From the NCBI GenBank assembly GCA_965178125.1, contig OZ237752.1, forward strand, positions 248,001 to 312,000: a stretch of 64,000 bases of DNA. Direction: 5' to 3'. This DNA comes from Bilabrum cf. latius (Eukaryota). The notes beneath the pieces are model-generated. The model did no database searches. It had not been told where the DNA came from and saw only the letters and a list, made by a program, of their open reading frames with translations. The translations under genes were made by a program, and so were the position numbers. This document shows, one piece after another, positions 1 to 64,000 of the stretch (position 1 is the stretch's first letter; each line of letters starts with the position of its first letter).

Positions 1-3000
1 GCTCTGATTCGTACAGACAGCCATCGATCGCATCCACCAGCAGCCAGAAGAGGGTCAGGCCCAGAGCAATCACCAACGGACTGAGCAGCACGATCGTCGT
101 CCGCAGGAAGTACGCAGACCCATGAGGCATCAGCGACGCCAGACCCGAGGACGCGCCCCCAACACCCAGCGTCACGGCCTCATGAACGCCAAGCGAGTCG
201 GCCAGCAGCTGCTCGTCCGTCTCCTGCGCGTGCGGCCAGTCCAGCGGCGTAGCAGTGGCGTTGTTGTCCCCGGATGCCGCCGCCCGCGCCGCGATCACTC
301 CCCATTCCGCTGCTCCCGCGTCGTCCACCGATACGTTGGCTGCCTGCGCCAGGGCCTCTGCGTCGTCTGTGGCCTGCTGCAGCATGCAGTCAAGGCTGAG
401 CACGTCCGAGCTGACGCTGGAGACAGCTGACATGCTGTTGAAGAGACGGATCGCGGTGTCGGGCCACTTGAGCTTGAAGGATGCCGCGATTGCCACCACC
501 TGAATGTGTGAGAAGAGGATCTTGATGGCCGATACGGTCAGGTCCCGGCGCTCCTTAAGAGTGCCATCTCGTGCATCTGATGGGAGCGAGGCTTCGTCGT
601 CTGCGGAGGATGCATTTCCAGATGCCGCCGGTACAGCTGTATGCACTCTGCCAGACCTGCCATGCATCATGGGGTTGTCCATGATCATGCGTGGACCATC
701 GCTAGCTCCCGACTCGGATGAAGCGCGAGTCATGCTCGTTGGGCGATCGCCATCGGATCCGGGTTTGATCCGTCCAGCACCCCCTACCCCTAGCTGTGCC
801 GCCAGCTTTTCTGCTGCCTGCGCTCCTTGCCTCAGCGCATTGAGCACAAGGCCGATGGACACAAGCACCATTGTTGTCGTCACCAGCACAGCGATCGTAA
901 ACACGGCCAGTCCACCCCGGCACTGCCTGCACTCGTACTGCCCCCATGGCGTGTACCCCGGCTGGCACCGCGCGCACAGCAGCCCCGTGTATCCCTCCTC
1001 GCAGCGCTCGCCCACCCACAGGGGGGCTCCTGCGTCGGTCAGCTCACTGATGCTGGCTCCCTGCGCCGCCGATGTGTTCGATGCTGACTTGCGTATTGCA
1101 CGAGCCCGCTGCAGCGACATTGCCTGTGGCGGAACAATGCCTTCGTACAGTGACTGCAGCGACACATCAGACCACTGTGCCTACTGGCTTGACTGGAGTC
1201 GTCGCTGCGCGGTCGATCCGGAGGAGGGCACGAGGGCATCTGGCGCCCCCTCCTCGGGAGACCCACCAGCCTCAGCCGCATCCAATCTCGCTAGAGACAG
1301 GCACGACTCAGGACGAAGGCACCGCGAGAATGCCGCGCGACCAGGCACCCACGGCAGTCGCTGGTACCCCGCCCGTGCCGCCACCGTGAACGTGGAGCCC
1401 CCATCGCACAGCGAGGCCTCTAGGTCGCAGGGACGGCACACCCACTCGGCCATCGGCAGATGAGTCGTGAGGAACTCCGACGGCGAGCATGACGAAGGGA
1501 TGCCGGGCGTCCACGCCGAGTACGGACTGGATCCGGCGGCGCTGCGGGCCCGCACCCGCACACTCAATGGTCGCGCATCGATTGCCGTGACTACGGCCTA
1601 CATGACAGCAACCCCGCCGGAGGAGCTCCACTGCGCAGTCAGCTCTTCTAGGTCCACATCGAATGCAGTGGATTCGGTTGAGGCCGTGGAGACACTCGTG
1701 TTGGTCCCATCGCCGTCTATTGCCACCTCCGAAATCGACCTCATGTCAATCTAGAAGCCGTCCAGCGGCTCCAGGCCAAGGTCGTTCACCGAGACCGCGG
1801 CAGGGTCGGGGAATGCCCAGCGGACCGTGATGCGGTCATTGCGCTCTCGCCATGCCTGCACATGCTGCGGGAGGTCCGGCCAGGGACTTCCTGTGACACC
1901 GTACGTGAAACGTGGAGCACTCGTCTCGTCGCTGGAGAGCCCGCCGCTCTGATGCACCACCACGGGGAGATCATCGAGGCTCCCGCCCGACAGCGATGGC
2001 ACCACGCACTCCAACGACGTCTCTCCGCGTACGACTACGTCGAGGCACTCGTGTGGACCCATGCTCACACGGGATACATCCGCGCTGCTTCGGCCCAGAC
2101 TCGTCCCGGCGATCACAAGTCGCTCGCCCGCCAAGGCGCTGTCGGGCGTCACCGAGGTCACGATGGGCACTCCTAGGGGCGAGAAGAGGCGGTTGCGAGG
2201 ACTCGTCTGGCTAGCCACCTGCACCTCCACCAGACTGCCCGCAGGCCAGCTGGAACCCTACACGTCCACACAATCGATGCGCGTGCTGGACCTCCACCGA
2301 ATGCTCCCGCATGGCTGGCCGCCCACGAACACCGCCTCCACGTCGGTCTGTCGGAAGCCGAAGTGGAGCCCATGGATGGTGAAGTCGGCCGAGACAAACG
2401 GCCCCATGATGCTGTATGCAGGAAGCACATCCTCCACACTCGGTCCCGCGTAGCTCACCACGTGCTGAGATGCCGATGGCAACCCGGTGCCACCCGACCC
2501 GACCCCCGCCGCTGTGGATGAGTTGCCGCTCAGTGTGTCGACCACCACCGCAACATCCACGCCCACTCCAGGCTCGCAGTACGCCAGCAGCTCCTCGTCC
2601 GACACCCACACAACCACCCTGGACATCTGGCCTCCGACGGTCACTCCACGGACGGCCCATGGACCCGCCCCAAGACCTGAGCCCCGGATCTGCATCAGCC
2701 CCGCAGCTGCACCCGCTCCCACCAGGGTTGGAGCCACGGCAACTGCGTCCGTTGCTGACAGCACCACAGACACTCGTGAGCTGTTTGCCCCCCGCTACTC
2801 CCAGTCGTCAGACCCCGCCAGCTGCAGCAGGGCGGCCAGCTGCACCGACGGAGACTCTCCATCTCCGCGCGCTGCCTGCACCCTCAACGCCGACCCGCTG
2901 GTCACAGCATCGGCGGTCCCATTCGACGGGAACGTCCTGGGACTCAGCACCTGCAGGCGCGGCCGTCCAACCAGCAACAAGCTGCCGCCTGGAGCCATGG

Positions 3001-6000
3001 AAGTCGTCAGCAGCTCCGAAGCGGCTGCCGCATCAAGGCCCCCCGTGGCATCTTGCCCGCCTACCCGCAGCCGCATGTCCACCAGCTGTTGGCGTGTACC
3101 AGCCAGCTCCATGGCCAGCCCACCGGTGCGCCAGTCCTGCACCGAGCATCGCACGCGGACCAACATGTCCACCGATGGATCCCCCAGGGCCGGAGACGTG
3201 CCCTGAATGGCCACCTCTTTGCAGCTGGTGTTCCATCCCGGGCCCTCCAGCAGCACTACCCCGAGGCCGTCCGAGCTCAATGCTTCCCACTGCGTCAGGC
3301 TCCAGCCGGCGTGCTTCACGGACAGCTCCAGCCGCACGTCTTGCTCCTCAGTGTAGGCGACCGCCCGCGGGTAGCTTGCATTGATACTGCCACCCATAAC
3401 GGCAACCGACTGGATCCGCGGCGCGGCATACCCCACCGTCGGTGCCCCTGTCTCGAGGTTCTCGCCGTTCTGGGCTGAAACCACCCGCACCGCGTGGCCA
3501 ACGCCCACACCAGGGGCCAGCAGGCAGCCAATGCGCACCCCAAGCTCGCGCATCTCGACATTGGAACACGCAAATGGTCCCACGGTGACTGATACAATGT
3601 CCTGCGGGGACTAGCCCAGCCCCTCACCGTGTACATCAATCCAGCCTCCCTCCCCGGGAACGACCGCCGGCGTCACCGAGGTAACTTGCACAGGCGGCTG
3701 GAAGGGGAAGGCAGTCAGGTCCACGGCCTCTCGACTCCCTATGACCACCCTCACACTGTAGTCGCCAGGTGTCCACGGCGGAGACAGGCCGCTGCATCGA
3801 ATGGCCGGTCGTTGATCACCCTCACGCTCGGGCACTCCCGACCCGACACCAGCACGCGGGCTGACGTGCCGATGCCCCCTACTCGCGGGATCCCAAAGTG
3901 GCGGCCCGTGACGATCACCTCGTACGACGAGTTCAGCACGTTGTAGACGGTTTGTGGCGACGTGACCACTTGGTCCATCTCTGGGGCGGTAAATCGCAGC
4001 ACACCAACCGCGCTCACGTAGTCGCGGCCCCATACGGTCCGCACCCGCACCACGCCCGCCCCGCCCTCGCTGGCCGACAATGTGCAACGGATCACGAAGT
4101 CGGACTCGACCGTCACGTTGGTGCATGGCGAGCCGTCCACATCTACGGACTCGATGTAGCGCCCCTCGCCCGCCCCCAGCTGCACCCCCAGCAGCTGCAC
4201 GCTCTCCCCACCGCTGGGACTCACCAGTGATGGACTGGCCCCCAGCACGGTGGGGTCCTCCACGACTAGCAGCTGGCTCGCCACGGTAGTCTTGGGAGCA
4301 GTGGGGGCTGGGGTTGTGGAGGAAGACCAGCCTGCGCCACCGGCGGGCTGCAGCGTTGTGTTTATGGCCTGCTTCCATTCCAATGCAAGGGCAGCGCCTC
4401 GGGTCTCCCCGTCGGTCTCATTCGCGGCGTTCACCAGCAAGCTGCCAACCGATACCATACTCACTGCATCAGACGTCACCAGATGTGCGCGCACCCCGCA
4501 CCGCAGCTCCGTGGCAGACACAACCTCTAGAGGGTCGCATCTCTGGCCACCGAGCAGCACTGCCCCCACAGCCAGCTCCCCTCCACTCGTTGCAAGCCCC
4601 GTGCCTCGAACTATGACATCGTGTCTATACTAAGGATCCAGGTGCGTCTCCAGCATCGTGGTGATGCGCACGGTCGCTGGACTTACGGACTGCACCGTGG
4701 GATCCGGCACCGAGACCCAGGCAGCCCGCATGGCGGCCGCTTCTGAAGGGGCAGCGGCCGTCTCATCCTCCACCGCGATTCGAGCTGTCTCCAGCCAGTC
4801 CAGCCCCGGAAGCGACGCCGTCATCGCGAACGGACCCCCCGATCCGTCGGAGCCCAACTTGCACTGAAGGGTCGTGGATGCGGCACTACCCACAGCTGCC
4901 AACCCAGAGCGCCCGGCGGCATCGCACCCAAAGGGGCCCACACGAGCGCGTGCAATCTGCCGACTGCTAGTCACAGATGCATTCGCCAGGCTTGTCCATG
5001 GATACAAGTCGTCGGAGTCTTCCATCAGCAGAGTACCAGCCCCTTCCAGAGCCGCATCCCAGCCCCCGCCTGCACCCCAGCCGTCGCCCACGGGAGCAGC
5101 AGCTAGCACATCCCCCGCCCCCACCTAAGGCCCCCAGCCACCCGACCGCAGCAGCCTCAGGGGACCCAATATACCCACAGCCAAGCACGGCAAGGCGCTG
5201 ACACTGGCATTGGCGGTACCTAGTGCAGTTTGCATATCCCACCTCGCCGCCAGCTGGATCCTCCTTTCGCACGGATCCTATCCTGAGCTCCTTTCCTCTG
5301 TCTGGACCAGAGCGGCGCCCTCCTGCCCGTCATCCGTTGACCACCGCCCATCTGAATACCGAATCACGACCGCGGCCAGTCCAGGCAGAAGCGCCCGCGC
5401 TGGATTGCACTGCACGATGGTGGTGCCCCTGCCGGCGTGCAGGCTGGCGGTGGCGCAAGGCACACCGCCCACCCAGACGTGGGCTGCTTCCTGTGCCCTG
5501 CCCAGATTCGATGGTCGAGGCAAATACACGGGTCGCCGAAGCACCACAGTAATCGCATCGTTGGCACGGCCTGCATGCACCGCGCTGCATCTGGCTGCGG
5601 GACCCACCCAGGCGATGTCCTCGTGAGGCAGCCCCCCTTGGCCAGCTCCCGCCGCCTGGCCCCCGAGCAGTCCCTCCGTCAGCAAGCAGCCTGCCTGCGC
5701 CAAGTGTCGCATGATGGCATCTCCGCCCCACGTGAGATTGGCCCCGGCAATCGCAGCGTCTGTGTCAGGAGCGATCCCGAGAGCTGCGGCGCTGGTGGGG
5801 TCGAGAGGTGGCCAGCCGCCACCACCTGAGCTCGCAACCAGGGTGGCATTGAGGGCAGCACACATGCCGGCAGTGCCTCCGCAGTCCAGCGCACGCGCGC
5901 GTTGCTGGTCCATCAGTCGCATCCAGGGTGGTGTGGAGCTCAGATTGGCCGTGGACGCCTCCATGCGCACCAGACTGCGCCCACTACAGCCAGGGGCAGC

Positions 6001-9000
6001 GGCCAGCAGGTGCACCTGCTGCGTGGCCAGGTCGCTCTGCATACCGACCGTAGTCTCTAGCGCCGTGCCCAGGCGGCACGAGGGCCCCACGCCAGCGGGC
6101 GGAGGCGACCCAGGCTCTTGCCCGTGCAGTGAATCGGCTGCGTGCAACCGCTCCACGATGGCGGATGCATTCCCCATCGGACCCAGCCGTGAGTGCAGGT
6201 CCACTTGTACCCTCGCAACTGCCCCCGCTGAGTCATTGTACCCTGGTGCCCCGGCGTAGAAGACCACGGTTCCGTCATCTCCGAAGCCGAGCAGCTCCAC
6301 AGAGGCTCCAAAGGCCGAGTCCTCAAACAGAAGGGGCCAGCGGCCGTCCAGTCGCAGCGGCATCAGCGCTGGAGACACGAGATGGTGCCCTGCCACTGTG
6401 AATGAGAGCCTGTCCGGCGCTCCTGTGTCCCCTATCACGGCCAGGTGCATCATCACCACGGCACCGAAGCGGCCCCCGCCGGATGACCCGTCAGCCCAGT
6501 CCGGCGCTCCCACCAGCAGCGACACCTCGCCCGCTGCCTCCCCAGGGGACACATCCGGCTCCTGTCCCTCCAGCCGCAGAGGCCCCAGGAACTCGATCGC
6601 CGCCCCGAAGCTGTCGCCCGTACTCCCAGTCGGAGATGCCAAAGTGGCAAGCACCCGCCCCGACCACGCCTGGCCCTCTCTGCTCAGCGACAGTAGCCTC
6701 ACCTCGTCCTCTAGAGGAGCGCCCGCAGCCACCACGTGGTCGTGCAGCCACGTGCCGCCCAGGAGCGCTCGACCCATGCAGGCAACCGCTGCCCCTGTGG
6801 ATGACGGGCCCTCGTGCACTGTGTTGTTGCGGAGCAGTTGCAGCGGCGGCTTGGATCCGCTCCCAGGGCTAGATGCCGCGACCGTGGCCACTCCCACGCG
6901 CCCGGAGAATGCATCGCCCACCAGCAGCGCCAGACTGCCGTCGCCCTGCCTCGAGTCTCCAAGGGAGCACACCGCGCTCCCCTGCAGCAGGACTGCATCT
7001 GGGGAGGTGCCAGGCTCGGATAGGGTCGGCGTGCTAGATCCGTACCCGACACCCATCCTTACGCGATATCCTCCTCGAGAGAGCCACGAGTGGTGCACCT
7101 GGCTTGCGTGTTGCATGCCAGCCCCGCCAGATGCCATCGAGTCACATGATGCTTCCAGCACGATTACAGGAGCATCGCTGGCACCAAAAGCTCCAATCGA
7201 GGACTCCAGAGAGCACGCACCACCCTGCAGTCTGGCTGCCGAGCCTGCTACGGCATGCGCTGGGATGGGTGGCAACGACTGTGAGATCTAGGGGTATTCG
7301 GTTTGGGCCGCATGGCTACTGTTCATAAGAAGAACCCACACCGCACCTTTACCAGAGCCCCCATCATCATCTAGATAGGCCCCCACGGCCATGTCCACCA
7401 CACCGTCTCCGTCCAGGTCCCCCAGCGATACCGCAGAACTGCCGAACAGGTCACTATTATCCAGCTGCCCTGTGAAGCCGCCCTGGGTGTCCGATATCTT
7501 CTGATGCGACTTCACGGTTCCATTAGAATACAAAACGAGTACCCACATAGCCCCTTTACCAGAGCCCCCATCATCATCTAGATAGGCCCCCACAGCCATG
7601 TCCACCACCCCGTCTCCGTCCATGTCCCCCAGCGATGCCACGGAGCTGCCGAAGTAGTCACCGTTATCCAGATATTCCATGAAGCCGCCCTGGGTGTCCG
7701 ATATCTTCTGATGCGACTTCACCATGCCGTTGGATCGAAGGAACAGCACCCATATAGCCCCTCTATCACCGCCCCCATCATCATCATTCATTGCTCCCAC
7801 AGCCATGTCTATCACCTCGTCTCCGTCCAGGTCCCCCAGCGATACCGCAGAACTGCCGAAGTAGTCAAAATTATCCAGCTACCCCGTGAAGCCGCCCTGT
7901 GTGTCTGATATCTTCTGATGCGACTTCACCATGCCGTTGGATCGAAGGAACAGCACCCATATAGCCCCTCTATCACCGCCCCCATCATCATCTAGATAGG
8001 CCCCCACGGCAATGTCCCCCGCCCCGTCTCCGTCCATGTCCCCCAGCGATGCCACAGAAAAGCTGAAGCCGTCACCATCATCCAGCTACCCCGTGAAGCC
8101 GCCCTGGGTGTCTGATATCTTCTGGTGCGACTTCACCATGCCGTTGGATCGAAGGAACAGCACCCACATAGCCCCTGTATTGGAGCCCCCATCGGCATCT
8201 CCATAGGCCCCCACGGCCATGTCCACCACACCGTCTCCGTCCAGGTCCCCCAGCGATGCCGCAGAACTGCCGAAGAGGTCATCATCATCCAGCTACCCCG
8301 TGAAGCCGCCCTGGGTGTCTGATATCTTCTGATGCGACTTCACCATGCCGTTGGATCGAAGGAACAGCACCCATACAGCCCCTCTGAACGTGCCCCCATC
8401 GTTATCTAACCTCGCTCCCACGGCCATGTCCACCACCCCGTCTCCGTCCAGGTCCCCCAGCGATGCCGCAGAGATGCCGAAGAGGTCACTATCATCCAGC
8501 TACCCCGTGAAGCCGCCCTGGGTGTCCGATATCTTCTGATGTCGTAGCTCCGTCGCGGCCGCCGGCATCCCTCCAGCCACTTTCGGATACACGAGTACGC
8601 GATGTGGCCCCGAGCCCCGCCTCCGGATCAGGGCAGACTCCTGCTCTGACCCAACCCGCAGCCGATCCACCCCACGTAGGCCGCAGCCCACGCCACCATC
8701 AGGGAGGCCCATGATGTCCGTGCAGTTGGCCCCGAGGGCCCGCGCACCTGCTGCGCATGCCTCGCCAGCCTCCCCGCACCCCGTGCCGTTGAACCCGAAC
8801 ACCAGATCTGCGCCCGCCATGGACAGCAGGTCAACGCCCGTCAGCTCCTCTCCGCCCCCGTCGTCGCCCTTGATGCTCTGGGGCTCGATCCGCACAGTGG
8901 CCGAGGTGCTGCCGCCGATCGCCAGGGTGCAGTTGGACCGCGGCAGCACCCCGCACGAGGTTGATCGATACGGAGGCTGCCGCACAATGTGAGGGCCCTC

Positions 9001-11105
9001 CCCTGGACACCCGTAGTAGTTGGCGCTGATGGGCCACAGCCGCACCAGCAGGTCAATGCGCCGAGTGCCATCCAGCCCAGCCGCACGCAGAGAGATCGAC
9101 TGCCCCATCCCCCGAGAGGTGGCCTACTCCCCGGCCAGCAAAGTACTGCCAGCCAACAGCATGAAGTGCAGTTCTGCAGGCGGCTCTGAGGCAGTAACAA
9201 TCCAGTTGAAGCGCAGGGTGGCCACCACGTCGCCCTGCAGGTACCCCAGGGGGAGCAACGCGCGGGCGGAGGCACACCCCGACTGCTCCAGGTGCACGGA
9301 ACGGTAGCCGCCAGACTCAGGCAACACCGCCTCTGCGTCGTCGTACAGGGTCCCATCAACCACGTGTGCCTCCGTCGCAAGGGACCACCCCGCGGGCACG
9401 CTGGCAGGATCCACCACGTACTCGTCCTTAGATAGCCCGACGTACCACTATGGCGACGGTGAGGGTCGAATATTACGCGGGAACAGCACCCACATAGCCC
9501 CTCTATTAAAGCCCCCATCATCATCGCGATAAGCCCCCACGGCCATGTCTACCACCCCGTCTCCATCCAGGTCCCCCAGCGATGTCGCTGAATAGCCAAA
9601 GTTGTCATGATTACCCAACCGCCCCGTGAAGCCGCCCTGAGAGTCTGATATCTTCTGATGCGACTTCACCGTGCCGTTGGATCGAAGGAACAGCACCCAC
9701 ATAGCCCCTCTATCAAAGCCCCCATCATCATCTTCATGTGCCCCAACGGCCATGTCCACCGCCCCGTCTCCGTCCAGGTCCCCCAGCGATGCCACAGAAA
9801 TGCCAAAGTTGTCATAATTATCCAGCTACCCCGTGAAGCCGCCCTGGGTGTCTGATATCTTCTGGTGCGACTTTACCATGCCGTTGGATCGAAGGAACAG
9901 CACCCATACAGCCCCTCTCTAAAAGCCCCCATCACGATCGCTATCAGCCCCCACGGCTATGTCCACCACACCGTCTCCGTCCAGGTCCCCCAGCGATGCC
10001 GCAGAATAGCCGAAGCCGTTGCTATTGTCCAGCTACCCCGTGAAGCCGCCCTGGGTGTCTGATATCTTCTGATGCGCCTTCAGCGTGCCGTTCGATCGAA
10101 GGAACAGCACCCACATAGCCCCTCTCTAAGAGCCCCCATCATCATCTCCAGTCGCCCCAACGGCCATGTCCACCACCCCGTCTCCGTCCATGTCCCCCAG
10201 CGATGCCGCAGAACTGCCGAAGTAGCCTTCACGATCCAGCTACCCCGTGAAGCCACCCTGGGTGTCCGATATCTTCTGGTGCGACTTTACCATGCCGTTC
10301 GATCGAAGGAACAGCACCCACATAGCCCCTGTACGAGAGCCCCCATCATCATCGTTATCAGCCCCCACGGCCATGTCCACCACCCCGTCTCCGTCCAGGT
10401 CCCCCAGCGATGCTGCAGAACTGCCGAAGAGGTCATCATCATCCAGCTACCCCGTGAAGCCACCCTGGGTGTCTGATATCTTCTGGTGCGACTTCACCAT
10501 GCCATTGGATCGAAGGAACAGCACCCATACAGCCCTTGTACGAGAGCCCCCATCATCACCATTAGATTTATAGGCACCCACGGCCATGTCCACCACCCCA
10601 TCTCCGTCCAGGTCCCCCAGCGATGCCGCAGAATAGCCGAAGAGGTCACCATCATCCAGCTACCCCGTGAAGCCGCCCTGGGTGTCCGATATCTTCCTAG
10701 TCTCCTGAAGTATATCAGACGCTTCCGACAGCTCACGCTTTCCGAGCAGCTAGTACTCCGTCTGCTGATCGGCTAACTACCGACTGCGGGAAGGAGCTGG
10801 GTGACTTTGCGCACGAAAGGTATGAGCATCAATGATATAAAATGCTACAGTATAACGTTAATTGGGTTCCTGTCAGAAATAAACTGTCGCAATCCTAATC
10901 TTTTGGACCATGATATAAATTCTCACCCAATTGCGTGATCTCCCTCCGTTCGCTGGTAGTTCACAGGCAAACTCGCCTCGCACCGCGCAAGAACAAGCAC
11001 GTACAGCACCAATCGCGCGACTTGTCGTGTAGCGTGTCTAACTGGTCGTGGTAGGCTTGGGGGCTTGCCCAGTATGATACTGGAGGTTGCTTGATCACGC
11101 TGCAT
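1..11105 (-). CDS. Giant surface membrane protein (3' partial): signal peptide, 12 FG-GAP repeats, degenerate FG-GAP region, several IPT/TIG-like domains, Cys-rich segment and multi-pass TM region; needs TAG=Gln
   Basis: Probable ATG at 11105 followed by hydrophobic LVLYVLVLARCEA. A phase-compatible GT-AG intron lies at 10784-10926. ORF-track pieces 9448, 9124, 8500, 7288, 5278, 4630 and 3751 share one frame, and 3611, 2795, 2258, 1751 and 1181 share a second frame; the joins within each frame are TAG. There is one apparent 1-nt frameshift at ~3805. The C-terminal part reads CEEGYTGLLCARCQPGY..ECRQC, then TM helices and KILFSHIQVVAIAASFKLKWP, and runs off the window. Confidence 0.85.
7325..8540 (-). 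repeat. Coding tandem array of six 207-nt FG-GAP repeats (block B)
   Basis: Equivalent codons at 7465, 7672, 7879, 8086, 8293 and 8500 (period 207). Unit reads [63 protein letters not shown]. Confidence 0.95.
9480..10700 (-). repeat. Coding tandem array of six ~207-nt FG-GAP repeats (block A)
   Basis: Equivalent codons at 9619, 9826, 10033, 10240, 10447 and 10660 (last interval 213 nt). Same unit as block B. Confidence 0.95.
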
Positions 11106-11888
11106 ACCTGGTGCTCTCCCTTGGCTGGTAAGCATCCGCACTGCGCTCCTTGACGCGTGAAGGGCGCTGGATGTCTTGTTGCAATCAGACGCTAGAGTCC
11201 CTACCGGGCGGGTGGCCCACATTTCTCGCATCCGGATCTGATCCGGATGCGGACTACTGTCTCAGCAGCTTCACTTGGTTCGCACTTGGCGGCTTTCCTC
11301 CTTGCAAACGCCCCAAACCCAATGTAGCTCGTTGTATATGAAGCACCAGAACTCACACTTCAGCGTAGGCTTGTCGGCGATAGCCAACAGATTCGGAAAT
11401 TAAATAGTGCGGCCGTGAGGTGGTAGGTACCTAATAATTTGACTCCGTCCCTCGCCGGCGGCGCCTCGCCCGCGGAACCGGAAACGGAGTGACATTCTGG
11501 TTTGGGCACAAGAGTCATGACTACTTCACCGAAGCCGAAAATCTCAATTTTGTTCCAGATTTGCCACACTTTCAGCGATGGGGCACGAGCAGTCAGCTCC
11601 ACTCGGGCCTGCACACAAGCCGAACACTTTCGGCGAACAGTCCGCTCAAGCAATGGCGCTACAGCCAAGCCGAGACACGTAATTGCTTCGGGACGCGGGC
11701 GATGACCCGGTCGAGATGCTGCACTGGCTGTACGACCGGGGGTGCGTCTGCTTCGACACACCGGCTGTCGGAGATGGGATCTGGGAAGGGACGATGTGGC
11801 AGGCTGAAGGCCTGCCCGGCAGTTCGTGGCTCAGCCGAGGGGCGAATGGGGCCCTCCCCATGACGATTGCCGATAGTTTCAATAGCAG

Positions 11889-13481
11889 TCAGCTCGTTTC
11901 GTCCAGAATCTTGACGCACTCCTCGTGGCCACCCAGCTCGGCAGCACCCCTGGCATCGACAAGGTCCACCTTGCCATCCTTGCACTCCTTCTCTCGCTTC
12001 ATATCCATCCCACCGGCCAGCTTCCCCAGCCTCAATCTTTTGGCCAGCTCCAGGGGGCGCCCCTCCGATGCGGCCTACCACACGAGGCGGGCGTCCCTCT
12101 GCGCCTCTACAGCCCGCCGGAACTGGACCATCCGTGTCATCCTCGGGTTGAAATGATGGGGAAACATGCGCTCAAGTTCGCTGCGTTCGCTGGGATCTCC
12201 CCAAAAATCGCGCAAGAGCTTCATGCGCTAGTGGATGGTAAGGCCGGGCTCATCGATCGACCGCTGCAATTCCGGCCAGCCGTGTGCCCAGTGCCCGGGG
12301 AGGACGGAACACTGCGTCGCGGAACAGAATGGGGAAAATGTACCCTCATGTTCAGGAAATAGACCACGTCTTACCAGATCGTGCCAGCTTTATTTGCTCA
12401 CCTTTCTGTCTACGTACATACTGCTCGTGTGCAGGCTGGCCTTGAGATCCAGCTTGGCGCCGGCGTCGATGAGAACGGCCACCACCACCGGTGCGTTCTA
12501 CGAACTCGCAGCGTAGTGAATCGGAGACAATTGATTTGCGTATGTCTCCTGCGTAGATCGAACTGAAAGTGCACAAGCATCATTTGCCTCAGCGCTCTTT
12601 CCATCACGAGGAGGCTGTCCAACGGGTCCACACGGAGGCTCACTTCGATTGATGGGGTCCCAAGAGAAATAGGCTATTCAATGCGGTAACTGAATGACCA
12701 TGTATGCAAATCCCTTTCTGTATCAATCTGCGGCTAGCTTTTGGCCTCCAAGTCAGCGCCTGCCTTAATCATCAAAATGCATGATTTGGCCATGCCAATC
12801 ATTGCGGCATGCATCAGCGGAGTGCACCCATCCTGCGACCCTATAGAGTGTCCGGATCTTAAGAACGAGTATTCATTGTTTTGTACTCGGCAACTTATTG
12901 CCGGTAAGAGGTAGTACTTCTTACTTTGTCTCCCGCGTTCACGTCAGCGCCTTGCTCAATCAGGAGCTTGCAGCAGGAGTAATGACGGTCTGCATCCATG
13001 TTCCGTGCCGCACAATACAATGGTGTCTATTTATGTGGGTGCTGCTATCAGAAGGCAATCGGAAACCACGATGGTTGCATCTGAGACGCGCATCTGGCAG
13101 ACATAATTGGATTGATTGCAGCATCATGATGATATCTCACGGTCACAGCAGAAACACTTGCCCCTGATGAGATAAGGATCTTGCATAATTCTTCATGCCC
13201 ATCAAGAGCAGCCTAGTGCAGCAACGAATAACTGATCTGCGAGCATTCAAATATTGGATTCGTGTTAAACTCAACCGGAAATGATACTACGTAGGTCATG
13301 CAGAACTTTAGCGCTGCAATTTACCCACGCTAGACCCACGGATGGTCCTATGTACGTCCTTATTGACCAAAACCTCTCGTGCCTTGGGACAAGTACTCCC
13401 GAGAATGGCGATCGCCCTCGAGACGTCTGATTTCTAGACTGCATCCTCGAGGGACTCAAAGTCGGTCACAGGGCGAATCAT
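11889..13481 (-). CDS. Multi-exon ankyrin-repeat protein, copy 1 (TAG=Gln)
   Basis: ATG at 13481 (MIRPVTDFESLEDAV*KSDV...LVNKD). GT-AG bounded exons encode SLLH*AALDGHEELCKILISSGASV, TPLYCAARN..CKLLIEQGADVNAGDK, DGCTPLMHAAMIG..IKAGADLEAKS and SPIHYAASS*NAPVVVAVLIDAGAKLD. TGA at 11889-11891. Not seen in the ORF track. Confidence 0.85.
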
Positions 13482-13848
13482 GGATCTAGCAAAATCAAAG
13501 GCAAGGAATCGCTGAGGGGCTGCACCGGGATCGCATCCGCTTAATCGGGAAAATAACGAAATAGCGAAAACCGGCCGATCCTATACAGTACACGTTATTA
13601 TTGTAAAGAAACCGGATTGTGGCGAAAAGAAAACCCGGCAGTCATTTTATCGAACGATCGTGAGTATTTCTGCATTTGATGCGCGACTTATTCTAATTTG
13701 CACTATGATGTAGTAGTTTGGGCTGGTTCGAGCTGGTTAGATGTCTCCTGAGTACTCTAACGGGTTTCGCTTGATTGCCGTCGAGCACCTTCCGTTCCTG
13801 GGCAAATGGGGCCCTCCCCATGACGATTGCCGATAGTTTCAATAGCAG

Positions 13849-15847
13849 TCAGCTCGTTTCGTCCAGAATCTTGACGCACTCCTCGTGGCCACCCAGCTCG
13901 GCAGCACCCCTGGCATCGACAAGGTCCACCTTGCCATCCTTGCACTCCTTCTCTCGCTTCATATCCATCCCACCGGCCAGCTTCCCCAGCCTCAATCTTT
14001 TGGCCAGCTCCAGGGGGCGCCCCTCCGAGGCGGCCTACCACACGAGGCGGGCGTCCCTCTGCGCCTCTACAGCCCGCCGGAACTGGACCATCCGTGTCAT
14101 CCTCGGGTTGAAATGATGGCGAAACATGCGCTCAAGTTCGCTGCGTTCGCTGGGCGTTTCACATACATCGCACAAGAGCTTCATGCGCTAGTGGATGGTA
14201 AGGCCGGGCTCATCGATCACCGGCTGCAATTCCGGCCAGACTTCCTCCGCCCAGTACCCGGGGAGGACGGAACACTGCGTCGCGGAACAGAATGGGGAAA
14301 ATGTACCCTCATGTTCAGGAAATAGACCACGTCTTACCAGATCGTGCCAGCTTTATTTGCTCACCTTTCTGTCCACGTACATACTGCTCGTGTGCAGGCT
14401 GGCCTTGAGATCCAGCTTGGCGCCGGCGTCGATGAGAACGGCCACCACCACCGGTGCGTTCTACGAACTCGCAGCATAGTGAATCGGAGACAATTGATTT
14501 GCGTATGTCTCCTGCGTAGATCGAACTGAAAGTGCACAAGCATCATTTGCCTCAGCGCTCTTTCCATCACGAGGAGGCTGTCCAACGGGTCCACACGGAG
14601 GCTCACTTCGATTGATGGGGTCCCAAGAGAAATAGGCTATTCAATGCCGTGGTTGAGAGACCATATCAACAACTCGTCTTCTGTGCCAAGCTGCGGCTAG
14701 CTTTTGGCCTCCAAGTCAGCACCTGCCTTAATCATCAAAATGCATGATTTGGCCATGCCAATCATTGCGGCATGCATCAGCGGGGTGCACCCATCCTGCG
14801 ACCCTATAGAGTGTCCGGATCTTAAGAACGAGTATTCATTGTTTTGTACTCTGCAACTTATTGCCGGTAAGAGGTAGTACTTCTTACTTTATCTCCCGCG
14901 TTCACGTCAGCGCCTTGCTCAATCAGGAGCTTGCAGCAGGAGTAATGACGGTCTGCATCCATGTTCCGTGCCGCACAATACAATGGTGTCTATTTATGTG
15001 GGTGCTGCTATCAGAAGGCAATCGGAAACCATCATGATGATGGTTGCATCTAAGACGGGCATCTGGTGGGAGTCGTGCGGCGAGGCCGAGGAGCAGAGTC
15101 TAGCATGACCCTTCCACGAACCAGCACCGCAAGAACACCACTTTGAGAAAGAGGAACCCAACCCATCCTAGCACGGACAGGGGCACAGCGGCCAGGGAAC
15201 CACGGGGCTAAGCGCGCCCATGCAGGAGCGGAGCACAGCAACTGAAATACACGCAATCTCGGCCCGCAGGGCCGAGCACAAACAGACAAACAAACAATAA
15301 TAAAAGCGAAGGGAATACACACGACATGTTGACCCCCATACCTTACCTTTGTACGGCTGGGGTCTGCTGTATTTACGAAGGAGTGGGGCGCGCAGGGTTT
15401 GCAGCTAGTGCCTGCGTAAAGTAACGTGCCATTCCCTCTAGAATGCAATATAGCCTGCAGCGATAAGCAAATTGGATTGATTGCAGCATCATGATGATAT
15501 CTCACGGTCACAGCAGAAACACTTGCCCCTGATGAGATAAGGATCTTGCATAATTCTTCATGCCCATCAAGAGCAGCCTAGTGCAGCAACGAATAACTTA
15601 TCTGCGAGCATTCAAGCTTGGATGAATGTTCTACGTACAAGCACAAATGATACTACATGGATCATGCAGAACTTTAGCGCTGGAATTTACCCACGCTAGA
15701 CCCACGGATGGTCCTATGTACGTCCTTATTGACCAAAACCTCTCGTGCCTTGGGACAAGTACTCCCGAGAATGGCGATCGCCCTCGAGACGTCTGATTTC
15801 TAGACTGCATCCTCGAGGGACTCAAAGTCGGTCACAGGGCGAATCAT
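13849..15847 (-). CDS. Multi-exon ankyrin-repeat protein, copy 2 (TAG=Gln)
   Basis: Paralog of 11889-13481 with the same exon structure. ATG at 15847, TGA at 13849-13851, a frame-preserving 3-nt indel in the last exon, and TAG codons shared with copy 1. Confidence 0.85.
15067..15469. other. ~400-nt intronic segment present only in ankyrin copy 2 (insertion, or deletion from copy 1)
   Basis: Copy 1 reads catctgg-cagacat-aattgg, whereas copy 2 has ~400 nt between the same flanks. It includes the hairpin ctcggccc-gca-gggccgag followed by an ACAA/AATAA-rich tract. Confidence 0.75.
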
Positions 15848-16171
15848 GGATTGATCAAATTGTAAAATCAATGGCAAGGGATCGATTTTGGGGCTGCACC
15901 GGGATCACATCCGCTAATGCGGGGTAATGCCAGCCGATCCTATACAGTACACGTTATTATTGTAAAGAAACCGGATTGTGGCGAAAAGAAAACCCGGCAG
16001 TCATTTTATCGAACGATCGTGAGTATTTCTGCATTTAATGCGCGTTTTATTCTAACTTGCACTATGATGTAGTAGTTTGGGCTGGTTCGAGTTGGTTAGA
16101 TGTCTCCTGAGTACTCTGACGGGTTTCGCTTGATTGCCGTCGAGCACCTTCCGTTCCTGCGTGCAGTAATA

Positions 16172-16601
16172 ATGGCTGACCTGGAGACTAAGTTCAAGGA
16201 CGCGTCTGATTTTGTGCGAAGTGGCGAGAAGCCCAAGACTGAGATTCCAAATGACCGGAAGCTGGTGCTGTACGGGCTGTACAAGCAAGCTACAGAGGGC
16301 GATGTCTCCGGCTCCCGTCCCTCCGGGTTCCTGGGATTCTCAGGCGAGGCCACCTACAAATGGGATGCCTGGAATGACAACAAGGGTAAGAATATATCAG
16401 ACGGAGCGTTTCTTGAAAAACTTGAACGCCAAATAGGCTGGATCGGGTAGGACTGCGCTCAAGTTCTGTTGCGAACTCGCGGCCAAGCTTTAGTTATTCA
16501 ACCGGTATTATGATTCCATGTGCTATGCAGGCAAGAGCAAGGATGATGCTATGAAGGCGTACATTGAGGAGGTCGAGAAGCAGAAGGTTGAGTTTTTCTG
16601 A
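16172..16601 (+). CDS. ACBP: Acyl-CoA-binding protein, 2 exons (16172-16385, 16531-16601)
   Basis: KLVLYGLYKQATEGD...[25 protein letters not shown] matches the ACBP family. GT-AG intron at 16386-16530. Ends in TGA. Confidence 0.95.
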
Positions 16602-16865
16602 GCGTACAGACCTACGTGGATGCATGCGGTGAAATTCGATGAATTAGCACATATCTAGAATTCCAAGAGGGGTGTCCAACAGTAGACCCAGAAGCTGCCA
16701 TGTCTCCACGGCAACCTGCTGCGTGCATCTGCTGCACAGGCCGCTCAGTATATATGTGTTTCTTCTCGGATCATTGTCTCGGATCACTGGGCCAGATGCT
16801 CTCAGCTTCTTCACGGCAGCCTATTCTCATTCCGCAATTTCCTGCCACGCATGGTGGTTTTGCCA

Positions 16866-18230
16866 TCAGCCCCTACCGCCGTGAGCGTCCCGAGAGTCGG
16901 ATCCACCGCTGCTCATGCTGTGAGGGTCGCCTGCCCGTCCTCCCCCACTGGCACTGGCGCTGCCGGTGCCCCACCATGCGTCCCAAAGGGAGGCACCTTC
17001 CCTCGTCCCCTGTGCACTCGCACCACTGCCAGTTGCAGCGCCCGAACCAGGCTACCCACCCGCAGCTCCTGCCTTAGATCCAGCTCCCCAGAGCCAGGAC
17101 GAGGCTGCGAGAGGGCTCGGATCCATCCCGCTGCTCTCGCCCTCCTGTTGGCTTGCAGCCGCACTGCCATCGACACTGCCTTCGACACCCCGACCAGTCC
17201 ACCCACCATCCCCACCTTGACCACGTTTGCCACTTTGGCCACCACCCATGAGTCCCTTGGCGCGCTCGATGGCGGTCCCACCGGCCCGCTGCGCCGCCCC
17301 TGCAGCCGATGACACGCCGGCCCCGAGCATGCGCCACGTGGCGCCAGCCACATCCCTGCTGCTCGCAGCCCCGCCAGACGGTGACGCAGTGGAAGATGAT
17401 GACCCGCTCTGCTCAGCAACCGAGGATCCGCTGGTTCCTTCATGTTCCTAGCGCCCAGCCCTGACCCCAGCAGTCCCCCGCTCATGCTCAACTGCACGCC
17501 CCCCGTCCCCATGCTTGGACTGGGACTGAGAATGCGGTTGGGACGCCGCCCAACGGACTGCAGCTTCTGGCAGACCCCTGCCCAGCCCATACGCGAACGC
17601 GCCCACGGCCACCACCACAAGCGCACCGTTCCGGGCCCTCCGGAGCATGTCCTTCCCGTGCTCGCTGGCCGCCCCTGTGGCGTTAGAAGCCGCGCTCGAG
17701 GCGGCGCTCCGGGCCCACGAGTAGGCGTGCCCCCACAGCCGCTCCGCGGCTCCGGCTTTCCCGCCATACCTAGCCCCGCTGCTGCTGCTGCCAGGAATGG
17801 AGGCGCCCGTGCGGGCACCACCCGATGGACCACGGCCAAAGAACGAAGATGCTCGAGCTTGTGCTGATTTACTAGATGATGTCTGCTCATGAGAGTCCGC
17901 ACTCGCTCCTGAAGACGGCAGGGATGGCCCCGATGACGACTTTTGCTGGGCTGCCAAGCGATCGGCAGAATCTGCTGCATGCTCCAACGAGGCCTTTGCA
18001 GCCTATGAAACCTGCACAGAAGCCCGTTTGCCAGCTTCAAATGCCTCGTTTGCGGCCTTTTGGGCCGCAGATATGGCTCTCTGTCCCTGCTCAGAGTCTA
18101 GAGTTGCCTTTGCACTTGCAGTTGCCTTTTGTGCCGCTCCCGCAGCTGCCACTGCGCCACGCCGTACCGTGCTCCAGGTGTTAGCAAGAGATGAACTCCA
18201 ATCGTGTCCAGATTTTGGAGGTTTGGCCAT
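16866..18230 (-). CDS. Hypothetical Ala/Gly/Ser-rich protein, 454 aa, one hydrophobic segment (TAG=Gln)
   Basis: ORF pieces 18003, 17448 and 17052 share a frame and are joined by TAG. ATG at 18230, TGA at 16866. Hydrophobic segment ALVVVAVGAFAYGLG. Confidence 0.7.
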
Positions 18231-18354
18231 GATTCTTCGTCGCAAGGAGAACGAGTGGCGTCTTTCGTGCGTTTTCGCCGATTCGAACGGTCAGGTGTGA
18301 CGAGTACCGAATCTGCAATGGTTCGGTATCCTTAAATCCTCGTTTACAGCAGAC

Positions 18355-18978
18355 ATGGCGGCGAAATCGGACCAATTTAGCGTCGAACCTAATCCAGAGG
18401 ATGTGTTGCACGCACCCATTGATGTTCAAGCAGCCCTAGATAGAGTAGAAGCCGGTGGAATGGTCGATGCCGGAATCCCGACGAGAGTAGCGTACATGTT
18501 CGCTCCAGAGCCAGCCATTCCTGGTCCTGGTGGGCAACCTGGTGCACTGCAGACTCATGGAATGCTTGTTCAAAGGGTGACAGAGGCAAGAGGGCGAAGA
18601 CGAGCAGATGCAGAGGCTTCGGCGGCTGCAGCCATTCGTCGAGCGCAGGAGGCACTGCGGCTACCACCGAGTGGCTCGAGTGCAGCTGGTAGCAGCTCTG
18701 CTGTGGATAGCAGCGATTCAGCCACCGCAATCCTGGTGGCGGCGTATCCAGACATGCCTGCTGAGGTGAAGGAGCGGATCCAATCCGGGCAAGCAAGCGC
18801 GGAAGACGTGCGACAGATCTGTGCACAGCTAGCTACCAAACAAGAAGAGAGAAGACGCAGCGATGAAGCCAAAATGGAGGCGCTGCTTGAGGATGCGCGC
18901 CGATGTGTATCTGGTGCAGAAAAGGCAGGGGCCGTCCACCCGCCTATTGGGGCGCAATAGGCCGCGATGGAGACCTAA
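18355..18978 (+). CDS. Hypothetical protein, 207 aa
   Basis: ATG at 18355. Reading through TAG at 18958-18960 adds QAAMET and ends at TAA 18976-18978. Divergent from the 18230 gene across 124 nt. Confidence 0.7.
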
Positions 18979-19245
18979 GCCCAGCACGGCCCTGCGCATG
19001 CTCGCAGTGCAATCTTAAAGGTGCAATGTATGATAACTTCGTTGATTCTGTCGGTTGAACTAATCCAGCAAACGCTGCATTTCATCCCGTGAAAAAGTCG
19101 ATGACGCGGGCAGCGAGTGCGCCCCATTCAGCAGGGAGCCGAGGAGAGCTTTCCACGCAAAACCCGCCGCAGAGCCCAGCCAAAGGCAGCACGACACGAG
19201 GAATCCGCCCGCAACACCCCTGGGGTCTCCTCCTCCTTCGATTGA

Positions 19246-21109
19246 TCAGTCAGTCCCCCTTGTGCTCTCGTCCAGAGCCGGGAAGGTCTTGTAGATCTCT
19301 GCCATGAGACGAATGGACAGGTCCACGTCCTGCACGCCGCACATCTCCCGGATAGAATGCATGGCCAGCTGGGGCACACCCACGTCCACGGTCCGGACGC
19401 CCAGCCTGGTGGACATGATCGGCCCGATGGTGGACCCGCACCCTATGTTCTGCTTGATCACGAACTCCTGCACGGGGACCCCGCAAGCCTCTGCGGCCCG
19501 CCGCACCATGGTGGCAGTGACCGCCGTGGTGGAATACCTCTCGTTGCAGTTGGTCTTGATCACCAGGCCCTCCTGCATCTTGGGCCGGTGGTTGCAGTCG
19601 TGCTTGTCCCCGTAATTGGGGTGCGCCGCGTGAGCCATGTCCGCGCTCACGAGGATGGACTTGCGCATGGCCACGGGCCATGACCTGGGCTTGTCCTCCC
19701 CGTGGATGCGACGCATCACCTCCCCGAGGAACGTGGACCCGGCCCCGGGCACCGACGCGCTGCCCACCTCCTCGTTGTCGAAGAGCCCGACCACGCGGAC
19801 GTTCTTCTCTTCCTTCAGCCCACCCCCGGACTCGATGCTCTCCGTGAGCGCCCGCACGCACGCGAAGCTCATCAGGAGGTTGTCCAGCCGAGCCGCGAAG
19901 ATGAACTCCCGGCGGGTGCCGCCCACGGCCGCGTCCTGCGTGTCAAACATGCACAGCTCAAAGTCCCTGATCATGGCCGGTGTCACTGCGGGGGCCCCCG
20001 CTGGCCTGCCCTCGGTGATGCTCTCTGCCAGCAGGCGGAGGAGCTCCGGGTGGTGCCGGCTGCCCGCCTTGTAGGCGGAGGATTTCTCCTCCTCGTCCTT
20101 TTTCTCGGTGCCCTCGTCGTCCGCCTTGCCTGCTCCTGTCGCGGCGCCGCCGGCTGCGGAACCGTCCACCTTCCCGTCGGTGCCCAGAGACTCCTTCAGG
20201 TGGGTCGCCATGACTGCCCACAGGTGCGCCTCCTTGTCCACCCCGAACTTGTCGTTGGTCCCTCGATCCAGGTGAATGGCCAAGGAGGGGATCCTCACGA
20301 TAGGCCTCTTCACGTTGGCCAGAGCCGAGGTGACGGCCCCCGTCTCGGGGTCGTCGAAGAGCACGCGGCCGGCCACGCTCAGGTCGCGGTCGAACCAAGT
20401 GCGCCAGATGCCGCCGCCGTACCACTGCGTACATTCGGTCGAACCAATTGGATGAGAGACGGACAGGGGTGCGGGCTACTAAACACGGCGAATGGCGATA
20501 GCAGGCGGCGCTGCGGAGCGGCAGCCAGCGGCTTGCCTGCACTGTGGTACCCAGGCCAGCCGCGCAAGGCTTGCCAACTGCAAACTCAAAACAAGGGCAA
20601 CCACTCACCTGGGTCCCAATGCAGTCGAAGCCAGACTTCGTTGCGGTAGAGATGGGCTTCAGCTTCAAGCAAGGCGAATCCGTGTGTGCAGCCGAGATGG
20701 TGAACCCATTCCCAGGCTCATACCGCTCTCCAATAGCAAATGCAACCAGTGCGCTCTAATTCCTGGTGACGTAGTACTTGCCTCCGGGCTTCAGGTCGGT
20801 CCACACCTCTCGCTCGCTCAGACGTACATATCCATCGGCCTCCAGCTGCTTGCACACCTCGTCCACGGCATGGAACGGCGATGGAGACTTGTTCACAAAG
20901 TCAAGGAAACTGTCAGCTATCTTAAGCTGGTCATCGGACGGCTTGCCGGGCTTGGCCAGCGGCTCACTCGGCGATCCAGCAACTGCGGCCATTGTTCGCG
21001 CGGGGTACAGATATGACGGTGACGCTGCCTTTGGCAGGTGAGATCGGGACAATCGAGGGAACGACCGGGCGAGCGGCTTGCGAGAAGAGCGAAGGAGGCT
21101 CCGAAGCAT
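19246..21109 (-). CDS. DNPEP: Aspartyl aminopeptidase (peptidase M18), 2 exons, one in-frame TAG
   Basis: Motifs SPSPFHAV, YYVTRN*SALVAF, AHTDSPCL, YGGGIWRTWFDRDL, RLDNL, FDNEEVGS, SADMAHAAHPNY, CGSTIGP and AMHSIRE. Intron at 20425-20608, TGA at 19246. In-frame ATGs at 21109 and 20992. Confidence 0.96.
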
Positions 21110-21426
21110 GCACACGTGGAGCGGGAGGGACGGCAGCTGGCAGCGGCACCGGCGGCGACCTTGCGTGCGCGGCGCCGCCGGGGCCTCCGATAGATCTAGT
21201 AGGCGATCGATTGTGACCCTAAAATCTATCGGCGGGCCAATCATTACGAGAAGTTGTCGATGCGCCATCCAGTTCGGCGTTCGCCATTTGATCGCAACCA
21301 ATTGCGGCTACTCCGTACGAAGGCCTCTGCAATTCTTCCAGAACCATCCATCTCTCAAATCAATCAGTCACCGTGACGCTAGCATCGCATCGCCTCAATG
21401 TGCAGCTGCTTCTCCTCAGTGGGGCC

Positions 21427-24400
21427 TCACACCCTCTGCTTCCTGCGGCCGCTCCCCCGCCCCCTCCTCCTCACCTTGCGCCTGCCAGCCTCCTCGTCCA
21501 CAGCACCGATCCCGCCGCCGATCAGGGCAGCAGACGCGCTCGCGTCCCCGCTGTAGGCGCCGCTCTTGCCACCGCCCTTGCCCCGCCCCGTGTGCGCCGC
21601 ACCCCCGGCGCCCCCCCCTGCCAGCTCGACCCCAAGGCCCACCCCCCCCCTCTGCTTCGACTTAAAGGAGGCCTAAGAGCCGCCACCCCCCGACCTGCTG
21701 GATGCCTTGCCCCCGGCCCCCCCGCTTCCGCCCGAGGCACCGTCGTCGCCCTCCTCCACCAGCGGAAGGCCCAGCGCGTCAGCACCGAGATCTGTCTCGA
21801 GGAGACCCTGCACCGCCTGCGGGGAAAGTTCCGCAAGAAGGCGCCGCGCAGGGTCCTCCCCGGGCCCGCTCCGCGACCCCAGCAGCGAAGCGGCCGCCAG
21901 CCGCACCCCGCCGAGCCCAGAGGCGCCCGCCACCGCCTGCACGGTACCCAGGTCGGCAGCGGGACCCCAGACCGCCACAGCGCGAAGCACACCGGCGCGC
22001 ACCGCCGTCTGCGGCGTGCTGGGCAGCAGGTGCAGCCCGCTGGCGAGGGATGCCCCCAGCCCTGGTGACACGGCGGAGGAGCCAGCGCCACCCGCCGCCC
22101 CGAGACCTGCCTCGTCGAGGCCTTGCTGTTCCCCGTTCCCCTGAGGGTGGCCAGACACGGCCCGCTGCAGCAGCCCAGACCCTCCCGGGCCCCCCGCACC
22201 GGCCCCGCCGAAGCCGTCCATGTCGGGGGAGCGGCGCCGCGCGCTGGCCTGCGGATCCAGGAGGGACGACAGGGCGTCAAAGGCGCTGCGGGACGAGCCC
22301 TGTGACGAGTGCTCCACGCCCCCGCGACCCCTCCCGCTCGCGGTCGAGGACGACGACGACGAGGAGCCTGGGCCCTGCTGCGTCCCCGGCCAGGTGCCGT
22401 GTGCGGTGGTGGGCACGCCCTCCAGAGCGAGAGGTCGCCCGCCCGCTGCGCCGTTGCTGTTCCCCCCCACCCCCGCACCGCCGCTCCCGTTCGCACCCTC
22501 CGACGAGTCGCCCGATCCAGCACCCGATCCCGATCCCGCCGCGACCCCACCCAGCCGCGCGGCCTCCTGCAAGCGCACCTCCACAGCCGCCACCCGCATC
22601 TCCCGCGCCTCCACCGCCGCATCCATCCAGCAGGCCCCGGGGCCAGAGAGGCGCGAGGGGTCGCAGTGGGGGTCGCACAGAGCCCGCATGCTGCCGGGCC
22701 GCACCGGCGGCGCCTGCGCCAAGCCGTCCTCTCTGCGCGGCGCCTGCGGAACCACGGCCGCCAGCGCCGGCGGTGTCACCAGACGGGCGGGGGCCATGGG
22801 CGCCGCGCCCCTGCAAGCCCGCAGGAGGTGCCTTCCGGGGTCCTCGAGATCCGAGGCCCACAGAAGCGGGGAGCCAGCCGACCCGCCAGCGGCGCCGCGC
22901 GCTGCGGAACCGGTCGCCCCTGGTGCCTTGACGGTGGCGTCTCGCTCGAGGAGGGACAGCCCCGGCACAGCCACAGCAGATGCTCCCAGCGACATGGCCG
23001 GCAGCGGGGGGCTCTGCCCCTGTGCCCCGGCCGCGGGGACGAGCCCGGGAGATCGACCCGAGGGGCCGGCAGACGAGGCACCGCCCGCCCGCAGGATGGT
23101 GGGCGTGGCTCCGCCCGCGGAACCCCAGGCGCCGCGCGGCTGCGAGCCGGGGTGCGTCCCCGAGTGTCGGTCGTCAAGCCCCGCGGCGCGCGCGATCGGG
23201 CCGTCGAGCACGCCCTGCAAAGTGAAACGCCCGCCGGGCAGCTGCTCGAGGGAACCGTCCACCACGCCGACCGGACCAGCAGCGCCGCTGCTCGATGGTG
23301 ACCCGCCCGACGAGCGGATGGCGCCTGGGTGTGACGATGACGAAGCTCCGGCTGAAGCTCCCGCCGTACCGGGAGGCAGCGTGAGGGTGCCGCGCGACTG
23401 CTGGTTCCGCTGCAGGCCGGCGGAGGCCGACGGGGGCGGGGGCGACTGCAGCGCCTGGCCGGGCTTCGCAGAGCCCTGGCACACCCTGCGGTGTTCATAA
23501 AAGTGTGACGAGTGGGATCAATGGAATGGAGGATCGCGAGAGCGAGGGATTTTGCGGGAACGGCAGAAGCGTGCCAAGCGCGGCAGCGCAAAGGAGAACA
23601 GGGAATGACGGGGCCCATGCACTCGTCACACCGCTCACTTTAGGATGCGTCCCTCCAGCACCATGTTGTTCATCCCGCGGATGGCCGCCTTGGCCTCTTC
23701 GTCCGTCGAGAACTGCAGGTAGGCGCTGGCGCAGCCGCCACCCCCTGCCGCTGCTCCCGCTGCCCTCCCCCGGGCGGGCGCGGACCTGGACAGCGCAATC
23801 TTCTGGATGCGGCCGTAGCGCCCAAAGAGGTGCTTAGAGCGCAGGAGGGAGTCCTTCGCGGCCACGAGGGGAAGCCCGATCACGTACACCAGGTTGTGCT
23901 GAATCTGCACCCGGGAGTGGGCAGCAGCAGCACCACCACCAGCGCCTGTCGAGGCTCCCGCAGCTGCCGCGGCTGTCGAGCCGGGCCCTGTTGCCCCACC
24001 CCCGCCGGTGGACAGGGCGCGATCCCTGCCTGACGAGTGTCCCCTGGCGTGGTGGTGGCTGCCCCCTCCCGCCTGCGACGACTGGGAGCCACCCTGCGCC
24101 GATGCCTGGGCGGCCGCGCGCTGCTCCTCCCTTCGCCGGGCCTTGGCGCGCCGCTCCCTGTCCTTGCGGAACTTTTGTGCCCTGCGCATATTCAATGGGG
24201 GTGAATGGGTCGGTGGCGCGGCGATGTGGGCTTGGGTCCGTGCGGGCAGCAAAAGGGGCTCAGATCGGTGCAGCAGCGTGCTCCCACTGGCCGACTGATG
24301 CTTCTGGTTGGCACGGCAACTGGTGCTCCTGCGTGCAACTCGCAAGTTTTGGCGTGGCCACTCATTCGACCGTTAGGTCGTCAAACTCCCTATTATTCGC

Positions 24401-24775
24401 TCACTCTTCGTCCGTGTACGGGATCACCTTCCATGGTTGCTCGGGGTAGGGCTGCCTGCACTGCGGGCAAAGCCCGTTCTGCTCCTCCTTAATCCTACGC
24501 CAGCAGAACGTGCAAATCTGCGACAAGAATAGTGGGGTGATCGATGTCGTTTTTCGGTGTCATTCTTCGGTGATAGGCCCACTCTTGAGTGCTTGAACCG
24601 GAGTTCAACCATGTGTTCGACCGTTTTCCCCAAGCGGCACGAGCCTACGAGCGTCGCCACACTAAGCAACCCTACTAACCTAGTACTGGCACTGGCATGG
24701 AAAGAATCGCTTGTCTGATAGCTCGAGATCTTCGCAGCACAATGGACATATATCTTCGCCCTCTGTATCTACCAT
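21427..24775 (-). CDS. NOT4: CCR4-NOT subunit NOT4-like RING E3 ligase with RRM, 4 exons (TAG=Gln)
   Basis: C4C4 RING CPLCCEDLELSDKRFFPCQCQY*/ICTFCWRRIKEEQNGLCPQCRQPY and RRM VQIQHNLVYVIGL..FGRYGRIQKI..SAYLQF. Introns at 24518-24679, 24182-24404 and 23486-23638. TAG at 21673 is read through to TGA at 21427. Confidence 0.92.
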
Positions 24776-24962
24776 ACTCCGGCTGATTCCCGTCACTTCA
24801 CCGAATTCCGAACTAGATCTGGTCCTATTCTCTTCGTTGAATAGGATAAACTAACCAAAGTTGCTGTAGCCGTCGAGTAAGGGGCCAGTGAAAATCGTGT
24901 CGACCGGAAAACCAGTGTGAAAGTGCGCTGTACAAAGGCTACGGAACCATCCATATATTTAC

Positions 24963-25359
24963 GCTGACAGTTCCAGAGACGAGCATGATTGTGTGCGTGC
25001 TCGACCCTCAGAGGGATCGCGAGTCCGGACGATCCTGGAAGTGACGTCGGAGGCTGGAGGGGCACTCCGTGGTGGGTCTGGACCGCGCATAATGCCGGGT
25101 CCACGCAGTATGCCTGTGTGTCTACGGATATCCGAAATAAAGGCTCCGGGACTGCTGCGAAGGAGGGCTTGAAGGCGACAAAGGGAGGTCCCAACATCAG
25201 GGCCGGTACATGGGGGGCCTTTGGTCTGAAAGGGTCGGGGGTCTTGTAGTCCTCTTATGAGGGCTCCTACCGCTGCAGGTGATCACCTGAGATATGGTGC
25301 ATCTGTGGCGGGTTCGGTAACTTAACCCAACAATGTATTTCTGTATTTCTGTATTTTTT
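24963..25359 (+). ncRNA. Candidate structured non-coding RNA, family not recognised
   Basis: Dense run of hairpins with G-U pairs favouring the + strand, TATATTT just upstream and a T6 tract at the end. Identified by manual pairing only. Confidence 0.3.
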
Positions 25360-25594
25360 CCATCCAGGAAAGTGCAGGGGGCAAAAACAGGATCTGACGC
25401 AAGACTTTAGCTCTTTGCACAGTCAACACTTGTACAGCTTGCACAGTAGCTGGTGTTGTTTGTGCTGTGAGTCAGTTCACATCCTTATTCCCCGAATTGC
25501 CAAGTTGCACCAAGCGTCCTGCACCAGCTGCACATAGCTTGATTGGGACAGATCAACCTGTAGAAGTAGCTGCACAGAAGATTTTCACCAAATA

Positions 25595-28500
25595 ATGCAA
25601 GACTCTAGTGGTTCAAGGGGGGTGGCCGGGCGGTCGAGTGACCTGTCCGGTGCGCCACCGCCGGTGGCAGTCCCCAAGATTCCGATCGGCAAGCACGTCG
25701 AGCGGGTTCGAGGAGCGCCGCTCGGTGCCCGCTCAGTGATAAGTTCACCGGGCGTGGGCGGGTGGTCGCGAATCGACGGCGCAGACACCGGGGACGGTCA
25801 GTCCAGCCCAGGCGGAGCGTCCATCCAGTCCGGACAGTCGTCTCCTCGCGTGGCCACGGTGGGAGGAGGGACCGCGCACGACGACAGAAGCTGGACAGGT
25901 TACGATTCCGTCCGCGGGGGCAGCCCCAAAGCATCTCTGCGGGGCTCTTTTGGCCCCGGAAACGGCAACGCCTCCTCGCCAGAGATGAGCCCACCCAATC
26001 GTCGCGCCCGCGGGACGCCCGCCGTCGGTCATTCCCACGCGAACTCCGGGGAACAACTTGAAGGCATGGAGGACAGACTTTACGACAGCAGAGCGTCAGA
26101 CCTGGGTCCTCCCGGGTCCGATGTGGACGGGTCCGATACCGGCGGAGGCGTAGGCGAGCATGGCTCGGTGGGGGACGGGCAGGTGCTCGGGGGCGAGGGC
26201 GAGCACAGGGGCGGGGGGGTGCACGCCCTCATGCAGGGGGGGTATCCCCCCGATTTCCCCTCGGGGGCCGATGGGGTCGAGCGGGCGAGCCTGGCGGGGA
26301 GCACTGGAAGCCGGGGTCGTGGGAGCCAAGGCGCGGCGCTGCAATCCGGAGGCAGGTAGCACTCTGCTAGTCTCGGGGGTGGCGGCGGCATTGCGGTGCC
26401 GCACGGCAACGGAACCCAAACGGATGGGCGCCGGCTGTCCGGTTCTGCAGCGAGCTTCAGCCAGTCGCCGGCGCCGCGCAGTCCGGCCGGCGGTTCCGCA
26501 CGGCCGCACCTGCAGCCGTCGCCGCGGAGCATCGCGAGGAGCGGCGCAGGGGGCATGGGCGGCGGAACATCGTCCGCCTCCTACGGCGGTGGCGGCGCCG
26601 CGCTTGCGGAACATATGCTGCCCCCCACCTCGCACTCGTCACGGCTCGCACCTGTGGGCGAGTCCGAGTCAGGGGCGATGGGCGGCCACCGCGGCGGGAT
26701 CGGGATCGGCGGCGCCGGTTCCGCAGAGGGCCAGGGCCTCGGATCGGACTAGCCGTTCGGTCCCGAGGGCTACCGCTCCGAGGCGGGGCACTCCCATTCC
26801 CTGCCCGGGGGTGGTCGCAACCCCTTGCTGTCGGCCTACCCCCTGTCTGACCTGGGGGACGCTGACGCGGACAGGGAGGCTGACCCCGACGGGGGGGCTC
26901 TCTCGGTGGTTGCAACCAGCAGGGCGGGCAGCATGTTGGAGGAGGACCCACACGCATGGAGGAGGGAACGCGAGAGAGACGATCTGCTGGCCTACGTGGC
27001 CGAGGGTCACGAATCGGAGGGCGAGGGCGAGGCCGACACGGAGCACGGGGCGGGCAGCAGCGAGAGTGGTGTCGGGAGGGGGATCTCCCAGGGAACAAAC
27101 GGGACGATCGGGGCCTGGAACCTGCCGGGGGCCAGTGGGCAAAGCGAGAGTGGTGCGATCGGCAGCCGTGGCAGCCGGCTCCGGGGCGGAGGGGGGGGCA
27201 GGGGATACTATCTCAACCACAGGGCAGGGGCAGGGGCAGGGGCAGGGGCAGGGGCAGGGACCGGAGGCATAGGAGGAGCGGTGGGCATGCATTGGAGAGG
27301 GGACGCTGCGTCCGTCTCCGGGGGGCGGTCTTCACTCGTCACGCCGGGTATCTGGGGCCACAACCAGCCCGTATCGCACCAGCAACAGCACCAGCAACAG
27401 CACCAGCACCAAGCCCCCTCTGCAGTAGCAGGCATCGACACGCCCCGCACGCCAGCGCTCGAGGCATCGAGCAACGACACCCCACGGTCTGACGCGTACA
27501 CCCCCGTGGTGGAGGGCGAGGGAACAAGCCAGGGAACACCCCCACGGCACCAGCAGTCTCCACCCGGCGGGGTGCGCAGCCTAGGAGCTGGGCCCGACGC
27601 AACGGATCATTCGTCACACCAGCAACACCAGCACCAGCAACACCGATCCACCTCGCAGCCCCGCGGGCGCAGCGCCCACGCGTCACCATTGCACCGCCAG
27701 GCAGTGCACCGCGGCCGCATGGCTGGGGCACAGGCCGAGGCTGGCCAGGGCCAGCACCGCCCCAACAGGGCCTCTTCTCCCCTGGCCCGCCCCGTGGCCA
27801 TGCCTCAGGACCACACGGGGGCACACGATTCGCAACACCAGCACCAGCACCAGCACCAGCACCAGCACCAGCACCAGCACCAGCAGCAAGGTGGCTGGCG
27901 CGGGATGGCGCCGGGCCAGAGGACCGCGGGCCCAGCATCGGGTCCCATGGTGGCTCCACCTGCACCTGCACCAGCGCCTGCACCAGCACCTGCAGCATCA
28001 CCAGCACCATCGCCCGGTGGAGACACCTCGAGCGGCAGCTGGAGCCGGCACCGCGCCATGCAGGAGCGGCAGCAGCGCGGGCACGCGATGAGCCTCGATG
28101 CGCGCAGCCTGGAGCGGCTGGACTCGGGAGCCAGAGGGAAGGGCAAGGGGCAGCTGAGCGCAGGCACGGACGGGCCAATGGGTAGCGGGGGCGTCCCCGG
28201 GCAGCGGGCTAGGGCCAGCTCCAGCGCGAGCAGGAACGCGCACGCCGCTTATGTGGTCAGGAACAACCTCGCACTCAGGGGGCGTGGGCGGGGGCGCGGC
28301 GCCGGTTCCGTAGGGGCCGGAAGGGGGCGGGGGCATAGCGTGCCGGCCCGCAACGGTACGGGCTGGGCGGCCGTGGCTGCGGCTGCAGCGGCTGCGCCTT
28401 CGCCGGCACCCGCCCCCGCAGCCAAGGCCGCAGCCGCTCTGCGGCGCGGGCTGCTGCGAGGTGCACCCCCTGGGTTCGTCCACCCGCCCCCGCTCGGGGG

Positions 28501-31500
28501 TCAAGAGGGTCCGCTGGCCGAGGAGCATCCATCGGGTGCGTCCGTCGAGGGGTTCGACGATCTCCCCGGGGAGGGGCTAGGGCGCAGCGGAAGGGCGGAC
28601 GGCGGGGAACAGCAGGCGCAGCAGCAGGGCAGGGCCCGCGCCCGCGCAGCAGCAGGCGTGGTGGGAGCGGACGGAATGGGTGCAGACAGCGCCGATCCCG
28701 GGCTGCATGCAGAGGCGGGTGCCGGGAGCGTGTACAGCCTAGACGGGGCGTTCAGTCTGCGGAGCGCTGCCCCTGGGGGCTACACGGGCACTCCAGTGAG
28801 GGAGGGGGCCGAGTCTGCGGTGGCTAGCGAGTACGGTGGGGCTGCGTCCGCGCCTGTGGGGCAGGGGGTGGGTGCGTCTGCTGCCGGCGATGGGACCACT
28901 GGATCGCCCCCCCAGCAGCAATCGCAGCAGCAGCAGCAATCGCAGCAGCAGCAGCAATCGCAGCAGCAGCAGCAATCGCAGCAGCAGGAGCAGCGGTCAG
29001 GACAGGGCAATGGCAACTCGACAACGGCCGGTCCTGCGGGGCACGCAGCTCCAGCACCGCCCGGCCAGATGTATGGCATTGCGGGTCCACCCCCGGGTGC
29101 CTGGCCTCCGATGTCACCCGCGGCCATGGTTGGCCAGCAGGTGGCAGAGGCGCAGCGGCAGGTGGAGGCACTGGCAGCGCAGAGGGACAGCTTGAGGGCC
29201 AGGCTGGCCGAGCTCGAGTCGGTCTCGGTTGGTGGGGAGGGCAGTGGCGGGGGTGGGCTTGGTGTTGGTGGGGAGCAGCAGCAGCAGCAGCAACAGCAAC
29301 AGCAGCAGGAGCAGCAGCAAAGGGAGATGCACGAGCTGGCCCAGAGGCTGGGTGGGGTGGAGCCGCAGCTTGCGTTCCTCCGACAGCACCTGTCTCTGCT
29401 GCTGCAGCAGCAGGCACAGGCACAGGCACAGGGACTTGCGATGGGCATGGGTATGGGTATGGGTATGCCAATGGGCATGCCAATGGGAATGGGTATGGGC
29501 ATGGCGGGGCCCTGGGGCCCCCAGCCAGGCCAAATGGGTGCGCCAGCCCCTGGCGCGTACCCGGGAGCTGGAGTGCCGCCCACCTCTGCCGGGATGATGC
29601 CTCCCACCACCGTGCCCATGCACGCCTCGCAGCCCATGCCCGGCATGACTCCGGCGGCTGGGTATCAGTACCGGGGGGCTCCACCCATGCACATGCAGGG
29701 AATGCAGCCGCCCACGAGCGCGGGGATGGGGCCGGGCGCGCCCGTGCCCGGCATGGGCTTCGGGGTGGGCATGGGGATGCAGCCGCCGATGGGCGTGGGA
29801 GCTGGGATGGGGACCGGCATGGGAATGGGAATGGGAATGGGGATGGGAATGGGCATGGGCATGGCAAAGGGAGGGCCTCCAGCACCCGGTCTCATGGGTG
29901 CCATGGGTGTGTTCCCAGTCTCAAGAGGAAACCCAGGCCCGCCTGCTCTTGGGGGGCAGCAGCAGCAACACGGCCGATCAGCTGGCCCTGTCACGGGGGG
30001 TGGACCGGGCGGCTCCTACGGTGGGGGGCACGGCCGCCGGGGCGGGGGCCACGGACACCGGGGCGGTGGCCACGGTGCATCCGCCTGGAACCCATCGCAG
30101 GCACCCTTTGAGCCATCGCCGCTGACGCAGGCCCTGGGCATCCACGCCCCGCCGCCTTCTGGCCTCGCTGCCGACGCATTTGACGCTGCCGGTAGGCCGC
30201 TCGCAGGTCTTGCCTCGGCTGCTGGTGGCATGGCCTACCTGATGTGCGACCCGAACGGAGCAGCCCGTGTGTGCCGGGATCTCGCCCTGGCCCTGCGAGC
30301 CGCAGCTGCATCCTCGCCTGCACCGGCAGCCGTCGCCCAGATCACGGAGGTGCTGGGCCTGGCGAGCACCGGCGTGGCCGCGGCGGCGCAGCACAGCTTC
30401 GGGCACGCCGGTGTTGAGGCTTTGCTGAGCATGTGCGGGGAGGCCATCCGCAGCCTGGGCGGCAAGCGGGCGCCGGCTGCCGGGACTCGCGGCAGTTCGG
30501 GCGAGGGGGAAGGCGGGGGGGCTCTGCAGGCCACCCGGCGAGGCCTGGAGCTGCTGGTGCGCGGGCTACTGCCGATCGCCGGCGGGCTCGCGCTGCACCA
30601 GGGCGGGTGCAGGGTACTGCAAGCCGTCGCGGGGGCCGATCCGGCCGCCTGCGCGGCCGTTCTGGGCGCGCTGGCAGGCGGGCTGGCCGGCCTGGTGGAC
30701 GATAGGAACGGGAACCACGTGGTGCAGCGCCTGGTGGAGAAGGGCGGGGAACAGGCGGCTCGTGCGCTGCTGGACGAGTGGGTCAAGGCTAGAGGTGGCC
30801 AAACTGGCGACGGCGGCCAGTCTGCCTCCGGCGAGCTGGATGCCCTGGCTCAGCTCGCGAGCCATTCGTTCGGGTGCCGCGTGGCGCAGCGTGTGATGGA
30901 GCACGGCGGGGAGGCGTGCCGCGTCAGGGTGGCGAAAGCCGTGTGCGGCAGACTCGAGGACCTTGCGCTTGATGAGTACGGGACCTACGTGGTGCAGCAC
31001 ATCGTGCAATTCGGCTCCGAGTCGGAGCGGGCGGCGGTGGTGGGGTACCTCAGGGGCAAGGTGGCTCGGCTTGCGTGCACCAAGTACGGCTCCGCGGTGC
31101 TTGAGCGGTGCCTGGAGCACGCCTCGAGCGAGGGCAGGGAGCCGCTGGTGGCCGAAGTGGCCGCCCTGGGGAGCCGGCTGGACCACCTGGCGATGGATCG
31201 CTTCGGCAATTTTGTTCTCCAGCGGGTCATCCGGTGTTCCTCGGAGGAGCAGAGGGAGGCCATCCGCTCCAGGCTGCTGGGGCCCGAGGCGGGTGACAGG
31301 CTGGCTGCCTCCAGCTATGCGAGGCACGTGCTGGCGGCGCTGCGTGGTGGCGGCGCTGGTGGGGAGCATGTGGGAGGTGTGATGAGTGGTGGCGGTGCGT
31401 GGTCGCAGCCACACCACGGCGGGCGCGGCCGCAGGGGCGGCTGGGGCGGAGGGCGGGGAGGAGGCGGTCCGTCTGGAGGCAGGGGTCGGGGCCGAGGAAG

Positions 31501-31534
31501 CGGCCGTGGAGGAAGGAGAGGCTGGGGTCGGTGA
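25595..31534 (+). CDS. Pumilio/PUF RNA-binding protein, 1979 aa with long low-complexity N-terminus (TAG=Gln)
   Basis: ORFs 25595, 26396 and 26825 are one frame joined by TAG at 26357 and 26750. C-terminal Pum repeats GCRVLQ, GNHVVQ, GCRVAQ, GTYVVQ, GSAVLE and GNFVLQ, then an RGG-rich tail. TGA at 31532-31534. Confidence 0.92.
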
Positions 31535-32242
31535 CCTGATTAACCATGAGATTGAAGTATTTGATGTCACGAGGGATCGATGTGATCTTCTGCGGGGTGA
31601 TTGATGCACAGCTGATGCTGCACAGATAGAATTGAGTTTTATTTTAAAATAAAATTGTTTTTATGGTCGTGCTCTACCTCTCAACGAGTCGAGCATATAT
31701 TCAAAGCAAATTTTCATAGACTGTACAATTTGTTGCGAAGCTAGCTGTGCAGTTCCTGTGTCGTTGTTCAATGTTCTCGTCTATCCATCGGATCGGATTG
31801 AGCCAAGAAGTAGCGAACAGATAACGTATTTAATCGAACACATCACGCCGTCGCAAAGAAGTTGTACACGTCACCCCACCTTCGACCTCAATATTTCTGG
31901 TCGGATTGCACCGGTCAGCCTCAGATCCCTTTTAACAATGTAAGGAATATGAATCCGTAGCCTGCTTTTCCTGCTGCAATCGTGCATCCATGACGGGCAC
32001 TTCCCTTTCTAGCAACGTCTGCACGGTGCTCCCCTTTCATTGATAGAGGACGTCTCCAGCTCATCCATTGCCGATAATGGAAGCGTATGTGGCTTAATGC
32101 AGAACAATTTATAGAACTACAACTTATTACGGGATAATTGTCCTTTTAATCGTCCTTGCAGAAGCAGATTTCAGCCGCATCAGGTGCGTTGTCAGCGCCA
32201 CCTGTCGGCACACGCGCAGCTCCCTGTCCCGATTACTCCATT

Positions 32243-35200
32243 ATGAGCGGGTCAAGTGGCGAAAGAATACGCACAACCAAACAGAAGTATATGGAACATA
32301 ATACTAGTTGCAGTTTCGGAGGTATATCTGCGTCTGGGCTGGAGTTGCCAACACAACCACAGCAAGCAGGGCTCTCGGTTTCGAATGGCTTGTCGGCAAG
32401 CTCCTCCCGAGCTGGATCAGCTTCATCTAGTAACTCTACACTTTCTGTAAATGTAACAGCTACTCCTGCTACGGGGTTGAGCCATACAATCGATTGTAGA
32501 CTTGGAACAAGCAGCCGGAGCGAGTCGACCACAACCGTTGACCATGCTGCCAATTACCGAGGTCTGAAGCAACTTTTGGGTGAAAACCGCGGCAGAGAAG
32601 TAGGAAGCATACGTACTGGTCTATCAGTAGGATCGCATACGTCGCTTGCGCTCCCAGGTGCAGGGGTAAAGCACCTGGGCGGTCCATACATGAAAGCATC
32701 AGCACCAGCCCTGGGAAGAAGCGGGCCAGCCTCACAGACGGTGGTAACGCAACGAAAGCCCGATTCTCCCTCAAGATAGAACAGTACCACCAGTCAGCCT
32801 GTTCTTCCGACAGTTCCTGGCCTACCATCTGCTTCGTCGGCGTCAGATGCCCGAGCACGAGGAGAGCCGAGCGGCAAAGGAAGCGCACAAATGCCCATGG
32901 AGGTCGCATTGCACGACAGAGTATCATCTCATGGTCTTGCAATGGGCACGAGTGCGACGGCGAGCAGCAGCAGCAATCGCATCACCGCCGGGGACCCGCC
33001 CCCCGCCAAGTAGCTCTCGGAAGCCTATGCCCAGATACGAATGCTGCAGGACCACGTGGTTTCGCTTGCTTCTCAGCTGCAAAAAGCGTGCGATATGGTA
33101 GCCTACGCCGGGAGGAGAAGCAGCAGCGGCAACACAGCCACCTAGGGCAAGAGCTCCAGCGAAGAGATGGCCGGGCCTCTCCCCGCCGCTAAGCCGAAAG
33201 CCCATGCCCATGCTAGCTCCGGCAACAGGAACCATGGACACTCGTCACACCGCAGTCCGCCTCGACCGGACTCCAATAAAGCTTCACCATCGGGCTCCAG
33301 CTCCCGCGGCAGTGATCTTGGTAAGCACCCAAGGGTCAACCTCCCATCGGCAGGGGCGGCCAGCGGGGGCTCCTTCACGCACCGGCCGAGCAGTGGAGGT
33401 GCCACCAACAGCAGCATGCATGGAGGCTCCACAGAGACGGGAAAAGACTCTAGGGAGGGTTCCTCGTCGCTCAGCGGGGGCTCTTAGGGCGGCAAGCAGC
33501 GGGGCCCGAGGTCCGGCTCCGGTGCAGGGTCAGGTGCAGGGTCGGCGAGGGCTTCAACCACCCAGGACACACCCAGTGAGGGTGGTCATAGCCGGTCGGA
33601 TGGATCGGATCCGCCGGGGTACGCCAAGAGACACGCAGCAAAAGAGAGGAAAGAGTCCGCCTTGGGCAGCGGAAGCGGCCCAGTGGCAGTGGCAGAGGCC
33701 GGTGCATCGTCCTCGTCAGCCGGGAGGGCAGGCAGCTTAGACAGCGACAAGTCAACCGAGGCTAGAAAAGGCTCGGGCGATGACACGGGAAAAGGAGGGA
33801 GTGCCACTGCCGACAATGATGGGAGCCATGGGCTAGCGGCCGAAGCCAAGACTGATGCACCGGCCCAGGGCAGGTCCAAGGGCACTGTGGTGCAGTCGGG
33901 CGGCCACCAGCACTCGCACCATCACCATCACCACCACCATCTCCACCACCACCCGAGGAGCAGCAAGAGCTCAGACTCAGACTCAGTCAGGCTCGTGAGG
34001 ACCCGGTTCCTCGCAGACGCGCGCACAGCACTCGAGAGGGTGCAGCTGCTGCTGCCAGGGAGCGTGCAGGCCGGGCCAGACAGCAGCACTCTAGTCGCAG
34101 GCAACGAAAACGTAGGAGGGTGGACCAGAGCCGAGCACTTGCGAAGGCAATAGCGGCAGAAAGAGGGCAGGGCACGGCACCGAGCGAGACTTGACGGCTC
34201 CACTGGGTCTGAGACTGACGACGAGCGTGCCTCCAATGCCTCCAACGATACCACTTCAGAAGATGCTGAAGAGGCTGGAAAGTCCCGACATGGCGGGCAA
34301 GTGCCGATGACTGACGGGTCTGCGACATCTTCTTTCTTGCAGACATCAAAGTCGGGCGGAACCCATGCCATGGACTCAGCTCTGCTTGAGAGGGCGCTGC
34401 AGACCGGCAAGCGAAGCAGGGCGGACGGATACCACAGCAGCACCTCCGTGCAGCCGAACAGCTCCTCGTCCTCCGAAGATAGCAAGACGGGAGGCTCGGG
34501 TGGAAGCGGTGAATCCCGTGAGGACAAGTCTGCCGGAAAGAGAGCAGCCGTTCTACCGGCCAAGCGCAAGCGCTCAGACAGGCAGCGCGCTGACGGTGAA
34601 CAATCAGGCAGCCAAACGGCGGCTATTCAGCCTACCGACGAGCCGCAGCTTACGAGCACCAGAGCCGTGGGTGCGAGCGTATAGCCCCGCACCAAGCGGG
34701 CTCGAGTGGACGCCGATTCCCTCAGGCAGCACAACGAGGCCCAGGCGCAGCTGGAACGGCAGACGGCTGCCTAGCGGGGAGGCCAGGTCTAGAGCTTCGG
34801 GGCGGCACCGCGCGACGCCCACATGCCGCCGCACATGTTCCAGCAGCAGCCTTTGGCAACACTGCAGCCGCCGCCGCAGCAGCAGTACAGCAGGCCCTCG
34901 GGGACAGGCCAGCCGGGACTGCTCTCCACTCTAGCTCCCTCTTCCCAGGCCCAGCTGCCGATGGACGCCCAATCCGGGACCGCGGCGGCATTGGGTACAC
35001 ACGATGGATCCATGCGCTCCAGCGCAAGCGCACCGATGGCGGTGCCTGTGCCTTCACTCTAGGGCTTGCAACCAGCCACGAATGCGAGCGCCGGCGGGGC
35101 GGCACAAGATTCGTCCGCTGCATCCCTTGACGCCCGCACAGCCGCGCTGTCCGAGATCGAGATAGACCTGCTGCAAAGCCTGACGGCAATGAGGAACGGA

Positions 35201-37294
35201 GTCACCGATGATGACGAGAGCACAGCCTCCGCCGCGGGCTCGGCCACCAGCGGGATCAGGTCGACCAGCCTGCAGTCCAGGGGCCAATCGAAGGGCGGCA
35301 GGGCGCGCGGGAGGGGCGGGTCTTCGAAGAGGCAAAATTCGAGGCGAGCAAGCAATGCAGCTGCGCAGCGCTCAGCTGTAGCCTCCAAGGCCAGTGCCCA
35401 GCACGACGAGGACGGTGCCACCGCAGGAGGAGTAAACGAGAGCATGGGGCTCGACCGCCCCATCGTGAATGGCACCAACCTGCGGCCCGAGGAAATCACC
35501 CCAGAGATCCAAGAGAAACTCAACAGGATCGGCCCGCCACCCCCATCCGTCCTATCTCGAGCAAGCGAGGAGGCAGTCAGGACGCGGGGAAAGCTGGACT
35601 ATACCGAGAGGGCCCTCGTAAGCGATTTCGTGAGGCGAGTCGAGGCGCGCGTGATCCGCGTGGCCAGAGGCGAGCTTGCAAGGGAGCTGAGGGCGTACGT
35701 GAACCCCTCTCGCTCCAAGATGTTCTTCGAGAAGCTCATCTCCAGGAGGAAGCTCAACCAGAGGCTGGGGGGGCTTCTCATGGGCCGCAAGCTCAAGGTA
35801 GGCTCCCTCGGGCGAGAGATCCTGGACAGGATCGGGGCACAGAGCGAGGGCAAGCAGCAGAAGGGCCGCGCTCGCAGCAAGGTGACTTCCGTGTCGAGTG
35901 CGGGCGATGTACACACGGTGAGCTAGCTGCATCTGCAGCAGCAAAACCAGCAGATCCAGCTCCCGGGAGTGGGGCAAGGGGGCCCTACTGGGTGGGGGCA
36001 GTTGCAATCAGGCGCAAGCGGACTGCTCCCTTCCTCTAGCACTGGCAGTGCATCATCCTCCGCTGGTCTGCGCCCCGGCGAAACTTCCACGGAGCAGGAC
36101 CACCGTGAGGCCATTGACGCGGCCAGTGAGGTGCTAATGGAGTACATCCGAGCCAACGAGCCGGTGGAGCCGACCTTGGTGGCGGCGGCCGTTGGTAGCA
36201 GGCTAGCGGCGAAGGGCTTGCCTGCCGATGTAGCGGCGCGCGCAGCGCAGGGCGTGGCAAGAGCGGTGGTGCAGCGGCTCGGGATGAAGGGCGCTGCTGT
36301 GCCGATGGGCATGGGTCTCGGTGCCGGTGCCGGTGCCTGGAGTGTGCCTGCTCCGCCGGTACCAGTGGGAGGGCATATGCTCTCGTGGCATAGTACAGGA
36401 CCGTACGGCCAAGGGCCGCATGCTCCTGTGCCTGTGGGGGCTCCTCCGATCCTGCACGGTGGTGGATAGGCAGCTGGTCGCGCGGGTATGCTGCACGGTG
36501 GTGGTTCATTTGCCCCACAGCAGGCGCCTATCGCGCAGTTGCCTGAGTACACAGCCCTCTACAGCTAGTAGCAGCAGCAGGAGCCGTCATGGGCGCCAGG
36601 CCAAGCACGACCGAGGCTATCCAGCTCCGTCAGCGCTAAGAACCCCTCATTGCACCAGCTGCGGGGCAGCGTCTCTGAGACCGTCTCTGTGTCATCGCAG
36701 GCGATGCGGGGCGTGGGGGTCAGTACGTCTCTCGTTGCTTCCGGTGCCATCCCGATACCATCGCAAGGCAAGCATGTTCCATTGCTCGCCTCTGCACCTA
36801 TGGGCACTGCACCCCGTGGGATTCGAGGGCCAGTAGCACCAGCGCATGGAAGCAGCAGTAGCAGCAGCAACACCAGCGGAAGTGCTGTCCCCATAGCACC
36901 GTACGGCGCGCTCCTCGGTGGAAGGCACCTAGGACAGGGCAGCGTCCGCAAGACTGCGAGTCATGCTGTCAGCATGGGCGCACTGGCACTTCCGGTGCAA
37001 CCGAGCATGGGCGCCGCGGCAGCAGCCAGTGCGCTGGCCACTGTGCCAGTTGGCGCCGCAGATGCGGACTCGATGACTACGAAGAGCGCGTCGGCGTCAG
37101 TGTGGTCCTCGGCGTCGCAGTCGATGCTCATGCAGGGTGGCAGCGCGGGGTAGCCAAGACAGGGGTAGGCTGCGGTGCCCCTTGCTTCCGTTCTAGGTAC
37201 CGTTGGGCAGGTTCCAGGTGCTGGGAGGAAGGGTCCAGCAGCATTTGTTGAAGCTCCTGTGCTAGCGGCCCAGCAGCCGTCCGCCCATAATTGA
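32243..37294 (+). CDS. Hypothetical Ser/Gly/Ala-rich protein, 1683 aa, apparently single exon with about 15 in-frame TAG
   Basis: Eight ORF-track pieces lie in one frame, separated only by TAG. No TAA or TGA seen until TGA at 37292. Contains a poly-His tract and a possible folded helical region at ~35480-35850. Confidence 0.8.
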
Positions 37295-37747
37295 ATGGTC
37301 GGGTGAATCATGCCAAGAATAAAGAAGACATCGAAATAATGCTCTATACTTTTTCTCGGCCCCTATCTTGCCTTTCTTTCATTGGTCCTCATTGCTATTT
37401 CTTCGAGGTATTTAGATCTACCTATTCTTGGCCTGGCTTCTAAGTGCAACTGCAGCTCGTGTGGCCTTTCTGTGAGCCTCCCCGCAGCATGACCCAGTGC
37501 TGCATGTATTGCTAGAGTTTGCAAAACCTCAGGAAGTATGAGAGTCATGCCCTGTGGATGCAACTCGGTAAGACCTGTGCGACAAATAGTGTTGAGATGG
37601 ACTGCAAAAATATCAATTTTCAGAATGATACGGACAATTCAGCCGATTGCAATCAGTTGAACACATGATCACTGCCAGCGCGGTGGCAGTCGATTGGCAG
37701 AGCTTGCTCGACGGAGCACTCTGCTAGTTGGAGCGGCTTCGGCTTCG

Positions 37748-40700
37748 TCAACCATGGAAACCAGCCCCACTGGCACCCTGGGCAGTCGGCGGCTTATCCG
37801 GCGGGTAGACGTCCATGAATGTCTGCTCCTCTACATTATGTTTTCCTGCTTTACTGCGAAAATGCCTCCTGCCGGTTCGCCTCGAGCAGCAGCCAGTTCT
37901 GTAAACGACCACTCCAAGCACCACAACTGTGAGGCACAAGAGACCAATGACCAGCAGCGAAACTGCGGCACCGGTAAGATCATCGTCACCATCGTTGACA
38001 TCATCGTCCCCAGAGGACCGAGCAGCGGGCCGGGCCCCCACCTGGGACCTCTGGGGGTCCACGACGACCGCACCTGGGGCGAAGGTCTCGGTGCCGATGG
38101 CCAGAGACAGCACCGGGTCGGCGGCGACACGGGCAGCCAGCTGCCCGGACTCGACCACGCGCACGGACTCCTGGTACAGGGCAGCCCCCTCTGCCTCGGA
38201 GTCCACCGTGATCTGGGTGTCCACTGCCACGCTGGTATCGGTCTGCAGCGCCCTGGCGCCGTCGCGAAGTGCCCTCCGGTTGTCGTCGAGGATGAACGTG
38301 AGGAACACGGCGCGGCGGTCGTCTCCACCGACCACGCCCAAGAGCTCCATCAGGATGTCGACGAACGCCACGGACTCCTCGCAGCCGAACTGGTCGGTGT
38401 CCACGAGGAGCAGGAACCGGAGGCTCACCACCAGGCTGGAATTAGAGCTGTCGAAGCCCTCGGGACGGTCGCAGGTCTCGGCGCCATCGTCCTCGGGGTC
38501 TGGCACGGGGGTGGATGGTTCCACGGCGATGGGCGTTGCGGCCACGGAGGGTGTCTGCGGGGAGAGACAAAGCTTTGGTCGGTGAGCATGCGCATGGAAA
38601 CTACTCCTATTGTAAGGTAGCCACTGGCAGGAAGGCGGGGCAGCTGGCTGGAATAAGCTTCGGGCGCAATCGGGTCGTAGTCATCAAATTCTCACAGCTG
38701 ACACTACCGGCGAACTTGACGGCGAGGCTGACTGCAAAATAAGAAATCAATAACGGGGGAGGGGAGCAGGGGTGTGAGAGAAAATTGGTGCGGCTTCCGA
38801 GCTCAAACTCGACGTGATATGACGCCCCTGTGACTGCTTGCGCAGGGTAAGGATCGCAGAGCCGCAACGACCAAAACTCAAACGAAAAACGCGATGAAGA
38901 GGCCAATACCCTAGGTCGGATTGCTCTCACCGATGCAGGAGTGGAAGACGGAATGCTGCTTGGGGAAACCGCTGCGGGGGTCGCGCTGGGACTCGGGGCC
39001 ACAAAGGCTTGCACCACCACTGCCTCGGTTAGCGTCTCGGTCTCGAAGGCCACGGCGGACGCGTCTACTGTGATACGGGAGGCAAGCGCGGGGGCAGCCG
39101 CCTGCAGGTCCTCCATGAGACCGTTCCCGCCCGTGTCCGACTCGCCAGACATGTACCCAGACACAGCCTCCTGGGCGGCAAAGGTGTCCTCGTCTGAACG
39201 AAAGCGAAGGCTGGAATCGATCGAAATGCCAGAGGAAGCCTGCATGGCACGGCCGTACCAGCCCCCGCGGACGGATCCCAGCCGCCTGCTGTTTCCATCG
39301 TCCTCGCCGCCCGAAACCTTGTCGATGATGACCTCGGAAGCTCCGGTCTTGCCCATCAAGCTCTCCTTGAAAGGCTCCTCCAGCGTCTCTTTAAACTGCT
39401 TAGGAGAAACGCCCTGGATCTCCAAGGCGCCAACCTCCACGTACGCACCTGCAGGCTTGATTGCGCGCGTGCACGTTTGCGTCTCGTTCGAGCACACGAG
39501 GTCACCGGCGCAATTGTCGCTGGATGTGCAGCCCAGGCTCTGCTCGCAAAGACCGCACGTGGTGCCGCCGGCCTGGCCCACGAACCCGCAGTCGATTCCG
39601 GACTCGTCACCGTTCTTCTTGCCGTCCTCGCACGTGGGCACTGCATCGACTGGCTTGGACACGGTGCAGTGGCCCTCGCTGTCCTCGAGGATGCCAGTGT
39701 CGCAGCTGCAGGTGTACCCTCGCGACTCAGAATCGTCCTCGATGCACACGCCCTGCCCGCACGGCTCGGCAGCACACGGTCCCCGGACCACCACGGTCTG
39801 GCACGTGTCCCCAGTGAACAGCGTGGTGTTGCAGGTGCAAGCGAAATCTTCGACTCCAGCGCCGGTCAGAGCGCACTGGCCGTCGTTCCTGCATGGGTTT
39901 GGCGTGCACGCATCCTGCTCAACGTTGCAGTTGCCGCTCGAGTCCTTCAGCCAGCCATCCTCACACTCGCACACAAAGCCGCGCTGGGCCCGCTCCTCCG
40001 CGATGCACGAACCGTTTCCGCATGCCGCTTGCTCGCAGGGATCCGCTGGTTTGGGCACCGTGCACGCGCCACTAGAGTCCTTGAGCCAGTCGTCCTCGCA
40101 GAAGCACACGCGGCCGCCCCCGTCCGTCTGGAACGACCTGCACTCGCCATTGTCGCACGGGTCAGAGGCGCAGTAGTCGATCTCCTCGATGCTGCAGATG
40201 CCCCGAGTATCCATCTGGTACCCGTCGGCGCACTCGCACTTGAAGCCGTTCTTGGAGCCGGGGAAGTCGGAGCACTGCCCGTTCAGGCATGGGTTCCCAA
40301 AGCAGAAGTCTCTGACTGTGCACAGGCCCGCCTCATCCACACTGAAGGACTCAAAGCACGAGCACGTGAATCCGTCGGGAGAATTGGGGGTGTCCTCGCA
40401 GAAGCCCTACCCGCAGATGCTCGGGTTTTCGTCGCACACTGAAGGCTGTTCTACATTCACCTCGATGGTGCACGTGCCATTCAGGTCCTTGCGGTGCGTG
40501 TCAGCGCACTCACAAGAGAAGCCAGAGGGTTGAGTGAGGTCGATGCTGCACTCTCCGTTGCTGCACGAAGCCTAATCACCGTCGGCACAGTAATCGATCT
40601 CTACACTACAGCTGCCAGTGGCACCATCCAAATCCCAGCCCCTATCGCAGGAGCAGACGAAACCTCTCGCATCCTGGTCGTTCTTTGAACACGAGCCCTG

Positions 40701-43700
40701 TCCGCACTCGGCGAGCAGGCAAGGGTCAGCAAGGATGGTGCACGTGCCGTTCTCGTCCTTGCGGTAGGCAGTCTCACAAATGCACGTAAAACCGCTACCA
40801 TCAGTGCCGTCGTTGAAGCATTCCCCGTTCCCGCACTGGACTACCTTGCAGAAATCGGGGCTGGGCGAAGGGGAGGGCGAAATTGAAGGGCTGGTACTCT
40901 GGCTGCTTGATGGGGTGGCCGAAGCTGCGGCCACGCTGGTCGATGGGGTGGCCGAAGCTGCAGCCACGCTGGTCGATGGGGTGACAGAAGCTGCAGCCAC
41001 GCTGGTCGATGGGGTGGCCGAAGCTGCGGCCATGCTGGTCGATGGGGTGGCCGAAGTTGCAGCCACGCTGGTCGATGGGGTGGCCGAAGCTGCAGCCATG
41101 CTGGTCGAAGGGGTGGCCGAAGTTGCAGCCATGCTCGTCGAAGGGGTGGCCGAAGTTGCAGCCACGCTGGTGCTCGGGCTGGCGCTCACGCTTGGGCTGA
41201 CACTTACGCTTGGGCTGACACTTACGCTTGGGCTGGCGCTCACGCTTGGGCTGGCGCTCACGCTTGGGCTGGCACTCACGCTTGGGCTGACACTTACGCT
41301 TGGGCTGGCGCTCACGCTTGGGCTGACACTTACGCTTGGGCTGGCGCTCACGGTTGGGCTGGCACTCACGCTTGGGCTCGCGCTACTTCCCAGCGATGGC
41401 GACGCCGATGGACTGCTGCTAGCTGACGCAGACACCGACTGCGAGGAGCATTGGGCACATGCAGATGTCACCATCATCGATGCAAGTCAGGCGGGGGGCA
41501 GGCGACCATGCACAGCAGACAGCAAATACTCATGCAATCAGAAGCCAGCCAACACGCACAGCAAGCCAAGCAAAATACAACCATCAACCATGACATGGAC
41601 CACAGTGCGACTGAGATCGAGGCAATACACACAAAGGCATGGAGGCCAATGGCAACTACACCCACACTCGCGCACAAGCGGGCCATGTGCCGTAACTCAC
41701 CGGTGAGGATGACACAGAAGGCGACACGCTGACCGTCGGGCTGGGACTAGGACTCGCAGAAGGCTGGCCCATGCCAAGCACGTACACCGCCCCCTTGCTT
41801 GCGCCCCCCGTGTTGTCGGTCTCGGCGGCCACGGCTAGCTTCCACACTGCGTTGCCGCCATCTGGATCCCCGATCGCAGACAGGGCCGCTCCGAAGTTGT
41901 CGTTGGTCCTCCGATTCTGGAACGACCCGGCCGTGCCGGGCAGCTCCACCTCGCCCCGCGCCGTGCCTCGGCTCGACAGGAACATGATCCACACAGACCC
42001 GGTGCCCCCGCCCCCGTTTGGATCGGCCGTGGCGCCCACAGCCAGGTCGGTCGTGCCGTCTCCGTTGGCATCTCCGACAGATGCCATAGAGTAGCCCATC
42101 TGGTCGTTGTCGGCAAGGCTGCCCGAGAAGCCCCCCGTGATGTCCGAGATCTTCCGCCAGTCCTTCACCGTGCCGTTGGACCGCAGAAACAGGATCCACA
42201 CTGCCCCTCGCTTGCTGCCCCCGTCATCGTCGTCCGGTGCGCCAACCGCCAGGTCATCCACCCCGTCCATGTCGATGTCCTTCAGCAGCGCGACGGACTG
42301 GCCGAAGCGGTCCTGGTCGCTCAGCTCACCGCCGAAGCCGCCCGCGGTGCTCGAGATCTTCTGGTGCGACTTGACTTTCCCGTTCGACCGCAGGAACAGG
42401 ATCCACACCGCGCCGCGCTGCGTCCCGCCGTCGTCGTCTCCGTTTGCGCTGACTGCCAGGTCATTCACACCATCACCATCCAGATCGCCCAGGCTCTCTA
42501 GTGCCCATCCAAAGCGGTCATGGCTGTCCAGAGCGCCCGTGAAGTCCCCTGACAGCCGTGAGATCTTCGACTTGCCCTTCACGGTGCCATCGCGGTTCAG
42601 GTACAGCAGCCACACAGACCCTGTTGAAGGGAAGCCATCGTCATCTAGTGGAGCGCTGACCGCAATGTCCGTAATGTTGTCGCCATCGATGTCACCCAGA
42701 TTCGCGATGGAGGACCCGAAGTAGTCAGTGTTGGCCAGACCGCCCCCGAACCCACCCTGCGTGCTCGATATCACCTGCTGTCGCTTGACCGTGTGGTTCG
42801 AGTGCAGGAACGGCATCCACACCTTGCCGCGACCGCTCCCGCCGTCGTTGCCTGCCGGCATGCCTACCGCAACATCGTCCGCGCCATCCCCATCCAGGTC
42901 TCCCAGCCACTCCACCGCCGTGCCGAACCGCAGCAGGTCTGAGCCCTCGAAGCCGCCGTCATTCGTGGAGATCTTCTGGTCGCTCACCACGGTCAGATCG
43001 ATCGCGGGCAGGGCGCTGATGGTGGGCATTGGGGTGTTGCTTGGCGTGGGGCTGCTGCTGGCTGTGACGCTCGGGGTGGGGCTGCTGCTGGCTGATATGC
43101 TCGGTGTTGGCGTAGGTGAGGGCGACACGGGGGTCACAGACGGCGTCGGCGTGATGGAAGGTGTCACAGACGGCGATGGCGTGATGCTTGGCGTGGGTGA
43201 CGGCGAGGCGAACGCCATGGTCAGCGTCCACGTAGCTCCCCTGTTCGTGCCTCCGTGGTCGTCATTCCTGGCACCCACCACCAGCTTGTACTGCTCGTCT
43301 GTGACGTTGCCCGCTCCCACCCAGGCCAGAGAGGACCCGAAGCCGTTCGCGCTCGACAGGCTGCCCGTGAAGCTGCCCTGCGTCATCGAGATCTTGTCCC
43401 GCCGCTTCACCTCGAAGTTCGTGTCCAGGTACAGGATCCACACCGCACCCCTGTTGGACTGCCCATCATCGTCCCCGATGGCGCCCACGGCAATGTCCAC
43501 GATCCCGTCCCTGTCCAGATCGCCCAGTGAGGCCACCGAGATTCCGAAGTCGTCATTGCCGTTCAGCCCACCCATCCGGCCTCTCAGAAACGAGATCTTC
43601 TGTGCGCCCTGCACCCTCCCGTTCGACCGGAGCCGGATCACGTACACGGCGCCGTACTTTAAGAAACCGTCTCGGTCCCTGGGCGAGCCCACCACGATGT

Positions 43701-44521
43701 CGTGCACGCCATCACCATTGATGTCGCCCACAGACGCCACGGAGGCCCCGAACAGACAGCCGTCGTAGAAGATGCCGGCCGTGAAGCTGCCCTGAGTGTC
43801 GGAGATCTTCTGCTGTCCCTTCACCGTGCCGTTGGAGTGCTGCAGCAGCACCCACACGGCCCCGCGATCCGGCCCGCCGTCGTCATCGTTGGGTGCCCCT
43901 ACCGCCAGGTCCGACACGTTGTCCCCGTCCACGTCTGCCAGAGACGCAATGGAAGACCCGAACCAGTCCTCGTTCGACAGGCTGCCCGTGAATCCGCCCT
44001 CGGTGCTGCTGATCTTCTGGTGGCGGTGCACGGTGCCATTCTCGTTGTGGAACAGGATCCACACGGCGCCGCGATTCGACCCGCCGTCATCGTCTCGCAT
44101 GGCACCCACCGCCAGCTCGGGAATGCCGTCCCCGTCCATATCTGGCACAGTCGCCAGTGCAGCCCCGAAGTTGTCCGAGTTGTCCAGCTCGCCCGTGAAG
44201 TTGCCATGGGTGTCGGAGATCTTCGCATACGACTTCACCGTATCGTCCACGGTCTGGTAGAGGATCCACACTGCGCCCCGGTCGGTGCCACCATCATCGT
44301 CACGCATGGCACCCACCGCGATGTCGGGCACGCTGTCGTCGTCCAGGAGGCCCAGGGATGCTGTGGCGATGCCGAAGGTATCACTGTTGTCTAGGTCGCC
44401 ATCAAAATCGCCGCGCAGAGACGATACTTTCTAGTAGTGCACCACGCCGAGGCTGGTTGTAATGGTTGCATCCCCAAATCTTGCGAAGGCAGCTACTGCT
44501 CCCAGAATACCGATTGATGAG
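37748..44521 (-). CDS. Type I membrane adhesin-like protein: two FG-GAP propeller blocks, mucin-like stalk, about 10 EGF-like repeats, SEA-like regions, TM and tail; 5' end uncertain
   Basis: Phase-0 GT-AG introns at 41439-41700 and 38555-38930 join ORFs 41656, 40572, 38607 and 37748. TAGs at 44431, 40572 and 40407 are read through. TM segment [25 protein letters not shown] at 37748. The start codon lies upstream of 44521 and was not resolved. Confidence 0.85.
40908..41380 (-). repeat. Coding minisatellites: 18-nt units (SPSVSA/V) and 30-nt units (ATPSTS[V/M]AA[A/T]S) forming a mucin-like stalk
   Basis: About 11 x 18 nt at 41170-41380 and about 8 x 30 nt at 40908-41169, directly visible. Confidence 0.9.
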
Positions 44522-46023
44522 CTGCGTTGGAATGATCCTTGGAAATTGAAGGTTTGATGGATGATAGTGATAAGAAAATAGGGCGTAATAGATGCAGTCG
44601 GACGCAGAGATGGTGGAACGGCTGGCCACGCTCGACCAGTCCATGGATGCATGCTACAAGCCGTGAATGAAGCCACGACAACGAACGTTGAGCACGGGCG
44701 AAGCAACACACGCTTTAATATACTGCGTGCTACGGCTGTCTCACCCTACAGAAGGCACAATCATACTTTTCTGCTTTTGAAGTGGCCGGCTGGTATGCTC
44801 GCCGCCTGGGGCGCGGGTTGGAATTTTCCGCTGGATGCTTGGGTTCCGGTTTGGTATCATGGGCCCAATGCGCAACACCAAATGAATAAATAGTATACAG
44901 CCACTTCTTAATAACTCCAAATTCTGGTTGATTGCCGATACTCCTAGCTGTACCGTGCCCGCCAGTGGTTTTAATCTTGCCCCGCCAGTGCCAGTGGTCG
45001 CAACTCTCTCGCTGGTCGCTAGCGCTATGGTAGAAAATAACAATGCATCGAAAGCTCTCAATAAAAACATTCAAGCTATTATTGTGGGGCGCAGAATAGA
45101 AATGGAGGCAAAGGCACATATTACTTGTTCTAGCAGTTTGCCAATTGCGCCGCGGCTTGCTTCTTCCTACCCTGGCTATAACTGATATAGCTTAGCCATC
45201 CGCCGCATCCTCTGCAACTTGTTGAACAAGCATGCTACACTTGCTACGATCTCTGAATTCCTTGCGGGCGCTGCTCTGGTTTGCGTACTTGTGGGCGTCC
45301 TCGACGGCATCAGAGCCATCATTATGACGTCTCTCGAGAATTGACGACACGTAATTTCTGCCGAAGACAAAGCAAAAAATATCTCAGAATAGTAGTGCGC
45401 TTTACTTTTGACTCTGCAGTATTTCTGAGTTCGTAGCTGCACCACAAATATCAACTGCTTCGTGGACTTGTGATTGATTTTGTCTAAATCTCCATGAGCA
45501 AGAGACTTAGCTCATATCACATCGGTCCATGCCCCACCAATCTCGACCGTAGCAAATGGCCCCCAGCGCGCGACGCCCTCCCACTGGCACCCCAGCACGA
45601 GGGAATCGCCCGTGGCCCACCGGCAGTCAGCCTCGTCTCATCCATTGCCCCACTGGCCCATGAGGCTGGCAGCAGGCCTGGTAAGCGGTCGTTCGGATTC
45701 GACGGGTCGGCCTCCTCGGTGGCATTCTCTGTCCCGTGCACCAGCGGCACTGGCAAAGGGCGATGAGGGCCAGGGCTGGTGCATCTGCGCCCGTAGGTAG
45801 GCACACCGCTGCAGGGGGGCTTTTCCCACTCGCATGCTTTGCAACCCCGACTTATCTGCTCGCATTCTAGCTCGTTCTTCTGTATTGGGCAGGGGAGGCC
45901 CTTGAGGGGCCGGGTCCGCCATGATAACGTGCGATTTCAGCCCGTCACCTGAGGTCTAGGCGATTCACCCAGTGCGCGCACATCTGCACCCAGATCCGGT
46001 GACGTTGCCGCAGCACCGGACTT

Positions 46024-49000
46024 ATGTCACGAGGACAATCACTAGGACGCAATGATGTGGTAACATCGCTGGAAGATCTTGGCCCAGTCTCGTCTTCGGA
46101 CAATGAAATGCTAGTGACCGTTGCTCCAGAATGCCTGCCACAGGGCGAGGCATGGTTGGAGAAGAAAGGCTCTGGAGATGGAATTTTTTCATCGAGATCA
46201 TGGTAGCCTCGGTATGCAAGACTCATACCTCCATTCTTGGAGCTGTCACGATCTCCAGATCACCGAGCATCCAAAATAATTGATTTGAGGACAGCCCAAG
46301 CTCGCCCCCTCCAGCATCACGCTAGGCATCACGCGTTTGAAATTATCACAACTATGAGGTCGTACTAGCTTGATGCCGGGGATGGCGACTCATTTGAACA
46401 GTGGTTGCGAGTGCTTGGCTTGTGTTGCCGAGCTCTGCAGGGAGACTTGACTGTTTCGGACGCTCGCAAGCTCGTGTTCGATGAAGATCAACCTGCCAAA
46501 CAAAAGGACGAAGCTACTTCTGGTGATCTGCCGGGTGCAGATGATGACATTGGGGCTTGGGACCCGGCCACTGGGCAGTGGGTGCAACCAGCACAGCAAC
46601 CCTTCGCTGGAGGCAGTCCTGAGCGAGACCCGGTGGACGGTACCATCATGGAAAGCGAAGAGGGAAGCGAAATCGAGTCGCAATCTTCTCGTCCCTCAGT
46701 CAATGACAGCAACGGAGTCGCAGACTCTGACGATGATCCCGATGGTGCCGTTTTGCAACAAACGAGCAATTCAAGCGAATAGTTGGACGGGCCAAGGCTG
46801 GCTACAGGTTCCAAGATTCAAAATGAAGGCACTGATCGATCACGTAGTAGAAGCACCGATGCTAGCGATGAGCCGCAGGGGCAGCACAGTGGCATGGGAA
46901 AAGGGCCCACCTTTACGGAGGGGCAATGGACTGGCGAATATCCCATTCGACCTGGTGTCAGTCCACGAGTACCACCTGACATGATAGACGATTCATCCGC
47001 ACCTGACCCTTGGGGGGATGGTCCAGAGAAGCGGGTGCTGCAAAGGGAGGGTATGCAGGCCCTAGCGGCAGCTGGTTTGGGTGCTGCCGCGGCCTCAGTC
47101 GGTGTCGGTGAAATGTAGGCGGGTACGGTATCAGTCGGGGCGGGCTCGAGCGAGCTCACCCGGGCGAATTCCCTGATTTCTAACAAGCAGGATCCGGCAG
47201 TGAAGCAGGGGCAACGCCAAGACCCAGACATGGGTGAGGCTCAGGCTGAGGCTGGCGAAGGCGAAGACACTAGGAGGACACCTGAGCGGCCTGCAGTGGA
47301 ACCAGCCTCAACGGCTGCTGAGCCCACCTCGAGCTCAAGACTAGGCAGATCTAGATCGGCAACAGCGGGGGGTTCCCCAGCTGTCAGTGCTTCCCCCCAT
47401 TCACACGCGGCTCAAGCCGCCTCAACGGCCCAAACCACGATTACAGCCCCAGTCCCCGCTCCTTCAGGCAGAGCTCTCGTAGACGTGGAAGAGATCTCCA
47501 GCGCCGAATCTGACGCGGTGCTAGAGTCGGATAGGGGCAGCAGCAACAGTTTCCCCAGCGATGCCAGAGCGCAGGCAACGGCTGGGCCAACTGTTGGTCG
47601 GGGCACTGGTTCCGCGACTCGGAGTGGCATGCAGGGGGGAGGGCTTGTTTCCGCGCGTGCAGAATCGCAGGCTTCTATAGCAGAGAATTCAGAGAACGCA
47701 CCTCCCTCAGGGTCATCTTCGCCTCTCCCGTGGCCGGCTGGGTCATCTGACGACCACTCGAAGGAATCAGCTGGCTAGCTGCCGGAGCCAGAGAACCGCC
47801 AGAGTCTGGTGGCTCAGAGCAGCACCGCGACTCAAAGTCCCAGCGTAGCACCTGAAAGCGCGTCCGATACGAAGCAGAATCCGGCGGCCGTGATTCTACC
47901 TAGCGCACACGTGGAAGCATACAAGTAGAGCGAGGGCAATAACGACGTCGAGGAGATTGCAGCTGCAGCCGCCCCCTCACTCGGTACTTGGACAGAATTA
48001 AACGGCGATGGGCAGCCCACGACTAGGACGTTTTCTCCTTCGTTACAACTCAAGAGCGAGCTGCGCGAGGCGTCTCCTGCAGATAAGCCCATGGAGGCAC
48101 GGCCTGCTGGCGACGGCACTTAGGCTCCATCCTCAACCGAGCCTGTGCCCGGGCCGCAGGTGGATGGCCCCGTGCCAAGTGTCACTGCCACCGGTCAGCC
48201 CAAGGGCAGGCGCATTCGTAGGGGTCGAGGCAGCAAAATACCGGCTGTTCCAGCAGCTGTCGCAACACAACCCGATGACGTCAGAGCAAAGGCATATCCA
48301 AGCGAGCAAGCCGCGGCAGCCGCCAATCAAAGCGCAGGCATACCCGAGTCGCCCAGCGCGATAGAAGTGGACCAGAGAGCTCAACAGCTGGTGGCTGCGT
48401 CCATGCGTGCACTCCATGGCTAGACCACCCGCAGCCTGGACGCCTCTGAAACTGCCGCACCCGCCGACCATGCCGATGCATCAGCCGGAGCAGACAGTGG
48501 TGGCAAGAGCAGCACGGGCGATGGATCGGACACGCAGCCTCTTTCGGATGATTCAACCAAACCGGTGGACATTCTGCCCGACACGCCGCGATAGGTTGTG
48601 GCAGATGGCCTCCAGTAGCAGTAGCGCCCAGTGGATCTAAGAAGTAATCCGGATCGGACCAGTGGCAGCGCAGAGCCACTCAACACAGAGGCGAGCGACC
48701 CCAGCGCGGATAAACTGCAGCCGGAAGGTAGCACTCAGCCAAAGGCAGCTGCCGCAGATGATAGTCACTGCGATCCAGCACCGGAGGCTCGTGGTGCACC
48801 CTTCTCACCCCTGTAGATGTTGCAATTCGGGAAGGCGGCAAAGCCTTAGCAACATGTAGTCCGTGCTTCCACGAGCGCCGGTAGTCATGGGAACGCAAGC
48901 TGCCTGCCTGGCAGCACCGACGCTACTGGCACGGGGACCGAATCACAGCGAGGTGCTGGCAGCTAGGCGATGGAGGAGGCGCTACCATCGAAGGCCAGTT

Positions 49001-52000
49001 CTGCGTCGCCGATTGGGGACCGAGAAGGAGCTGAATCGACGAGCGATGATTCGGGAACTGACGAAACCGCAAGCGACGAGTCAGCTAGTGACGAAACTGA
49101 TGATAGCACGCCCTCTCCCTCTCTGGAGGGGGAGCTCGACAAGCAGCAGTAGATGCGGCGCGAGCAGGACACGCTCTAGCAGCGCTTCGCCTCGCCCCCG
49201 CTGGAACCCAGGCTCTCCAAGCAACTAACTAGCCCCCCAGGATCAGCTGGAAGCAGCGCTGGCTCCAGAGGGCGCCGCCACACGACGTACATGAAGGCCG
49301 GCAGCCCGCTGCTGCTGCAGAGAGTGCAGGAACGCAAGCGGAAGCAAGAGAGAAGCTCGCTGCAGAGCGAGGCTGCCACAGCGTCAAGTCGTGCCAACGA
49401 CGATGCGCCGAGCCGTGGCAATGCCAGCGATACAGAGGCTCAAGACGTGTCCCTGAAGATACCAGATGTGGGTGTTCGTGACGGCAGCGATGCAGCAACG
49501 TAGGCTGTGTCCAGCCCGAGGGGCGAGGATCAGGCGCTCCCAGTGAGTGAAGACAGCGACGCTGCAATCACAGAGGTGGAGGACGATCTCAGGAAGCAGC
49601 TCCAGCGGGCCAGGGCTGCCCTGCGGCTAGCGCTGAGCCGTGCGGATGAAGCAGAGAGGAATGCAGCGGCGAGGAGCGGCAACTTTGCAAGCAGGCCACA
49701 CCCCGACACGCCGACGGTCCCCAGTGGTACGCCCAGTGGATGGGCCGCCAGTGGGAGTGGGTCTGATGGATGTCGAACGCACCAGCAGCAGGACCTGCGC
49801 GTGACACAGGCTCTTGCTACCAGCCCGCAGGCAGCGATCGAGGAGGCCGAGGCCAGGCTTGCAGAGCTCACCGCCTCCATTGCGGCGCATGGGACCGCGA
49901 GATCACTGGGCGGCAATTTTGCAGATCATGATTACCACTCGTCGGACCAAGCGGGACTCGTATCTCCACTTGGCGTGGAGGAGAGACGGCATGGCGATGG
50001 ACGAGGATTAAGCGCTGCGGATCTGGGCAAGGGTCTCGGTGTCGGTGTCGGTGGGTCATCGGATGGACCGCCTGTGGGGTCTGCTGTAGACGAGGGAATT
50101 GCGGCTTTAGAGCGACTTGGGGTTGGAGCCAGCATGGCCATGCATCGGATGAACCAAGGGGGAGGTAGTGCGGGAGCTCTCGATGGCGAGGGTGGTGATG
50201 GCGAGCATGGTGACGGCGAGGCGTGGGTGCCACTCGAAGGAGGCGCCATGGTGGCGAGGCGGCAGGGCGACAAGCACATCCTGGTGTCAAGAGATGACCA
50301 GACGGGGGTGATGACCATCACGATAGCTCCGGAGGACGTTGACGTGGGCAACGAGGATGACCACGAAGAGGAGGAATGGGCTGGGCACGCCAACCAGTAG
50401 GACTCTAACCGCAGCAGTACCGGCCTCGACTCGCAAAGGCAAGCATGGGAGGGCCAGAGCGGTGGCACTGATGCGGACGACAGGCCCCTGGGTCATTCCA
50501 TGGACTTCAACTTGGAATAGGCCAAAGGCGATCCAACCGTTGAGGTCGCAGCCAGCGAGCATGCCGCAGCTACTGAGCTTCAAGGCATGCAGCCAGAGGC
50601 CCACTGGCACGACCCACGCGTCGCGCAACCAACCGGTATGCCCGAGCCACTTCAGCGCGAGGACGAGGTGGAGCAGTTGCCAGACATGGCTCCCGATGTG
50701 GATGGGCTTCCACTCGGGCTGGAGAGCATGGTCAGCGCTGAGCTGCAGAGGGCTTCGTTTCGGGAGGGGTGCCAGAGGTACGAGCCGATGCTGCAGCGAC
50801 TGTTTGATAGATTCAGTGTGCCCGAGCAGAGGTAGCCAGGTAGCAGCCATGCGCAGGATCAGGAGGTGGAGGGCCTTGCAGGGGTGGATCTCGTTGGGCT
50901 GCGCTCCCTGTGCGCGCAGTTGGGTGTCACTGGCGGCGGGCTAGTCTCCCACGGAGATTTGCAAGCCGTGTTTGCGAGGATGTCTGAGAATAGCGACGCC
51001 TCGACAAGTGTCGCGGGTGGCACGGGATCGCGTGCTTCCCAGAGGCTGCCGTATCCCAAGTTCGTGGCATCGCTCGTCATGGTGGCTGTGCTGCTGCACG
51101 ACCGCAGGCAGCATGGCCGTGGCAGCGGTTCGCTTCCGTCTGATAGTCACGGTGTTGCTGACGGGCACCGCAGTGCTGTGGCAGAGGAAGCTGCCCTGGG
51201 GCGACTGTCTGATGAAGAGAGCCGGTCTGTCGCCATGATTGAGGAGATGGTGGCGCCGTACCTGGCAGGGCTTGCGGCCGCTGGTGAAGGTGAAGACGAG
51301 GACCCGATGCATTCACAGCATGCCAAACAGGAAGGAGGGGGGCTTCCGGTGATTGACGAGGGGCGCGTGATGCCTGCTCGGCATGTTGAAGCTTCACCTA
51401 AAGCCATCGGTACGGATGGGGGAAATGAGCCATTCGAGCTGGGCGCACCACCTGCCGGTGACGGAATTGAGCTGCACCGAAGGAGCAGCTTGCGAGAAGC
51501 AGGAGCTCGCACCCACCAGGAACGCAAGTCCGACGACGAGGACGACCAGCACGACAATGAGTAGCTCGGGCGCTCGCAGGCAGTGTCAAGAGACGTTCGG
51601 CTCCCGGGAGACTTGCGCGGTGTCCGTGGCATGCGCAGGAGTGGATCACGTGCGGGACAGGCAGGACTCTCCCGTGGCGAGCGACGCCGAAACGCCAGCA
51701 AGGGTCGCCGCTCTGGAAGCGGAGGCATTGAAGCGGCGATGCGCGCGCTGGGCGATGCACAGAAGCCGCCTGGACTCGGCCTGCCGCATGGCATGGACTG
51801 GCTGCTGCAAGTACCCGAGGTGATGGAGGCGTTTCACGCAGACCAGAAGGCCCTATCACACGTCTACATGCACTACGCCCAAGTGGCCGCCAACACAGTG
51901 GGGCCTGATGCGTTTGTCGCTGGCGGCCGAGTCGGAGCGACCGCTCGGCATGCGGTTCGCTTCGCAGCCTCTCGCGCTGGAGACGAGGTGCTCGCGGCGA

Positions 52001-52455
52001 CAGGGGACCGCCGCAATGGAGGCGTTGCCCCGCTCCGCTGGCCGGCTCTGAAGCTGTTCTGCATGGAGTTTCGGGTGGTTGGGAAGCTCGCGACCATGGA
52101 CCAGGTGCGAAGGATTGCCCTCTCCGTCGCAGTTACGGATGTTGTTGCGAGGGCAAGGGCGGCTGGGAGGCCGGTCAGTGCGAAAGCAGTGCGAAGGGGT
52201 CTGGAGCTCGAGGGTGCGCTGCAGCTGTCTTTCTCGCAGTTCCTGGAGCTCTTGGGGAGGCTCGCCGTTTTGTCGTTCGGAAGCAGGGCCGAGCATGATG
52301 CGGTGGAGGGGCCAACGTCTGCGTCCGTGCAAACCACCAAAACGCAGTCTGGTGCTGTTGTCCAGATGGTGCACTACCTTGAGGCTTCTGGAGGCGTGGC
52401 AAAGATCCGCGACCGGGCACGGAGTTCTACCTTGATTAAATTCAGCGCTCGGTGA
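46024..52455 (+). CDS. 2143-aa protein with N-terminal PH domain, long disordered middle and EF-hand-like helical C-terminal regions (about 18 in-frame TAG)
   Basis: EAWLEKKGSGDGIFSSRSW*PRYARL...IIDL...AFEIITTMRSY*LDAGDGDSFEQWLRVL fits the PH pattern. Twelve ORF-track pieces lie in one frame joined by TAG. TGA at 52453-52455. Confidence 0.85.
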
Positions 52456-52676
52456 GGAAGTTCAAAGTACAGTGTGTTGTATGTCATGCTTTTCGTCGTA
52501 ATGTAGTTCTAGCCCCATGAGCAAACGAAATAACTAATCCTAGATCCACGGATTCAACTTGGACTAGGCCTACGTAGCCCTACCGTGGCACAACGCATGT
52601 AGCTCCGCACCCCAGTGGAGGTAATGGATCCGAGGATTGCACGACAGCCAAGCGCGGTTATCCTAAAAGCATTGCA

Positions 52677-54395
52677 TCAACCGAGAACAACGCTGCTGCT
52701 TAGCATTGACGACAGACCGCGGCACGTAGTTTTCATTGCACGGCGTTTCGGCGGCTCGGCTCCAGCAACGATCCCACTACCGCCCGTCCCAAGCGTATCG
52801 CCGCGCATGCCAGTGGGCCTGCCGGCCATTGGGGCGGACTGGTCGCCCCTGACCACATTGCCAGCCTGTTTGATTCGCCTGGGCTTTCTGGCGTTGCCAG
52901 CAGCAACTGCGCCTGTTCCGACTAGGTGGTCAGCCTCCGCGCGGTTCACGCTCACGTGCCTCTTCATCGCATGCGGGGGCTTGTACCCTGCAGCGGTGGG
53001 CGAGAACACGTGGGACTCGAGCAGCTTTGCGCTTCTCGCAGATTGCGGCCGGTGCCTCCTCCCAGCTGTTTCCATCCTCTTCGCTGTTGTCATGCCGGCG
53101 ACCTTGCCCCCAGGCCGACCGTCCATCATGCGTTGCCAATCCTAAGCCTGCTTCGGATCAGCAGCGTTGGGCACGTGTCTAGCCATTTTGCGGCGCACCT
53201 TGAACGACGACACGCCGATGGCTGTTGCGGGTGACCCAACAGGCTTTCCTGCCGCCCCCTTGGGATCCCAGCTGCTGCCGTAGGTTGTGCTTGCCTTGCT
53301 AGGGGACGAGTGCGCGGCCCCGTCGCCAATCACGACGTGCTCACGCCTTGCTGCCGCAGCCTCGACCACGCGCTTGGAGAGGCGCACCTTGGGTGGTGTT
53401 CCCTGGCCCTTGATAGAGGCTCCGAGGCGGTCTTTGCCGCCCTCCACGTGACGCTTGCCCGGCCTGGCCTTGGCCGGTGTCGTCGTTGCCGTGGTTCCCT
53501 TGCCTGAGCTGCCTCCGAGCACCTGGTGGTCCTTGGGACCCTTGGCTGCGCGGCGCCCTCGGTTCCGCTTCGAGGTGGTGGAGTCGATGGACATGTCGAT
53601 GGGGAGGCCGTGCGCGGGCTGTGCCGCTGCCTCGGCTGCTGCTTTCCCGCTGACCGCCTTGATGAGTGCCTCCTCCAAGTAGGGCACCTTTGGCACCGGA
53701 GGAGCATCCGTCTGCTCCAGTACTTGAGACATGCGGTCCATAGCAGCTGGGGGCACGCGAGGCTTGCCATTACTGGCATGAAGCTTGGCTTGACGTCTCG
53801 TTCGCCTCGGTGCATTGGTCGGCTCGGCCGTCGGTCGGCCCGCGACCTTCGAGCCCGGTGGCAAAGGCGGCTGAGCCTGAATGGGAGCATTAGAGATAGC
53901 ATCTGCTGCATTCGCTCCGGATGAATCGACGGGTTGATCCTCTTTTGGTTGCATGTGTGTTGGCATTGCTCGCCTTGGCATTGCTGGGATTGCGGAAGGC
54001 CTCTGCGCTGACCTGCCACGCGTGTCATAGCTGGAGGCGTCCAATAGGTAGATATTTGTACGCCTATACGCCGGGAGGTGGCTATCATCGGCCAGAACTT
54101 TCGTAGCATCCCTTTCTCCGAACACTCTGTCAAACTTCTGTTGCTGCCTCGCCGTAGGGGCCCCTGCTCCAAGCGCAGGTTGTGCCCCGACACCTCGGCG
54201 CTGAGCACTTATAACCTTATCACTTGCGTCTTGTGCTGTTGACTTGAGGGGTGCCGAGCTGTCACGGCCTAGAACAACACTGGCACCCGTTGACGGCGCG
54301 GCTACGGTCCGTTTGACGCGGCGTCCTTCGCCGCGATGGCTGAAGTCAGTGATCTTCGTCGGCATTGATCGCGTCTTTCCTGTGGCACCTGGCAT
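52677..54395 (-). CDS. Hypothetical basic low-complexity protein, 572 aa
   Basis: ORFs 53142 and 52677 share a frame and are joined by TAG at 53142. ATG at 54395, TGA at 52677. Confidence 0.7.
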
Positions 54396-54558
54396 TGTAG
54401 GCCTTTCCAAAGTATGGGCAACCGAAGATTGAAACGTTCGGATTTTGGATCGCTTGCGAGGTTCCGCCGACGGTGCAGTGCGCAGCGTCTGCCAGTGGTC
54501 GCAAATAAGAGGACCACCATGGAGACCAGGGACAACATCGGCTTGACCATCTCAGACA

Positions 54559-55815
54559 TTAATCTGCAGCATCTGTAACAGTATCATCAGCTTTACTCGA
54601 GCTGGCTTCCATCGCCGGACTCTTTTCTGCTGCAGTGGTCGCCAGTCCGTCAGCCGCTGTCCTCCCACTGGCACCACCACTAGATCCATCCTCCTCCTCA
54701 GCGCTGCCCCCTTCCTCACCCCCTTCCCCGTCCTCTGCATCAGGAAGCCTCTCCCAGCCGGCCTATCCCACATCTTCACTGCCTTCGGCTGCCCCGGCAC
54801 CGTCACCACCCGCACTCTCTGCGCTGCCGCCATTGGCACCCTCCACCTAACCCTCTCCCTCCCCCTCCTAGGCCTTGCTCTCGGAATGCCCCGCCCCCCC
54901 CTGCCCAGCAGCAGCAGCAGCAGCGGTAGCAGCAGCGCCGCTGGTAGCGGGCTCCACCGCCGCCGAAACCTCTGGGACGTACTCGGGCGAGGTCACGCTC
55001 GCTGACTTGGGGATGCGCCCGCCCGCAGGAGCCTCGGGAATGGCGCCCCCCCTTGCCCTCGCGGCCAGCCGGGGGAGGTCCAGGCTGATCTTATCGTGTG
55101 ACAAGTGGGGCGTGGCATCGGTCGGAGGGGCGCTGTCGGCGCTGGCGGCTGCCGCCGTGCCACTTGCAGGGGCAGGTGCTCCGCTTCCGGCGGTCACCGT
55201 GGGCGCACTCGAAGTGGGGGCAGCAGCCGGCGGCAGGAGGCCGAGGAGACCCTCACCTCGCGCCACGGCTGCTGCCACCATTCGATCCACCAAGGCACCC
55301 TGGGAGCCTCTCGGTGGCTTCAGCTGGAGAGCTGCCATTGATTTCTGCACCTCGAGGGCTTCGTCTTCGTCCATTGGGCTGACCGGCCGGCCGATCAACT
55401 TATCCTCGCGCTCCTCTCGGAATGGATCGAAATCATCTTCGGCAAGCTCTTCAGCACCTTCGAATGTTTGCCTCGCGCTGCCACCGCCAGCCTGTACTCC
55501 GGTTTTGCCTTGCTTCTTTTTGCGACGAGATCTCCTAGACTTGCGCTTGCCGCTTCCTGGTGCGGTGGCTGGCTCTTTCGGGGCTGATGAAGCAGACGCA
55601 CCAGCATGAGATCTATCTGTGGAGCCCACATCTGAAGCTGTTGTTGACTCGCGAGCCTCAGTGGTTCGAGTTGCTGCAATTGTGCTAGCATACTCTCGTT
55701 CCATTCTCGCCATCTTGGCATCAACCAAGCGCAGTGCCATAGCAAATCGGCGCTGTTCCGCAGCTGCCTACTTTACATCATCTTGTGCTCCAGATTCCTG
55801 CCCCGAACCAGACAT
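54559..55815 (-). CDS. Hypothetical protein, 418 aa, acidic Gly-rich C-terminus
   Basis: ATG at 55815 in an aaataATG context, as for PUF. Four in-frame TAGs (55768, 54868, 54847, 54763). Ends at TAA 54559-54561. Confidence 0.72.
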
Positions 55816-56069
55816 TATTTTTCTGTCTTCACACCCTTCTCTGGGCTTTTGCGCGATCGTGCAATGCTACACAAATTTGGTTGCAACCGCACGCAAGGGT
55901 GCACCAACGCCCCTATCGGGTTGACATTGAAGGCCTTGGAGCCTCCGCATAAGCACCTTCCAGACCTCTCGCCAAGAATTAGAATCCTGCGGCACTAGCA
56001 GATAATTGGGTTTTGATCATAGCGATACTGAACACATCTGTAGCTGAAGGCATGAAGGGCTTGAATCCG

Positions 56070-59000
56070 ATGACACACTCTCGAAGGCACGGAGCTACAC
56101 GGTCTCCAGTAGCGCTTATAGCTGTGATATTCCTACTCATATCGACTTGCTTCGTATCGTTGACAAGAGCCGGCCTTGAACCAGGTAAGAGACATTCGTT
56201 GATGGATACGAATTCAGTTGAAACAGCAACACCGCTTGAGCATTTGCGCGTTTACATGATCTACCGCGATGATCTATGCAACGCAGATCTCATGTGGATG
56301 GCTGCGCCTCTGTCTGATGCATCCATTTCTTCATAGCGAGTATGGGAGCCCGTCAATGGGATGAACGTATCCGTGTCGCTCGCCAGCCCGGCCAGCGTCC
56401 TGATCACGTACTCTCTCCCCGTTGGGGCCGACAAGCCCAACTTACCCGGTGGAGATTTTCTCACCACGCCGGGTCTACCATCTTCCGGACAAGGCGATTT
56501 CGTCGGGTCCAGGCTGCTTGTCAACGGGCGAGCCTACAGATAGTCTGGCTCGCACGCGTCTCCCCTGTCTTCATTGGAGCGTTCTGCTAGGCAGTTGCGC
56601 GGAATATTAACTATTTCATTGCCAGCCGGTGAGCACACAGTCGTGGTTCAGTGGAAGAAGTGGGGAGACTGGGTGCGCCAGTGGTACTCGAGGCCTAGCC
56701 TGGCCGATGGGTTTGCGCAAGGGAGAGCGGTGACGGTGGGCGCCGTGTATCTCACACTCAACCTGGCTTCGCCTCTCTCATAGGCAGTGATTGCAAGGGG
56801 TGACGAGTGGTAGGACGTTCCCGGAATGTCAGTTCAGTTTTCGTTCGACCCGGATGCAGCAGGCGAGCCTAGCGTTGCAGGCAAGGTGTCGGATCGGTTC
56901 GCATTCGCCTACGTTCTCCACGTGAGACCCAACCAGGCCCCCGGCGCGGACCCGTTCAAATCAAAAGACGTGCTATCCACGCGACTGGCTATCGATTCGG
57001 TCCCGTACAGGGCCTCCTCGAGCCACTTTAGGACAGTGACGAGGTCGTTCGCCTCTGGATCCCTGGTGGGCGCCCTCGCCCTGGACCTGCCGGCTGGCAA
57101 CCACACCGCAAAGCTGCAGTGGCGCAAGTCAGCCGGCGGCTCCGTTCGAACGTGGTGGTCGCAGCCTACTTTCCTTGACGGGTTCGTGACCAGTCGCACG
57201 CTGGCGGTGTACAGGGACCGGTTTCCAGTCGAGGCCGCCACCGGCCTGGCCGGATTTCCAGGGGCAGGGTAGACAGGGGCCGACGCGGACGGATCATCCT
57301 CTTCCACGTCGTGGCGGCAGGTGCGCGGCGGCCTGTTGCCCTTGTCGCTTCACAAAAAGACGTTCATGAGGCTGTCGTACGCCGTGTCTCTGTCGAGGTA
57401 CGGCCAGCCGACGTTCGACTCGAACACGTGGCGGCGCTGGGGGACGGTGTCCACGCGCCTGGTAGTGGATGGGAGGCCCTACCGTTCCACCGCCACCAGC
57501 TTGGATGGGGGCGTGCCTGCGGGCGAGAGCATGTCGGGGACTGCTGTGCTGGCACTGCCGCCCGGCGACCACACGGTGGTGCTGCAGTGGAGGCCGCAGG
57601 GCGAGGCGCCGGCCGACTGGGCCGGATTGCTGTCTCTGTTCGATGGGTTTGCAGGTGCGACCATCACGACGTCTGAGGCGAGCGCCTCCAACAGCCCGCC
57701 AAGGGTGCGGGTACCCCCGACAATCCGTGAGAACGACTGGACCGTCTCGTTCTTTGAAGACGAGCCGGGCAAGGTCGAGGGCATGAGGGTGACGGATCCA
57801 GACACGGACATCGAGCCCAGCATGGAGGTTGAGGTAACTGTTAGTGTTGTGCATGGTAGCGTGCTGCTGGGGTGCGGACCAGACAACCCGGTGGCTCCTG
57901 GGAGAGTGAGCCTTGCGGTGGACCAGGACGTCGCTGCTCTGCCGGTCGAGGTGAGCGTGACCGTGCCTGGTCCGGACCCCTCGAGCCCGACCAGCGGTGC
58001 CGGTTCCTTTGGCCGGGAGATTGCACTGCGAGGAGCCATCGATGCCGTCAACAGCGCCATCAGGGTGATGAGGTATGCCCCCGACCTCGACTACAACGGC
58101 AACGATACACTGGTGGTGCAGGTGGATGATCTCGGCAATGTTGGCTCCGGTGGCACGGCCCTCTAGAGCTATGGAAACGTGTCTTTTGACGTGCGGCCTG
58201 TCAATGACGAGCCGAGCATAGAAGCTCCCGCGAGCCTGGTTGTGGACGAGGACAGTACAACCCAGCTCTAGGGGATCCTGCTGAACGACACTGACGCGCT
58301 CGATGGCTTCCGCTCCTCGGTGGCACTGGCTGAGATTGCCATGGCTGGCGGCATGCAATGGGAGCTGGGGCTCGCGGTAGTTGCCGGAACGGTCTCGCTG
58401 CCAAGCACTGCGGTGTCAGGCGTGGTCATTCCTGCAGTTAGCAACGAGACTGCTGGTGCGTACAGCTCCGACGCCCTCGGCACAGCTGCGCCAGTGCTAC
58501 GGTCAGACTTCAACGTGTCAGGCAACGGCACCGCTCGCGTAACTGTATCCGCGAGTCTGGCAGTTCTCCGTTCGCTTCTGCCTGCGATCGTCTATGCGCC
58601 GCTCCCTGACTCTAATAGAAACCGGGTCAGGGAGCAGCTGTCAGTCTCGCTGTCTGACATGGGGCTATCGCGGGGCGTAAGAGGGAGCGTACCGCACGTC
58701 CAGCCTGGTGAGAGCGCCACCGACAAGAGGGTGCAGTACGCTGCAGTCACGGTGCCTATCGATGTGGTGCCTGTGAACGACGCCCCTGTGCTGGAGGAGG
58801 GTGAGGACTCGGTCATTACGCTGAACAGCCTCACCGTGGACCAGGCTGACCTGGAGTCCACGGATGACATCACCGTAACGCTGTCGGCATCCATGCCAAA
58901 CACAAGCCTCGATCTGCCTGCCGCAACGGCGGACGTGGACATTTCCCACGGTGACGAGGCGTGGTCCGGCGAGGGCGCCTACCTGCAGCTCACAGGCCCA

Positions 59001-62000
59001 CTAGCAAGCGTGCAGGCATCGCTGTCGTCAGTGAGGTACGGCCGGTCTCCGCACTTTGACGGCAGCGACTCTCTGTTTGTCATTGCGGGGTAGTCGTCCT
59101 CAATGGCGAACGCGTCTAGCGTTGGCGAGGGCAGCAATTTCGCTCCAATTGGATCGGAATCACTGTCTGCTCGTGACGCAGCCTTGCAGCTGCAGCAGTT
59201 CGGCGGGTTCCGACCGACCGTGGCATCAATTGAGGTTACGTTCGACCGCCGCCCGAGCGACACTGTCCCAGTCCCGCAGGAAGCGTGGCCGGACAGCGGG
59301 TCCACAAGGGGAGGGACCCTCGTTACGATCTTCGGGGAACATTTCGATGCGTTCCAGGAATCGGTTGATTCCTTCTCGGACTGTCCCCAAGTGGACCTCA
59401 CCTAGCAGCAGGCTGTCCTCCTTGCCAACGTGCAGGCATCTGTTGACCTCGACAGCGCCATGATCAGCGAGGATGGTACAGGGCCACTGAACATGAGCGG
59501 GATGGTCCCTGCGGGTGGCCTGCCCGCCACCACGTGCTTCCTGCGAGACACCCTGTCTTGCCACTTCGGAGACGCTGGCAGCAGCCAAGCGCTAGTCGGG
59601 AACGCGTCGCGAATGGTGCCCGACCTGGTGGCAAGCGGTGACCTCATGGAGTCTACTACCGTGGTGCAGTGCATGTCCCCGCCCATGCCTTCAAACAGGC
59701 TTCCTAGTGGAGTGCTTGTGCACGTTGGTGGTCAAGAGCAGCGGGGACGGGCCATGTTCACGCAGGGCACAGAATTCTTCTACAGGTATCCGTGGTCAGT
59801 GGGTCACGTGCAGCCTAGGATTGCCTCAAAGAACGGAGGCACAAGGTTGCACGTGTCTGGTTCTGGCTTCTCGCCTAGCATAGATTTGACTTGCGCGTTT
59901 CGACTCGGCTCGATGGAGTTGCGCACGCTAGGCCTGTTTATTTCGAGCTCTATGGTCGAGTGCAACATACCACCGTTGGCCGGTGCGGGCGGCGGCGACA
60001 GGCTACAGGTTTGCGTGGCTGTGAACGGAGCGGATTTCCAGTGCGGCAACGGCCACGATGCATCCGTGACCCTTGCAGACGACCTATTGATTGGCTCGCC
60101 CCTGCCCACCATGGTGCTGGCGGGTAGAACTGGCCATGTCCAGATTGACGTCATGAATCTGCACGTAGTGCCAACTATTGAGTGCAAAGTAGTAATAGCA
60201 GGCACGGTGCACGTGTCTCCGGCTCAGGTACTACGAATGGCTGTGGCATCCAATGAGACCTCGTCAGTGTCATGTGATGTGCCGACCATGCGCAGCGCCC
60301 CTGGAAGCCACGCAGAGCTTACCCTCATGCAGAACGGGCAGGACGAGTCGAACCGACTATCTATTCAGGTTCTCGAGGACACTGTCATCGAAGCAATACG
60401 GCCGGCAATGGGGAATCCTGGAGACAATATAACGTTAGTTGGCATGGGCTTCTTGCAAACTACAGAGCTGTCGTGCTTGTTCGGCGACGTTACAGTACCA
60501 GCTAAATTCATTTCTACAACTTTAGTCGAGTGTCCGACACCAGTGGTAGGCAACCGTACTTTTGATGTTGTTGAGGTGTCTGTGAACGGGGCTGACTTTT
60601 CTCGGGATGGCCAGCGGTTCCAGTACTTGCCTTCGTCGTACGTGAGCTCCGTGTCTCCATCGCTCGGACCTGTATCTGGGGGCACGTCTCTTCGTGTGCG
60701 TGGCCTAGGGTTTGCCAGCACTGGCGATCTGGGCTGCGTATTTGTGGCAGCTGGATCTGTGTCTGATTCGGCTGGGGCGGTGTCTTTGGGTGCAGTGTCG
60801 GCTGGTCGATGGTTGAGCAGCGGTCAGCTGGTATGTGACAGTCCTGCAGCAGGCTCTGTGCCTGGTGTGTCCAACGAGGGCGGGCTTGTGGACGTGTATG
60901 TGACCACGAATGGCGTGGATGTATCGGATTCGTCTGCCTTGTTCGAGCTGCATGGGTCCGTGACCGTTTCGGGCGTGTCACCATTGAGCGGGGGCATGGC
61001 AGGCGGCACGGCTGTTCGCGTGAGTGGCTCTGGCTTTGCATTCGGCAGTGGATTGTCATGCCGCTTCGGGGAGGACAGCACGAGCGCACAGTACGTGTCG
61101 TCCACGGAGGTGGTGTGCGTGTCTCCTGCGTTGTCTGGCATGGGCTCTAACGAGTCGTCAGTGTCGGTGGCAGTGTCAGTGAGCCGGAATGGCATCGACT
61201 TCGGGTCAAGCTCTGGGGCGTTCCTTTACGAGCGCGGCGCCGTGGTGTCATCTGTGTCGCCTTCGACGGGCGTGGTGGGAGGCGGCACGGCAGTGGTGGT
61301 ATCAGGATCAGGCTTTGAGAATCGGACTGGTCTGTCATGCCGGTTCGGCTCTAGCGGGTCCGTGCCTGCTGTGTACGTGAACTCGAGCGCAGTGCGCTGT
61401 GTGAGTCCACCGGCATCGTCAGCGGTGCCATCTGGCGGCGCAGATGGCGGTATGGTGTCTGTGGAGGTGTCTGTGAACGGGGCTGACTTTTCTCGGGATG
61501 GCCAGCGGTTCCAGTACTTGCCTTCGTCGTACGTGAGCTCCGTGTCTCCATCGCTCGGACCTGTATCTGGGGGCACGTCTCTTCGTGTGCGTGGCCTAGG
61601 GTTTGCCAGCACTGGCGATCTGGGCTGCGTATTTGTGGCAGCTGGATCTGTGTCTGATTCGGCTGGGGCGGTATCTTTGGGTGCAGTGTCGGCTGGTCGA
61701 TGGTTGAGCAGCGGTCAGCTGGTATGTGACAGTCCTGCAGCAGGCTCTGTGCCTGGTGTGTCCAACGAGGGCGGGCTTGTGGACGTGTATGTGACCACGA
61801 ATGGCGTGGATGTATCGGATTCGTCTGCCTTGTTCGAACTGCATGGGTCCGTGACCGTTTCGGGCGTGTCACCATTGAGCGGGGGCATGGCAGGCGGCAC
61901 GGCTGTTCGCGTGAGTGGCTCTGGCTTTGCATTCGGCAGTGGATTGTCATGCCGCTTCGGGGAGGACAGCACGAGCGCACAGTACGTGTCGTCCACGGAG

Positions 62001-64000
62001 GTGGTGTGCGTGTCTCCTGCGTTGTCTGGCATGGGCTCTAACGAGTCGTCAGTGTCGGTGGCAGTGTCAGTGAGCCGGAATGGCATCGACTTCGGGTCAA
62101 GCTCTGGGGCGTTCCTTTACGAGCGCGGCGCCGTGGTGTCATCTGTGTCGCCTTCGACGGGCGTGGTGGGAGGCGGCACGGCAGTGGTGGTATCAGGATC
62201 AGGCTTTGAGAATCGGACTGGTCTGTCATGCCGGTTCGGCTCTAGCGGGTCCGTGCCTGCTGTGTACGTGAACTCGAGCGCAGTGCGCTGTGTGAGTCCA
62301 CCGGCATCGTCAGCGGTGCCATCTGGCGGCGCAGATGGCGGTATGGTGTCTGTGGAGGTGTCTGTGAACGGGGCTGACTTTTCTCGGGATGGCCAGCGGT
62401 TCCAGTACTTGCCTTCGTCGTACGTGAGCTCCGTGTCTCCATCGCTCGGACCTGTATCTGGGGGCACGTCTCTTCGTGTGCGTGGCCTAGGGTTTGCCAG
62501 CACTGGCGATCTGGGCTGCGTATTTGTGGCAGCTGGATCTGTGTCTGATTCGGCTGGGGCGGTATCTTTGGGTGCAGTGTCGGCTGGTCGATGGTTGAGC
62601 AGCGGTCAGCTGGTATGTGACAGTCCTGCAGCAGGCTCTGTGCCTGGTGTGTCCAACGAGGGCGGGCTTGTGGACGTGTATGTGACCACGAATGGCGTGG
62701 ATGTATCGGATTCGTCTGCCTTGTTCGAGCTGCATGGGTCCGTGACCGTTTCGGGCGTGTCACCATTGAGCGGGGGCATGGCAGGCGGCACGGCTGTTCG
62801 CGTGAGTGGCTCTGGCTTTGCATTCGGCAGTGGATTGTCATGCCGCTTCGGGGAGGACAGCACGAGCGCACAGTATGTGTCGTCCACGGAGGTGGTGTGC
62901 GTGTCTCCTGCGTTGTCTGGCATGGGCTCTAACGAGTCGTCAATGTCGGTGGCAGTGTCAGTGAGCCGGAATGGCATCGACTTCGGGTCAAGCTCTGGGG
63001 CGTTCCTTTACGAGCGCGGCGCCGTGGTGTCATCTGTGTCGCCTTCGACGGGCGTGGTGGGAGGCGGCACGGCAGTGGTGGTATCAGGATCAGGCTTTGA
63101 GAATCGGACTGGTCTGTCATGCCGGTTCGGCTCTAGCGGGTCCGTGCCTGCTGTGTACGTGAACTCGAGCGCAGTGCGCTGTGTGAGTCCACCGGCATCG
63201 TCAGCGGTGCCATCTGGCGGCGCAGATGGCGGTATGGTGTCTGTGGAGGTGTCTGTGAACGGGGCTGACTTTTCTCGGGATGGCCAGCGGTTCCAGTACT
63301 TGCCTTCGTCGTACGTGAGCTCCGTGTCTCCATCGCTCGGACCTGTATCTGGGGGCACGTCTCTTCGTGTGCGTGGCCTAGGGTTTGCCAGCACTGGCGA
63401 TCTGGGCTGCGTATTTGTGGCAGCTGGATCTGTGTCTGATTCGGCTGGGGCGGTATCTTTGGGTGCAGTGTCGGCTGGTCGATGGTTGAGCAGCGGTCAG
63501 CTGGTATGTGACAGTCCTGCAGCAGGCTCTGTGCCTGGTGTGTCCAACGAGGGCGGGCTTGTGGACGTGTATGTGACCACGAATGGCGTGGATGTATCGG
63601 ATTCGTCTGCCTTGTTCGAGCTGCATGGGTCCGTGACCGTTTCGGGCGTGTCACCATTGAGCGGGGGCATGGCAGGCGGCACGGCTGTTCGCGTGAGTGG
63701 CTCTGGCTTTGCATTCGGCAGTGGATTGTCATGCCGCTTCGGGGAGGACAGCACGAGCGCACAGTACGTGTCATCCACGGAGGTGGTTTGCGTGTCTCCT
63801 GCGTTGTCTGGCATGGGCTCTAACGAGTCGTCAGTGTCGGTGGCAGTGTCAGTGAGCCGGAATGGCATCGACTTCGGGTCAAGCTCTGGGGCGTTCCTTT
63901 ACGAGCGCGGCGCCGTGGTGTCATCTGTGTCGCCTTCGACGGGCGTGGTGGGAGGCGGCACGGCAGTGGTGGTATCAGGATCAGGCTTTGAGAATCGGAC
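56070..64000 (+). CDS. Giant secreted/surface protein (3' partial): signal peptide, three repeated beta domains, cadherin-like domains and many IPT/TIG domains
   Basis: Signal-like VALIAVIFLLISTCFVSLTRA and a probable intron at 56185-56286. All ORF pieces 56013-59405 share a frame joined by TAG, and the frame then stays open to the window end. Motifs VNDEP/VNDAP, YAPDLDYNGNDTL and VSPSxGxxxGGTxVxVxGxGF..LSCRFG. Confidence 0.88.
60573..64000 (+). repeat. Near-identical 891-nt coding tandem repeat (297 aa, three IPT/TIG domains), at least 3.8 copies
   Basis: Units start at 60573, 61464, 62355 and 63246, with only a few single-base differences between copies. Confidence 0.97.

Follow-up and report, generated by a model that had tools for sequence, protein, structure and literature searches.

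Probable reassignment of UAG from stop to glutamine in GC-rich nuclear DNA of a flagellate lineage probably related to bicosoecids

Introduction

Changes of the nuclear genetic code are rare, and those that split UAG from UAA are rarer still. A window of 64,000 nt with about 62% GC (the whole stretch of DNA that was analysed) raises the question of whether TAG is still a terminator in its genes and, if it is not, which residue it specifies and which triplets end translation. An original prediction, made from the letters alone, was that UAG encodes Gln by an independent reassignment while UAA and UGA remain stops. The data are best explained if the window comes from the nuclear genome of a GC-rich eukaryote with few introns whose UAG has changed from a stop to a Gln codon, with UGA as the main terminator and UAA outside the sense codons, and we give this reading a probability of roughly 85%. 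In our view, it adds a further lineage to the known UAG-only Gln code (table 15 pattern).

Long coding frames across TAG

Under the standard code, the window contains 50 stop-to-stop open reading frames (ORFs) of at least 250 aa, the longest of 1593 aa. Reading TAG as Gln gives 71 such ORFs and joins short standard-code ORFs into frames of 1000-2700 codons, among them frames of 2682 (open at the 3' end), 2368, 2150, 2083, 1714, 1472 (open), 1058, and 1014 aa, with 3-21 TAGs per frame (Table 1). When TAA alone is read as Gln, the longest ORF stays at 1593 aa, and reading TGA as Trp unspecifically extends frames that overlap on the two strands.

Table 1. Coordinates of the frames, genes, and gene parts in the window
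Feature	Position	Strand	Remarks
FG-GAP/TIG gene, continued in another frame	2..4417	-	TIG domain; 6 TAG
FG-GAP/TIG frame, 2368 codons	3751..10857	-	19 TAG
ACBP gene	15695..16651	+	Three exons; Pfam ACBP; stop TGA
DNPEP (M18) gene	19246..20989	-	Pfam M18 in both exons
DNPEP stop TGA	19246-19248	-	C-terminus coincides with homolog ends
DNPEP exon 2	19249-20424	-	Exon 1 from 20609 upward
DNPEP intron, GT-AG, 184 nt	20425-20608	-	Two TAGs inside; spliced out in RNA-like contigs
DNPEP exon 1 in-frame TAG	20756..20758	-	Q in nearest ortholog P0002
NOT4-like gene	21427..24787	-	RING, RRM-like region, and long low-complexity tail; stop TGA
NOT4-like second TAG	21673-21675	-	
NOT4-like introns	23485-23637, 24181-24403, 24518-24679	-	
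NOT4-like exon 1 last codon, in-frame TAG	24680..24682	-	Conserved Gln of NOT4 RING finger
Pumilio (PUF) repeat frame	25283..31534	+	3 TAG; TGA end
1714-codon frame, no Pfam match	32150..37294	+	15 TAG; TGA end
EGF-repeat frame	38442-41486	-	4 TAG; TAA end, tail non-coding-looking
Second FG-GAP frame	41584-44760	-	3 TAG
PH-domain frame, 2150 codons	46003..52455	+	21 TAG; TGA end
Acidic low-complexity frame	54559..56016	-	5 TAG; TAA end
Giant surface-protein frame, 2682 codons	55953..63998	+	10 TAG; open at window end

Codons were counted in 17 frame segments (17,580 codons in total). The coding frame contains 93 TAG, 0 TAA, and 0 TGA, compared with 115/107 TAG, 41/58 TAA, and 275/329 TGA in the two off-frames of the same segments, where stop density is about 2%. 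The lack of internal TAA and TGA noted along with the prediction agrees with these counts; as the zeros are a consequence of how the frames were delimited, the real finding is the existence of frames of such length. TAG accounts for about 0.5% of codons in the coding frames and for 93 of the 802 Gln-type codons, the others being 549 CAG and 160 CAA. Moreover, frames with TAGs go on, past these codons, to encode several Pfam domains (FG-GAP, TIG, PUF, PH, EGF, and M18 peptidase), and the claim of in-frame TAG in the genes of the window was upheld. The spliced coding sequence (CDS) of ACBP encodes 94 aa, ends in TGA, and has no TAG, in agreement with its description as the exception. Programmed stop-codon readthrough was considered as another explanation and rejected, since TAG is found in nearly every gene and its base context at -1 and +4 is that of CAG.

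Not every TAG in the earlier tally belongs to a CDS. The in-frame presence of the codon stood, and the inclusion of all counted TAGs did not, because some are intronic and others lie in 5' leaders. Two TAGs (20476-20481) fall in the DNPEP intron, another, close to where ORF 41584-44760 ends, probably belongs to an intron, and the first of the three in the PUF frame (25535-25537, 26357-26359, and 26750-26752) may be in the 5' leader. In the FG-GAP/TIG frame, nine TAGs occupy one column of a 69-residue repeat, which otherwise holds one CAG, one CGG, and one TAT; as one propagated event, this column is weak evidence. The same gene continues in a different frame, reached via a frame change at about 3805-3815, and the single TGA said to follow an apparent frameshift is real (3751-3753). 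The second FG-GAP frame and the EGF-repeat frame probably form one gene joined via an intron (38442..44760, minus strand).

Retention of TAG in transcripts

In contigs of three sequencing runs from two studies (X5, X6, and X7), six intron joints of the GT-AG type and a single poly(A) end were seen, features that the DNA-like run X1 does not have. The RNA nature of X5-X7, none of which is recorded as an RNA run, is deduced from these splice joints and the poly(A) end. At least 14 TAGs lie within these contigs, which have no base difference from the DNA; the TAGs include one in DNPEP (20609-21106 covered), one in the NOT4 RING, three in the PUF frame (25388-26163 and 26249-27162 covered), and nine in the 1714-codon frame, where a single X5 contig of 5162 nt matches 32168-33903 and 33996-35500. 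Since spliced and polyadenylated contigs keep TAG unchanged, splicing and editing are excluded at the covered sites, with the reservation that retention was read from contigs and minor edited forms could be missed. The check on TAG retention in mRNA that had been proposed with the prediction was therefore favorable to it.

The NOT4-like gene illustrates this at a splice junction. Its exon 1 ends in TAC TAG, followed by an intron that starts with GTTAGT and ends with CAG; the joint 24517>24680 was seen in all three runs and gives the protein sequence ..C-Q-C-Q-Y-TAG / I-C-T-F-C-W.. across the exon junction. In the ACBP gene, the joints 16018>16167 and 16384>16530 are both GT..AG, and a 50-nt 3' UTR leads to a poly(A) site after 16651, as marked by a poly(A) loose end in X6.

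These observations also bear on the possibility of an artefact, in which the TAGs would be spliced out, edited to CAG, or located in pseudogenes or misassembled DNA. The two TAGs in a genuine intron and the one frameshift in the giant FG-GAP/TIG gene are what such an explanation can call upon. On the other side, the contigs are collinear with the DNA across the covered TAGs, which refutes it at those sites; decay would have introduced TAA and TGA too, whereas the counts are 93 TAG and 0 of either; and the TAG positions are kept in relatives, whose frame continues beyond them. An artefact is thus barely conceivable.

The residue specified by TAG

The residue opposite TAG in homologs could be judged at 12 sites, a small sample from a single window, and Gln was found at seven of them: one each in the NOT4 RING, DNPEP, and the PH gene (46780-46782, Q in a relative), and four in the giant surface-protein frame. 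Three of these four are codons 197, 277, and 287 (56541-3, 56781-3, and 56811-3), each of which is CAG in the relative L001, and the fourth is codon 440, with Q in P0121. At the DNA level, L001 has CAG opposite a TAG of the window at three of five sites. At the remaining five judged sites, the residue is E in two cases and K, D, or S in one case each; these sites are codons 128, 1047, and 1151 of the surface-protein frame (D, K, and E), the TAG at 54763-54765 of the acidic frame (E in L001), and that at 47116-47118 of the PH gene (S). The probability of at least seven Q among 12 sites at a 5% background is 5e-7. The sum of BLOSUM62 scores is highest for Q (40); E (27) ranks second, K reaches 13, and the sums for L and S are much lower than that for Q. 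Q is conserved at 58% of the TAG sites, compared with 81 of 93 ordinary CAG/CAA codons in the same alignments. The predicted identity of TAG as Gln is therefore sustained as the best residue, with other residues at 5/12 sites.

The clearest single case is the RING finger of the NOT4-like gene, in which the solved chains 1e4u, 5aie, and 1ur6 all have Gln opposite TAG (Q36, Q29, and Q25; 3/3), and exon 2 resumes at residues 37, 30, and 26, respectively. In DNPEP, the nearest ortholog has Q in an otherwise identical local context, and Q occurs in four of eight aligned homologs; the solved structures of DNPEP, with K, S, S, S, and D there, are uninformative. Among the homologs of the PH gene, the close fragments P0138 and P0139 were useful and counted. 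The distant P0140-P0143 (25-46% identity) were not counted because their alignments are unreliable; their residues at TAG are K, N, N, E, and K; K; Q and M; and D and Y. P0136 was left out as a duplicate of P0123. A homolog search with the 1714-codon frame returned only fragments ending at TAGs, and thus no residue information.

The E and K found in close relatives and the second rank of E in the BLOSUM62 sums could be taken to mean that UAG encodes another amino acid, with Glu or Lys as the next best, or that near-cognate readthrough gives mixed products. GAG, AAG, and TCG each differ from TAG by one base, which would be expected of replacements at tolerant sites. Together with Q at most judged sites, including the NOT4 RING and the three TAG/CAG pairs, and a TAG context that mirrors that of CAG, this makes a residue other than Gln highly improbable.

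Terminators

About ten frame ends could be evaluated: TGA ends eight, TAA at most two, and TAG none. Two TGA terminators were verified, one in DNPEP by the C-termini of homologs and one in ACBP by its position 50 nt before the poly(A) site. The two TAA ends belong to the acidic frame and the EGF-repeat frame, and the L001 ortholog of the former ends elsewhere, in TGA. Judging from one or both of these ORF ends, TAA may act as a terminator too, with the acidic frame as the best candidate of the window. UAA is not a sense codon: when TAA is read as sense, the frames gain only 5, 52, and 190 codons into 5' leaders and one doubtful tail. Of the prediction that UAA and UGA remain stops, the part on UGA is secure from the DNPEP and ACBP ends; for UAA, its absence from the coding frame agrees, and its role as a terminator depends on the few ends mentioned.

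In many ciliates, hexamitin diplomonads, and some ulvophycean green algae, both UAR codons mean Gln (table 6 pattern). The change from stop to Gln is common to those codes and the present one, whereas UAA is sense there and absent here from 17,580 in-frame codons. It could be argued that the same code operates in this organism and that TAA is merely too rare in a window of 62% GC, given that TAA is scarce everywhere (369 vs 842 TAG on both strands) and that direct support for TAA as a stop is weak. Such a code is nevertheless very unlikely, since about 27 in-frame TAA would be expected if the ratio of TAA to CAA matched that of TAG to CAG (93:549), the off-frames contain 41 and 58 TAA, and the gain with TAA as sense is confined to leaders and one doubtful tail.

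An ambiguous code, in which UAG would mean Gln and also act as a terminator near mRNA 3' ends, as in some ciliates, is unlikely as well. The long frames contain 57 TAGs in their first half and 26 in the second, which could reflect position dependence or merely the composition of a few genes; in several frames, a TAG precedes the final TGA or TAA by about 25-80 codons; and only two gene ends, both TGA, were verified independently. Against this, no frame end requires a TAG stop, each frame continuing to TGA or TAA, at least one late TAG is probably intronic, and with so few genes sampled, the positional skew carries little weight.

Relatives and placement of the organism

Relatives at about 74-97% identity also carry in-frame TAG, and a trait common to them is a property of the lineage and not of a single strain. 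No relative turned up in a metagenome scan that used one protein as the query; with an alignment as the query, the scan gave one locus, L001, which has in-frame TAGs of its own with conserved sequence after them. Furthermore, public protein fragments of relatives made under the standard code end exactly at TAGs of the window (codons 668 and 1259 of the 1714-codon frame, codons 128 and 738 of the surface-protein frame), indicating that standard-code gene callers truncate the proteins of this organism at each TAG. Without table 15, annotations of the organism and its metagenomic relatives will remain incorrect.

The DNPEP tree, based on this one gene, places the organism beside Cafeteria, among the stramenopiles. 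It is probably one of the stramenopiles close to the bicosoecids and a relative of the marine flagellate Cafeteria. This position is remote from every lineage reported with UAG-only Gln, so the predicted independent origin is favored. A literature search, in which subscription journals were thinly covered and supplements excluded, found no nuclear code change in a stramenopile or bicosoecid; a report linked to the source genome may exist outside this coverage. Term searches of the main texts of a study of Incisomonas (PMC12614181) and of a stramenopile overview (PMC11412368) gave no statement on a nuclear genetic code. Whether this is the first nuclear code change in stramenopiles, with UAG captured independently for Gln in a bicosoecid-related lineage of flagellates that has a GC-rich genome, terminates with UGA, and includes at least three sequence-distinct relatives, is an evenly balanced proposition.

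Comparison with known codes and possible mechanism

UAG-only Gln codes are less unique than the original prediction had it. In the available part of one study, UAG = Gln is listed for Protocruzia tuzeti and two phyllopharyngean ciliate lineages in addition to Iotanema (PMC11687900). The fornicate Iotanema spirale resembles the present organism in that UAG is Gln and UAA is not; its dominant stop is UAA (PMC5304391, available part), whereas TGA ends eight of about ten frames here and TAA at most two. Unlike Iotanema, a metamonad, the organism groups with stramenopiles in DNPEP, and its window has about 62% GC. Hartmannula sinica, Trochilia petrani, and P. tuzeti likewise combine UAG = Gln with UAA and UGA stops, with UAG distributed like synonymous Gln codons and 93.5-100% of C-terminal alignments ending at UAA (PMC11687900, same part), in contrast to the dominance of UGA here; by the DNPEP tree, the organism is not a ciliate, and ordinary introns of the GT-AG type and poly(A) tails in its genes are a further difference. 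Other UAG-only changes include UAG = Leu in the rhizarian exLh and some ciliate metagenome-assembled genomes and UAG = Ser in Scotinosphaera (PMC11687900, same part). UAG and UAA are uncoupled in those codes too; the residue differs, Leu and Ser scoring far below Gln in our alignments.

If UAG-only codes elsewhere are a guide, UAG and not UAA would be decoded by a tRNA-Gln whose anticodon is CUA and which could arise by one base change from the CUG isoacceptor, while eRF1 would drop recognition of UAG and retain UAA and UGA. In the available part of the Iotanema study, CUA is described as the only anticodon that reads UAG without UAA, tRNA-Gln(CUA) is known in organisms with UAR = Gln, and I. 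spirale itself has a predicted decoder tRNA-Gln(CUA) and an eRF1 with a changed GTS motif, weakened for UAG (PMC5304391); for the present organism, both components are assumed. Neither the window nor L001 yielded a tRNA gene, no Rfam family was found in the window, and the eRF1 gene lies outside it. We propose that in a GC-rich genome whose genes already terminated mostly with UGA, UAG would have been the stop of only a few, and capture of this codon would therefore have been cheap.

A further remote case may serve as an independent replicate for identifying which changes in eRF1 and tRNA-Gln drop UAG alone. In addition, a GC-rich genome with UGA as the usual stop offers a test of "codon capture", in which UAG becomes rare as a terminator before it is reassigned. 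If this is indeed the first stramenopile case, UAG-only reassignment can arise under GC pressure too, besides AT-rich genomes that terminate in UAA.

Apart from the code, the giant surface-protein frame contains tandem 891-nt units that extend from about 60541 to the window end. They were identified with a script, whereas TRF detected no array, the repeat period being above 500.

Reading frames under alternative codes

The G+C content of the window is approximately 62%. Under the standard code, its longest stop-to-stop frame was 1593 aa, and 50 frames of at least 250 aa could be found. When TAG was read as a residue, 71 such frames were obtained, and adjoining frames were fused into very long ones (see the table). 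Pfam detected FG-GAP, IPT/TIG, EGF, PUF, PH, ACBP, and M18 aminopeptidase domains in these frames, in many cases beyond a TAG, which confirms the original prediction that TAG occurs in frame across the gene models. In control readings, treating TAA as a residue left the longest frame at 1593 aa, and treating TGA as a residue extended overlapping frames on either strand without distinction, which is expected because only the rare TAA is then left as a stop.

In 17 frame segments (17,580 codons), 93 TAGs were present in frame, together with zero TAA and zero TGA codons, the two zeros being a consequence of how the frames were delimited. The two off-frames of the same segments contained 115 and 107 TAG, 41 and 58 TAA, and 275 and 329 TGA. 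The evidence is that, against an off-frame stop density of approximately 2%, frames thousands of codons long exist without depletion of TAG. The overall evidence base comprises one 64-kb window, 12 judged TAG sites, contigs, and a single-gene phylogeny.

TAG was unevenly spread along the long frames, with 57 in their first half and 26 in the second by relative position, an observation that bears on a possible position dependence of termination; this excess may be due solely to a small number of genes and to the tandem repeats that lack TAG.

Features of the window and their positions (nt, unless codons are stated)
Feature	Position	Strand	Remarks
TAG-read frame, 2682 aa			10 TAG; runs off window end
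TAG-read frame, 2368 aa	3751-10857	-	19 TAG; FG-GAP/TIG
TAG-read frame, 2150 aa			21 TAG
TAG-read frame, 2083 aa			3 TAG
TAG-read frame, 1714 aa			15 TAG
TAG-read frame, 1472 aa	2-4417	-	6 TAG; open-ended; TIG
TAG-read frames, 1058 aa and 1014 aa			
Introns, ACBP	16019-16166, 16385-16529		skipped in X5-X7 contigs
Intron, DNPEP	20425-20608		skipped in X5-X7 contigs
Introns, NOT4-like gene	23485-23637, 24181-24403, 24518-24679		skipped in X5-X7 contigs
Fragment P0124	before codon 128 of frame 55953		fragment end
Fragment P0121	before codon 738 of frame 55953		fragment end
Fragment P0127	before codon 668 of frame 32150		fragment end
Fragment P0125	before codon 1259 of frame 32150		fragment end
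Duplicated blocks	11840-12139, 12286-12585		recur ~1960 nt downstream, 99% identity
Duplicated blocks	13272-13493, 13571-13800		recur ~2360 nt downstream, 95-97% identity

Residue at TAG

Twelve TAG sites were judged against solved structures or close relatives, with TAG masked as X in the alignments. Q was found at seven of these sites, E at two, and K, D, and S at one each; with a background of 5%, at least seven Q among 12 sites would arise with a probability of 5e-7. Q also had the highest BLOSUM62 sum over the judged sites (40, compared with 27 for E and 13 for K), which supports the predicted correspondence of TAG to Gln.

At the NOT4 RING site (24680-24682, minus strand), exon 1 ends with TAC TAG, followed by a GTTAGT...CAG intron, and after splicing TAG is flanked by ..C-Q-C-Q-Y and I-C-T-F-C-W. 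Exon 1 aligns up to Q36, Q29, and Q25 of three solved RING chains (1e4u, 5aie, and 1ur6, respectively), and exon 2 begins one residue on, at 37, 30, and 26; TAG therefore falls at a conserved Gln. Opposite the DNPEP TAG (20756-20758, minus strand), Q is found in P0002, the nearest ortholog (83-85% identical), whose surrounding residues match those of the window. Of the eight aligned homologs, four share this Q and the rest carry N, N, K, and A; solved structures show K, S, S, S, and D.

For frame 55953, which encodes a giant surface protein, Q is present opposite codons 197, 277, and 287 in the public homolog P0123 (82%) and opposite codon 440 in P0121 (96%), D is opposite codon 128, and K and E are opposite codons 1047 and 1151 in P0122 (92%). 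The PH gene has Q opposite codon 260 in P0138 (81%) and S opposite codon 372 in P0139 (69%), and codon 418 of the acidic, low-complexity frame 54559-56016 has E in L001, a metagenome locus of a relative. P0136 was left out as a duplicate of P0123, and the tally also leaves out four distant matches (25-46% identity), whose residues at TAG sites were K,N,N,E,K; K; Q,M; and D,Y.

At the DNA level, TAG was opposite CAG three times, GAC once, and GTT once in L001 (74% nucleotide identity). Ordinary glutamines in the same alignments had Q opposite in 81 of 93 cases, TAG sites being less conserved; this and the residues of the four distant matches count against the Gln reading. GAG (E), AAG (K), and TCG (S) are single-base neighbours of TAG, and the E, K, and S residues are presumed replacements at tolerant positions. 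The bases flanking TAG are distributed as around CAG (G at -1, 0.45 for TAG vs. 0.52 for CAG; C/G at +4, 0.37/0.36 vs. 0.38/0.32). In one column of a 69-residue FG-GAP repeat, nine units have TAG and one each has CAG, CGG, and TAT, which is weak evidence because the column represents one propagated event.

TAG retention in RNA

Of the words sampled from 16001-26000, a proportion of 0.98 was present in four runs of a single sample and 0.68-0.76 in runs X5, X6, and X7 of two other studies. Contigs of X1 (DNA-like) and of X5-X7 (RNA-like) were compared with positions 15501-35500. The X5-X7 contigs, unlike those of X1, skipped six segments bounded by GT..AG on the coding strand, and a poly(A) run follows 16651 in X6; X5-X7, automatically labelled with the guess 'RNA?', were therefore treated as RNA.

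The X5-X7 contigs were listed without base differences from the window and span the DNPEP TAG, the NOT4 RING TAG (at the joint 24517>24680), all three TAGs of the PUF frame, and nine TAGs of frame 32150 (no Pfam match), the last through a 5162-nt X5 contig over 32168-33903 and 33996-35500. Thus, TAG is retained unchanged in mRNA at the covered sites, as had been anticipated, and splicing-out and U-to-C editing are excluded there as a general cause, at a contig level at which minor variants could stay hidden. Two TAGs at 20476-20481 are truly intronic. The window DNA is nuclear and expressed.

Summed contig depth at 24839-25505 and 26840-28173 was 100-fold over the surroundings in X1, X5, X6, and X7 alike (approximately 2,000-3,500 vs. 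30 in X1), with many loose ends of CAG/CAC-type simple repeats; these peaks are low-complexity coding repeats (poly-Q/H and GA dipeptides) drawing contigs from elsewhere. The RNA-like contigs of three runs all end at 31418-31426, in a Gly/Arg-rich repeat approximately 110 nt before the PUF-frame TGA, probably because low complexity interrupted the assembly and not because the transcript ends there.

Roles of TGA and TAA

The DNPEP TGA lies exactly at the end of the homologs, and the spliced ACBP CDS (94 aa) ends in TGA, 50 nt before the poly(A) site, both consistent with the claim that TGA remains a stop. Approximately ten frame ends comprise eight TGA and two TAA, and none requires TAG. No in-frame TAA was found in 17,580 codons, where approximately 27 would be expected if TAA:CAA (160 CAA) followed TAG:CAG (93:549). 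When TAA was read through, the only gains were in 5' leaders (5, 52, and 190 codons) and beyond a tail already non-coding in appearance (147 codons). TAA is not a sense codon at appreciable frequency. Frame 54559-56016 ends with TAA, and its L001 ortholog ends elsewhere, with TGA. As to the part of the original prediction that kept TAA as a stop, TAA never occurs in frame; a terminator role for it, with two candidate frame ends, is likely and weakly supported.

Distribution in relatives and phylogenetic placement

Standard-code protein fragments from close relatives, several of them derived from one contig, end exactly at window TAGs. L001 has in-frame TAGs of its own, opposite TCG, ACA, and CAT in the window, after which the conserved sequence goes on, and its neighbouring gene also contains TAGs. 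Taken together, these fragments and the L001 TAGs show that the reassignment is a property of a lineage.

Among the DNPEP matches listed, the closest named relative (53% identity) belongs to a cluster with Cafeteria roenbergensis/burkhardae proteins, and Platysulcus tardus is also present. An IQ-TREE analysis included the window and 68 of 120 listed homologs (P0001-P0060 and seven named proteins, only those of at least 350 aa being kept). The window, P0001, and P0002 formed a clade (SH-aLRT 100) that was sister (98) to a clade with the Cafeteria cluster. The organism is tentatively placed as a stramenopile near bicosoecids, since a single gene was used. No rRNA or other Rfam family was found within the 64-kb window. 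Identical sequence occurs in X1-X7, in runs under at least three coded organism labels from three studies; the organism may be inconsistently labelled, or may be a companion in cultures of other organisms.

Known UAG reassignments and possible mechanism

In the consulted portion of PMC11687900, UAG-only Gln is described for Iotanema spirale, Protocruzia tuzeti, and two phyllopharyngean ciliate lineages, UAG as Leu for a rhizarian and ciliate MAGs, and UAG as Ser for Scotinosphaera; in the UAG-only Gln ciliates, 93.5-100% of the C-terminal alignments have UAA as their stop. UAA also stays the dominant stop in Iotanema, according to the portion consulted of PMC5304391. The window probably has the same codon table as Iotanema, P. 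tuzeti, and the phyllopharyngean ciliates but differs in host lineage, GC-rich genome, and UGA as the main stop. Searches of full-text literature of incomplete coverage for an altered nuclear code among stramenopiles, bicosoecids, or new protists found none, nor did term searches in recent stramenopile papers; the change may have been published earlier together with the source genome.

For UAG to be decoded without UAA, an anticodon-CUA tRNA is needed, as is an eRF1 that no longer recognises UAG, and the eRF1 GTS motif is changed in Iotanema (PMC5304391, same portion). Here, a putative anticodon-CUA tRNA with glutamine identity would decode UAG, and a putative eRF1 would lack UAG recognition; no tRNA gene was found within the 64-kb window or in L001. 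The GC-rich, UGA-terminating background suggests that UAG would already have been rare as a terminator at the time of its capture by a tRNA-Gln gene whose anticodon changed from CUG to CUA.

Other features of the window

The 2368-codon FG-GAP/TIG frame and the 1472-codon TIG frame constitute one gene, split by a one-base frame change near 3805-3815 (minus strand) within a TIG domain that reads ..S-V-R-V-I-N-D-R in one frame and A-I-R-C-S-G-L-S-P-P onward in the other. Ribosomal slippage, a true frameshift, or an indel introduced in assembly could each account for this change. The single internal TGA noticed earlier after an apparent frameshift corresponds to 3751-3753, beyond this point. A second FG-GAP frame (41584-44760, minus strand) and an EGF-repeat frame (38442-41486, minus strand), both with Ser/Pro-rich linkers, are probably one gene with an intron from a GTGAGT site; if so, the terminal TAG and TGA of the upstream frame are intronic.

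A segmental duplication is present at 11840-16160, within the one region of the window where G+C is lower (52%), with ankyrin-like peptide stretches on the minus strand; its last duplicate copy overlaps the ACBP 5' exon region. Toward its 3' end, at 60541-64000 (plus strand), the giant frame 55953-63998 consists of 891-nt units (297 aa, IPT/TIG-like) that are repeated in tandem and nearly identical; the array runs off the window and contains no TAG.

Follow-up and report, generated by a model that had tools for sequence, protein, structure and literature searches.

The FG-GAP array on the minus strand of this locus raises the question of what the triplet TAG means when it recurs at one and the same position of a protein repeat. 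Within the whole stretch of 64 kb that was analysed (the window), 12 FG-GAP units of 69 codons each, one of them of 71, share a column that is written TAG in nine units, CAG in one, CGG in one, and TAT in one. The TAG codons occupy positions 7879-7881, 8086-8088, 8293-8295, 8500-8502, 9826-9828, 10033-10035, 10240-10242, 10447-10449, and 10660-10662, and the remaining three codons are CAG at 7465-7467, CGG at 9619-9621, and TAT at 7672-7674, all on the minus strand. The 12 positions named in the original prediction are all correct and represent the low coordinates of these minus-strand codons. The residues before the column are GGFTG, or GGFME in the TAT unit, and the residues after it are LD, or LG in the CGG unit. 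Two more in-frame TAG codons of the array, which the prediction had not included, are located at 10126-10128 and 9919-9921 in the context DGG-S/F-q-RG, with q at the TAG. An intron excising the array TAGs is ruled out, as the 69-codon units align end to end with their paralogs and with the FG-GAP model, the TAG position lying inside the alignment.

The best explanation, to which we assign a probability of about 0.9, is that UAG encodes glutamine in the genetic code used here, with UGA and apparently UAA still serving as stops; jointly with this code, the window is assigned to the nuclear genome of a eukaryote with few introns and a GC content of about 62%, and the FG-GAP gene to a giant surface protein, either secreted or in the membrane, in which two six-unit, integrin-alpha-like propeller arrays are followed by TIG domains. 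The codon of the shared column that follows GGFTG is thus a Gln codon; nine units spell it TAG and one spells it CAG. The proposal that TAG is a sense codon synonymous with CAG is supported, but its cause is a genome-wide code and not a property of the array, as TAG is found in every long gene of the window. The evidence for synonymy is of three kinds: TAG/CAG swaps between orthologs in both directions, a conserved Gln column written TAG, and the retention of TAG in spliced RNA-type contigs.

The 14 coding frames of the window comprise 16,698 codons with 87 in-frame TAG and no TAA or TGA, compared with about 104 TAG, 46 TAA, and 292 TGA expected from off-frame triplet rates; TGA plus TAA account for about 2% of the off-frame triplets in the same genes. 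The coding frames were delimited by TAA and TGA, such that the zeros inside them arise partly by construction, and therefore frame length, Pfam matches, and homolog alignments carry the argument. When TAG is read as sense, the longest frames of the window increase from 1593, 1531, and 924 codons to 2682, 2368, 2150, and 2083 codons, whereas reading TGA or TAA as sense yields no comparable lengthening. Five of the 14 frames have Pfam support (FG-GAP/TIG, M18, PUF, TIG, and PH). Of 83 in-frame TAG, 9 (10.8%) have CAG or CAA as a neighbour; the corresponding share is 7.5% over all codons and 20% for CAG itself. This is a weak test, in which one frame was mis-set.

The M18 aspartyl aminopeptidase (19246..20992, minus strand; Pfam E 6e-109) is composed of exon 1 at 20609-20992, an intron at 20425-20608, and exon 2 at 19246-20424, and terminates with a TGA that coincides with the homologous C terminus. 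Its in-frame TAG at 20756-20758 aligns with CAG/Gln in a relative of 82% identity. The two exons are joined across the GT..AG intron in contigs of X7 and X9, and spliced contigs are also present in X6; the joined form is absent from X1, the 8,855-base contig of which retains the intron. The spliced contigs of X7 and X9 cover positions 20609-21086 with zero differences, and therefore the TAG at 20756-20758 is present in the spliced form; the same zero differences rule out RNA editing of this codon. X6, X7, and X9 are only tentatively taken to represent RNA; X6 was rated "probably DNA", although it contains spliced joints and one end with poly(A) plus adapter. Over the FG-GAP array, X6 contigs fill every bin from 7208 to 10462, and several array bins are empty in X7 and X9. 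The ACBP and M18 genes showed no lineage-typical signal in their poly(A) regions.

The competing reading that survives best, although improbable, is an ambiguous UAG that specifies Gln inside genes and serves as a context-dependent stop at some gene ends, as in Condylostoma and the karyorelicts. What leaves room for it is that the frame ends inspected number only 11 and are bounded by TAA or TGA, such that a TAG end would be read through by construction. All 11 ends, however, are TGA (nine, including that of M18) or TAA (two) and are plausibly placed, and M18 ends where its homologs end. In addition, the base after in-frame TAG (C in 34 cases, G in 31, A in 14, and T in 8) has a distribution like that of the base following CAG, and therefore indicates no special TAG context.

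Codes in which UAA and UAG are both read as glutamine (NCBI table 6) are found in many ciliates, the hexamitid diplomonads, green algae of the Dasycladales, Cladophorales, and Trentepohliales, and Amoeboaphelidium. Similar to the code of the window, they reassign a stop to glutamine and use UGA as the main stop. If such a code were used here, TAA would be missing merely through GC-richness, which we regard as very unlikely. UAA and UAG are described as usually changing together (PMC11687900), and TAA is scarce window-wide, the two strands together containing 369 TAA in about 128,000 triplets. CAA, however, is not rare in the coding frames (143, compared with 528 CAG), and this ratio, when applied to the 87 TAG codons, predicts 23.6 TAA, none of which is seen in the 16,698 codons of this one 64-kb window. 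Moreover, the long frames are barely lengthened by a sense TAA, and TAA closes two frames, at 54559 and 18976, one of these TAA codons lying about 50 bases from where an RNA-type contig ends. Accordingly, TAA is apparently not a sense codon here.

Codes in which UAG alone is reassigned and UAA is kept, as in the window, are also described with other amino acids, namely Ser in Scotinosphaera and Leu in the rhizarian exLh and some ciliates (PMC8271138, PMC5304391), and a residue other than Gln, such as Ser, Leu, Glu, Lys, or Tyr, has to be weighed for TAG. This reading is likewise very unlikely. Close relatives (protein identity 58-96%) were aligned at 11 TAG sites, and opposite TAG they have Gln at six sites, Glu at two, Leu, Val, and Lys at one each, and Ser at none. 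The six Gln cases are the M18 TAG of the window, which faces CAG in the metagenomic locus L001; an M18 TAG of L001, which faces CAG in the window; two TAG codons of L001 that face window CAG in a low-complexity protein gene (21427..23517, minus strand), the L001 ortholog of which carries three TAG; and positions 420 and 257 of the TIG-repeat protein. The codon swaps between orthologs thus run both ways. Among the five non-Gln comparisons, two lie in low-complexity stretches, where the alignment is doubtful, and a third concerns the penultimate residue of a fragment. A single step also separates Lys (AAG) and Glu (GAG) from CAG. The N-terminal 1,200 codons of the TIG-repeat protein (56013..59612, plus strand), with nine in-frame TAG, were read against homologs. 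TAG 177 (AYRqSGSH) falls in a conserved column, at which 22 of 28 homologs with 29-51% identity have Gln. TAG 108, 718, and 753 fall in variable columns, in which Ala, Thr, and Ser predominate among distant homologs, as a non-Gln residue might lead one to expect, and Gln is found in 1 of 22, 2 of 30, and 0 of 30 homologs, respectively. Predicted protein fragments of relatives end exactly before the window TAG 108 and TAG 718 of this protein, which points to TAGs shared with those relatives, and one fragment ends exactly before a window CAG. An EGF module with the sequence CGqGFC can be set beside the paralogous modules CGQGSC and CGQGVC. For the PH-domain protein, a short-fragment search returned two fragments, neither of which crosses a TAG, and the PUF-domain search returned one match.

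With UAG read as glutamine, the array TAGs have no special meaning for the FG-GAP gene and are Gln codons in a surface loop. Tandem Repeats Finder reports two arrays, 7334-8541 and 9480-10696, with a period of 207, 86% matches, and 0% indels. On the minus strand, array 1 (u01-u06, 9451..10698) has TAG in the shared column of u01-u05 and CGG in u06, and array 2 (u07-u12, 7297..8538) has TAG in u07-u10, TAT in u11, and CAG in u12, such that the shared column is without TAG only in the final unit of array 1 and in the final two units of array 2. Mean nucleotide identity is 86.6% among the TAG units and 81.3% between TAG and non-TAG units. The original prediction that TAG has spread through the array is correct as to the spread, but a single variant carried by duplication or gene conversion accounts for it rather than nine independent events. 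One TAG/CAG variant, in either direction, probably reached the inner units of both arrays through gene conversion or unequal crossing-over, with the units at the edges retaining or gaining CAG, CGG, and TAT. Simple copying of a six-unit block is ruled out, as only u02 and u08 pair by position. The suggested dN/dS comparison indicates modest purifying selection and is not decisive alone: dN/dS is 0.64 over all columns of the array (bootstrap 95% CI 0.42-0.95) and falls to 0.36 (CI 0.12-0.81) when only the FG-GAP motif columns, in which synonymous variation is present, are counted; the corresponding values among the nine TAG units only are 0.75 and 0.43. The repetition of TAG in the array is one inherited state, and what exceeds chance is the long open frame itself.

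This frame runs from 10857 to 3751 and comprises 2,369 codons with 19 TAG, no TAA, and no TGA. The main exon of the FG-GAP/TIG surface protein (3751..10783, minus strand) is open for 2,343 codons, likewise with 19 TAG and neither TAA nor TGA, and ends with TGA at 3751-3753. Pfam matches in this exon are FG-GAP (PF01839; E 4e-39 in nine stretches), FG-GAP_3, FG-GAP_2, and TIG. The two arrays are separated by a non-repeat insert of about 300 codons (8539..9450, minus strand), which contains in-frame TAG at 9448-9450 and 9124-9126. Upstream of the main exon, a probable first intron is located at 10784..10926 (minus strand) with canonical ends (GTGAGA...CCGCAG); this assignment derives from one low-depth X7 contig, the loose end of which at 10784, 11 letters in length, matches the window once, at 10928. 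The probable first exon (10927..11231, minus strand) contains a signal-peptide-like hydrophobic stretch, and in-frame ATGs with top coordinates 11231, 11135, and 11105 are candidate starts. At the other end, the gene continues in the +1 frame (2..3805, minus strand), which is open for 1,268 codons with six TAG, no TAA, and no TGA, runs off the window, and contains TIG and DUF7630 domains and hydrophobic segments. The two frames are related by a one-base strain difference at 3807..3808 (minus strand), where an extra base in one X6 contig joins the main frame to 3805..2. The extra base at 3807 is found at 17.9/17.9 in X6, 0/19.5 in X1, 0/2.57 in X7, and 0/2.6 in X9, and the frame of the window ends at 3751 because the window, like X1, X7, and X9, is without it.

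The least probable of the readings considered, that the gene is dead and a nonsense mutation in one unit was copied through an untranslated array, would accommodate the single inherited state behind the nine TAGs, an array pN/pS of 0.64 that is not far below 1, and a window allele frameshifted at 3807 relative to one X6 contig, but is opposed by the absence of TGA, TAA, and indels from 830 array codons and likewise from the 2,343-codon main exon, by in-frame TAG in 13 other frames, including that of a housekeeping peptidase, by a pN/pS of 0.36 in the FG-GAP motif columns with synonymous variation, and by the 1,268 codons that remain open past the frameshift, such that an inactivation, if there was one, must be very recent and have no connection with the TAGs.

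The FG-GAP array of this surface protein is reminiscent of the propellers of integrin alpha, with which it shares Pfam FG-GAP repeats and DxDxDG calcium-loop motifs in the units. A PDB profile search retrieved integrin alpha (E 1e-14), and integrins alpha V, IIb, and 5 are the best matches in both sequence and fold. Array 2 is predicted to fold as a six-bladed β-propeller, with an AlphaFold2 model from a four-row alignment showing 24 strands at a pLDDT of 86.6 and a pTM of 0.85; the best Foldseek matches of this model are integrin alpha propellers (E 1e-18, TM about 0.55). The differences are that integrin alpha propellers have seven blades, whereas six units per array and six predicted blades are seen here, and that two arrays are present in one chain, followed by many TIG domains. 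A paralog at 41584-44760 likewise has six FG-GAP units per array.

The type of code observed, in which UAG alone is reassigned to Gln, is already known from a few lineages. Sources on nuclear codes of this kind (NCBI table 15 type) list the fornicate Iotanema spirale, the ciliate Protocruzia tuzeti, and two phyllopharyngean ciliate lineages (PMC11687900, PMC5304391). Similar to these, the window has UAG as Gln with UAA and UGA as stops, and the change appears recent, with a relative that is without it. The ciliate macronuclear genomes described in these sources (PMC11687900, PMC5304391) are AT-rich, whereas the GC content here is about 62%; in addition, the window has canonical GT..AG introns of 90-185 bases on a contig of at least 64 kb. 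In a FastTree phylogeny of M18, built from the window and those of 120 matches with at least 350 residues, the window falls among environmental sequences, one MMETSP entry, and one EukProt entry; because M18 groups only with environmental sequences, membership in the table 15 lineages is neither shown nor excluded. An Atlas search with M18 gave family-level matches only and no lineage. A metagenome scan with an alignment yielded 80 loci, of which L001 and L002 were studied and six more were characterized by ORF-length statistics only; a scan with a single protein query found nothing. A metagenome relative with about 80% M18 identity, close enough to be a congener, has the same code, and a relative at 53% is without it. 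Tentatively, and with less than even confidence, the code may represent a so far undescribed change of recent evolutionary origin, in which a GC-rich, non-ciliate protist lineage has turned only UAG into a glutamine codon and retained UAA and UGA as stops. Literature searches gave no report matching a GC-rich non-ciliate with UAG-only Gln, an absence not equivalent to the code being unreported. TAG is also read as Gln in the amber-recoded crAss-like and Lak phages (genetic code 15), which use their own suppressor tRNA during bacterial infection; those are phage genomes, whereas the window represents a eukaryotic chromosome with spliced, polyadenylated transcripts, as seen in the RNA-type contigs.

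By analogy with other such codes, UAG would be decoded by a tRNA-Gln with the anticodon CUA, which is described as reading UAG and not UAA (PMC5304391), and eRF1 may have weakened UAG recognition, eRF1 changes being reported to accompany such codes (PMC5304391, PMC11687900). ARAGORN found no tRNA genes (0) and Rfam gave 0 matches in the 64-kb window, and the eRF1 gene lies outside it. Nuclear codes that give UAG and UAA different meanings are presented as rare, only a handful being listed (PMC11687900, PMC5304391, PMC8271138), and each bears on release-factor specificity and its co-evolution with suppressor tRNAs. Dating the change and finding its molecular steps would be easier in a GC-rich case that has a moderately distant relative with the standard code. 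If the reassignment is indeed recent and limited to UAG, it would provide a tractable decoupling of UAA and UAG outside the ciliates, under GC rather than AT pressure on stop use. Annotation of this genome with the standard code would split most long genes. Protein databases already hold such shortened fragments from relatives.

The FG-GAP surface-protein gene lies on the minus strand, with an open frame of 2,369 codons that extends from 10857 to a TGA at 3751–3753 and contains 19 TAG, no TAA, and no internal TGA. It encodes 12 FG-GAP units in two arrays of six, array 1 (u01–u06, 9451–10698) and array 2 (u07–u12, 7297–8538), separated by ∼300 non-repeat codons. All units comprise 69 codons, except u01 with 71, and Tandem Repeats Finder reports a period of 207 with 86% matches and 0% indels for both 7334–8541 and 9480–10696. 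Alignment of the units confirms exactly the codon distribution described in the original prediction: at column x, the codon between GGFTG and LD, nine units have TAG (10660, 10447, 10240, 10033, 9826, 8500, 8293, 8086, and 7879), and one each has CGG (u06, 9619), TAT (u11, 7672), and CAG (u12, 7465). Two further in-frame TAGs are found in array 1, at 10126 and 9919. The TAG-bearing units are the inner ones, u01–u05 and u07–u10, and the edge units u06, u11, and u12 are also the most divergent of the 12, the layout typical of concerted evolution. A single TAG/CAG variant has been propagated through unequal exchange or conversion, between the two arrays as well. Plain block duplication of an array is ruled out, since position-wise pairing is seen for u02/u08 only.

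In-frame TAGs also occur outside the array. When TAG is taken as sense, the longest frames in the window increase from 1593, 1531, and 924 codons to 2682, 2368, 2150, and 2083 codons; taking TGA or TAA as sense yields no comparable gain in frame length anywhere in the window. We sampled 14 frames, five of them Pfam-supported (FG-GAP/TIG, M18 aminopeptidase, PUF protein, TIG-repeat protein, and PH-domain protein) and the rest comprising an EGF protein, an FG-GAP paralog, and long low-complexity proteins. Their 16,698 codons include 87 in-frame TAG, no TAA, and no TGA, compared with ∼104, ∼46, and ∼292, respectively, expected from how often these triplets occur out of frame in the same sequences; thus, TAG is near background in frame and TAA and TGA are excluded, a comparison in which the frames are bounded by TAA and TGA and the argument is carried by frame length and domain content, not by the zeros alone. 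The CAA:CAG ratio is 143:528, and the same third-base ratio for TAA:TAG predicts 23.6 in-frame TAA, where none is seen. The 11 frame ends, necessarily TAA or TGA given how the frames are bounded, comprise nine TGA and two TAA, and the C-terminal end of the M18 protein coincides with the end of its homologs. The next base after an in-frame TAG has a distribution similar to that seen after CAG. The proposal that TAG is a sense codon synonymous with CAG is therefore upheld by the frames and, as described below, by orthologs, and what falls away is any restriction to the array, as TAG is in frame in all 14 frames; the array only makes a variant of the nuclear code conspicuous.

The identity of the encoded residue is indicated by homologs. 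Outside the species, the nearest M18 homolog is P0002, which is encoded at a metagenome locus, L001, and is about 80–82% identical. The TAG of the window's M18 gene corresponds to CAG (Gln) in L001, and a separate TAG in the L001 M18 gene corresponds to CAG in the window. L001 also carries the gene upstream of M18 (21427–23517, minus strand), with 58% identity; two of its L001 TAG sites are paired with CAG in the window in conserved context, and in low-complexity sequence a third is paired with GAA and one window TAG is paired with CTC. For the TIG-repeat protein, the first 1,200 residues, containing nine TAGs, were used in a full HMMER search, followed by pairwise alignment of all hits of ≤1,500 residues. 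TAG 177 is Gln in 22 of 28 homologs, TAG 420 is Gln in both a 96% and a 65% relative, and TAG 257 is Gln in the 65% relative, in which TAG 267 is Val. TAG 1027 is Lys in a 92% relative, TAG 1131 is Glu at a fragment edge, and TAG 108, 718, and 753 are mostly Ala, Thr, or Ser, in variable columns covered by distant homologs only. Compared with close relatives, 6 of 11 TAG sites are Gln and none is Ser. Protein fragments of relatives stop exactly before TAG 108 and TAG 718, the outcome expected for shared TAGs that a gene caller using the standard code would take as stops; one fragment ends immediately ahead of a CAG in the window. In one EGF module the sequence is CGqGFC, with q the TAG-encoded residue, and paralogous modules read CGQGSC and CGQGVC. 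Adjacency of TAG to glutamine codons is a weak test. Together, these data support TAG as a glutamine codon, in a nuclear code that reads UAG as Gln and retains UGA and UAA as stops.

The locus is eukaryotic and nuclear. Three sequencing runs (X6, X7, and X9) contain RNA-type contigs in which exons are joined across canonical GT..AG introns; one of these contigs ends in poly(A) plus adapter and another in poly(A), and an unspliced 8,855-base contig of a fourth run, X1, spans the same introns. On the minus strand, spliced contigs place M18 exon 1 at 20609–20992 and exon 2 at 19246–20424, with an intron of 184 bases between them. Exon 1 contains the TAG at 20756–20758, and the spliced X7 and X9 contigs have no differences from the window over 20609–21086, so this TAG is neither removed by splicing nor edited. 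The M18 gene of L001 (2214–3629 in L001) lacks the window's intron (20425–20608), and its frame is continuous through CIGTQWYGGG. Across the FG-GAP arrays, all bins are covered by contigs of X6, a run flagged as probably DNA, and some bins are uncovered in X7 and X9.

Upstream in the FG-GAP gene, one low-depth contig of X7 departs from the window at 10784, and its 11 loose letters match the window once, at 10928; from this contig we infer an intron at 10784–10926 (GTGAGA..CCGCAG). The exon upstream of it contains in-frame ATGs and a signal-peptide-like stretch. At the other end of the gene, a single contig of X6 has an additional base, after 3807, that is absent from the window, X1 (depth 19.5), X7, and X9. 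By frame arithmetic, this base at 3807/3808 joins the FG-GAP exon to the frame 3805–2, yielding VINDSAIRC... through a TIG domain. That downstream frame (minus strand) has 1,268 open codons with six TAG, no TAA, and no TGA, and encodes TIG, DUF7630, and hydrophobic segments. The one-base length difference is between strains, and the window allele, with its frame ending at 3751, would encode a truncated protein lacking the C-terminal region. Since the downstream frame is intact, the frameshift is recent; it has no bearing on the meaning of TAG.

Selection on the array was assessed from pairwise Nei–Gojobori counts, with TAG taken as Gln and bootstrap 95% confidence intervals. The pN/pS is 0.64 (0.42–0.95) for columns 0–62, 0.36 (0.12–0.81) for FG-GAP motif columns 19–41, and 0.79 (0.50–1.14) for the remaining columns; the nine TAG units give 0.75 over all columns and 0.43 in the motif. 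The dN/dS check proposed in the original prediction indicates only modest purifying selection, and the interval for the remaining columns spans 1. At framework positions the residue is invariant and the codons vary synonymously. Loop columns 15–18, 21, 42–43, and 51–53 of the units (7297–10698) are hypervariable, with up to seven residues among the 12 units next to an almost invariant framework. The value outside the motif suggests that the propeller loops may be under relaxed or diversifying selection.

An AlphaFold2 model of array 2 only, calculated from a four-row alignment of paralogs within the window, predicts 24 strands that form six four-stranded blades (pLDDT 86.6, pTM 0.85). The best matches of array 2, by both fold and sequence, are integrin alpha propellers, which have seven blades rather than the six modeled for one six-unit set. 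The TAG-encoded Gln falls on the long loop that connects successive blades, after the final strand of one and before the first strand of the next, and the equivalent of column x in the window's FG-GAP paralog varies among D, E, S, A, and G. Column x is a surface position under no constraint, in which drift to any synonymous glutamine codon is possible. FG-GAP units occur in sets of six, twice in this gene and twice in the paralog (41584–44760), in which a Ser/Pro-rich linker follows each set.

The L001 contig (3.6 kb, 64% GC) has four in-frame TAGs over its two genes and uses the same code as the window. A second locus from the same metagenome, L002 (71% GC), encodes a 53% M18 relative, a Vps41-like protein, and a Twinkle-like protein. 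Its TAGs are confined to the first 28–40 codons of stop-to-stop frames, ahead of the earliest possible start codon, and none is found within ∼2,380 coding codons of the three genes, against ∼12 predicted from the rate in the window. Since L001 uses TAG and L002 keeps the standard code, with no internal TAG, the reassignment looks recent. The two loci bracket it. Named M18 matches are at most 44–50% identical, and a FastTree phylogeny of the window sequence and matches of ≥350 residues places the former among environmental sequences, one MMETSP entry, and one EukProt entry.

The variant is of a known kind, UAG to Gln only. In the literature, UAG alone has been reassigned to Gln in Iotanema spirale, Protocruzia tuzeti, and two lineages of phyllopharyngean ciliates (PMC11687900, PMC5304391); UAG encodes Ser in Scotinosphaera and Leu in a rhizarian and some ciliates (PMC8271138, PMC5304391); and UAR encodes Gln in many ciliates, hexamitids, some ulvophytes, and Amoeboaphelidium (PMC11687900, PMC5304391, PMC8271138). 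[quoted passage not shown] By analogy with these codes, the organism would possess a CUA-anticodon tRNA and a changed eRF1. The literature searched, in which matching by taxon is limited, held no match for a GC-rich non-ciliate with a UAG-only Gln code, and the carrier lineage is probably not yet listed for it.

Several other features of the window were observed. The TIG-repeat protein (56013–63998, plus strand) ends in at least four near-identical tandem blocks of ∼310 residues each, which run off the window and contain no TAG inside the copies; this expansion is very recent. At 11695, contigs of all four runs, X1 included, diverge from the window with the same 30 loose letters, marking a repeat boundary or else a site at which assembly and reads differ in structure. 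The segments 11714–12684 and 13805–14510 are duplicates within a minus-strand gene that has an ankyrin-like translation and many ∼92-base introns; one contig of X7 passes directly from 11844 to 13805, probably by collapse of the two copies in assembly. Lastly, one X6 contig over 15004–16666 has CT..AC introns up to 15695 and then GT..AG introns in the ACBP gene, which suggests either a chimeric contig or head-to-head genes with overlap between the 5′ ends of the transcripts.

Follow-up and report, generated by a model that had tools for sequence, protein, structure and literature searches.

An in-frame UAG at the conserved glutamine position of a NOT4-like RING finger: probable use of UAG as a glutamine codon in GC-rich eukaryotic DNA

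INTRODUCTION

What becomes of a TAG triplet that lies in frame between the two conserved halves of a zinc-binding domain? The question is raised by a NOT4-like gene on the minus strand of a stretch of DNA of 64,000 nt (the window, by which we mean the whole stretch that was analysed). A sequence-only reading of this DNA had placed a TAG at 24680-24682, next to an intron at 24518-24679, in the protein context C-Q-Y-TAG-I-C-T-F-C-W, and had interpreted it as evidence that UAG encodes glutamine. The coordinates, the strand and the reading were all confirmed, and the interpretation is supported both by the NOT4 alignment column and by 83 further in-frame TAGs in other coding segments. We consider it highly probable that this DNA is nuclear and comes from a GC-rich eukaryote that has spliceosomal introns and uses UAG as an ordinary sense codon, glutamine being its most probable meaning.

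Changes of the nuclear genetic code are rare. Reassignment of UAA and UAG together to glutamine is listed for many ciliates, for the ulvophycean green algae, for Hexamita and Streblomastix, and for Amoeboaphelidium protococcarum, an aphelid (PMC11687900, PMC5304391, PMC2984419). Reassignment of UAG alone to glutamine is reported to be known from few lineages only (PMC11687900), and those named are the fornicate Iotanema spirale, Protocruzia tuzeti and two phyllopharyngean ciliate lineages (PMC11687900, PMC5304391). A UAG codon at a conserved glutamine position has to be weighed against the standard code, against a code in which both UAA and UAG are sense codons, and against a sense codon for some other residue.

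RESULTS AND DISCUSSION

Structure of the NOT4-like gene and position of the TAG

The plus strand reads CTA at 24680-24682, which is TAG on the minus strand, where the end of exon 1 and the donor read TGC CAG TAC TAG/GTTAGT and the acceptor and the start of exon 2 read TCGCAG/ATT TGC ACG TTC TGC TGG. The coding part of exon 1 (24680..24775, with the ATG at 24775..24773) encodes the first half of a C4C4 RING, and the TAG is codon 32, the last of the exon; in RNA contigs exon 1 reaches upstream to about 24880. Intron 1 (24518..24679, 162 nt, GT..AG) is followed by exon 2 (24405..24517), which encodes the second half of the RING (ICTFCW...CPQC), intron 2 (24182..24404, 223 nt, GT..AG), exon 3 (23639..24181), which encodes a basic linker and a CNOT4-type RRM, intron 3 (23486..23638, 153 nt, GT..AG) and exon 4 (21427..23485), which encodes a low-complexity C-terminal region; all lie on the minus strand. 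A TGA at 21429..21427 ends the frame, giving a spliced CDS of 2811 nt. The tail encoded at 21427-23485 comprises 685 codons and is rich in Gly, Ala and Ser. A second in-frame TAG of the gene (21673..21675, minus strand, codon 855) lies in this unconserved low-complexity tail.

That the TAG occupies the glutamine of the 'YQIC' motif of NOT4, as the sequence-only reading had it, was verified in two ways. When both RING exons were scanned separately against Pfam with the TAG read as X, zf-RING_4 (PF14570) was matched by residues 10-31 of exon 1 at positions 1-22 (E=1.6e-6) and by residues 1-24 of exon 2 at positions 24-47 (E=6.5e-9), both scores being above the 27-bit cutoff. Position 23 is skipped between the two exons and must accordingly be that of the TAG; it corresponds to the Q of 'YQIC'. 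NOT4 chains were also the best PDB matches for both exons: the end of exon 1 maps to residues 35, 24 and 28, and the start of exon 2 to residues 37, 26 and 30, of the solved NOT4 RINGs 1e4u_A, 1ur6_B and 5aie_A, respectively. The gap is exactly one residue in 3/3 chains, leaving room for the TAG as one residue, and the residue of 5aie_A at this place is Q29.

The further claim that all eight Cys ligands and the RRM are intact holds as well. The Cys residues, read from the translations, are spaced C-x2-C-x13-C-x-C-x4-C-x2-C-x11-C-x2-C, and the x4 spacer is kept only if the TAG is translated as one residue. The best solved match of exon 3 was the human CNOT4 RRM (2cpi_A, E=6.5e-11, query residues 82-180), the next RRM reaching only E=0.019, and Pfam RRM_1 was matched at E=1.9e-5. 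Since the RING and the RRM are both of the CNOT4 type, the gene is assigned by these two domains to the NOT4/CNOT4 (Mot2) orthologues. It shares with CNOT4/Not4 (Mot2), the RING E3 ligase of the CCR4-NOT complex, the PF14570 C4C4 RING with its eight Cys and their spacing as well as the RRM, but differs in its low-complexity tail, in the UAG codon at the conserved Gln and in the region after the RRM, where a C3H1 zinc finger is a feature of animal and yeast Not4, whereas in the window gene neither a C3H1 zinc finger nor any other Pfam family was matched there at E<=0.01 (exon 4 ORF, 696 aa).

The TAG is retained in spliced transcripts

Contigs assembled from public runs, X1, X2 and X3 from two studies (P1 and P2) with two organism labels, as well as X8, were compared with the window. 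They are contigs rather than raw reads, the RNA label of the runs is a guess ('RNA?') and X2 is marked 'probably DNA'; we take the X1-X3 contigs to be cDNA-derived because they contain four canonical GT..AG joints of intron size that are absent from X8, of which a contig of 8855 nt spans the whole of this region unspliced. Contigs of X1, X2 and X3 each join 24517 to 24680, skipping exactly 162 nt (CT..AC on the plus strand), so that the predicted intron 24518-24679 is removed as proposed in all three runs and both studies. The other joints within the NOT4-like gene are 24180 to 24404 (223 nt) and 23484 to 23638 (153 nt), and one falls in the neighbouring aspartyl aminopeptidase gene (20424 to 20609, 184 nt). 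All contig pieces have 0 letters that differ from the window.

The cut can be set with an ambiguity of 2 nt, and in every case the joined sequence reads CAG TAC TAG ATT TGC. The spliced contigs contain the TAG with 0 differences, and the mRNA therefore carries UAG in frame. A different donor that would remove the TAG, which might have explained the triplet away, occurs in none of the X1-X3 contigs; the predicted donor is used and the TAG is neither spliced out nor, at contig level, edited. Nor is the gene a silent copy: it is transcribed, and each of its other introns is likewise removed. One low-depth X1 contig of 151 nt lies within the intron, as might be expected if pre-mRNA or DNA were present in trace amounts.

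The residue expected at the NOT4 site

Homologues were sought with exon 2 alone, which excludes the site itself and so avoids circularity, among 1.84 billion representative proteins; the best 150 were re-aligned and the residue just before the match ('IC') was read. It was Q in 140, K in seven and A in one, two sequences being cut at the N-terminus, so that Q accounts for 140 of 148. In seven of the eight rows with another residue the first half of the RING is missing upstream, and these look like mis-modelled or truncated genes; the remaining one is a real K row (...CACSYKIC...) with an intact RING. A regular expression for the full motif matched 110 of the 150 rows, with Q in 109 and K in one. 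Those cluster members that are named are CCR4-NOT subunit 4 proteins from C. elegans and spiders. A homologue search with the RRM exon collected 3661 candidates, of which none was scored.

A TAG in the neighbouring aspartyl aminopeptidase gene

The window also holds an aspartyl aminopeptidase gene (DNPEP, family M18; 19246..20992, minus strand), with PDB matches down to 1.5e-90. It consists of exon 1 (20609..20992), an intron of 184 nt (20425..20608) that is spliced in RNA contigs, and exon 2 (19246..20424), and it ends with TGA. Its one in-frame TAG (20756..20758, minus strand; codon 79, in TRN-TAG-SALVAF) is kept in the spliced contigs. In an alignment of 120 homologues the corresponding column contains Q 43, M 16, H 15, K 9, G 8, Y 7, E 6, A 5, N 2, L 2, S 1, R 1 and 5 gaps, Q being the plurality with 43 of 115 non-gap residues. 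In P0002, the nearest relative of full length (82% identity), Q stands at the TAG and the context is otherwise identical. The PDB homologues have S, K and D there, a set that is uninformative taken alone. A search for DNPEP relatives in JGI metagenome contigs gave 583 pattern matches, 0 of which were confirmed. Separately, a 375-aa protein encoded on a public contig of 1941 nt (P0001) is 97% identical to DNPEP exon 2, which suggests a second allele, a subgenome or a very close strain of the same organism.

DNPEP also served for placing the organism. A maximum-likelihood tree of 37 sequences placed the window protein together with P0002 as sister, with 100/98 support, to a group containing P0003-P0006; the next groups out were P0011 and P0012, then P0020 with P0029, and fungi, plants and animals fell in separate groups. 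P0003 represents a Cafeteria roenbergensis/burkhardae cluster, P0029 is Platysulcus tardus, and both are stramenopiles. On this single-gene placement the organism is more likely than not a stramenopile related to bicosoecids. The PUF domain encoded in the window had distant matches only (26-30% identity), without lineage signal.

Use of TAG, TAA and TGA across the window

The 14 in-frame coding segments of the window, which comprise 15,995 codons and were delimited as stop-to-stop ORFs that may include some non-coding sequence, contain 84 TAG, 516 CAG, 134 CAA and 0 TAA. All 84 in-frame stop triplets are thus TAG, yet TAG makes up 30% of the stop triplets in the window, and the probability of this outcome by chance is about 10^-43. 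If UAG encodes Gln, it provides 11% of the Gln codons. CAA forms 21% of the CAR codons, and applying the CAA:CAG ratio to TAG gives about 22 expected in-frame TAA. Since none is seen, the code in the window looks like one in which UAG alone is reassigned to Gln (NCBI table 15) and not one in which UAA and UAG both are (table 6).

Each of eight long ORFs examined contains 3-21 TAGs. When TAG is read as sense, the longest ORFs grow from 1593 aa to 2682, 2368, 2150, 2083 and 1714 aa; TAA as a sense codon leaves ORF lengths almost unchanged. ORFs also become longer when TGA is read as sense, which is to be expected, TGA being the commonest stop triplet where GC is high, and ORF length is therefore by itself no proof. 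Every confident gene ends with TGA: this holds for DNPEP, for NOT4, for PUF and for the remaining long ORFs. When TGA alone is taken as the boundary instead of TAA or TGA, ORFs gain 0-190 codons, at their ends only, and it follows that TAA interrupts no genes. The GC content is about 62%, and 52-74% per 2-kb bin. In the 64-kb window 0 tRNA genes and 0 Rfam matches (no rRNA) were found, and eRF1 is not encoded there.

TAG codons in repeat proteins and other long ORFs

Pfam domains identify ORFs with FG-GAP and TIG repeats (3751-10857, 41584-44760, 55953-63998 and 2-4417), with PUF repeats (25283-31534) and with EGF domains (38442-41486), and the long TAG-bearing ORFs are taken to be real genes because such domains flank the TAGs on both sides. 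The most TAG-rich ORF has a PH domain (46003..52455, plus strand; 2150 codons, 21 in-frame TAG, TGA stop), and one of 1714 codons matched no Pfam family (32150..37294, plus strand; 15 in-frame TAG, TGA stop).

The repeats provide internal alignment columns. In an FG-GAP repeat protein, the TAG at 44431..44433 (minus strand) stands in the 'xK[IV]S' column ('HQKIS'), where it occurs once and where 17 of 22 other repeats have Q; BLAST aligned the same TAG to Q at 4/4 paralogous positions. The FG-GAP/TIG protein encoded at 3751..10857 (minus strand; 2368 codons) has 19 in-frame TAGs, nine of which are in the same column of a 207-nt repeat ('GGFTG-TAG-L'). In this column TAG is found in nine of 12 repeats and CAG, CGG or, in one repeat, TAT in the others; the residues are R, Y and Q in those other repeats and E, S and G in a paralogue protein. 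The presence of TAG at one column in nine of 12 units points to one original TAG, multiplied by tandem duplication and retained afterwards; as the repeats are only 86% alike, it was kept through their divergence. The column names no residue. The repeats form two arrays of 207-nt (69-aa) units, at 7334-8541 and 9480-10696, with 5.8 and 5.9 copies and 86% identity. An EGF-like 'C-x-N/Q-G-x-C' column with TAG has N in five cases and Q in two. By paralogue likelihood, S, R and Q at TAG lie within 1 log unit, and L, I, V and F score 15-20 units worse. An analysis of the residues neighbouring TAG codons was dominated by the FG-GAP repeat context.

Few columns are informative, and they differ in strength: that of NOT4 is strong and that of FG-GAP good, DNPEP offers a plurality only, and the other TAG columns are uninformative or point elsewhere. 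Taken together, the TAG columns exclude Leu and favour Gln. The assignment of UAG to Gln depends chiefly on NOT4, on the 'HQKIS' column of the FG-GAP repeats and on the DNPEP of the closest relative.

Alternative explanations

Under the standard code the NOT4 TAG would be a true stop, or the product of a pseudogene lesion, an assembly error, editing, alternative splicing or rare readthrough. All that was found to speak for such an explanation is that the second TAG of the gene, in the tail, could taken alone be a stop. It is opposed by the spliced contigs of three runs, which use the predicted donor and keep the TAG without a difference, by the exons downstream, which are open and conserved through the second half of the RING and the RRM matching 2cpi_A, and by the 83 additional in-frame TAGs, up to 21 per ORF, a number beyond sequencing error or leaky readthrough, and we regard the standard code as very improbable indeed. 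A code of the table 6 type, with UAA and UAG both read as Gln and TAA merely too rare to be seen in 64 kb at about 62% GC, deserves more thought. Two sources give UAR-to-Gln as the most frequent nuclear variant (PMC11687900, PMC5304391), all confident stops in the window are TGA, as table 6 predicts, and TAA is indeed the rarest stop triplet here (369, compared with 842 TAG). Like that code, the code of the window has UAG read as Gln and TGA as a working stop; it differs in showing 0 in-frame TAA in 15,995 codons where, beside 84 TAG, about 22 would be expected, and the gain from TGA-only ORFs is small and always terminal. A table 6 code is for these reasons unlikely.

It could also be that UAG is a sense codon with another meaning, e.g. 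Lys, Glu, Asn, Ser or Tyr. Several TAG columns of the repeat proteins are polar without being specifically Q, the paralogue likelihoods barely separate S, R and Q, N outnumbers Q in the EGF-like column, a Tyr codon (TAT) replaces TAG in one FG-GAP repeat where nine have TAG, and K comes second at the NOT4 site (7/148). However, the same NOT4 column is almost uniformly Q, with an intact RING in only one of the rows that are not Q, the closest DNPEP relative and most of the 'HQKIS' repeats have Q, and the hydrophobic residues L, I, V and F fit far worse, so that a residue other than Gln appears quite improbable. Reading UAG as Gln, with UAA left out of the sense codons, remains the explanation that we prefer.

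A proposed decoding scheme and its lineage context

If UAG means Gln, the near-invariant Gln that lies between zinc ligands four and five of the C4C4 RING would be supplied by codon 32 in the NOT4-like mRNA. Decoding would be carried out by a putative tRNA-Gln with the anticodon CUA, and eRF1 would have lost recognition of UAG. Decoding of UAG is presumably efficient, because genes with 15-21 UAGs would be impossible to express by leaky readthrough.

The code proposed for the window resembles that of the known UAG-only lineages in that UAG stands at conserved Gln positions, TAA is not sense and TGA is available as a stop. It differs from them in its setting: the window is very GC-rich (52-74%) and has ordinary GT..AG introns, and its DNPEP clusters with those of Cafeteria and Platysulcus rather than with ciliate or metamonad sequences. 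The kind of code change is thus already known, and it is the combination of lineage, very high GC, a UAG-only change and TGA as the stop that may be new. In the literature searched, which covered few subscription journals, nuclear stop-codon reassignment in stramenopiles was not found, a weak sign of novelty. We put forward only tentatively, as a possibility that we regard with some doubt, that a GC-rich heterotrophic relative of Cafeteria with UAG-only reassignment to Gln and UGA as almost the sole terminator represents the first stramenopile nuclear stop-codon reassignment.

If this is true, the UAG-only variant would have arisen independently once more, in a bicosoecid-related organism, and GC bias could explain the uncoupling of UAG from UAA. 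The extreme GC content would then allow a test of whether GC pressure drives the capture of UAG while UAA falls from use. There is also a practical side, since gene prediction with the standard code on such a genome would truncate or mis-splice a large share of the genes.

Other features of the window

The part of the window at 10001-16000 has a GC content of 52-57%, compared with 60-74% elsewhere, and coincides with a duplicated segment and with short ORFs in which Pfam matches are few. The duplication involves 11840-12585, 13272-14548 and 15638-16159, where stretches of 222-300 nt share 95-99% identity at spacings of about 1960 and 2360 nt; it lies in the lower-GC part and adjoins ankyrin-repeat ORFs and an exon encoding an acyl-CoA-binding protein. 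At the other end of the window, the TIG-domain ORF at 55953-63998 contains, at about 60000-64000 (plus strand), near-identical blocks of several hundred residues in at least three copies. ORFs on the opposite strand recur there every 891 nt (61226, 62117, 63008), a period that is above the 500-nt limit of the tandem-repeat finder.
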